Virus record (IMG/VR): IMGVR_UViG_3300017785_009800
Location: 1 to 27,895 of that record
Source of the DNA: a virus
Taxonomy: Duplodnaviria; Caudoviricetes
Reading direction: 5' to 3' (one strand)
Length of the DNA stretch: 27,895 nucleotides
Below the pieces are notes generated by a model. It was not told the origin of the DNA. It made no database searches and saw only the letters and a program-made list of their open reading frames with translations. A program made the position numbers and the translations under genes. Below are positions 1 to 27,895 of this stretch, piece by piece (positions within the stretch are counted from its first letter, which is position 1; each line of letters begins with the position of its first letter).

Positions 1-520
1 ATTGCTTAAGCATTCTGTCTTGAAGTATCATGGTCAATTCCTTCAAATCTTCTTGCAGATTCACCAAGTGGGTTATGGCCATCTCATTGTATGGTGTTTG
101 TCCTGTAGGTGTTTTATCCAGCAATACAATTAAACCTTTGACTATATTATAGGCTTGTCCCAATTTGATTCTAATTTCATTGGATACATCATCAGGTCTA
201 GCATTCTCTGCATTCTCTGATTTACCAGCTTTTCTTGCAGCATGCTTGGCAGCAGCTTCCGGATTTTCTGCTTTCCATTTGGCCCATCTCTTCTTGTTTA
301 TGTCCCAACCCCTCTGTACACGCTCTTTCTTTTCATCAGCACTCTCTGCATCTTCATCGGTAACATTAACTTCTATCATGTCCTTACCATTGCGTAAACC
401 TTTGGGAGTAACCTTTACATTCTCCTTACCAAATTCAGCTTCAGCCTGTTTTGGATCCATGCTGGTTAATTTCCACTTCTTCTTAAAAGCTTCAAAAATC
501 AAATGATCATCGTTTTGCAT
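1..520 (-). CDS. hypothetical late protein, charged, possibly head-internal (runs to left window edge)
   Basis: Own translation MQNDDHLIFEAFKKKWKLTSMDPKQAEAEFGKENV...ILQDRMLKQ, open from 520 to position 2; TAAATA-N5-ATG upstream; absent from the ORF track because no stop lies inside the window. Confidence 0.8.
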   Translation of the reverse strand, partial: MQNDDHLIFEAFKKKWKLTSMDPKQAEAEFGKENVKVTPKGLRNGKDMIEVNVTDEDAESADEKKERVQRGWDINKKRWAKWKAENPEAAAKHAARKAGKSENAENARPDDVSNEIRIKLGQAYNIVKGLIVLLDKTPTGQTPYNEMAITHLVNLQEDLKELTMILQDRMLKQ

Positions 521-551
521 ACAATTATTTATTTAATATCAACAAAAAAGA

Positions 552-640
552 CGGTTTTTTTAACGTGGACACCGAAAAACCACGATGATGACCAGCTACT
601 TGAGGTGAACTGGCTTAACCTGACCCTTTGGTCGGCCCCC
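552..640 (-). promoter_or_regulatory. structured 3' element (hairpins plus H-type pseudoknot) followed by U-tract
   Basis: Minus strand CGTGG-TTTTTCGGTGT-CCACG-TTAAAAAAACCG-TCTTTTTT; loop CGGT can pair with ACCG; upstream GACC-AAAG-GGTC and CCAGTT/AGCTGG hairpins. Confidence 0.5.
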
Positions 641-647
641 GAAGCTC

Positions 648-899
648 TTAGTAAACCCTTAACACCCAATAACCACCAAGTTGTGCGGTGTTTTCAACAC
701 CAATACCCATCTGACCGGCAAGGCGATAGATACTGGCTGGGGTTGTATGAGGATATAAGAAAGCATCTCCCACATTCAGATTGCGCATAGTATTTCCAAG
801 CTTACCAGGATTGCGTCCTGGATTGGAAGTACCGGCTTTGCGGTAGATGGGATAATGCTCTTGGGTATGTTTCTTAACGTAGATGTTTTTAATTTTCAT
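648..899 (-). CDS. hypothetical basic early protein, possibly DNA-binding
   Basis: 83-aa ORF with a consensus sigma70-type promoter 6 nt upstream of ATG. Confidence 0.8.
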   Translation of the reverse strand: MKIKNIYVKKHTQEHYPIYRKAGTSNPGRNPGKLGNTMRNLNVGDAFLYPHTTPASIYRLAGQMGIGVENTAQLGGYWVLRVY

Positions 900-905
900 A
901 AATAT

Positions 906-933
906 ATTATACCGGGAATCTTAAACTGGTCAA
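906..933 (-). promoter_or_regulatory. sigma70-type early promoter
   Basis: TTGACC-N16-TATAAT-N6-ATG(899). Confidence 0.8.
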
Positions 934-935
934 GA

Positions 936-1073
936 TTATTTTTTAAATATTTCCTTAAAGAAGGCGATAAAGTCAATTCCAGTAAGACCAGTCTCTTCTA
1001 ACTCACGGGTCTCAATTGTTTTTCTAGCTTTTTTTACTTTTGCTTCTTTCTTTTTATTCTCTCGCCCTTTCAT
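936..1073 (-). CDS. small hypothetical protein (45 aa)
   Basis: Own translation MKGRENKKKEAKVKKARKTIETRELEETGLTGIDFIAFFKEIFKK; TATAAT 7 nt upstream. Confidence 0.6.
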   Translation of the reverse strand: MKGRENKKKEAKVKKARKTIETRELEETGLTGIDFIAFFKEIFKK

Positions 1074-1115
1074 ATAATATATTATATGAGAGAGAGAATT
1101 GTTTTACTACTGAAA

Positions 1116-1418
1116 TTAATTCTGATACCAACTTTTTTCAATAAGCTTTTCAGATACCCCATGCAGATATCGAGCGGTATGAAGAGTCATCTTTGAAACA
1201 GATAAGAACACATCGCTCAATACACTCGCAACACCTTGAAGAGCAACAATAAGAATAAAATTAATATCTGCAAGCCCTTCAACAAGAGCGGGTTGAATAA
1301 AATTGCTTATCATTCTTGTTACGGTATTTACTATGCCCGATATTATCTGAAACATAAAGTAAAGACCTTCCAGAGTTATATAGAGAAATGCATGAATCAT
1401 GTCTGTTAATATTTTCAT
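1116..1418 (-). CDS. hypothetical membrane protein
   Basis: Hydrophobic ORF; start moved to MKILTDM, which overlaps the upstream stop (ATGA). Confidence 0.65.
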   Translation of the reverse strand: MKILTDMIHAFLYITLEGLYFMFQIISGIVNTVTRMISNFIQPALVEGLADINFILIVALQGVASVLSDVFLSVSKMTLHTARYLHGVSEKLIEKSWYQN

Positions 1419-1705
1419 TGATATTGGATATGATCCTCCCATCGATAATCTTCTCGCTCAAAGAAATCATCCATCATTTCTAATAGACGAGATGGCTTAC
1501 GACCGTCAAGATCAACCCACCATTTATTGAATCGGGCAATAAATTTTCCATCTTCATTAAGATTTTTATATCCTTTTGCCCCCTCTGATTGATGGCAGAC
1601 ATGAAAGAGCTCTTCATAAGCTTCTGTCTTATCCATAAGAGCTTTATTCATATAGAGCTTAACGATTCGTTTGGCTAGGTGCTTCATTGTGTTCATATCT
1701 TTCAT
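1415..1705 (-). CDS. hypothetical protein
   Basis: 96-aa ORF in a translationally coupled run. Confidence 0.7.
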   Translation of the reverse strand: MKDMNTMKHLAKRIVKLYMNKALMDKTEAYEELFHVCHQSEGAKGYKNLNEDGKFIARFNKWWVDLDGRKPSRLLEMMDDFFEREDYRWEDHIQYQ

Positions 1706-2166
1706 GCTAGTACCCTCAATCCAGGGCTAGTTAAATGATCGTAGATGTCTTCTTTATCAGCCAATACAGCCTTATGCCATACATTGCTAAAGCTTTCATC
1801 GTTAAATAAAATACGATTGGTATTCATAGGATAGCTAGTAATCTCTCCTTCAATATTCTTAAGCTTCTTCCATGCCACGACCTGCCAGCATCCAAAGAAG
1901 TTACCATGTATAAAAGGCTTACTAATATCACCCTCATAGGAAGTAATAGCATACTCTACATCAACATCTTCAAAGAGTTTCTTTGTTTTAGCCTCTTCTC
2001 TGCTAAGCTTCTTCTGAAGCTTTTTATCCTCTTCCATACCTGCATAAGGCTTGTACCAGAATTTCATATGGTAAACGTTACGAACAATTGTAGTATCGTT
2101 ATCAACTTGGATCTTCATCCAGACACTTTTCGATGGTTTAATTAATTTATAAATGTATGCGCTCAT
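1702..2166 (-). CDS. hypothetical protein
   Basis: 154-aa ORF, tightly packed. Confidence 0.75.
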   Translation of the reverse strand: MSAYIYKLIKPSKSVWMKIQVDNDTTIVRNVYHMKFWYKPYAGMEEDKKLQKKLSREEAKTKKLFEDVDVEYAITSYEGDISKPFIHGNFFGCWQVVAWKKLKNIEGEITSYPMNTNRILFNDESFSNVWHKAVLADKEDIYDHLTSPGLRVLA

Positions 2167-2167
2167 G

Positions 2168-2353
2168 TTATAGTTCTTTCTTTATGGATGTGTAACTAAG
2201 AAAACTTGCAATTTCATTGTTCAGATGCTTCAAGAAGTCCTTCAAGTCCAGATTTTGTTGTTTTAATTCTATATTCATTTGTTTTAATTTGCAATTCTCA
2301 TCTCTCAAAGAGCTCATGGCATCTTCCCACAATCTTGTATCCTCTGATCCCAT
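2168..2353 (-). CDS. hypothetical coiled-coil protein
   Basis: Start MGSEDTRLW just after the upstream stop; heptad-like Leu pattern. Confidence 0.65.
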   Translation of the reverse strand: MGSEDTRLWEDAMSSLRDENCKLKQMNIELKQQNLDLKDFLKHLNNEIASFLSYTSIKKEL

Positions 2354-2354
2354 G

Positions 2355-2570
2355 TTATGGTTGCTCCTCTCCACAAGGAGAGATGTAACTATCTGCAGCT
2401 TTGCCATCTGCAATCAACCCATCACAATATGCATCTGCTTCTGCATAGCTGTGAAATGATTCAATGATCTGATCTTCTGTGCAATGGCAATTGTCACATG
2501 CAATCACTTCTTTCACCACATGGAACACAGGCAATGGGCCTGAGCGGTCTTCTGTTACTTTGACAATCAT
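2355..2570 (-). CDS. hypothetical protein with CxxCxC
   Basis: 71-aa ORF, ATGA overlap with upstream gene. Confidence 0.65.
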   Translation of the reverse strand: MIVKVTEDRSGPLPVFHVVKEVIACDNCHCTEDQIIESFHSYAEADAYCDGLIADGKAADSYISPCGEEQP

Positions 2571-3094
2571 GGCTTCTTCTTAAAGGTTACATCAATGGCT
2601 GTGTTCATGATGCATGCATTGGCGCTTTTCAAATTGTATCCAGGAGAACATGGGCACATGCTGCAGCCTGCACGCATGCTAAACTTCATGCCATACCAAC
2701 CAGCTTCAATGAGAAAGCTTTGAATTTCAAATGATGCCACATTGAAGAATGCATGCAAAAACGTTTCATCCAGCTTGAGTTCTGTGCGATTGAATTTGCG
2801 CCACAATTTGTCATTGTCTCTGTCTGCACCCTTGACACTGTGCTCAGGCTTCTGCATGTACCAGCGATGGTCAGGTTTCAATTCATCAGGAGCAGGCACC
2901 CCACCCCGGAACAAGATATTCTTTTTGGCAGAGTTCCTCTCACTGTAGCGAGCACGGAAATTTACAGTGGCAGTCCAGCATTGCTTATCATCTGCATACA
3001 ACGGGTCAAACATGTCGAAGGTGAAGTCCTTGTTATGCCTGCCAGAACTGTACAATGCATTCCAATCAATTTTGTCTATCGTTTCATTCATCAT
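2567..3094 (-). CDS. hypothetical phage protein with C-terminal AGCSMCPCSPG motif
   Basis: 175-aa ORF; promoter directly upstream. Confidence 0.8.
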   Translation of the reverse strand: MMNETIDKIDWNALYSSGRHNKDFTFDMFDPLYADDKQCWTATVNFRARYSERNSAKKNILFRGGVPAPDELKPDHRWYMQKPEHSVKGADRDNDKLWRKFNRTELKLDETFLHAFFNVASFEIQSFLIEAGWYGMKFSMRAGCSMCPCSPGYNLKSANACIMNTAIDVTFKKKP

Positions 3095-3100
3095 ACTACT

Positions 3101-3128
3101 ATTATGCAGGAATACAGAATTCAGTCAA
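3101..3128 (-). promoter_or_regulatory. sigma70-type early promoter
   Basis: TTGACT-N16-CATAAT-N6-ATG(3094). Confidence 0.75.
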
Positions 3129-3307
3129 GCTTCTTCTTCAGCTATGACACGCATGTATTGCATTGCAAATTCAATATCTTTCTCAGGATATTTCTTGAGA
3201 CGCAGGAAATCTTCCATGGTGCCATGCTCTTCAGCAATGTAATAATCAGGAAATCCATGCTGCCAGCCTGAAGGAGGATCTATAAGAATGCCCTTACGTT
3301 TACTCAT
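3125..3307 (-). CDS. hypothetical phage protein (IDPPSGWxxGFP motif)
   Basis: 60-aa ORF. Confidence 0.7.
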   Translation of the reverse strand: MSKRKGILIDPPSGWQHGFPDYYIAEEHGTMEDFLRLKKYPEKDIEFAMQYMRVIAEEEA

Positions 3308-3310
3308 AAA

Positions 3311-3427
3311 TTATTTTCTTGCTGCTAACTCTTCTAACTTTTCTATTTCTTCTTCTGTATATTGGTCTGCAATACCAGGCTCCATTACTATGCGCATGAG
3401 AGCTTGATGCGCTTGTGCTTTATTCAT
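3311..3427 (-). CDS. small hypothetical protein (38 aa)
   Basis: Own translation MNKAQAHQALMRIVMEPGIADQYTEEEIEKLEELAARK; fills the gap in the operon. Confidence 0.55.
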   Translation of the reverse strand: MNKAQAHQALMRIVMEPGIADQYTEEEIEKLEELAARK

Positions 3428-3617
3428 CTACAATGCCCACTTCTCCTTCAAATTCATAAGAACATCCCTTGAGAAAATAGCCTACTTGCCGCAAAACCTC
3501 ATCAATAGTAGTAGCTTCAAATTGCATTGTCAATGTTGGTCTGCATATTTCCACACTGCCAACCCTATCAGAAGATTTACCATCCATGAATTGCCATTCG
3601 AATTTAAACTTGTTCAT
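3420..3617 (-). CDS. hypothetical phage protein
   Basis: 65-aa ORF, coupled. Confidence 0.7.
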   Translation of the reverse strand: MNKFKFEWQFMDGKSSDRVGSVEICRPTLTMQFEATTIDEVLRQVGYFLKGCSYEFEGEVGIVDE

Positions 3618-3862
3618 TTTTTTACCTTGAAGCTTCTGGGCACATCCAGCTCGAACTTATTGCCAATCATATGTGTAAGAATGTGATTCATGCCAATATT
3701 CACATATTCAGATTGAGTGATAACGTTTCTTCCAACTTGAGCAATCATCTCAAGATAATTTTCCGGCCCTGTCATATCAGCCTGATAGTAGGTCACTTTC
3801 TTAAATGGCCCCAGAGCTATTGTTCCTATTTTTGTTTCTGACTTTTTCTTAGTTCTTTTCAT
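3614..3862 (-). CDS. hypothetical protein
   Basis: 82-aa ORF. Confidence 0.7.
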   Translation of the reverse strand: MKRTKKKSETKIGTIALGPFKKVTYYQADMTGPENYLEMIAQVGRNVITQSEYVNIGMNHILTHMIGNKFELDVPRSFKVKK

Positions 3863-3869
3863 ATTGTTA

Positions 3870-4019
3870 TTATAGTTCTTTATTGATATGATTCAACATA
3901 TCTTCTGCAATTACTTTAATAATATGACAGTCATCACCTTCATGGCCAACGGTCTCTGTGCTTCGCTCAGCCAATTCAATGATGCGTCTCAGGTTGTATG
4001 CAAAGTCGTGCTTATTCAT
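3870..4019 (-). CDS. hypothetical protein
   Basis: Start moved to MNKHDFAYN to avoid a long overlap. Confidence 0.6.
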   Translation of the reverse strand: MNKHDFAYNLRRIIELAERSTETVGHEGDDCHIIKVIAEDMLNHINKEL

Positions 4020-4290
4020 TGATGCGCTCCTCATAAAGCTCAACACACTCTTGAACATATGCATCTGTATCTTTTGCATTACCCTTCCAGATACCAAACA
4101 TCTCATGATTAATATCTGAAGAGCCAATGCCACATCCTGTGCCTTCTAGCTCTCTATTCAAGCGGAAGGATGCACCAGAACGAACTTGCATCTGAGTCAA
4201 AGGGGGAAGGTTTTTCATCACTTCCTGCCACTCTTTCCAATCCATTTCAAATTGTTTATGATACTCTTTTTCTGTCATTTGTTTCATCAT
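4012..4290 (-). CDS. hypothetical protein
   Basis: 92-aa ORF with promoter 6 nt upstream. Confidence 0.75.
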   Translation of the reverse strand: MMKQMTEKEYHKQFEMDWKEWQEVMKNLPPLTQMQVRSGASFRLNRELEGTGCGIGSSDINHEMFGIWKGNAKDTDAYVQECVELYEERINE

Positions 4291-4296
4291 ACCAAT

Positions 4297-4324
4297 ATTA
4301 TGAAGGAATATAACCTTTAGTCAA
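4297..4324 (-). promoter_or_regulatory. sigma70-type early promoter
   Basis: TTGACT-N16-CATAAT-ATTGGT-ATG(4290). Confidence 0.75.
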
Positions 4325-4514
4325 GATTTTTTATTTTACAATACTTTACGTTTACGCCTGTAGCTTCTTTAACCGCTTGATGAGAGCGATAGTTTAAATT
4401 ACCAAACCCTACATGACATTGATAATTGTCAAGATCTGCAACTAGTTCTGTAGGAAGCCTCTTGCGCTTATCATACGACTCGTATTCGATGTCGTATATT
4501 AATACTGCTTTCAT
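4317..4514 (-). CDS. hypothetical protein
   Basis: 65-aa ORF. Confidence 0.65.
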   Translation of the reverse strand: MKAVLIYDIEYESYDKRKRLPTELVADLDNYQCHVGFGNLNYRSHQAVKEATGVNVKYCKIKNLD

Positions 4515-4517
4515 TAA

Positions 4518-4712
4518 TTATAGTTCTTTATTATTAGTGAGAAATACTTGCTTTGGATTAGCACCAAACTTACCAGCTAGATCAATATCACCTCTAAACG
4601 ATTCTACTTGATCAATATTAACCATTCTTCCCCCAGTAAGAACTTGAACCGATTGACTGAGCTGCTCTGGGGTAAGCATATTAATGATGTCTCGTAATCT
4701 TGCAAATGTCAT
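4518..4712 (-). CDS. hypothetical protein
   Basis: 64-aa ORF. Confidence 0.65.
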   Translation of the reverse strand: MTFARLRDIINMLTPEQLSQSVQVLTGGRMVNIDQVESFRGDIDLAGKFGANPKQVFLTNNKEL

Positions 4713-4720
4713 AAAGTTAT

Positions 4721-4990
4721 TTATTGATCTACTTCTACAAGATCGTAATCTTTAAGGGTTACTGCTTTGGTAAAAGGATGCTTGAGAAAACCTTTTGCAT
4801 CTGCAAGCTTTTCGAAAGCAAATTGCTGATCTCGCTTACCGTTACTTAAGTTAGTTCCTCCTCCTACTCCTCGCCCGTTATACTTCTCTTTGCATAGAGT
4901 TTCCAATTGAATCTCAGAATCCGTATACTTGTGCTGAGCCTTCATAAACACCAACAGACTATATTCTTTGTTCGTTTGTTTTTTCATCAT
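4721..4990 (-). CDS. hypothetical protein
   Basis: 89-aa ORF with promoter 6 nt upstream. Confidence 0.7.
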   Translation of the reverse strand: MMKKQTNKEYSLLVFMKAQHKYTDSEIQLETLCKEKYNGRGVGGGTNLSNGKRDQQFAFEKLADAKGFLKHPFTKAVTLKDYDLVEVDQ

Positions 4991-4996
4991 ACCAAT

Positions 4997-5024
4997 ATTA
5001 TGGCTGAACCTAGGAATAGGTCAA
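4997..5024 (-). promoter_or_regulatory. sigma70-type early promoter
   Basis: TTGACC-N16-CATAAT-ATTGGT-ATG(4990). Confidence 0.75.
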
Positions 5025-5500
5025 CTCTTTTTTATAAGCTCAGGGGAATATTGAGGAGGTACAGCTATAACAGATTCATTCTTAGCGCTTTCAAGCTTAG
5101 CTGTTCTTTCTCTTAACTCACTAGATGAATATATATGACGGCGCTTGTGATAGTGTAGCTCTATTCCATTATCAATACAATATTGTTTACCAGTAAAATC
5201 TCTATTTTCATACTCTTCACTTAAGAAGCGCACATGAATGGTTTGTGTCATTAGTAACTGTAGAAGATCAAACTCTGTACTGTATATAAGAATCTCATCA
5301 ACATACTTACACGCTTGAAGCTGGACGTATCTTTCGTAAATGCTCTGCACGGGCTTATTCTTTACACCTGGTCTATCGATTGTTGGGTCAACCTGTAGAG
5401 CTACTTTAAGATAGTCACAGAGCTCTCTTTCCATTCGGAGCATAGTAACATGACCGCAATGTAATAAATCAAACGAGCTGCAATTAAATCCTATCTTCAT
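5021..5500 (-). CDS. cytidylyltransferase, glycerol-3-phosphate cytidylyltransferase (TagD)-like
   Basis: FDLLHCGH (HxGH), DPTIDRP..KNKPVQSIYER, C-terminal SSSELR. Confidence 0.9.
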   Translation of the reverse strand: MKIGFNCSSFDLLHCGHVTMLRMERELCDYLKVALQVDPTIDRPGVKNKPVQSIYERYVQLQACKYVDEILIYSTEFDLLQLLMTQTIHVRFLSEEYENRDFTGKQYCIDNGIELHYHKRRHIYSSSELRERTAKLESAKNESVIAVPPQYSPELIKKS

Positions 5501-5548
5501 ACAAACACTTATCTGTAATTATAAAATGCTCAAGTATTAAATATTTTT

Positions 5549-5752
5549 ATGAGGTTTGATTCTTTATTAAATAAGTTTCTTACAGAGTATAATGCTCGGC
5601 CTATAGAAGGTATTATATACGAACAATATAGCATTGTAGAGAAGAAGGGGTTCTATTATTTGTTCAATGAAAAAAGAAATAAGATTCTAGGATCCGGCAA
5701 GACGATTAGTCAGGTAAAAGAGTTAGCTGATACCATTAATAGTGGGTGCTAG
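5549..5752 (+). CDS. hypothetical late protein
   Basis: 67-aa ORF with TAAATA-N5-ATG. Confidence 0.7.
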   Translation: MRFDSLLNKFLTEYNARPIEGIIYEQYSIVEKKGFYYLFNEKRNKILGSGKTISQVKELADTINSGC

Positions 5753-5925
5753 AACCAAGGCTTGTCAATATAATTGGCTTGATGCTTTTTCGTTTCATTA
5801 TAGGCTAATCTCAATTTAAAATGATTAAGAGTATTTCCTAGCTCATTAACTAGTTCATTTAGCTCGAGTTCATTTTTTTCTTGAAACTGTTCAACGAGCT
5901 CAATCAAGCGTTTTAATACTGTCAT
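5749..5925 (-). CDS. small hypothetical protein (58 aa)
   Basis: Own translation MTVLKRLIELVEQFQEKNELELNELVNELG...DKPWF. Confidence 0.55.
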   Translation of the reverse strand: MTVLKRLIELVEQFQEKNELELNELVNELGNTLNHFKLRLAYNETKKHQANYIDKPWF

Positions 5926-5959
5926 AGTATTAAAGATATTTATTCTCTAATATCTACTT

Positions 5960-6634
5960 TTAGAGAGGAGTCCAGTAATTAAACCAAACTCTCGGATTAA
6001 TATTTTTTTCAGGAACAATATTTAACCCTATAGTTACTCGGGGCTTATCTTCTTTTGTCCAAGGCATAGAGCGATGCCTATCACCCTTACCTCTAACTAA
6101 AACAAGCACATTATCCTCACACTCAACATCTACAATTTCATTTGTCTCCGGAAGCACATATCTCGTAATACTATCTTGTGCATTAACATAAAATACACCG
6201 TGCCAAGAATCTAATTTTTCATGATAGTGCGTATGCCAATCATGATGATCGTTTTTATTTTTAAAATATGCATTAGGCCATCCATCAATAAAGTAATTTT
6301 CATTATCATTAATTAAAGAGTTAAAACACTTTTTAATACTAGAATGCAAATTATAAAATTCTTTAAATGCGTAAGTAAACATATTAATATATCCATAGCC
6401 CTTGTTTTCCTTCCAATGATAGAGATATGACATACATTCATCTAGTTCCGGATTTAAACCCAAGGTTTTATTTTTTTCTGCTATAAAAAGTTTTTTAATT
6501 TCATTTTGGACGGGATGAGACAAAATACTATTTCTTATTTCTATCATTTCTATGCAACTCTTAAACATTACATCAAGATTAAGATCTAATTTAAATCCGT
6601 AAATATAATCTTTTTTATTAAAAATATGTTCCAT
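5960..6634 (-). CDS. putative 2OG-Fe(II) oxygenase-fold protein
   Basis: W.N.Y..., HDWHTH, WHGVFYV, later HRS and RVTIGLNI, matching the phage DSBH oxygenase pattern. Confidence 0.7.
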   Translation of the reverse strand: MEHIFNKKDYIYGFKLDLNLDVMFKSCIEMIEIRNSILSHPVQNEIKKLFIAEKNKTLGLNPELDECMSYLYHWKENKGYGYINMFTYAFKEFYNLHSSIKKCFNSLINDNENYFIDGWPNAYFKNKNDHHDWHTHYHEKLDSWHGVFYVNAQDSITRYVLPETNEIVDVECEDNVLVLVRGKGDRHRSMPWTKEDKPRVTIGLNIVPEKNINPRVWFNYWTPL

Positions 6635-6643
6635 ACAATATAA

Positions 6644-6943
6644 TTATATTTTTATTCTTTTAATTCCAGTATCATCTTCTTCTTGTCTATTAAAATTATT
6701 AATAGGGTAAAAGTAGGGCTTTACATCTTCTGTTGAGTAAGTAAAATGCGTTCCAGGATACTCTTTCATTTTCCTGGTACAATAGACTGCTGCTTCTCTG
6801 ACAGCAGAATTGCCATTGGAGGCTTTAACAATCTTGTCGTAGGATATATTAGGATTAATTGAAAAAACACAATCAGGGTCACTTACAGAAACCTTTACTA
6901 ACCAGAGCTGAGGACGTAAGCTATATTTTTTAACTTTTGCCAT
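6644..6943 (-). CDS. hypothetical protein
   Basis: Start moved to MAKVKKY; TTGCGT-N17-TATACT-N6-ATG upstream. Confidence 0.7.
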   Translation of the reverse strand: MAKVKKYSLRPQLWLVKVSVSDPDCVFSINPNISYDKIVKASNGNSAVREAAVYCTRKMKEYPGTHFTYSTEDVKPYFYPINNFNRQEEDDTGIKRIKI

Positions 6944-7241
6944 ATGAACAGTATAATACCTCTGGTCTAATAACGCAAGGAACAAAATCAAAATATTTGC
7001 TACCGTCTTTATCATACCACATTTGCCCTCCTCTAAAGGAAAGAGCAGGATCATCTTTAAGATATGATAACTCTAAAGCGGCCATAGTTTCTTTTGCAAG
7101 ATAGGTATTAATTATTTGTTCCTTTGTTACCTCTTTTGGGGGCTCATCAAATTGATTTAAAAGCTCTCCTAATGTATTAGGACCAGACGCGACTTTTTTA
7201 ATAGTAAAAAAGCTTTTAATATATTCGAATAATGCGAACAT
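6930..7241 (-). CDS. hypothetical protein
   Basis: Probable start MFALFEYIK. Confidence 0.65.
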   Translation of the reverse strand: MFALFEYIKSFFTIKKVASGPNTLGELLNQFDEPPKEVTKEQIINTYLAKETMAALELSYLKDDPALSFRGGQMWYDKDGSKYFDFVPCVIRPEVLYCSYGKS

Positions 7242-7389
7242 AAAGATTAGATAATAATATCCAGATTGATTGTGACGCCCAACCAAGAATAAAGCCTAAT
7301 ATTATTAGCGCTAGTCCCACAGAACAATCATTAACAATAATCTTTATAACTGTATTAAGCCATTTACCGAGCGTACGGATCAGCTTCAT
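7216..7389 (-). CDS. small membrane protein
   Basis: MKLIRTLGKW... with a hydrophobic helix. Confidence 0.55.
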   Translation of the reverse strand: MKLIRTLGKWLNTVIKIIVNDCSVGLALIILGFILGWASQSIWILLSNLYVRIIRIY

Positions 7390-7543
7390 TGATATAAACC
7401 TGACAAAGATTAAACCCTTCACCGAGAGTCTCCTGAAGAGAGGCTTGCGCCTCTTTAGCAGATTCCGCTTTTACTTTTTTATAACCCATAAAAACTGGAG
7501 GGCATTTATCGTTGCGATAAGTTTCAAACAAGTACGAGTTCAT
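7364..7543 (-). CDS. small hypothetical protein (59 aa)
   Basis: Own translation MNSYLFETYRNDKCPPVFMGYKKVKAESAKEAQASLQETLGEGFNLCQVYINEADPYAR. Confidence 0.6.
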   Translation of the reverse strand: MNSYLFETYRNDKCPPVFMGYKKVKAESAKEAQASLQETLGEGFNLCQVYINEADPYAR

Positions 7544-7715
7544 TTTTCTCCGGGGTTAAATTTACTATACTAAGAAAGTTCTCGAGCTGTTCTGCTTCGA
7601 GCTTTACATCAAATCTTTTACTAATATCATGTACAATACTGTTTAAGATAGTTTCATTATTGACGATAGACGTCAATACCATATTAACTATATGTTGGTT
7701 ATTTTTGCTATTCAT
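7524..7715 (-). CDS. hypothetical protein
   Basis: 63-aa ORF; TTGATG-N17-TATAAT-N6-ATG upstream. Confidence 0.7.
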   Translation of the reverse strand: MNSKNNQHIVNMVLTSIVNNETILNSIVHDISKRFDVKLEAEQLENFLSIVNLTPEKNELVLV

Positions 7716-7761
7716 TTATATATTATAAGCTACTTTTTAACATACATCAATAAAAGATTTA

Positions 7762-8010
7762 CTATTTATCCTCTTCCAATTCTCTCACAGTTTCTTTAGC
7801 ATCATTATATTCAAGATGTTGAGAAGAATCTATAATAAAATCGAGAAGTAAATCATACATTTCATTAAGCTTTTTATTATTCTTAATTAAATGCTTAGCA
7901 GAGTCGTCAAGGGTAACTAGAAATTTATAAAATAAAATATTGTATCGCGAGAGAAACAATCTATCACAAGCTTTTTTTATTTCTTCTTTTTCTTTCGAAG
8001 AGGTAATCAT
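7762..8010 (-). CDS. hypothetical protein
   Basis: 82-aa ORF; TATAAT 7 nt upstream. Confidence 0.65.
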   Translation of the reverse strand: MITSSKEKEEIKKACDRLFLSRYNILFYKFLVTLDDSAKHLIKNNKKLNEMYDLLLDFIIDSSQHLEYNDAKETVRELEEDK

Positions 8011-8092
8011 GATAGAGATTATAGAGCTTAAAAATATATGCTATAGGAAATAAAATAAACAGCGCAACAAAACCCTCGATACATTTTTTCAC

Positions 8093-8353
8093 TCATTTAC
8101 TTATATCAAATCCTTCATCTTCGAGAATGATCTGAGCGCTCTCTTCAGCAATACTAATAGCATCTTGATAATCTTTATCTTGAATACATTCAACAACAGC
8201 ATCGACCTCGTTAGCTACAATGCTTGTATCAGCCAAATCATCCAGCTCCATAGGGACATATTTGTTAATGTTAAGGTTGATCAACCAACGTGCCACTTCA
8301 TGCTCGTCGTGACCCGCATCAATATAGTCTTGTACTTTAGAAGTTGTAATCAT
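8093..8353 (-). CDS. hypothetical acidic protein
   Basis: 86-aa D/E-rich ORF. Confidence 0.7.
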   Translation of the reverse strand: MITTSKVQDYIDAGHDEHEVARWLINLNINKYVPMELDDLADTSIVANEVDAVVECIQDKDYQDAISIAEESAQIILEDEGFDISK

Positions 8354-8714
8354 AGAATTTTATCGCTTGTTCGCCTTTCTTATGCAGACCAAATAAGCTA
8401 TACTGTGTTCTTTGTCCGACTTCTGCCCAACGCTTAGCCTTAGCACGCCAGCTAAGGGTCTTCACTGTATTCTTTGGGTTGCTAGAGAGCTTATATTCCT
8501 GTGAATGATTATCAGCAAAGTGACCGCAAAAACCGCCTGGGTGAAAATCTTTAGGCTTACGCGTACATTCTGAATCTAATTCACGAATTACAATTCTACG
8601 AGGGCTAATAACTTCTATCACTTCCCAAGCATCTCTATCTGTATAATGAAATTCGGTTACATGCTGACCAACAAACGGCGCTTGTTCAGGTAATTGTACT
8701 GTCTTAAGGTTCAT
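8337..8714 (-). CDS. hypothetical phage protein
   Basis: 125-aa ORF; TTGCTT-N16-CATAAT-N6-ATG at 8721-8748. Confidence 0.75.
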   Translation of the reverse strand: MNLKTVQLPEQAPFVGQHVTEFHYTDRDAWEVIEVISPRRIVIRELDSECTRKPKDFHPGGFCGHFADNHSQEYKLSSNPKNTVKTLSWRAKAKRWAEVGQRTQYSLFGLHKKGEQAIKFYDYNF

Positions 8715-8740
8715 ACAAGCATTATGATTGAATTATAAAA

Positions 8741-9898
8741 TTAAGCAAGCTTTATTACAAAAGGTCTAAAGTGGTTTATAACTCTACGAAAATGTCTATA
8801 AGTCGAATCAAGTTCTGCATACCTTTTGTTATTTTTATCAGTCTTAATATATTCCGGTTTATCTTCCAAATAATTTAACATAGATTTTCTATCATATTCT
8901 ACCGCCCATCCTGTATCTGTATCTACATGAATCATACGGTGATTTACTTTATCTTTTATTTCATCCGGATACACTCTAAAAATTCTTTTTGACATATTAC
9001 CTTTTACATCTGCAGTATAACTATTATACCACGAATCTTTCTTAAATTCAAAATCAATACCTTGTAATTGCTTATCACGCTTATCATGAAACCAGGTTAC
9101 TTTGTTATATGTTCTTTTAAGATAAGAGTAAACTATTTCCTCTGCTTTAACTCCTTTACGAACGTTCGGTTTATCTCCAAAAGCTTCTATGGTAGTCTTA
9201 GTCCATTTATTCGTAACTCTATCACTCACTATCTTCTTATTGTAAGTGACCTTTTCTTCTTCTGCAACAACTTTCTTTATATCATATTGTTCTCGGAGCT
9301 TTTTAAACCCCTCAATCCAATTCTCTCTTTTATCTTGAAAGACTTGACATTCACCTGTTTCACAACTAATAAGAACAGTAATATCTGAAATAGCGATTCC
9401 AGTGCGCTCTTCAAACATATAACTATATGCGCTGGCCTGCATGAAGTAATCCCAGATATATTCACGCTTCTTTAACTTAGAACTCGTCTTAAAATCAATA
9501 ATAGATAACATATCGTCAAACCTCCCAACACAATCTACTTGACCTGCAACTCTCAGCTTATCTGAATACAGGTGTTGCTCCATGCATCTTATGTCACTAA
9601 TACGGGTTAAAAAAGGTTTAAACTGATCAAACATACCGCCTATAGTATCAAGCGGAACTTTATTATCTAAGAACTCCTCACAAAGAGAATGAAAAGTAGT
9701 TCCTCTTTTAGCGGCAAAATTCTTAATTCTATCAGCTTCTTCTTCTCCAACACGTTCGCGCCATCTCTTAAGACCTTTCTTCTTCTCTTCAGAAAGAACT
9801 GTTGTGACTGAAGGGTATTTCTGCCCCTCAGGTGTTAGGTAGTACCTTGTCCCTGTTTCCAAAGTTACCTTCTGTAACTCCGGTAATTTGATTCTCAT
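8741..9898 (-). CDS. PD-(D/E)XK exonuclease (T4-like phage, Cas4/RecB-like) with extra C-terminal domain
   Basis: RYY.TPEG.KYPSVTTVL, RGT.FH..CE, E..LYS, AGQVDCV, IIDFKTS, Q..AY; about 170 further aa; promoter TTGACT-N17-TATACT at 9906-9934. Confidence 0.85.
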   Translation of the reverse strand: MRIKLPELQKVTLETGTRYYLTPEGQKYPSVTTVLSEEKKKGLKRWRERVGEEEADRIKNFAAKRGTTFHSLCEEFLDNKVPLDTIGGMFDQFKPFLTRISDIRCMEQHLYSDKLRVAGQVDCVGRFDDMLSIIDFKTSSKLKKREYIWDYFMQASAYSYMFEERTGIAISDITVLISCETGECQVFQDKRENWIEGFKKLREQYDIKKVVAEEEKVTYNKKIVSDRVTNKWTKTTIEAFGDKPNVRKGVKAEEIVYSYLKRTYNKVTWFHDKRDKQLQGIDFEFKKDSWYNSYTADVKGNMSKRIFRVYPDEIKDKVNHRMIHVDTDTGWAVEYDRKSMLNYLEDKPEYIKTDKNNKRYAELDSTYRHFRRVINHFRPFVIKLA

Positions 9899-9953
9899 TA
9901 CCTACAGTATAGTCGACATTTGAAATATAGTCAAGCTTTTTATGTAAAATACT

Positions 9954-10499
9954 TTACTGCTTCATAATGTAACACAAAGAGTAATAAGGAGGCATGTTAG
10001 CATTGGTACCTGACTGGCCAGCTGCAGCTATAGATATCCCAGTAGAGCTGCTTCTTCCATACCATTCTGATCGATCTTTAGAATTCTGAGAAAACCATTG
10101 GTATAGATTAACCACTGGATCTCCAGATCTATATCCACCAGTCCAGAAATTAGTTCCATGACTATGACCCGGGTCAGTCACTGCATGGGTATGACTCACC
10201 ACCACAGCATCCTTGCTTCCTCCTGTTGTTCCTACTGCTGGTGCAGATGTGCCTGCACCTACAACAAACCTATCCACCAGATTGGGTGTACCATTGGCGC
10301 CATTGCACAACAACCAACCGGAGGGTATAGCGTTTGCAGCACCAGACCATAATATGATACCGCCAGAAGGTATGCTCGAAGCAAGAGAAACGACTTGTGT
10401 AACTGATGCACTGTAAGTTGTACCGTTTTCAGAATAAGGAACTAATGCAGCTCCTGCGGGCTGTCTTTGCGTTAATCCAGATATAGATACGTCTGCCAT
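9954..10499 (-). CDS. short tail fibre / tail-collar domain protein (MADV family, copy 1)
   Basis: IPSGGIILWSG..IPSGWLLCNGANGTPNL.DRFVVGAG collar domain; HTH/HSH metal motifs; N.PPYY.L.YI end. Confidence 0.85.
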   Translation of the reverse strand: MADVSISGLTQRQPAGAALVPYSENGTTYSASVTQVVSLASSIPSGGIILWSGAANAIPSGWLLCNGANGTPNLVDRFVVGAGTSAPAVGTTGGSKDAVVVSHTHAVTDPGHSHGTNFWTGGYRSGDPVVNLYQWFSQNSKDRSEWYGRSSSTGISIAAAGQSGTNANMPPYYSLCYIMKQ

Positions 10500-10504
10500 A
10501 TTAA

Positions 10505-10512
10505 TATTTATA
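10505..10512 (-). promoter_or_regulatory. T4-type late promoter TATAAATA
   Basis: Exact TATAAATA 5 nt before ATG(10499); TAAATA-N5-ATG recurs 14 times in the window. Confidence 0.75.
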
Positions 10513-10545
10513 AAAAAAGAGCGTATATATTGCTATATACGCTCT
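10512..10545 (-). terminator. intrinsic terminator
   Basis: AGAGCGTATATA-GCAA-TATATACGCTCT followed by a U-tract. Confidence 0.85.
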
Positions 10546-10912
10546 AATCTCGCGTCACGGTTTACGCAAAAGAAACTAGCAATCTGCCAAGTCAACTACA
10601 TCGTATTCGAATTTAAATGGCTATAACTATCTAGCCTAGTTAAATGTAATCAGCCTACGTACTGTGCTATGTTGTTACATCATAGCGAAGCCTTAAGACT
10701 TGTAATACTAGTCAGGGATGTTTACACTGTATGATTTTCGATTTAGCAGGCTTACTTCTTATTAATTTCACTTAATAGTTGCTACTATCATACTCCCATT
10801 CATTTACAAGTATATCTACTTGTATTCGCCTGTGGGTCTCGGCGTTGGACTATTCAAGATTTACCTTCGAGGTCCCAACCTCTACTTCTTACAGATTTGC
10901 TATCAAAGAACT
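10546..10912 (-). ncRNA. candidate large structured ncRNA (~370 nt), family unknown
   Basis: No credible ORF; own promoter and terminator; 5'/3' closing stem and many internal helices. Confidence 0.65.
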
Positions 10913-10919
10913 AATAATA

Positions 10920-10947
10920 ATTATATGTACTTTTCTAAAGGAAGCAA
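10920..10947 (-). promoter_or_regulatory. sigma70-type promoter of the ncRNA candidate
   Basis: TTGCTT-N16-TATAAT, followed not by ATG but by boxA-like GTTCTTTGA. Confidence 0.7.
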
Positions 10948-10956
10948 CTAGCTTTT

Positions 10957-11031
10957 TTAAATTTTTATAAAATTAGCTATAAACCCAATAGAACAAACAC
11001 CTAACAAACCTAACGCTGTTACTAATATCAT
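10957..11031 (-). CDS. possible 24-aa membrane peptide
   Basis: Own translation MILVTALGLLGVCSIGFIANFIKI. Confidence 0.35.
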   Translation of the reverse strand: MILVTALGLLGVCSIGFIANFIKI

Positions 11032-11041
11032 GTAGTAGTTA

Positions 11042-11551
11042 TTACAGCTTGATTATATATGCAAGAGCATAATAAGGAGGTAGATTAGCATTGGAACCAG
11101 ATTGGCCAGTAGATGCTATAGTAATACCGGTAGTCCTGGCGTCTGTGAATATCATTGTAGGATTATCAAACTGCTGTTGTCCAAAGGATCTAAAGCTTCC
11201 TCCTACACCATCTGCTGCTATATTTGTTGCATGCGAATGGCCGGGGTCAGATACAGTATGTGTATGGTTTACCACAACGGCGTCAGCTGAACCCCCTGTG
11301 TTTGTAGGGTTATATGCACTGCCAGCTCCTATAATAAATCTATCTTGTAAATTGGGAGTACCATTAGCTCCATTACAAAGAGCCCATCCTGTTGGTATAG
11401 AGGCTATGGATCCCGACCACATCATAATTACTCCTGTTGGAATAATTTGATTTAATGTTGCGTTATAAGTAACGCCTCCTTCAGAATAAGGAAATACAGC
11501 AGAATTACTAGGCTGTCTATTAGTTAATGCAGATATGGTTACGTCGGCCAT
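11042..11551 (-). CDS. short tail fibre / tail-collar domain protein (MADV family, copy 2)
   Basis: Collar domain IPTGVIMMWSG...GWALCNG; HTH/HSH; NLPPYYALAYI. Confidence 0.85.
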   Translation of the reverse strand: MADVTISALTNRQPSNSAVFPYSEGGVTYNATLNQIIPTGVIMMWSGSIASIPTGWALCNGANGTPNLQDRFIIGAGSAYNPTNTGGSADAVVVNHTHTVSDPGHSHATNIAADGVGGSFRSFGQQQFDNPTMIFTDARTTGITIASTGQSGSNANLPPYYALAYIIKL

Positions 11552-11552
11552 A

Positions 11553-12116
11553 TTATGAAACCCTCATTATATATGCAAGGGCGTAGTAGGGAGGTAAGTT
11601 CTGATTGGTACCAGCTACACCTTGAGAATTGATAGTAATACCTGTAATTTTTGATGTAGTAGAAGCAGCTCTGTTGCTTCCTCCTCTTCCGGCCCCTAGG
11701 TCATCATTAGCCCCATTCCATGTACCGTTAGCTAAAACAGGAGCTACATCATGAGTATGTCCATTGTCTGTTATACCGTGACTATGACTCACCACCACAG
11801 CATCCTTAGAGCCTCCAGTTAGCGTGTTAGCACCAGTGATGTTGGTATTAGCTATACCGGAGTTATCTATGGCTGCTCCGACAATAAATTTATTTCTCAA
11901 ATCCGGCGTTCCGTTAGTTCCATTACAAAATGCCCAATTAGACGGTATTGAAGCTACAGACCCCGACCACATAATGATAGAACCTATAGGAACTATTAGA
12001 TCAGCAATTTGCGTTATTGTAAGCTTAGTAGTTGTTGAACTATTAGAATAAGGTACAACACCAGAGCGAGCAGGAGAAGTAGTAGAGTTTAGTCCAGATA
12101 TGGTTACGTCGGCCAT
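11553..12116 (-). CDS. short tail fibre / tail-collar domain protein (MADV family, copy 3)
   Basis: Collar domain VPIGSIIMWSG...WAFCNG; HSH/HTH; NLPPYYALAYI; TAAATA-N6-ATG. Confidence 0.85.
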   Translation of the reverse strand: MADVTISGLNSTTSPARSGVVPYSNSSTTTKLTITQIADLIVPIGSIIMWSGSVASIPSNWAFCNGTNGTPDLRNKFIVGAAIDNSGIANTNITGANTLTGGSKDAVVVSHSHGITDNGHTHDVAPVLANGTWNGANDDLGAGRGGSNRAASTTSKITGITINSQGVAGTNQNLPPYYALAYIMRVS

Positions 12117-12137
12117 ATCTAATATTTAATAGAAAAC

Positions 12138-12353
12138 TTATTTCTTTTTCTTCTTAGTCTTCTTTTTCTTTTTCTTCTTAGGAGCTTCTTCTTCCTCATT
12201 GAGATAGTCAAAGTTAGGAAGATCCTTCTTAAGAACATCATACTTAACATATTCTACTAGTGAAAGGGCTTTATCCTTAACTGTAAAAGTTAAGTCTTCA
12301 ACCTTCCATTTAACTGTTTCTACTGCATCTAATATTTTGTCGAATAAGCTCAT
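12138..12353 (-). CDS. hypothetical protein with poly-Lys C-terminus
   Basis: 71 aa ending EEEEAPKKKKKKKTKKKKK; TAAATA-N5-ATG. Confidence 0.75.
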   Translation of the reverse strand: MSLFDKILDAVETVKWKVEDLTFTVKDKALSLVEYVKYDVLKKDLPNFDYLNEEEEAPKKKKKKKTKKKKK

Positions 12354-12441
12354 AATAATATTTATTGTATATCGTTTAAAAATAAACAGAAAATCTATTA
12401 TTTTGACAATATTAATTTAATTAGCATCCTTAAATATCTTT

Positions 12442-12726
12442 ATGCTAAATGCTATAAAAGGTCATTTTAACAAGACTTACAACATAATATTTTGGATATT
12501 ATTTGCCCCAGCAGTATTAACTACACTATCAGGCATATATGAATTATATACAAAGTATTATGATGAGCTAACCAAACAAGATCATATGCAATTTTTCTTA
12601 AGATTCTTTTTTCCTATTTCTCTTGCGCTATATATTACAGTACTAGAGCGAAGACAGAGATTGCAAAGAGATGATCTTATTAAAAGAGGAAAAGATTATT
12701 TAAGACGAAAGCGATCGGCTAAATAG
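12442..12726 (+). CDS. two-TM membrane protein with basic tail (holin-like topology, unproven)
   Basis: Two hydrophobic helices, Arg/Lys-rich C-terminus, late-type motif. Confidence 0.65.
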   Translation: MLNAIKGHFNKTYNIIFWILFAPAVLTTLSGIYELYTKYYDELTKQDHMQFFLRFFFPISLALYITVLERRQRLQRDDLIKRGKDYLRRKRSAK

Positions 12727-12777
12727 AGCACATATAACACTACAGCAACACAAACTAAAATTGAAGATATACTCATT

Positions 12778-13047
12778 TTAATACATTTTATCGCAAAATT
12801 TAAAACATTCATCCTTGGCTTCATCTAGTGTACTATATTTACCTACTATTGCACCTGAACATGTTGCGGTGAATGTTCCTTTTATATGCTCGGTAATAAC
12901 GATATAATAGCATTTATAATCTTTGTATACCCATTGATTTTTGAGAGGATTCTCCCGCCATGTAGTTTCATCGAGCATTCTCTGACGCTTACGCATTGTA
13001 TAGTATTTAGGCTTAACCGGCTGCAGCTGATATTCGATAACGCTCAT
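12778..13047 (-). CDS. hypothetical protein
   Basis: Start MSVIEYQ overlaps the upstream stop. Confidence 0.65.
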   Translation of the reverse strand: MSVIEYQLQPVKPKYYTMRKRQRMLDETTWRENPLKNQWVYKDYKCYYIVITEHIKGTFTATCSGAIVGKYSTLDEAKDECFKFCDKMY

Positions 13048-13295
13048 TTTGAAAAAGCTTTGTTCCACATTACTTCAAAATTAACACCCACGAAACGAAA
13101 ACCGAACTCCCAAAACGTTTTGTGAAATGTTCCGTAAAATTTCGGAAATAGATGAAATCTAAAAGAGTTTAAAATATAAAATCCTAGACCATTATCGAGA
13201 ATAATTTTAAAGAACGGTCTACTAATAAAGACTCTAGGATCGTTAGCCCAATTGTTATATGCATCACTTTTATCTGGACCGAATTTAATTATCAT
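13044..13295 (-). CDS. hypothetical protein
   Basis: 83-aa ORF, coupled. Confidence 0.65.
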   Translation of the reverse strand: MIIKFGPDKSDAYNNWANDPRVFISRPFFKIILDNGLGFYILNSFRFHLFPKFYGTFHKTFWEFGFRFVGVNFEVMWNKAFSK

Positions 13296-13522
13296 AATCT
13301 GTCATACCATTCTTTTTCAAATACTATGGAATGCGTTACCTCAGCAGTTAGAAGATGTCTGGTTACAAATCCGACTTTCTTTGCAGTACTATGTGATAGT
13401 ACTGTATCGTTATCTTTCTCTGCAATTTGTGGTTCATCAAATTTCATACCCTTTAAGGTATCACCATAATGGCTCGAGAGAGCAACAGTATGACAGGCTA
13501 ACATTCTTTCTTTGCGTGTCAT
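13292..13522 (-). CDS. hypothetical protein
   Basis: 76-aa ORF, coupled. Confidence 0.65.
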   Translation of the reverse strand: MTRKERMLACHTVALSSHYGDTLKGMKFDEPQIAEKDNDTVLSHSTAKKVGFVTRHLLTAEVTHSIVFEKEWYDRL

Positions 13523-13755
13523 TAAGAGTTACAATTAGGGTTGCTGTTTATAATGTCTGGATCTTCTGGAATAGACTCTGAATTACCTCGAGTAGTATGA
13601 TTAGTGCAACCGCACTTATGCTCGCTATTGCCACACGTTTTAGTATCATTATATGTTTCATAAAACATTTCATCTAAAATATCATAACACTCATCAATAT
13701 TTACATCATGCTTTCGTAATATACTATATAATTCTATTTTAAATTGATCGCTCAT
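13522..13755 (-). CDS. hypothetical protein
   Basis: 77-aa ORF; TATATT-N6-ATG. Confidence 0.65.
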   Translation of the reverse strand: MSDQFKIELYSILRKHDVNIDECYDILDEMFYETYNDTKTCGNSEHKCGCTNHTTRGNSESIPEDPDIINSNPNCNS

Positions 13756-13786
13756 AGTATTAATATAGCTTCTTTTTTAAAGTAAA

Positions 13787-14347
13787 TCAATCCCAAAGGT
13801 TTCTATAATATATGCTAAATAACTTTAAGCCTCTTTTTTGTCTTTTTTCGCCGATTGCAAATCCCTGTTCATCTCTGGTATCTTGATACACGTCAAGATC
13901 TATCTGCCATTGAAATGCAAATATTATATCGTCAAGAACAGCTCTCCATTCATCTTCGGTGAAGGCATTTGGACCTTCATAACCCGGTTCATTTGATCCT
14001 GCATATACCTCTTCTACAGTTAATTGTTCTATGTTACCAAATCTGTCTTCTCTATGCCATTTAATACTAGTACCATGAAATTTATCTCTCATTGCTTTAA
14101 GAACTGGTACTGCTTTTCTGGCAATATACCAAGCCACATTCCATTTATCTAAATCATCATACCCTCTAAACAACCGCTGTAATGCATATTTGCAATTGTA
14201 GTAAAGACCTGAAGTTAGTTTGTAGTAATATTTCCAGAAAAATAGATAGGCAGCTTCTATATATTTATTTTTAGAAAATACAGGCTCACTATACCACTTG
14301 CCCATTATTCTTTTAATCTGAAGTTCTACTTCTTTTTCACTTTTCAT
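13787..14347 (-). CDS. hypothetical phage protein
   Basis: 186 aa; EW..VLDDIIFAF...GLKLF..YY.NLWD pattern that I recall from T4-like phage hypotheticals. Confidence 0.8.
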   Translation of the reverse strand: MKSEKEVELQIKRIMGKWYSEPVFSKNKYIEAAYLFFWKYYYKLTSGLYYNCKYALQRLFRGYDDLDKWNVAWYIARKAVPVLKAMRDKFHGTSIKWHREDRFGNIEQLTVEEVYAGSNEPGYEGPNAFTEDEWRAVLDDIIFAFQWQIDLDVYQDTRDEQGFAIGEKRQKRGLKLFSIYYRNLWD

Positions 14348-14540
14348 TTTTGGTCGGATATATTTTATTAAGAAGGAAGTACACTATTTTATATATTAGA
14401 TACACAGAGCCTGTAATAGCACCGTAAATACCAAGCATCTTTAGGTAGAGCATTGCATCTCCACAAATGCATAAGAAGCTCATTACAGCGATACCAAGCG
14501 TTGTATACATTGCAATTTCTTGTTTTTTGAATTGATTCAT
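14337..14540 (-). CDS. small membrane protein
   Basis: Two hydrophobic segments. Confidence 0.65.
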   Translation of the reverse strand: MNQFKKQEIAMYTTLGIAVMSFLCICGDAMLYLKMLGIYGAITGSVYLIYKIVYFLLNKIYPTKNEK

Positions 14541-14699
14541 TTATTTCTCCTTTGTTAGTATGAAAGACCCATTCTTTTGAGGCTTCCATTTGATGTTGTC
14601 TCCTTCAACCCAACCTACTTGGTTGAGCAATTCTTGAGGTAAAAGTACATAATATTCGTCAGAGAGCTCATTGTGCTCTACTTTTAGAGTGTATGTCAT
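14541..14699 (-). CDS. AbrB/MazE/SpoVT-like DNA-binding protein
   Basis: YVLLPQELLNQVGWVEGDNIKW; start MTYTLKV with TATAAT-N6-ATG. Confidence 0.75.
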   Translation of the reverse strand: MTYTLKVEHNELSDEYYVLLPQELLNQVGWVEGDNIKWKPQKNGSFILTKEK

Positions 14700-14706
14700 A
14701 CTCTTA

Positions 14707-15387
14707 TTATACACCCGTCCAACGATAGCTCCAGCGCACAATAGAGTTGCAAGCAGCTTGAATCGTTAAGCGAGAAAAGAATATAAAAGGGTTATAAGTT
14801 TCTTTTAAAATAGGATAGTACCATTTTGTTTTTAATTCTCTATGCTTAGCCATTACTCTATCCGTTTGCAGAACAAATTCTTTGTCATCTTGTTTACGCT
14901 TTTGTGCATCTTTTTCGGACTCTAAAGAAAATTCTAAGAGTTTAGTCGATTTGACCTTTCCATCTATTGCCTTAATCTCATAATCTAAAAACAACCTCCT
15001 ACTACCAATCTCTTCTACTGCTAACATGGTAAAGGTATTTGTAAGCTTTGTCTTTACAAATATTGGCTTTGTTTCGTTGATTAACTTAACTTTATCTTCT
15101 TTATGTTCTTTGTACTTGACCTTAAAGTATGCTCTTTCTAGCCAAGATCTATTATCTTTCCAGCTTAAGAAGGGTACGTCATAAGGTATTTTTTTTCCTG
15201 TGGGTTTTCTTTCTTCTCTAAAAATATCTCCCTTTGCATTTATCTTATAAGTCCCTAAAACGTTTTCTAAATCTTTAGTCTGAAATTCAGTAGGAAACTC
15301 TGAATTATTAGCCTTCATCAGACTGGTAACTTCTTTTGGAGCTTTAAGCTTTAACCCCTCTACTATAACTGTGTCAAACATTCCCAT
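14707..15387 (-). CDS. hypothetical phage protein (MGMFD...FQTKDL type)
   Basis: 226-aa ORF. Confidence 0.8.
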   Translation of the reverse strand: MGMFDTVIVEGLKLKAPKEVTSLMKANNSEFPTEFQTKDLENVLGTYKINAKGDIFREERKPTGKKIPYDVPFLSWKDNRSWLERAYFKVKYKEHKEDKVKLINETKPIFVKTKLTNTFTMLAVEEIGSRRLFLDYEIKAIDGKVKSTKLLEFSLESEKDAQKRKQDDKEFVLQTDRVMAKHRELKTKWYYPILKETYNPFIFFSRLTIQAACNSIVRWSYRWTGV

Positions 15388-15395
15388 ATGCTTAT

Positions 15396-15596
15396 TTAAT
15401 ATGTAGCTCCAAAAATTTCAACTGTCCTGTTATGGTACTTACTTCCATCAGGAGAGTCGAGCATATTATTATTAGTATTAGGGCCCCAGTTGATTGAGTC
15501 TTCACTCAGGCGTTGACGATAATAATCTTTTGGTGATTTATATTGCGAAGAAGCACATCCTGTCAAAAGCAAACTTAAGCAAACTAAATAACGCAT
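15396..15596 (-). CDS. putative lipoprotein
   Basis: MRYLVCLSLLLTGC lipobox; TTGCCA-N16-TATATT-N6-ATG. Confidence 0.7.
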   Translation of the reverse strand: MRYLVCLSLLLTGCASSQYKSPKDYYRQRLSEDSINWGPNTNNNMLDSPDGSKYHNRTVEIFGATY

Positions 15597-15635
15597 TATT
15601 TGAATATAAAGGAAATGAGAATTATGGCAACTACT

Positions 15636-16199
15636 TTATGTACCGAGGCGTATCATACTTAATGTAGGTGTTTTAAAAGTATTAGTACTATAAAAACTTT
15701 CACAAAGGCCTCGTAATCTTATATAATCTGTGGCTACAAGAGGTACAATTGCAGATATAGTCATTGGAACATCAACGCCATTTAAACCAATAGAAGTGTC
15801 ATTACGAGCTATGGGGACGCTAACACTTGTATTTTTTACTAACATAATACTGTTTCTATAATATGCACTAGTAGTTGAAGTAGTCAGATAGCCAGTTATT
15901 AAATACATACCCCCTAAACCCGCGGGAACAGTAAGGCGAGAATTGCTAACAGCACTATTATAGAACCCACTGGAATCAAAAATAGGAGTTGTTTGAAAAT
16001 CGCAATCTGTAATTACATTTGCAGTAATATTGGTGTTTGATACTCTATAAACACTTGCACCAATATAATTTACCGGCTGGCAAGCAGCTGTTATGCTAGA
16101 AACAAGAGTTTTGTTTGTAACAGAACTTGTCGTATAAGGTATAAAATTAGATCCGTTTGGTACACCTGTTGTTAGATCAGATATTAATACATCGGCCAT
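15636..16199 (-). CDS. fibre/adhesin with C1q/TNF-like beta head (MADV family, copy 4)
   Basis: MADVLISDL; FD..GFYN...SRLTVP..GGMYLITG...L.ATDYIRL pattern; TAAATA-N5-ATG. Confidence 0.7.
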   Translation of the reverse strand: MADVLISDLTTGVPNGSNFIPYTTSSVTNKTLVSSITAACQPVNYIGASVYRVSNTNITANVITDCDFQTTPIFDSSGFYNSAVSNSRLTVPAGLGGMYLITGYLTTSTTSAYYRNSIMLVKNTSVSVPIARNDTSIGLNGVDVPMTISAIVPLVATDYIRLRGLCESFYSTNTFKTPTLSMIRLGT

Positions 16200-16246
16200 T
16201 AAAATATTTAATAGATATACGTTGGAAAAAGTGTCTTTTTAGCTTT

Positions 16247-16864
16247 TTATAAAGATCGTTCAGGGAGCTCATTTATTTTATCTGCTAGTTGACGATGAAA
16301 CTCATAAGCTTTATTAACCTCTTCAATAAAGCTATCTACATTTGTTTCATCTAAACCGTCTTCAATCATTCTACGAATTAACTTTATTTCATTTCTAAGA
16401 TCATTAAAATCATATTTACTATTAAAGCGTATATTGCGTTTAATAATTTGACCGCCATACATATCGGCAAGCCATCGTATATATAATTCTGCTTTTTGTA
16501 AGAACTTATCTTTAAAAAGAAAGTAATTTAACCACTCTTTATTAAAAATATATTCTGGTCTATCGATATTAATACCTAAGAAACGTATATATTCGTTCAA
16601 ATCGTTATTTATTTTTCGTGATTGTAACAGATCTTTATCTACAGGGGTACTGTAAAATAAAAACATTTCGACAGCTTTATAGATAGGAAGCAAATTGTTA
16701 AGATATATAGCATATTTAAAATCTGAAAGAGAGCCATCTATCATACTTTTAATAAATGGATGTTTCTCAATAGCGTCGTGTTTTTCTTTTGTAGCTTTCT
16801 TAATTTGTTTGGAGAACTTATTTGGCCTGTAGGCCGTAATAACGGTTAGCAGATGTAGAAACAT
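16247..16864 (-). CDS. heme oxygenase (HO-1 type, biliverdin-producing)
   Basis: IKKATKEKHDAIEKHPF (proximal His), YIRWLADMYGGQII (distal helix), FIEEVNKAYEF. Confidence 0.85.
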   Translation of the reverse strand: MFLHLLTVITAYRPNKFSKQIKKATKEKHDAIEKHPFIKSMIDGSLSDFKYAIYLNNLLPIYKAVEMFLFYSTPVDKDLLQSRKINNDLNEYIRFLGINIDRPEYIFNKEWLNYFLFKDKFLQKAELYIRWLADMYGGQIIKRNIRFNSKYDFNDLRNEIKLIRRMIEDGLDETNVDSFIEEVNKAYEFHRQLADKINELPERSL

Positions 16865-16875
16865 ACTATAATTTA

Positions 16876-17112
16876 TTAAACTACATTAATAAAACTATCT
16901 GTTGCACGAGCAAAATGTTGATAATCATCATAAAAGTAACCAACGGTATCTCCAAATTTACTAGTGCCTTTATGACGAGCGAGAATTTTCCACTGCTCAG
17001 TAAACTTTGGACCATGAAAATCTAATATATCTTTTTCCGTAACATAATGTGTAGATGTCTCAACACCGAAAGATGTTTTATAGTCAATTTTTCGTCTTTT
17101 ACAGAACTTCAT
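16876..17112 (-). CDS. hypothetical protein
   Basis: Start MKFCKRR overlaps the upstream stop. Confidence 0.65.
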   Translation of the reverse strand: MKFCKRRKIDYKTSFGVETSTHYVTEKDILDFHGPKFTEQWKILARHKGTSKFGDTVGYFYDDYQHFARATDSFINVV

Positions 17113-17867
17113 GGAGATAATGGAGACCACAATTTCATATCATTTAATTGATTATAAAGCATAATGGTAACATGGCCATCTAAAAATGCAACAACAGCAT
17201 TGCCATTATAGCGAGCTGATACATAACCGGTAGCTTTTGGGTTACTTAGATCATCATATTTTGTGGCCCATTTGCCAGGATAGGCTGGTGCATCTACATA
17301 ATAAAAGCCTCTATATCTTTTACCGACTGCTTCGCTTCTTGTTGTTACGAATGCTATAGTATTACCTGGCTTGGGAACTTGTACTAATCTTGTAGCTACC
17401 AATCCTTTTTTATTAAGGGAAGAAAAAGAAGTATAATCGTTACCGCCAATAAAGTTTGCGTTGAGTCCAACAGAAGGTAATACACTTACTAGATATGACT
17501 GTGTGATGCCTCCTTGACTTGTAATAAAAGACTTTGATTCATTAACATGTGTACCGCCTAGAAAGCCATAGTTAAAGTAAGGAGCTAATCTCCAGGGCCA
17601 GCGATGTGCTTCATGTGAATCTTCTCCTCCCATGACTCGTCCGCTTGAATCATAGGCCGTACCATTAATATCATACCCCTTCATAAGCACCCCTTCATTA
17701 TCAGCTGAATGAGCTAAGTAGGCGGTAACCGTTGTCTTGCACGCCGCAACATCAGCAGCTTTCTTACCTGCATTGGAGGCTTGTTTAAACGCCGGTAATC
17801 CTAATCCGGCTAGTACACCTATAATACCGATAACAACCAAAAGCTCTACAAGGGTAAAAGCTTTCAC
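17109..17867 (-). CDS. prepilin-type N-terminal cleavage/methylation protein with H-X9-DG-like C-terminus (PVC type)
   Basis: KAFTLVELLVVIGIIGVLAGLGLPA; C-terminal RYNGNAVVAFLDGHV. Confidence 0.9.
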   Translation of the reverse strand: MKAFTLVELLVVIGIIGVLAGLGLPAFKQASNAGKKAADVAACKTTVTAYLAHSADNEGVLMKGYDINGTAYDSSGRVMGGEDSHEAHRWPWRLAPYFNYGFLGGTHVNESKSFITSQGGITQSYLVSVLPSVGLNANFIGGNDYTSFSSLNKKGLVATRLVQVPKPGNTIAFVTTRSEAVGKRYRGFYYVDAPAYPGKWATKYDDLSNPKATGYVSARYNGNAVVAFLDGHVTIMLYNQLNDMKLWSPLSP

Positions 17868-18568
17868 TTAGCAAATTGTCTAATGATAAGTACAATAAAG
17901 AGTGTAGAAACAAGATATCTAAAAATAGTAGGCTCGGGAATTATATTTACATAAGGACCAAAAGCTGACTCTGTTTCCGATGAATAAAATTGCGCGGTAG
18001 TACCTGTAATACTTGAATATGTACCAACTAATCCTAAGCCATTATTTGAAAGAGTACCGGCTTTCCACTGATCGAATGCGCTAGTTACATCTATAGCTTT
18101 CCATCCTGCTTCAGTAAAATTTACAGAAGCTACTGTAGGTTGGTTTAGTAAGTTATTCTCATACCAATTAAGAGGACTAGAAGCATATTGAATATTATCA
18201 AATGAATCGGTTAGCGCTACAACCTTTAGAGTAAAGGTAACCCCGGAAGTAAGTAATGAAAAGGTAGGAGGTCCTTGATAGCCTGGAACAACTGTACCTG
18301 GTACTCTGAAGCGTTGTAAATTAAGATTCAGTAATGCTGTGTCGCCTTTTTGAAAATTAGAAATATCAGACATTTCAATACCTGCAACATTGAAATGATA
18401 TTGATATGGGCTTCCGGCGGTAATGTCATTAACACCAACATTAAAGGGAGTGCGTGTATCACTATACGACCCGTAATACATGTAGTAGTCGGCATCATTA
18501 GTAATACTGACAGTTGCTGCTTTAGCAATAGATAATGTAGCTAATAAAGCTAATAGAACACTTTTCAT
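17864..18568 (-). CDS. PEP-CTERM surface protein
   Basis: Signal peptide MKSVLLALLATLSIAKA; IDVT....W......NNGLGL...FYSSE; C-terminal IPEPT + TM + RQFAK; TAAATA-N5-ATG. Confidence 0.8.
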   Translation of the reverse strand: MKSVLLALLATLSIAKAATVSITNDADYYMYYGSYSDTRTPFNVGVNDITAGSPYQYHFNVAGIEMSDISNFQKGDTALLNLNLQRFRVPGTVVPGYQGPPTFSLLTSGVTFTLKVVALTDSFDNIQYASSPLNWYENNLLNQPTVASVNFTEAGWKAIDVTSAFDQWKAGTLSNNGLGLVGTYSSITGTTAQFYSSETESAFGPYVNIIPEPTIFRYLVSTLFIVLIIRQFAK

Positions 18569-18651
18569 ATAATTATTTATTCTTGAGCTTTTTAATGCCA
18601 AAGAAGCTCAATATGCTGGCAACAATGATGGTTATGACAAATGAGCACATG

Positions 18652-19425
18652 TTATGAATAAAATAGAAATACTATACCGCCTCTTCCTCCATTACTATCA
18701 AAACTATTACATCCTCCACCTCCGACACTAATGCTCATAGTTTGCCCTCCTGTAACATTAAAAATATGCATAAAAGCTCCCCCTCCACCTCCTCTATTGT
18801 TTCCTTTTTGTGTATCACCATAGTTTGAGTCTGTACCGATAGTATTATAAAACCACGGTAATCCAGATTGTCCGCCAGTATTAGGTCCTTGTATAGCGGA
18901 CGAATAGCCGGTAAATTTAATAAGTGCATTAGCAGATGGTACACCTCCTGGAGCGTTATAGCTAGCGCAACAACCGTTACCAACTCCTCCGGTAGCTGAT
19001 ACTGTAGTTCCTCCGTAAGTAACTGATGTCGGTCCGCCTTGAGTTCCTGACCCCACATCAGGAATATTTGTACCCCCTCCCCCAGCTACTGCTACAACAA
19101 ACACTTGTGTCACACCTGTAGGCACAGTCCACGTGGCGGTTACTGGAAGAGCAGGGTTAGGATATCTACTACGCGCATTGTCATTAGCATACACTCTACA
19201 TCCTCCTGTTACGGGTATAGTTGGCTTGTTTTTAATATAATCTAATGCACCAGTAGTAGTTTGATTCCAATCTGATTGTATTTGAGCTGCAGGAATCGCT
19301 AGAGCTGTTTTTATTTGGGCTAAAGAAGCTTTATATGTGCTGGGTGATACTGATGTACTAAAGGGAAACAGATCATTTGTAGTAGGAGCTTGACTAGAAA
19401 GATCATTGATTGTTACGTCGGCCAT
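18652..19425 (-). CDS. Gly-rich tail fibre/adhesin (MADV family, copy 5)
   Basis: MADVTINDL; QSDWNQ...DYIKNKP fibre motif; TWTVPTGVT.V.V..VAGGGG Gly-rich head. Confidence 0.8.
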   Translation of the reverse strand: MADVTINDLSSQAPTTNDLFPFSTSVSPSTYKASLAQIKTALAIPAAQIQSDWNQTTTGALDYIKNKPTIPVTGGCRVYANDNARSRYPNPALPVTATWTVPTGVTQVFVVAVAGGGGTNIPDVGSGTQGGPTSVTYGGTTVSATGGVGNGCCASYNAPGGVPSANALIKFTGYSSAIQGPNTGGQSGLPWFYNTIGTDSNYGDTQKGNNRGGGGGAFMHIFNVTGGQTMSISVGGGGCNSFDSNGGRGGIVFLFYS

Positions 19426-19476
19426 ATCATTAATATTTATGTGGAATCCTGTACTAAAAGCATATATATTATTTAT

Positions 19477-19782
19477 ATGAATAAACTACTCGTTACTATG
19501 GCCACAAGTGTAATGCTTGTTGGCTCTGCTCTGGCTGACAATGGTGCTGCTTCTAATACAAGCAACAATGATGTCACTGTAGAGAGCGTTTGGACATGCA
19601 TTGGTGATGTGTTACTTGTGAGACCCATTGGAGCTGCAGCCACTGTTGCCGGCTTTGGTGTGTTTGCTGTAGCATCGCCTTTTGCTGCCATGGCTGATGC
19701 CACAGAGAAAGTGTATGACACAGTTGTAACTGCTCCTGGTGAATACACATTCTGCCGCGATCTTGGCGATTTCTCCAAGTAA
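19477..19782 (+). CDS. secreted/membrane protein of bacterial type
   Basis: Signal peptide MNKLLVTMATSVMLVGSALA; GDVLLVRPIG.AATVAG...P.EYTF.R.LG. Confidence 0.75.
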   Translation: MNKLLVTMATSVMLVGSALADNGAASNTSNNDVTVESVWTCIGDVLLVRPIGAAATVAGFGVFAVASPFAAMADATEKVYDTVVTAPGEYTFCRDLGDFSK

Positions 19783-19831
19783 TCCTATTCTAGTCAAGAG
19801 TTCAATCCTTTTGGCTAGATTAAATATTTCC

Positions 19832-19990
19832 ATGACCTTTAAAGAGTATATGCGTCAACAGTTACGCAAAAAGAAAAAGAAATCACCTCTTCCTCAGGCA
19901 GATAAAACGCCTCTTGTTACCAGTGCTGACATGATTCCAACTCAATCTTTGCCTGCTGCTACAGGCGGCAACCAGCCCAGTCTCTCTTAA
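19832..19990 (+). CDS. small basic late protein
   Basis: MTFKEYMRQQLRKKKKK; TAAATA-N5-ATG fixes the start. Confidence 0.65.
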   Translation: MTFKEYMRQQLRKKKKKSPLPQADKTPLVTSADMIPTQSLPAATGGNQPSLS

Positions 19991-20034
19991 TTTTTATATT
20001 GCCAGTTTTCCAAATTCCGTTACAATAACGGATA

Positions 20035-20376
20035 ATGAAATTAAAGATTATTGCTTTAACAGGTTTGCTTGCTATTAACGCATTTGCAGAAGATATTGCA
20101 AAGCTTCGTGTGCATGGCAATTCAATGTATCCTACCTTTAAGAACGGTGACCTTCTTTACATTGATAAAGATATTCCATATGGCTCTTTACGAGAAGGTG
20201 ATATTGTTTGCTTCAACGATCCAGAATACAGTCAAGAGATTTCAACTTGTCATAGAGTTGTCTTGCAGACCTTCAAAGGGTTTATTGCAAAAGGGGATAA
20301 CAATTTCCTTTGTGATGGAAATTATATCATCCAACAAAACTATGTTGGTAAGGTAGTTAAAATTATTTCTGAATAA
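20035..20376 (+). CDS. S26/S24 family (signal peptidase I-like) peptidase
   Basis: GNSMYPT, GDIV.F, HRVV, KGDNN...D (Ser-His type); TTGCCA-N16-TACAAT upstream. Confidence 0.85.
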   Translation: MKLKIIALTGLLAINAFAEDIAKLRVHGNSMYPTFKNGDLLYIDKDIPYGSLREGDIVCFNDPEYSQEISTCHRVVLQTFKGFIAKGDNNFLCDGNYIIQQNYVGKVVKIISE

Positions 20377-20521
20377 CTGCGTCTTTGGGAAGCCAGGCTT
20401 CCAAAGTAAGATTAGCACCAATATAACCGGTTTGTGCTAACTGCTTTGTTTTAGAATCTGTTGTATAAATACCATAACCACCACACTTTAGTTTTTTTAC
20501 AATTGGTTTTTCGTCAGCCAT
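20363..20521 (-). CDS. small hypothetical protein (52 aa)
   Basis: Own translation MADEKPIVKKLKCGGYGIYTTDSKTKQLAQTGYIGANLTLEAWLPKDAVIQK; TTGCTT-N16-TAGAAT-N6-ATG. Confidence 0.65.
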   Translation of the reverse strand: MADEKPIVKKLKCGGYGIYTTDSKTKQLAQTGYIGANLTLEAWLPKDAVIQK

Positions 20522-20522
20522 A

Positions 20523-20542
20523 AACCTATTCTAGAATAGGTT
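20523..20542. promoter_or_regulatory. perfect 20-bp palindrome over a -10 element (operator candidate)
   Basis: AACCTATTCTAGAATAGGTT. Confidence 0.5.
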
Positions 20543-20556
20543 AATTAAAAAGCAAC

Positions 20557-21093
20557 TTATGCTTTGTTCTGTAGCTTATCTGCAGCCATTACCAAGATCT
20601 TAATCACGTCAGCTTTAGAGTATCTCTTGGGATGATTAATTAGCTTATCAATCAAGTCAAGAGTCTCATGATTCACATTGTAATGAGAGGAAAGTGCGGC
20701 TTGTTCTTCTGACTCTTCTTTAGCAGAAATTGCAGCTTTAATAGCAGAATCACGACGGGCAAGATATTCTTCTTCAGTCTCTTCAGACTTATGCTTTACT
20801 GCCATCTCCATGTTATCTTCATCCTTGGCTTCTTTTTTCTCTTTAACAACTGATTCTCCTTGAACAGGACCACCAAATTTTGTCTTAGCCCATTCAATTA
20901 CGCCAGCAAATTCTTCAGGCGAAAGAGCAAATTTGGTAGCGAGGTTAGCATCACTCTTAAGCATGTCGAGTATTTCAACCAACCGCTTTGAATTAGCTTG
21001 TTCTAAGCTAGCATCTGAGTATGTTCCTTCGTTAATTACCTTGAAGCGCTTGTTAACGTAATTTTCGAACATCTTAATATCATCGAGGGTCAT
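20557..21093 (-). CDS. hypothetical late protein, charged, possibly head-internal
   Basis: MTLDDIKMFENY N-terminus; E/K-rich; TAAATA-N5-ATG. Confidence 0.8.
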   Translation of the reverse strand: MTLDDIKMFENYVNKRFKVINEGTYSDASLEQANSKRLVEILDMLKSDANLATKFALSPEEFAGVIEWAKTKFGGPVQGESVVKEKKEAKDEDNMEMAVKHKSEETEEEYLARRDSAIKAAISAKEESEEQAALSSHYNVNHETLDLIDKLINHPKRYSKADVIKILVMAADKLQNKA

Positions 21094-21160
21094 ACTAATA
21101 TTTATCTTATGACTTGTTATTTTCTTTAAAAATGCATATATTAGTTGACTAAATAATTAT

Positions 21161-21466
21161 ATGAGAAATATTAATCTAAAAGTTACAAGAGCCAACATAA
21201 AGAACGGAGAACCTGTTAACCCAGGAAAATGCCCCATAGCTAATTCAATTACGGAACAGGTAAAGAATGTTTATTACGTCAGAGTTCTGCCTGAAGAGGC
21301 AGCAATTAAAGTCAAACAAGGCAATAAAATCATTACCTACAAAAGCACTCTACCAAAAGTAGCTAATACCTTTATTAGAATGTTTGATGATGGTACTAGA
21401 GTTAAGCCATTCTCTCTTAATTTAAACTTTAAAAAAATTAATAATAAAATAGCTGACTTAATTTAA
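21161..21466 (+). CDS. hypothetical phage protein
   Basis: 101 aa, CPIA motif; TAAATA-N5-ATG. Confidence 0.75.
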   Translation: MRNINLKVTRANIKNGEPVNPGKCPIANSITEQVKNVYYVRVLPEEAAIKVKQGNKIITYKSTLPKVANTFIRMFDDGTRVKPFSLNLNFKKINNKIADLI

Positions 21467-21503
21467 TACTAAAATATTACACACTTATTGAATAAATAAT
21501 TAC

Positions 21504-22166
21504 ATGGCTAATTACCAAACAGTGCTGTTGAGGCCTTCATTTCAGCTTTATACACATAATTCAAGCGCAGCAAGCGCGTTTGTAAGTTACCCTGGTATAA
21601 CAAGAGTAAGTACTGTTAACCCTGAAAACCCTGCTAGTGTTCGTTCATGGACACCTGATTTACCTGTTGACTTTCAACTCGCTTGGCTCACTTCTTTTAC
21701 TCCTGGCTCTTCTTATCAAGTTGTACTTTCCGCTAACGCTAGCGTTGTGCAAGAAGGATCATACCCAGGAATCACAGTGAGACCAATTATTGGTCCATTT
21801 GCATTCTTATCAATGCCTTCAAATTCATTACCAATTAATATTTTAACAGTAACAGTTACAAACTCAGCTGGAACAGTTCCCTTGTCTACTGTACTTGGGT
21901 TTGCCTGGACAGTAGTCATTGATAATTCACAGCCCCAATTTCCAGCATTTAATTCATGGAAACGTTATGATAGAGCAAATATAGGAACCTTTAATGAAGA
22001 AAACACTCTAACTTTTCTATACCCGGGCTCTTCTTACTATATTTCTCTTGGTAATTCAAGTAGCTTCACAATCAATATACCTCGCCGTAACAGCTACCTT
22101 ATTACCAATGATGCAAGGTTTATAACAACCAATGATGGTCGTTATATAACTGTTGGAACTGCCTAA
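21504..22166 (+). CDS. putative virion structural protein, beta-rich, with C-terminal TND repeats
   Basis: S/T/P/V-rich; ends YLITNDARFITTNDGRYITV; TAAATA-N5-ATG. Confidence 0.7.
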   Translation: MANYQTVLLRPSFQLYTHNSSAASAFVSYPGITRVSTVNPENPASVRSWTPDLPVDFQLAWLTSFTPGSSYQVVLSANASVVQEGSYPGITVRPIIGPFAFLSMPSNSLPINILTVTVTNSAGTVPLSTVLGFAWTVVIDNSQPQFPAFNSWKRYDRANIGTFNEENTLTFLYPGSSYYISLGNSSSFTINIPRRNSYLITNDARFITTNDGRYITVGTA

Positions 22167-22375
22167 ACAAACCTTAAACCAGGTCGCTCTTCTTCAGTAA
22201 ACAGTTCAAGAATTGATATCTTCTCTAACAAAAACCATTCGTGATTGATCTTAATACATTTACCAGAAGGTGAAAACTCATTTATCTTACCCTCATGTAT
22301 TACAAATTTGTTAACTGCAGTGTTGATAAAGAGAATCTTTCTATCAATCAATTCTTTGTGAGTATATTTCTTCAT
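22163..22375 (-). CDS. hypothetical protein
   Basis: 70-aa ORF. Confidence 0.65.
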   Translation of the reverse strand: MKKYTHKELIDRKILFINTAVNKFVIHEGKINEFSPSGKCIKINHEWFLLEKISILELFTEEERPGLRFV

Positions 22376-22381
22376 AAAATT

Positions 22382-22433
22382 AAAAATAGAAACCCCATGC
22401 CGAAAAGAAGAGCTAAACTCGGCATGGGGTTTC
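22382..22433 (-). terminator. intrinsic terminator-like hairpin, 15-bp stem
   Basis: GAAACCCCATGCCGA / TCGGCATGGGGTTTC then TATTTTT. Confidence 0.8.
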
Positions 22434-22478
22434 GTTGATTATATTACTGTTATCTTAGGCTCTTCTTAAGCTGTAATA

Positions 22479-22805
22479 TTAGCTCTGTTTAGACCACTTA
22501 CCGTTGATCTTGATAGCATTCTGGAGAGCGCTATCCGAGATCGCGGTAGTGACATCGGTCACACCGAGTTCCGTCCGAACGTCCTGCACGCTTTTACCAG
22601 CGCGAAGGAGCTTCAGCGCGGGGCGAGCAATATAGTTAGTCACGAAACCTTCAGGCTTCGAAGCCAAATACTTGGCGTTAGTAAGACGGGACTTGCCGGT
22701 GATAATACAAACCAAACGAGGAGTCACCTCGCGAGAGGACTTTGCGGCGTTCTCTCGGTTAGCCGGGTTCTTACGAACCGTTGGTTCTAGCAATGTGCTA
22801 TTCAT
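22479..22805 (-). CDS. hypothetical basic early protein, possibly DNA-binding
   Basis: 108 aa, visibly more GC-rich than neighbours; KLLRAGKSVQDVRTELG is HTH-like. Confidence 0.8.
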   Translation of the reverse strand: MNSTLLEPTVRKNPANRENAAKSSREVTPRLVCIITGKSRLTNAKYLASKPEGFVTNYIARPALKLLRAGKSVQDVRTELGVTDVTTAISDSALQNAIKINGKWSKQS

Positions 22806-22814
22806 GATCCATAT

Positions 22815-22842
22815 ATTATGGCTGAACTGAGGAAAGAGTCAA
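22815..22842 (-). promoter_or_regulatory. sigma70-type early promoter
   Basis: TTGACT-N16-CATAAT; shares GTTCAGCCATAATAT with the promoter at 4997-5024. Confidence 0.75.
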
Positions 22843-22876
22843 CTGTTTTGTTGCAACGGATGTAACTACTTGATGG

Positions 22877-23746
22877 CTAACTTACTGCTCCTAGTGGAGC
22901 ATTGCCAGTTGTTGTTGCCACATTACCATTTAGCGTAATGGCTTTGCCAGCTGCACCCCCTGCTCCAGGGTATGAACGCGAAAGGTCCCGATTATATGGT
23001 GGAGCTCCGCTGGTACCGTTTTGACCTAAATATCCACCATTTCCTCCAGTAGCAGTCATAGTAACATTCCTAAATCTATAGCTATATACACCTCCAGCTC
23101 CTCCATTTGAAGTAGTACCTGCATTTCCCCCTCGACAATTGTTAGTTGTGTTACCAGGTGAAGTACATACACCTGCTCCTCCTCCTGAAAAACCTGCGCC
23201 GCCGCCTCCTCCTGCAGTTACAAGAAAACCGCCTTCTAAGGGATAGAACTGACAACCACCTCCCCCGCCGCCTCCTCCCCCGCCTATAGTCCCTAAATTA
23301 TTTATTGTTATATTATAGCTCAAACTTATTGCAGACCCCCCTGGAGACCCGTTTTCAGCACCAAATTGAAATGCATAAGAATTACCTCCCCTTCCTCCTG
23401 CACCTGCAATTATAGCATTATTGGTGAGGGTGATGGAACTGCCGGCAGGCCATGTGCCTGTAACTAAAGATGCAGTGCCTGTGGAAGAGCTGCCTACGTT
23501 GCCTGTTACAGTAAAGCTTACATCAACGGGAGTCGATGAAAAGTCCCCGGTTTGTGTTTCATATAATGACCTCAAGTTAATATTATTACCACCTGTTATA
23601 GTAATAGTAGTATCAGAAGCATAAAACTTGGTCCAAATACCATCTTTGTTAATCCATCCTGATTTTACTGCTTTCCATGTGCCATCATTAACACTAAGCT
23701 TCCTTACTGTCTTCCATGTACCATTGTCATTAACTGAAAATGCCAT
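22877..23746 (-). CDS. Gly-rich tail-fibre tip adhesin, gp38-like (MAFSVND family, copy 1)
   Basis: Conserved N-module; NINL..., I.GAGG.GG, I.N.GTIGGGGGGG polyglycine pattern of T-even gp38. Confidence 0.8.
   Translation of the reverse strand: MAFSVNDNGTWKTVRKLSVNDGTWKAVKSGWINKDGIWTKFYASDTTITITGGNNINLRSLYETQTGDFSSTPVDVSFTVTGNVGSSSTGTASLVTGTWPAGSSITLTNNAIIAGAGGRGGNSYAFQFGAENGSPGGSAISLSYNITINNLGTIGGGGGGGGGGCQFYPLEGGFLVTAGGGGGAGFSGGGAGVCTSPGNTTNNCRGGNAGTTSNGGAGGVYSYRFRNVTMTATGGNGGYLGQNGTSGAPPYNRDLSRSYPGAGGAAGKAITLNGNVATTTGNAPLGAVS
23620..23746 (-). repeat. ~127-bp direct repeat encoding the adhesin N-module (other copies ~24354-24480, 25109-25235, 26050-26179, 27279-27405)
   Basis: Near-identical DNA, differences mostly at third codon positions. 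Confidence 0.85.
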
Positions 23747-23754
23747 AAGAATAT

Positions 23755-23838
23755 TTAATTGAATGTTATTGTGCCTGATGATGTGAAAGTATACACAGTT
23801 TCAGATCCAACTGTAGTGACTGAAACAGTGCCAGTTGT
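23755..23838 (-). repeat. ~84-bp direct repeat encoding the adhesin C-module (other copies ~24489-24572, 25244-25327)
   Basis: Shared GTATACACAGTTTC..CCAACTGTAGTGACTGAAAC blocks. Confidence 0.85.
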
Positions 23839-24480
23839 GGCAGCTGCTGATGTCTCTACTGGTACTTTAATTATAACTACCCCAGATGCACCTCCATTTC
23901 CATATGGAGGATATCCAGATATTCCATTGGAACTGCCTGGCGTGTTAGTACTACCTCCTCCTGCTCCCCCCCCTGCTCCAGGTGCTCCGTTGTTGGCAGT
24001 ACATCTTCTATGGTCTGGATATGGATTCTGAGTTACAGTTCCTCCTCCTCCCCCTCCACCGCCTGTAGCAATTATATTATATACTGAAATTGAACTGGAC
24101 GCACCTGGGCTTCCTGCATATCCACAAGCAAAATTTTGCCCATAATAACCACTAGCCCCGTCGGCTCCTCTATCACCCACATTAATATTTAAACTTTCAC
24201 CTGTCGGTATTATAATATTGCCTGTACTTGCACCTGCTCCACCGCCATTACCACCATTCCCAATTCCCAGATTCCCAAAACAACTTCTCCTGCAGGAACC
24301 CCCTGTGCCGCCTCCACCCCCTACTACAGTCACTTGAGCGGTAATATCAGATGCATAAAACTTGGTCCAAACACCATTCTTATTAATCCAACCCGATTTT
24401 ACTGCTTTCCATGTACCATCATTGACACTGAGTTTCTTTACTGTTTTCCAAGTACCGTTGTCATTAACTGAAAATGCCAT
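23755..24480 (-). CDS. Gly-rich adhesin (MAFSVND family, copy 2)
   Basis: Conserved N-module; VVGGGGG; C-terminal TTGTVSVTTVGSETVYTFTSSGTITFN. Confidence 0.8.
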   Translation of the reverse strand: MAFSVNDNGTWKTVKKLSVNDGTWKAVKSGWINKNGVWTKFYASDITAQVTVVGGGGGTGGSCRRSCFGNLGIGNGGNGGGAGASTGNIIIPTGESLNINVGDRGADGASGYYGQNFACGYAGSPGASSSISVYNIIATGGGGGGGGTVTQNPYPDHRRCTANNGAPGAGGGAGGGSTNTPGSSNGISGYPPYGNGGASGVVIIKVPVETSAAATTGTVSVTTVGSETVYTFTSSGTITFN

Positions 24481-24488
24481 ATGTATAC

Positions 24489-25235
24489 TTAATTAAATGT
24501 CATTGTGCCCGATGATGTGAAAGTATACACAGTTTCTGAACCAACTGTAGTGACTGAAACTGTACCTGTGGTTGTAATGCTTGTTCCTGTAGGAACAGTA
24601 AATTGAACTGCTCCTTGAGTACTTGCATTACCATAACTACCTAACGTAATGCCTGAGTTTACATCTCCTCCTGATGCAGAACCGGTTGCACCAGTAGAAC
24701 CATTACTAGTGTAAGTATAAGGTCCACCGGACCGCCCATCTCTATATTGATAACCTCCAGTACCTCCAGTACCCCCAGTACCTCCAGTGCAATTAATATT
24801 CACACCTGTTCCTGTAACAGCAGAAGATTGACCTGTGCCTCCAGTGGTTCCTATTGCACGCATACTAGTGGTACCTAAGCATTGGGTGGATTGACTTACA
24901 CCTTCTGTACCAGCACCTCCTACTGTTATGGTCAAGGTGGATCCTGATTCAAGATTTAAGGTTTTAGAACTACCGCCTCCTCTGCCTCCAGCTCCTCCGA
25001 AACCTGTTACAGATGGCAAGCAGCCAGAGAAACGATAGAGATAACTGCCATTCCCTCCAGAACCACCACCTCCTCCGATTGCAGTTACTCGAGCAGTAAC
25101 TGAACTAGAATAAAACTTGGTCCAAACACCATCCTTGTTAATCCATCCTGATTTTACAGCTTTCCATGTGCCATCATTGACACTGAGTTTCTTTACTGTT
25201 TTCCAAGTACCGCTATCATTAACTGAAAATGCCAT
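24489..25235 (-). CDS. Gly-rich adhesin (MAFSVND family, copy 3)
   Basis: Same N- and C-modules as copy 2, divergent core. Confidence 0.8.
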   Translation of the reverse strand: MAFSVNDSGTWKTVKKLSVNDGTWKAVKSGWINKDGVWTKFYSSSVTARVTAIGGGGGSGGNGSYLYRFSGCLPSVTGFGGAGGRGGGSSKTLNLESGSTLTITVGGAGTEGVSQSTQCLGTTSMRAIGTTGGTGQSSAVTGTGVNINCTGGTGGTGGTGGYQYRDGRSGGPYTYTSNGSTGATGSASGGDVNSGITLGSYGNASTQGAVQFTVPTGTSITTTGTVSVTTVGSETVYTFTSSGTMTFN

Positions 25236-25243
25236 ATGATTAT

Positions 25244-26179
25244 TTAATTGAATGTAATTGTGCCAGAGCTTGTGAAGGTATACACAGTTTCTGAACCAAC
25301 TGTAGTGACTGAAACTGTACCTGTTGTAGATGCATTAATAGTATTTGCAAATCTCAATATAACTATACCCTGGGTACCACCTCCTCCTTCTTGTCCGGTA
25401 AGGTCAAGACAATCAGTGGAATAATAAGGAGCATTTACACCTCCATTACCCCCACCTCCATAAGATCCTTTACTACCTGCATTACCCCTGGTGCATCTCT
25501 GCCCGCTACGCGCGGGGGGTTGACAAAGAACTGCACCATTTCCCCCTTCAGCATACAATACAGAAGAACCAGTTATATCGCTATATCTTCCAGATCCCCC
25601 TGTAGTACCACTCGCACTACCTCCAGCTCCCCCTCCTCCACCAGAATAGCAACTACCATCTGTTGTACCATATGTACCCCCTACACCATTACCTCCTTGA
25701 GAACCGGTTCCTGCTCCACTACCGGTACTATCACAATTACTCCAACCACCTCCACCTCCTCCTCCGCTACCACCGCTAGCAGCATTAAAACTCCTACCTC
25801 CACCGTATCCGCCCCCGTAACCTATTAAACCGTTAAATGAAGAATTGCCTCCTCCACCGCCACCAACAGTCACGTTATAAGTTACATTATAATCTAAAGT
25901 AACAGATGAATTATCTACAAAACCACCACCCCCTCCTCCTCCTCCTACTACAGAATATCTAATACAATTACCACAATTTCTACCCCCTACCCCGGTAGCA
26001 CCAGTCCCCCCGCCTCCAATTAATAATACACGGCTTGTAAATTGAGATTGATAAAATTTAGTCCAAACACCATTTTTGTTTATCCATCCTGTTTGTACGG
26101 ATTTCCACGTACCGTTATCATTAACACTAAATCTCTTTACTGTCTTCCAGGTACCGTTATCATTAACTGAAAATGCCAT
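25244..26179 (-). CDS. Gly-rich adhesin (MAFSVND family, copy 4)
   Basis: Same N- and C-modules as copy 2, divergent Cys-rich core. Confidence 0.8.
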   Translation of the reverse strand: MAFSVNDNGTWKTVKRFSVNDNGTWKSVQTGWINKNGVWTKFYQSQFTSRVLLIGGGGTGATGVGGRNCGNCIRYSVVGGGGGGGGFVDNSSVTLDYNVTYNVTVGGGGGGNSSFNGLIGYGGGYGGGRSFNAASGGSGGGGGGGWSNCDSTGSGAGTGSQGGNGVGGTYGTTDGSCYSGGGGGAGGSASGTTGGSGRYSDITGSSVLYAEGGNGAVLCQPPARSGQRCTRGNAGSKGSYGGGGNGGVNAPYYSTDCLDLTGQEGGGGTQGIVILRFANTINASTTGTVSVTTVGSETVYTFTSSGTITFN

Positions 26180-26191
26180 AAAGCATTTTCA

Positions 26192-26422
26192 TTATACCTG
26201 GTACCATATATCACCGCTAGAACCACCAGCAGGAGTACCAGTAGAAATGGTCTTTGCTCCTGATGCATTAGTTCCTATAGAAGGCTTTCCGGTTACTGAA
26301 TTCCATGCTACGGGAAGATTGGTAATAGTTGATTTGTATGTGGTTGTACCATCGGAATAAGGAACAACTCCTGTTCCCGCGGGTGTACCTGCATTTAGAT
26401 CTGAGATTGTTACGTCGGCCAT
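26192..26422 (-). CDS. mini fibre/adaptor (MADV family, copy 6)
   Basis: MADVTISDL; WNSVTGKP; ends TISTGTPAGGSSGDIWYQV; TAAATA-N7-ATG. Confidence 0.75.
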   Translation of the reverse strand: MADVTISDLNAGTPAGTGVVPYSDGTTTYKSTITNLPVAWNSVTGKPSIGTNASGAKTISTGTPAGGSSGDIWYQV

Positions 26423-26432
26423 ATAATAATAT

Positions 26433-26624
26433 TTATTCTCTTGGTAATAAACATTCTGATATTATACACATAAAATGTGCTTTTAATGCAGTTTTTTGAC
26501 ACTCTGAACAGCCTGTAGAATTTAGATTCTCTAGAGCAATTCTGTAATCATTTCTCAATACCTCGCAATCTCTGATGCTGCAATCACAAGGAATCTCTAG
26601 ATTAAAGAACTCCTCCACACTCAT
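26433..26624 (-). CDS. small Cys-rich protein
   Basis: 63 aa with CDC, CSEC and further Cys. Confidence 0.65.
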   Translation of the reverse strand: MSVEEFFNLEIPCDCSIRDCEVLRNDYRIALENLNSTGCSECQKTALKAHFMCIISECLLPRE

Positions 26625-26625
26625 A

Positions 26626-27405
26626 TTAACACCTAGAACCTCTCACATCTCCAGCCAGCGTGTAAGAATTTCCGTTCGCTATAATTGCGCATCCGCCTGG
26701 ACCTCCGATGCCTGTTCTTCCTACTAATGTCATAGAATTACCTCCTGCCGCTCCTAGCCCTCCACCTGGTCCTCCATACCAGTAATATCCTCCATAACAT
26801 CTTCCTGCAACACAGCATTGAGCATTTGCTCCTCCACTGGCCAATCCTCCTGCAGAAGCTCGGCCTCCTGCTGCTCCATAACCAGCTCCTCCTCCTCCTC
26901 CTGCATCACATCCACTGTAGCTTATTCCTCCACCGCCTCCGCCACCCCCTCCAACTGTTCCATTGTTTATAATTGTTAATGCCTTGCTTAAGCCAATAGC
27001 TGGACCGCCTCCGCCTCCATTGCCTCCTCCTGCACCTCCTCTGCCAACAACATACACACCTCCATTGATGGTCAGAGTCAATGTTACATCTTCTTCTGGC
27101 CAGGATCCCGTTTGTAGTGCATATGCTCCTGTGCTTGATGCCAATGCATTGCCAGCTAAAATGAAACTAATACTTGATCCAGCGGGACTGGCGTTTCCAT
27201 TCACATTGTTATACTCAGTACGTAAATTAATATCAGTTCCTCCAGCTAAAGTTATTTGCGTAATAATAATAATATCATCATAAAACTTAGTCCATACACC
27301 ATCTTTATTAATCCAACCCGATTTTACAGTCTTCCATGTGCCATCATTGACACTGAGTTTCTTTACTGTTTTCCAAGTGCCGTTGTCATTGACTGAGAAT
27401 GCCAT
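26626..27405 (-). CDS. Gly-rich tail-fibre tip adhesin, gp38-like (MAFSVND family, copy 5)
   Basis: Conserved N-module; DINLR, VVGRGGAGG, IINNGTVGGGGGGG; TAAATA-N5-ATG. Confidence 0.8.
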   Translation of the reverse strand: MAFSVNDNGTWKTVKKLSVNDGTWKTVKSGWINKDGVWTKFYDDIIIITQITLAGGTDINLRTEYNNVNGNASPAGSSISFILAGNALASSTGAYALQTGSWPEEDVTLTLTINGGVYVVGRGGAGGGNGGGGGPAIGLSKALTIINNGTVGGGGGGGGGISYSGCDAGGGGGAGYGAAGGRASAGGLASGGANAQCCVAGRCYGGYYWYGGPGGGLGAAGGNSMTLVGRTGIGGPGGCAIIANGNSYTLAGDVRGSRC

Positions 27406-27426
27406 ACCTATATTTATTAAAATATT

Positions 27427-27509
27427 TGGGCAGAAGTGGATTCGAACCTCTGAAGGCGTAAGCCAGAAGATTTACAGTCTTCCCCGTTTGGCCACTTCGG
27501 TATCTGCCC
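27427..27509 (-). tRNA. tRNA-Tyr(GTA)
   Basis: GGGCAGA/TCTGCCC acceptor, GAAGA-CTGTAAA-TCTTC, long V-arm, TTCGAAT; one T-stem mismatch; no CCA. Confidence 0.9.
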
Positions 27510-27511
27510 AT

Positions 27512-27583
27512 CTGTTCGGGTAGGGATCGAACCTACGACCAATGCATTAACAGTGCACCGCTCTACCGCTGAGCTACCGAACA
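27512..27583 (-). tRNA. tRNA-Asn(GTT)
   Basis: TGTTCGG/CCGAACA acceptor, GTGCA-CTGTTAA-TGCAT, TTCGATC. Confidence 0.92.
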
Positions 27584-27588
27584 AAACT

Positions 27589-27676
27589 CGGACAGAGTAG
27601 GATTCGAACCCACGGTACCATTTAAGGCACTTCTGATTTCAAGTCAGATGCAATAGACCAACTCTGCCATCTGTCC
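27589..27676 (-). tRNA. tRNA-Ser(TGA)
   Basis: GGACAGA/TCTGTCC-G, TCTGA-CTTGAAA-TCAGA, long V-arm. Confidence 0.92.
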
Positions 27677-27692
27677 AACATATTATATATCC

Positions 27693-27766
27693 TGCACCTG
27701 GTTGGATTCAAACCAACGCTCTATTGATTAGAAATCAATTGCTTTATTCAACTAAGCTACAGGTGC
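27693..27766 (-). tRNA. tRNA-Arg(TCT)
   Basis: GCACCTG/CAGGTGC, ATTGA-TTTCTAA-TCAAT; atypical T-loop TTTGAAT and D-loop GA. Confidence 0.8.
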
Positions 27767-27774
27767 AGTAAGAT

Positions 27775-27868
27775 TGGTACCTCCGATAGGATTTGAACCT
27801 ATATTGCGCTCACATCTAGAGCTTCACGAGTATAAATCGTGGGTCTTAACCAGTTAGACGACGGAGGC
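27775..27868 (-). tRNA. tRNA with TAT anticodon (nominal Ile-UAU) and long variable arm
   Basis: GCCTCCG/CGGAGGT-ACCA, CACGA-TTTATAC-TCGTG, V-arm GCTC-TAGATGT-GAGC, TTCAAAT. Confidence 0.8.
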
Positions 27869-27895
27869 ATAAACCTCCTATCGTATTCGAATAAC

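What the first reader, a model, noticed from the sequence alone, without database searches (positions are those of the whole stretch)
9954..26422. Six dispersed fibre genes share one N-terminal 'MADVxIxxL' peptide on unrelated bodies: candidate plug-in receptor-binding system
Seen: genes at 9954, 11042, 11553, 15636, 18652 and 26192 all start MADV(T/S/L)I(S/N)xL, followed by P...(V/F/I)P(Y/F)(S/T)...T(Y/T/N). They then switch to different bodies: three tail-collar/HxH needles, one C1q-like head, one Gly-rich head and one 76-aa stub. They are scattered over 16 kb among unrelated genes, and five have their own TAAATA motif. All are too short (76-257 aa) to be full fibres and no recombinase is visible. 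Inference: the ~35-aa N-module is a common docking plug, so interchangeable heads compete for the same virion socket(s) and give multivalent or heterogeneous particles without DNA rearrangement.
Basis: partly seen in the sequence, partly recalled or inferred. Interest (0 to 1): 0.85.

Follow-up and report, generated by a model that had tools for sequence, protein, structure and literature searches.

The report
Clip-on fibre heads share one hook
An uncultured freshwater phage has six short fibre-type genes that start with the same 40-residue cap, which is predicted to clip, three copies at a time, onto a three-repeat peptide at the end of another phage protein, so the virus likely mounts many interchangeable host-binding tips on one kind of hook.

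Summary
Six genes share a ~40-aa N-terminal module on four body types. Related contigs carry 6-15 copies, two of them with a T4-like capsid gene. In unrelated phages such a C-terminal tag is followed by a module-bearing gene in 15 of 51 cases against 10 of 261 controls. A model of three stub chains plus the tag scored 0.84, best control 0.00, using the module's invariant residues, one repeat per chain. So the module is likely a trimeric cap that receives a hook, not itself the plug. A missed second tier: the 76-aa stub lies among five Trp-repeat, gp38-like adhesin genes that likely cap it. Not shown: virion location of the carrier, real binding, competition, or mixed particles. No tag was found in the two relatives richest in modules (both incomplete). 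The principle is known (KP32 docking peptide); my Pfam, PHROGs, PDB and paper searches did not find this pair. The scan noted a similar tag-cap pairing on other DNA (e1-5611347, e1-5744189).

The parts
9954..10499 (-). Module (codons 1-40) + tail-collar/HxH needle body, 181 aa
   Evidence: PHROG 1800 E 8e-25; covered by RNA-library contigs
11042..11551 (-). Module + tail-collar/HxH needle body, 169 aa; no own TAAATA, 1 nt behind 11553-12116
   Evidence: PHROG 1800 E 2e-27
11553..12116 (-). Module + tail-collar/HxH needle body, 187 aa
   Evidence: PHROG 1800 E 3e-21
15636..16199 (-). Module + C1q-like head, 187 aa
   Evidence: no Pfam/PHROG hit; E 1e-7 to iterated profile of C1q-positive relatives; 85% identical in G005
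18652..19425 (-). Module + Gly-rich head, 257 aa; absent at this site in G005, other module genes at this site in L003
26192..26422 (-). 76-aa stub: module + short stalk ending GDIWYQV; predicted adaptor between the hook and the Trp-repeat adhesins
   Evidence: conserved in relatives at 58-91%; modelled as trimer on the tag; GDIW-type ends precede Trp-repeat genes
21504..22166 (+). Tag carrier, 220 aa, two internally similar halves of unknown fold; TAAATA 11 nt upstream
   Evidence: no Pfam/PHROG hit; model pLDDT 55.5, no convincing fold match
22086..22163 (+). C-terminal three-repeat tag (period 8, xx[LI]xTxxG pattern), the predicted hook
   Evidence: conserved across carrier homologues; same pattern on unrelated virion proteins upstream of module genes; residues 11-36 of the modelled 36-mer form the interface
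22877..23746 (-). Trp-repeat N-terminus + gp38-like adhesin body, 289 aa
   Evidence: Pfam GP38 E 3e-14, residues 47-281
23755..24480 (-). Trp-repeat N-terminus + Gly-rich body, 241 aa
   Evidence: Gly_rich_2 weak, E 0.02; PHROG 25859 at residues 6-52
24489..25235 (-). Trp-repeat N-terminus + Gly-rich body, 248 aa
   Evidence: PHROG 25859 at residues 5-52
25244..26179 (-). Trp-repeat N-terminus + Gly-rich body, 311 aa; directly behind the stub
   Evidence: Gly_rich_2 E 1e-5
26626..27405 (-). Trp-repeat N-terminus + gp38-like adhesin body, 259 aa
   Evidence: Pfam GP38 E 3e-14, residues 72-258
10505..26435 (-). TAAATA motifs before five module genes (first base at 10510, 12128, 16210, 19439, 26435); resemblance to the T4 late promoter core is recalled, not from a call

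Best explanation
The six genes share a ~40-residue N-terminal cap that is predicted to form a trimer and grip the three-repeat peptide at the C-terminus of 21504-22166, one repeat per chain, so short and varied receptor-binding heads are likely mounted interchangeably on one kind of hook that likely sits on the virion. In most other phages examined this tag-cap pair occurs once, with the tag fused to a neck, sheath or baseplate protein just upstream of one fibre gene. In this clade the cap genes have multiplied and dispersed as self-promoted cassettes. The stub is inferred to be an adaptor whose C-terminal end takes any of five Trp-repeat adhesins, as T-even gp37 takes gp38. Shown: shared module, copy numbers, tag-cap gene coupling, cassette turnover. 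Predicted: the trimer-tag interface (one pair). Inferred: virion location, interchangeability of all six, the stub-adhesin joint, mixed particles.
For: Module is N-terminal: profile hits 1338 cluster representatives at E<=1e-3; of the best 150, 148 match from residue 1, none with a fused tag. Copies per contig: G001 15, G004 8, G005 7, G003 6; 96 bodies fall in 38 clusters. Of 15 loci inspected, 12 have a tag-ending frame directly upstream of the module gene and one has it two genes upstream. Independent start from the tag: next gene scores >=10 bits on the earlier-built profile A2 in 15 of 51 C-terminal tags, 5 of 43 internal tags, 10 of 261 control stops, p 2e-7 against controls. Cultured case: Erwinia phage RAY gp303 (annotated virion protein) ends in the tag, next gene gp302 (tail fibre) starts with the cap. 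Of 34 tag carriers scanned, 14 hit tail, connector or head families, 8 only unknown-function families, 12 nothing. Complex model: 0.84, best of 3 controls 0.00; the mark was reached by 116 of 157 solved complexes and 2 of 215 mismatched pairs (rough here); runs agree in at least 93% of contacts, partner pLDDT at least 78; interface is cap residues 1-7, 9, 21, 23, 25-28 in all three chains. Second joint: GDIW-type ends are followed by a Trp-repeat gene in 6 of 10 against 5 of 2656 other ORFs, including cyanophage P-HM2. All six genes and the carrier are at least partly covered by near-identical contigs from RNA libraries.
Against: No tag was found in G001 (15 modules, 139 kb, about 66% complete) or G004 (8 modules, 35%); one weak G003 match (E 0.01) did not recur with the wider profile. 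The carrier is 4 kb from the stub and on the other strand, unlike the adjacent pairs elsewhere. Its body is only 45% identical in L003 while flanking genes are 71-98%, odd for a rigid anchor; its fold and location are unresolved. Only one of six caps was modelled, with my own alignments and a job unlike the calibration. The adjacency loci are not independent (related phages recur), and 36 of 51 C-terminal tags fell below 10 bits, many being a diverged cap subfamily by eye. The modules are only 34-51% identical, which leaves room for separate specificities. No virion data exist for this phage.
Confidence: 0.6

Rival explanations
1. Caps dock on tags, but the full genome has several tags at different virion sites and each cap subtype has its own site, giving multivalent but uniform particles.
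For: Caps diverge to 34-51% identity. Elsewhere tags sit on many different virion proteins. Only fragments of the clade's genomes are held.
Against: The 139-kb G001 fragment holds the capsid gene and, by my reading, neck, sheath and baseplate genes, yet shows no tag. The predicted contact residues are the invariant ones. Cap numbers change between close relatives faster than fixed sites plausibly would.
Confidence: 0.2
2. The tag carrier is not a virion anchor in this clade: it nucleates trimer assembly as a reusable chaperone, or displays heads off the virion (decoys, host surface), and the heads attach by other means or not at all.
For: Carrier has no structural family hit or fold match and a variable body. 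One carrier gene faces 6-15 cap genes.
Against: In other phages the tag is fused to head-closure, sheath, baseplate and annotated virion proteins. The carrier has the same TAAATA motif as the cap genes and, by eye, no signal peptide or membrane segment.
Confidence: 0.12
3. The module is only a trimerisation domain, or a relic of how cassettes arise by recombination at a shared promoter and gene start, with no common partner.
For: Collar, C1q and S74-type bodies are trimeric (established knowledge) and need a trimer nucleus. The first 27 nt of the six genes are 17-25 of 27 identical.
Against: It does not explain the tag-cap gene coupling in unrelated phages, nor that invariant residues face the tag in the model while controls score 0.00.
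Confidence: 0.08

Closest known systems
Branched RBP systems of Klebsiella phages: KP32 RBP2 conserved N-terminal peptide on the T4gp10-like branching domain (PMC13352976, passages read); phiKp24 with 14 fibres (PMC9700779, passages)
   Same: A short N-terminal element docks a secondary trimeric head and accepts foreign bodies; many heads per genome.
   Different: There the receiver is a folded T4gp10-like domain on a primary fibre and the heads are depolymerases. Here the predicted partner is a 24-residue linear repeat on a non-fibre protein, and the heads are collar needles, C1q and Gly-rich domains. No sequence link was found.
T-even long tail fibre tip, gp37 trimer with monomeric gp38 adhesin (S16; PMC6851490, passages read)
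   Same: A monomer uses three pseudo-symmetric elements with Trp residues to meet a trimer; two of five window adhesins hit Pfam GP38.
   Different: gp38 docks by a three-helix bundle; the window's adhesins start with three short Trp-bearing repeats outside the Pfam match, and 22877-23746 has no PDB sequence hit. T-even phages have one adhesin per fibre; here five genes flank one 76-aa stub.
Tag-cap fibre joints noted earlier in this scan (e1-5611347, e1-5744189; unchecked AI notes)
   Same: Short C-terminal repeat peptide before a fibre gene with a matching N-terminal cap.
   Different: Those notes describe adjacent pairs. I could not see their sequences, so identity of the motif is unconfirmed. 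New here: many dispersed caps per detected tag, a controlled complex model, and a second adhesin tier.

Membership tests
KP32-type branched RBP system | Short conserved N-terminal docking element on secondary heads | tested here: met
   Module at residue 1 in 148 of the best 150 hits and on 38 body clusters; met in form only, no homology shown
KP32-type branched RBP system | Receiver is a T4gp10-like branching domain on a primary fibre | tested here: not met
   No T4 gp9/gp10 family hit in 26 window proteins or 45 relatives; predicted partner is a linear repeat; genome incomplete
KP32-type branched RBP system | Heads are beta-helical depolymerases | tested here: not met
   Of 45 bodies scanned: Collar 3, C1q 4, Gly_rich_2 8, ALK_LTK_GRD 2, S74 chaperone 2, none 26; no lyase or hydrolase hit
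KP32-type branched RBP system | Deleting the peptide abolishes virion incorporation | not testable with these tools
   Needs a cultured phage
T-even gp38 adhesin | GP38 body (PF05268) above cut-off | tested here: met
   2 of 5 Trp-repeat genes, 54 bits against cut-off 25; the other three do not hit it
T-even gp38 adhesin | N-terminal three-helix attachment bundle with three Trp | tested here: inconclusive
   Three Trp-bearing repeats present, but the Pfam match starts at residue 47 or 72 and no PDB hit; not folded
T-even gp38 adhesin | Monomer bound to the C-terminal tip of a trimeric fibre | not tested
   The single complex job went to the tag-cap pair; only gene adjacency was counted, 6 of 10 against 5 of 2656
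Tail-collar/HxH needle fibre tip | Collar domain followed by HxH needle | tested here: met
   PHROG 1800 E <= 3e-21 for three genes; Pfam Collar at or just under cut-off; HxH pairs visible
T4-like phage | gp23-type major capsid protein | tested here: inconclusive
   Met in module-rich relatives G001 and G004; the window and its closest relative G005 (29% complete) hold no capsid gene
DNA-switch host-range systems (invertase or retroelement) | Recombinase or reverse transcriptase plus repeated target sites | tested here: inconclusive

The most novel reading that the evidence does not exclude
A single decoration protein presents many identical hooks on the particle, and 15 or more trimeric heads plus a stub loaded with any of five adhesins are drawn onto them at random during assembly. 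Every virion of a clonal burst then carries its own combination of receptor-binding tips: host-range bet-hedging by protein assembly alone, built on a 24-residue hook that is portable across podo-, sipho- and myophages.
Probability: 0.3. Interest if true: 0.9.

Novelty: new variant of a known kind. Interest (0 to 1): 0.7.

Why it matters
It names a specific, small and widespread fibre-attachment pair (about 1300 stored IMG/VR stretches hold one form of the tag) that my Pfam, PHROGs, PDB and paper searches did not find. The pair can be tested with two recombinant pieces, would let fibre attachment sites be read from sequence, and could serve as a minimal display hook. The expansion in this clade makes a standing question testable: whether large phages broaden host range with uniform multivalent particles or with mixed particles from one genotype.

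Tried and rejected
Homologue search with stub residues 1-40 among longer proteins: 2 weak hits of 33 candidates, too insensitive. Module and tag profiles against PDB sequences: only chance hits, E >= 1.3. Module against PHROGs: no family matched more than 1 of 52 members. Idea that the carrier is a two-lobed Hoc-like capsid binder as in Bas63 (PMC12609058, passages): unsupported; single-sequence model pLDDT 32, alignment model 55.5, no PDB match at E<=0.001, one BFVD match at E 9e-4 with TM 0.18, atlas best 0.80; the wide VIA search never ran. Atlas for the stub gave Phage_tail_C (0.94, 158 shared features) and Mtd_N (0.90) clusters: leads only, not followed. Carrier search in viral and metagenome contigs found only the same few clade loci. 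G002's single module match (E 9e-4, 12 positions) was treated as spurious. The regex count 29 of 51 against 3 of 261 was written, so I rely on the profile count. Motif words in paper search returned only unrelated text. Passages of PMC11445458 and bioRxiv 10.64898/2026.02.16.706137 held nothing on this pair. A T4 gp7-gp9/gp10 precedent (lead from e1-9784897) was not verified: one search listed two papers, neither read. RNA depth was not used to rank genes; uncovered bins are not taken as silence. Strain-level gain or loss from DNA reads remains untested.
Full report
Observation. The window is a 27.9-kb virus record. All six genes are present as described, 76-257 aa, minus strand. Their starts align with nine invariant columns and 34-51% identity to the stub. 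TAAATA precedes five of six by 11-14 nt. It also precedes 10 of 43 other window ORFs; pooled over five contigs the figures are 27 of 39 module genes and 113 of 461 others. That it resembles the T4 late promoter core is recalled. Three bodies are collar/needle tips related to one another, one is C1q-like on modest evidence, one Gly-rich, one a stub.

Spread of the module. A degenerate DNA search found 89 stretches in viral contigs. An iterated profile over the 101 loci then held gave 123 distinct proteins; that search was anchored on ATG, so N-terminal position there is biased. The unbiased check is the profile search of 1.84 billion representatives: 1338 hits at E<=1e-3, and of the best 150 (all I could see) 148 match from residue 1, none with a fused tag. 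Whole-record searches gave 15 matches in G001 (139 kb, about 66% complete), 8 in G004, 7 in G005 and 6 in G003; one match each in G003 and G004 is partial. G001 and G004 encode a gp23-type capsid protein; G003 and G005 fragments do not. Of 108 untruncated proteins I set aside 11 of a single-copy small-phage type and one under 60 aa; the remaining 96 bodies form 38 clusters, median protein length 210 aa. Of 53 cluster representatives I scanned 45: 19 hit Collar, C1q, Gly-rich or S74 families, 26 nothing. A complete 170-kb record, G006, has one match, so the expansion is not general.

Turnover. In G005, where most neighbours are over 80% identical, the 18652 gene is absent, the collar cluster has two genes instead of three and three other module genes lie elsewhere. 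L003 has four different module genes around the 18652 site; L086 has one where the window has none. These behave as self-promoted cassettes.

The partner. I inspected 15 loci, mostly single-copy. In 12 the frame directly upstream ends in a three-repeat peptide like the C-terminus of 21504-22166; in one it is two genes upstream; two have none. Several of these loci are close kin. I then started from the tag: a DNA pattern for a related repeat (partly recalled) gave 120 loci, with about 1300 estimated in the collection. After dropping open-ended, short-flank and duplicate rows, the next gene scored >=10 bits on profile A2, built beforehand, in 15 of 51 C-terminal tags, 5 of 43 internal tags and 10 of 261 control stops (p 2e-7 against controls, 0.04 against internal). 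The control hits are themselves module genes in tag loci. The loci are not independent, so the p values overstate. Erwinia phage RAY shows the pair in a cultured phage. Its orthologue gp308 of Deimos-Minion was detected by mass spectrometry of crude lysate, not purified virions (PMC6690015, passages with part of Table 3). I scanned 34 carriers (6 hand-picked, 28 of the 48): 14 hit head-closure, sheath, baseplate, tail or virion families, 8 only unknown-function families, 12 nothing.

Complex model. Three stub chains with the carrier's last 36 residues scored 0.84, best of three controls 0.00. The mark was reached by 116 of 157 solved complexes and 2 of 215 mismatched pairs; these counts hold only roughly because I supplied the alignments and the job had copies. 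Runs agree in at least 93% of contacts; partner pLDDT at least 78. The interface is cap residues 1-7, 9, 21, 23 and 25-28 in each chain, which includes eight of the nine invariant columns, and tag residues 15-17, 23-25 and 31 each pair with a different chain. This supports binding; it does not show it. No like complex was found in the PDB by sequence, but fold-level memory cannot be excluded. The hypothesis was noted before the model and before the look-up of earlier findings.

Second tier. Five genes around the stub share a ~42-aa start of three Trp-bearing repeats; two hit Pfam GP38. Among all loci, ORFs ending in a GDIW-type motif are followed by such a gene in 6 of 10 cases by regex (two more by eye), against 5 of 2656 other ORFs, all five being adhesin after adhesin. 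The ten were found through likeness to the stub; their downstream genes were not selected. P-HM2 has the same arrangement. The joint was not modelled.

Expression. Contigs from four metatranscriptome runs cover at least part of each of the six genes and the carrier with 0-3 differences. Contigs give no strand or level, and DNA may be present in RNA libraries.

What speaks against. No tag was found in G001 or G004; a weak G003 match did not recur. The carrier is not adjacent to a cap gene, its body is 45% identical in L003 amid genes at 71-98%, and neither its fold nor its place is known. One of six caps was modelled. Competition and mixed particles are inferred from gene counts in incomplete genomes.

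Comparison. It works like the KP32 conserved peptide and branching domain, shown by deletion and fusion (PMC13352976, passages), and like the 14-fibre phiKp24 system (PMC9700779, passages). It is not a member: receiver and head types differ. The trimer-monomer pseudo-symmetry recalls gp37-gp38 (PMC6851490, passages). Eight paper searches showed no description of this tag-cap pair. Most subscription journals are missing from that library, I opened no supplements, and bioRxiv supplements are closed, so prior description is not excluded. PMC6872550 was seen as a listing only. Earlier scan notes describe similar pairings on other genomes; they are unchecked and not counted as support.

Verdict. 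Real feature; new variant of a known kind. Docking of the cap on the tag about 0.8; the full reading with a virion-borne shared hook 0.6; random mixed particles 0.3. Interest 0.7.

Noticed in passing
window 10510-10960 (minus strand), between the collar genes at 9954 and 11042: Candidate abundant non-coding RNA of about 340-400 nt. Covered in 4 of 4 metatranscriptome runs by contigs of word depth about 600-5400, with 'goes back' joints in two runs. It is 98% identical in G005 and 75-77% in two other phages, always between module genes. It has sigma70-like boxes upstream, a terminator-like hairpin downstream and complementary ends (by eye). No Rfam family above gathering; folding z only -1.4.
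   Followed up: partly
window 17109-17867 and 17864-18601: A pilin-like N-methylation protein (Pfam N_methyl) beside a gene ending in a PEP-CTERM-like segment (recalled pattern). May hint at a Verrucomicrobia or Planctomycetes host; not tested.
   Followed up: no
window 19477-19782 (+): Small protein with a signal-peptide-like start, 89-98% identical in relatives; a contig at word depth about 110 covers it in one RNA run and its bin is at 77-150 in all four.
   Followed up: no
window 21504-22166 versus L003:8394-9068: Carrier body is 45% identical while its tag and flanking genes are far more conserved; suggests exchange or diversifying selection on the carrier itself.
   Followed up: partly
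L132, L138, L189 and similar loci: In podophage-type loci the tag is inserted inside the head-closure Hc3 protein (PHROG 578), and a module gene often lies about 2 kb upstream.
   Followed up: partly
window 16247-16864, 20035-20376, 5021-5500, 27426-27868: Heme oxygenase, S26/S24 peptidase-like and cytidylyltransferase-like genes and five tRNA genes.
   Followed up: no
L102:17847-20000, L108:6583-9003, L109:2162-3094 (G001): Large proteins with very long Thr-Pro repeat linkers between globular domains; possible flexible virion appendages.
   Followed up: no
L104:15121-15822 (G001): A 233-aa protein whose residues 10-45 resemble the module by eye but were not matched by the profiles.
   Followed up: no

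Follow-up and report, generated by a model that had tools for sequence, protein, structure and literature searches.

An uncatalogued family of structured phage RNAs with conserved self-complementary words

Large ornate RNAs described from bacteria and phages are few. According to Kretsch et al. 2025 (PMC12286853), ROOL was as abundant as 16S rRNA and yet non-essential in one strain, the large RNA raiA was a monomer, and covariation between adjacent nucleotides was a signature of the inter-chain bridges OLE L9.3 and GOLLD L21a. OLE itself is encoded on the chromosomes of Gram-positive extremophiles, is ~600 nt long and has protein partners. Smaller viral candidate RNAs were reported by Fremin et al. 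2023 (PMC10690425), who relied on the same source type (IMG/VR) and the same kind of evidence as the present work; those candidates were at most 151 nt long, whereas the RNA considered here was ~335 nt.

The window that we analysed was the whole 27,895-nt stretch of a linear virus record from an uncultured freshwater phage (IMGVR_UViG_3300017785_009800), with an estimated completeness of 12%. The minus strand carried most of its genes, and five tRNA genes were located at 27426-27868. A preliminary description had proposed a stand-alone structured RNA between tail-fibre paralogues. The corresponding gap (10500-11041, 542 nt) was flanked by two whole tail-collar paralogues, the downstream one being followed by an exonuclease gene, and the locus had the following features.

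8741..9898, minus strand: exonuclease gene (phrog_298), found next to the RNA more often than any other gene across the clade
9954..10499, minus strand: tail-collar-domain gene, a neighbour outside the RNA (phrog_1800, E 8e-25)
10505..10512, minus strand: TATAAATA, read from the sequence immediately 5' of the downstream collar gene
10512..10567, minus strand: 3' trailer read from the sequence, a small hairpin (10567-10552) and an intrinsic terminator (10545-10518) with a U-run
10577..10912, minus strand: structured non-coding RNA, ~335 nt, running from the AGTTC leader through the closing stem (30 homologs; RNA-run contigs 10591-10897)
10920..10925, minus strand: -10 box TATAAT, with a 16-nt spacer to the -35 box
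10942..10947, minus strand: -35 box TTGCTT with an A-tract upstream (TTGCA in most homologs)
11042..11551, minus strand: tail-collar-domain paralogue, a neighbour (phrog_1800, E 1.6e-27)

Since the gene at 11042-11551 was whole and covered the same phrog_1800 stretch as the gene at 9954-10499, the RNA interrupted no gene. The gap had been called the longest ORF-free stretch, and indeed no longer gap was seen among the probable genes; its sole ORF was an unconserved one of 63 aa on the plus strand. The longest ATG ORFs across the homologs had 11-36 codons in the sense and 5-78 in the antisense direction, and no conserved ORF was found in the RNA among the 30 homologs. Several other features of the record were observed. 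Namely, the collar genes formed an array of three paralogues (9954-12116), and a further array at 22877-27405 consisted of five short tail-related genes with a common N-terminal phrog_25859 stretch. A tRNA called as Ile with a TAT anticodon and an unusual length of 91-94 nt was located at 27775-27868 (minus strand), and the same call was found again in L007, L017, L050 and the L139-type loci. Bacteria rarely have tRNAs with a UAU anticodon. A protein with a prepilin-type N-terminal methylation motif was encoded at 17109-17867 (minus strand). Some of its relatives were named H-X9-DG and the sole two named distant ones were from Planctomycetota, which is a weak hint at a host from the PVC group. 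A T4-type gp23 capsid gene was present in G005, a complete relative of 229.7 kb that carried the RNA, and also in G001 and G002; a T4-like label for the window phage would come from these relatives, as the window itself gave no basis for it. All 20 runs listed with the stretch were metagenomes or metatranscriptomes, 16 of them labelled freshwater.

The proposed promoter, TTGCTT-N16-TATAAT, was found at 10947-10942 and 10925-10920 and its pattern was kept among homologs: the strict expression TTGC-N-TATAAT/TATACT occurred upstream of 20 of 32 and looser versions upstream of the remaining 12. A simple promoter scan did not list it, and its -35 box agreed with the consensus at three of six positions. 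Judging by that consensus, it was probably a sigma70 promoter, whose spacing predicted +1 at 10912. The leader AGTTCTTTGA began at this position on the minus strand, and its AGTTC start was invariant in the homolog alignment. The suggested likeness of the leader to boxA was doubtful, because T and A each occupied the sixth base in 11 of 30 homologs and G in the other 8, and the T-run was not conserved. At the other end, the GCAA-capped terminator was confirmed as the hairpin 10545-10518 followed by a U-run. The trailer hairpin and the terminator were restricted to homologs of the window type, while the other homologs finished in a U-tract after the closing stem.

An RNA upstream of a same-strand gene might be a cis-acting leader or antiterminator controlling that gene, and one contig from RNA run X5 spanned 10016-10686, across the terminator. 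However, a terminator did follow the RNA, the T-run expected of a boxA was not conserved, and the downstream neighbours varied (collar gene, exonuclease or tRNA) and had promoter motifs of their own. In the window, the collar gene at 9954-10499 was preceded by TATAAATA, which we take to be the T4 late-promoter consensus, so that this gene likely had its own promoter; the exonuclease gene had TTGACT-17-TATACT at 9934-9906. A cis-acting role was thus very improbable.

Homologs were collected by searches with neighbouring genes and by matching exact patterns against contigs from viruses and metagenomes, which gave 127 loci. Ninety-five of these matched the profile and were collapsed to 33 groups; the other 32 were rejected as false, as neither nhmmer nor either of the two domain models gave a match. 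Leaving out two partial sequences (L026 and L090) and L107, which was near-identical to L126, we obtained 30 full-length homologs of 343-367 nt (leader and short tail included) with identities of 58-99.7% and a mean of 71%. Two domain covariance models were used in place of a full-length model. The invariance of the 5' core was partly built in, because the patterns that found most homologs fixed this core; L050 and L059, found without 5'-core patterns, both varied within it. In L004 the RNA was 98% identical to that of the window, compared with 92% for the exonuclease region and 70-74% for the upstream collar genes.

The genomic surroundings of the RNA were variable. Within 1.5 kb of it we found an exonuclease gene at 19 of 32 loci, a tRNA gene at 14 and a collar gene at 8, many flanks being truncated. 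Since exonuclease and tRNA genes were the commoner neighbours at these 32 loci, the position between tail-fibre paralogues stressed earlier was incidental; proximity to tRNA genes did not hold in this window. No copy was found in bacterial and archaeal genomes by two exact patterns, which miss diverged copies. In G001, a complete relative whose marker gene was 91% identical, the RNA was absent by BLAST, by both domain models and by the core pattern, and therefore it appeared dispensable in the clade. Weak R2 matches of 15-16 bits were obtained in G003, G004 and G005.

The secondary structure, derived with RNAalifold and extended at two places by helical pairing evident in the alignment, comprised 72 pairs in 12 helices. 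Its elements were as follows.

10891..10902 with 10587-10577, minus strand: P1 closing stem, 12/11 nt; two-sided changes in 5 of 9 pairs, 99.3% paired
10890-10887 with 10859-10856, minus strand: P2; one pair at E=0.03
Between P2 and P3 in the arm 10856..10890, minus strand: AGUA/GAA internal loop, from the alignment
10882-10878 with 10873-10869, minus strand: P3 hairpin with loop UGGG (10877-10874); one pair at E=0.06
Core 10827..10852, minus strand: TAGTC strand of the long-range helix P4, pairing with GACTA at 10713-10709; a TA pair replaced by CG in the X5 variant
Core 10827..10852, minus strand: CAAC linker, then P5 hairpin with cap CCCA (10836-10833), from the covariation helices
10805..10824, minus strand: P6 hairpin with a GAUA loop; two-sided changes in 8 of 8 pairs, one pair at E=0.03
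10715..10797, minus strand: middle domain with P7 (10797-10794/10718-10715), P8 (10793-10787/10735-10729) and a variable, poorly aligned interior
10588..10702, minus strand: 3' domain with P11 (10702-10697/10593-10588), P12 and a variable hairpin (10686-10666), from covariation
10651-10643 with 10602-10594 and 10635-10632 with 10623-10620, minus strand: P14 and P15 of the 3' domain; a P15 pair was top-ranked in the tree null
10642-10638 and 10628-10624, minus strand: invariant complementary words TAACT and AGTTA of the 3' domain

P4 enclosed P5, P6 and the middle domain, and the P5 cap CCCA was a predicted partner of the P3 loop UGGG. Several unpaired words were invariant (AGUA, GAA, CAAC, UUAAC, AGUUA and UCGA), and the AGUA/GAA internal loop is presumably loop-E-like.

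This secondary structure was under selection. Across the 72 pairs and 30 homologs, 98.7% of 2157 cells were paired, compared with 31-36% in slid controls. Two-sided changes affected 37 of the 72 pairs and 249 cells, against shuffle means of 24.9 and 68.1, and no shuffle out of 500 reached these values; the count of further pair types was not above the shuffles (125/500). The shuffle null ignores relatedness, and therefore a G-test with APC was run against 120 tree-simulated nulls in an R-scape-like script. Three pairs reached E<=0.05 and five E<=0.1, with power limited at 30 sequences. Out of 65,341 column pairs, the 12 ranked highest could all pair, in 23-30 of 30 homologs, and eleven of them did so in 28-30. 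Moreover, another variant of the RNA, which came from the assembly of RNA run X5 and stood outside the alignment, kept 8 of 8 affected pairs, six by two-sided changes and P4 among them; it was not fully independent because it resembled the L059/L018 group. The search for homologs and covariation suggested in the preliminary description therefore gave a positive answer: 30 homologs kept their stems by two-sided changes. Folding energy was better than that of shuffled controls as well, modestly so for the window RNA (z = -2.27, 2 of 100 shuffles equally good), and z ranged from -1.65 to -3.23 in the 10 of 30 homologs tested.

The fold read earlier from the single sequence was partly retained. 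The arms of its closing stem did begin at 10902 and finish at 10577, while the AAG/CTT extension belonged to two other helices. Six of its ten internal helices were supported by the 30 homologs. The TACAAGTA/TACTTGTA helix was fully paired in 27 of 30, with 86 two-sided cells; GTATGAT/ATCATAC paired in 28 of 30; CGCC/GGCG was invariant and paired in all 30; GGGA/TCCC formed 3-6 bp in 30 of 30 once its register was freed; GGCTA/TAGCC had a 4-bp core that was 100% paired; and GCTATG/CATAGC corresponded to the variable hairpin, paired in 13 of 30 in fixed columns with 32 two-sided cells. The remaining four fell away. The pseudoknot AGCCTGC/GTAGGCT could form in 4 of 30 homologs and was refuted, other long-range contacts being supported instead; ATAGT/ACTAT paired in 6 of 30, and TAAATG/CATTTA in 6 or 4 of 30 for its two possible partners. 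The GTTGGGAC/GTCCAAC helix could pair in 29 of 30, but it showed no compensatory change in columns that were fixed by the search pattern, and it overlapped the covarying hairpin GAGGT/ACCTC.

The long stem joining the 5' and 3' ends and the position between tail genes in the window would also suit the template RNA of a retron or of a diversity-generating retroelement with the tail-collar genes as its targets. Such an origin was hardly credible: no PF00078 reverse transcriptase was matched in either of two complete genomes, carrier G005 included, a collar gene was a neighbour at only 8 of 32 loci, and the RNA had no second match in the rest of the 27.9-kb record (12% complete) except for a self-match of the terminator.

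Comparison with known RNA classes gave no assignment. The window had no Rfam match at the gathering threshold and none above chance at E<=10. As stated previously, there was no tmRNA signature (none by ARAGORN or Rfam) and no RNase P signature (no covariance-model match). Among the best 20 of 30 matches to annotated GenBank phages there were only chance ones of 26-28 nt, none of them covering 80%. A group I intron was rejected, as the flanking genes were whole, Rfam gave no match, and UAGUC precedes GACUA here; in group I introns the GACUA strand precedes the UAGUC strand. Resemblances to consensus features of a permuted group I intron, RNase P, HDV-like and twister ribozymes, SAM-I and T-box were likewise rejected, with no model match. 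No description of this RNA was found in searches of the openly available literature. Six of the nine supplements of Fremin et al. 2023 (PMC10690425) contained none of four core motifs, and a fragment or compact form may be listed in its files 1, 2 and 4.

Compact relatives of the RNA were identified in other phages. The 5'-domain model, built from long forms only, matched G002 with 23 bits (E 0.003) at a stand-alone element between genes, and relaxed patterns recovered a second type in eight contigs of near-identical sequence, each with tRNA genes no more than 1.5 kb away.

L131:1496-1637 (G002:C1, about 45491-45632): compact relative, ~140 nt, with promoter TTGACT-17-CATAAT, closing stem and U-tract
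L139, L140, L141, L146, L153, L171, L174 and L182, ~1460-1590, motif strand: second compact type, with a TCATGA palindrome

L131, on a related phage fragment that lacked the long form, carried a GTCGAC palindrome. Its unconstrained fold (z -2.08) reproduced P1, P2, P3, GAA, P4, CAAC, P5 with the same bulge and triloop, and P6; the 3' domain was missing, with no R2 match. The second type scored 13 bits (E 0.8) and its MFE structure differed from the proposed fold, so its link to the family was by motifs common to the first compact form; none of three scanned had an Rfam match. No third compact family came from relaxed core patterns. Both forms lacked the middle domain (10715..10797, minus strand), and each had one 6-nt palindrome after P6. 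The core GAA-P4-CAAC-GCC..AGGCGA was kept between long and compact forms. The predicted P3-P5 contact differed between them, UGGG:CCCA in long forms and UGAC:GUC(A/U) in compact ones, which amounted to one two-sided event between groups; the kissing-loop filter was passed by chance in 7 of 72 unrelated motif contexts. Binding of tRNA-CCA by the UGGG loop was rejected: compact forms have UGAC instead, which has an internal partner, and therefore UGGG was not a general CCA-binding site.

A core of 140 nt that persists in sequence from long to compact forms, with a kissing loop and a multiway junction, could be a ribozyme or a ligand-binding fold, for instance in tRNA processing, with optional peripheral domains. 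Its vicinity to tRNA genes at 8 of 9 compact loci, these eight being near-identical copies of a single type, and at 14 of the 32 long ones would be in line with this. On the other hand, the RNA had its own promoter and no fixed place within a tRNA transcript, and no Rfam ribozyme or riboswitch matched the window, L131, L139, L153, L182 or L193. We regarded this explanation as quite unlikely.

Two words of the 3' domain remained self-complementary while their letters changed.

10656..10661, minus strand: palindrome 1, TACGTA, on an unpaired strand; a predicted symmetric copy-to-copy contact
10605..10612, minus strand: palindrome 2, ATTCGAAT, on an unpaired strand, from the alignment

Palindrome 1 was TACGTA in 22 homologs, TATATA in 3, TTATAA in 2 and AACGTA in 3. 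The 6-mer was thus palindromic in 27 of 30, the outer pair being lost in three, and the central 4-mer in all 30. It was the sole 6-column window of 233 with at least two palindromic variants and at least 80% palindromes. Its adjacent columns read CG in 25, TA in 3 and AT in 2, a complementary pair in every one of the 30 homologs, and the word had changed about three times along the tree; its central pair did not reach significance against the tree null (E=0.81). Full complementarity was seen in 3 of 143 adjacent variable column pairs, one of which looked like an alignment artefact. Palindrome 2 was ATTCGAAT in 21 homologs, TATCGATA in 5, GTTCGAAT in 3 and AATCGATA in 1; the 8-mer was palindromic in 26 of 30 (29 with G-U) and the inner 6-mer in 30 of 30. 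The palindrome changes were few and partly shared by descent. L093 looked recombinant, its closing stem being of the window type and its interior, with the alternative palindrome 2, of the L008 type; its palindrome change was therefore weaker as an independent count. A putative third palindrome, CTAG/TCGA at 10741-10738 (28/30), was set aside as weak, being a 4-mer with one change. At the record end, just upstream of the tRNA cluster, 13 nt at 27880-27892 (minus strand) equalled palindrome 2 plus the next five bases; they may be a chance occurrence or what is left of a truncated RNA gene.

Neighbouring bases of a single chain are unable to pair with each other, and covariation of this kind marks the inter-chain bridges of OLE and GOLLD (PMC12286853). 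Palindromes kept under changing letters suggested copy-to-copy pairing of the kind seen in OLE and GOLLD. Palindrome 2 could instead be a T-loop-like motif, as it resembles what we take to be the T-loop sequence UUCGAAU. More generally, the RNA could be a monomer that binds a phage or host protein, its conserved unpaired words serving as protein contacts or as tertiary motifs such as T-loop and loop E. The invariant unpaired words and the T-loop likeness of palindrome 2 would fit this explanation, and raiA offers a precedent for a monomer (PMC12286853). However, a protein reading the sequence would not require palindrome 1 to stay palindromic through changes of letters, palindrome 2 needs four linked changes to become TATCGATA, and no protein gene had a fixed place next to the RNA. 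A monomeric RNA of this type was, in our view, unlikely. We leaned, by a small degree, to a trans-acting RNA that would self-associate through its palindromes.

Evidence for transcription came from six RNA runs containing the stretch, from five studies; four of these were 2017 freshwater sets, perhaps of one campaign. The basis was assembled contigs from runs chosen for containing the stretch, with neither strand, ends nor a same-sample DNA control, and contig depth cannot rank genes. In X5, two contigs identical to the window had depths of 2668 and 2754 and the variant contig 816; depths were 4428 in X19, 948 in X17 and 230 in X18. Most other phage contigs or bins in the same runs had depths of about 1-26, the contigs listed outside the RNA in these four runs being at about 3-26. 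Thus, in four runs the RNA contigs, strandless as they were, were ~40- to several-hundred-fold deeper than their neighbours. The exceptions were an X5 contig at 192 that overlapped the RNA and low-complexity foreign matches at 12137-12180. A second region of raised depth (150 in X5, 105 in X19) was observed at 19344-20000, around which the plus-strand ORFs 19390-19782, 19739-19990 and 20069-20356 looked like real genes. X5 and X19 covered 26 of 30 bins across 20 kb, and therefore the phage itself was present. Two small runs, X16 and X20, yielded essentially nothing but the RNA, covering 10591-10897 in the former and 10591-10832 in the latter at a depth of 9-12, with a stop at 10591 in both. 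The DNA run X13 contained a relative rather than the window phage and did not provide a coverage control. Back-joints were observed in two RNA-run contigs, 10821>10603 in X17 and 10793>10607 in X18. The back-joints differed between runs and one had 7 ambiguous letters; a circular RNA was no more likely than assembly cycles or template switching. Contig depth was good but not decisive evidence for an abundant, discrete RNA.

A working model can be proposed from these observations. The RNA would likely be transcribed from its own host-type promoter and accumulate far above the phage mRNA. Its 5' core (P1-P6) would be locked by a kiss between the P3 loop and the P5 cap, and the middle and 3' domains would be add-ons bearing symmetric contacts, the compact forms carrying one 6-nt palindrome each. 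Copies would pair through the two self-complementary words and form an RNA-only multimer acting in trans. The frequent placement in tRNA islands suggests that the assembled particle might be an accessory factor of the infected cell, most plausibly a scaffold or decoy for a component of host translation or defence, an idea that we considered doubtful. It is also possible, and we put it forward tentatively, that this is a new phage RNA class in which plug-in domains on a ~140-nt kissing-loop core each add symmetric self-pairing sites, ranging from minimal to cage- or lattice-forming RNAs and providing the dominant transcript of an infecting phage. If true, the origin of RNA-only multimers could be followed along a natural series within one family, whose small form would offer a direct handle on the role of such RNAs. 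Small size and a common core in long and compact forms make these RNAs easy to transcribe, probe and image. The family can also be used to ask whether abundant phage RNAs form multimers as a general strategy, and which part carries the function.

The preliminary description had offered a new large phage RNA or a remote relative of GOLLD and ROOL. The first part stood: a new large stand-alone phage non-coding RNA was supported by the covarying stems, by a promoter kept among homologs, by the changing neighbours and by the contigs from RNA runs, and Rfam contained no match to it. The second stood as a parallel in behaviour, with homology unsupported. Similar to ROOL and GOLLD, the RNA was phage-encoded, stand-alone and ornate, with tRNA islands often nearby (here at 14 of 32 loci), and it was apparently dispensable. 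Its contig depth would also fit a very abundant transcript such as theirs. In contrast, the Rfam models of GOLLD and ROOL were unmatched at E<=10 and the helix map differed. The RNA was also smaller, ~335 nt compared with 659 nt for ROOL env-120 and often over 800 nt for GOLLD. The compact ~140-nt form set it further apart, and the multimer was predicted here from a sequence signature alone. As described in PMC12286853, GOLLD L21a is likewise a palindromic word with adjacent-nucleotide covariation, and the palindrome of OLE L9.3 switches between GGCC, GAUC and AGCU and stays self-complementary, as the words of this RNA do. Unlike OLE, our RNA was without an Rfam match, and two exact patterns recovered no copy of it from bacterial or archaeal genomes. 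By model search, then, the family is unrelated to ROOL and GOLLD, half their size or less, and marked by the same sequence signature of copy pairing. It is a real, uncatalogued family that probably works like ROOL and GOLLD and is not a member of either.
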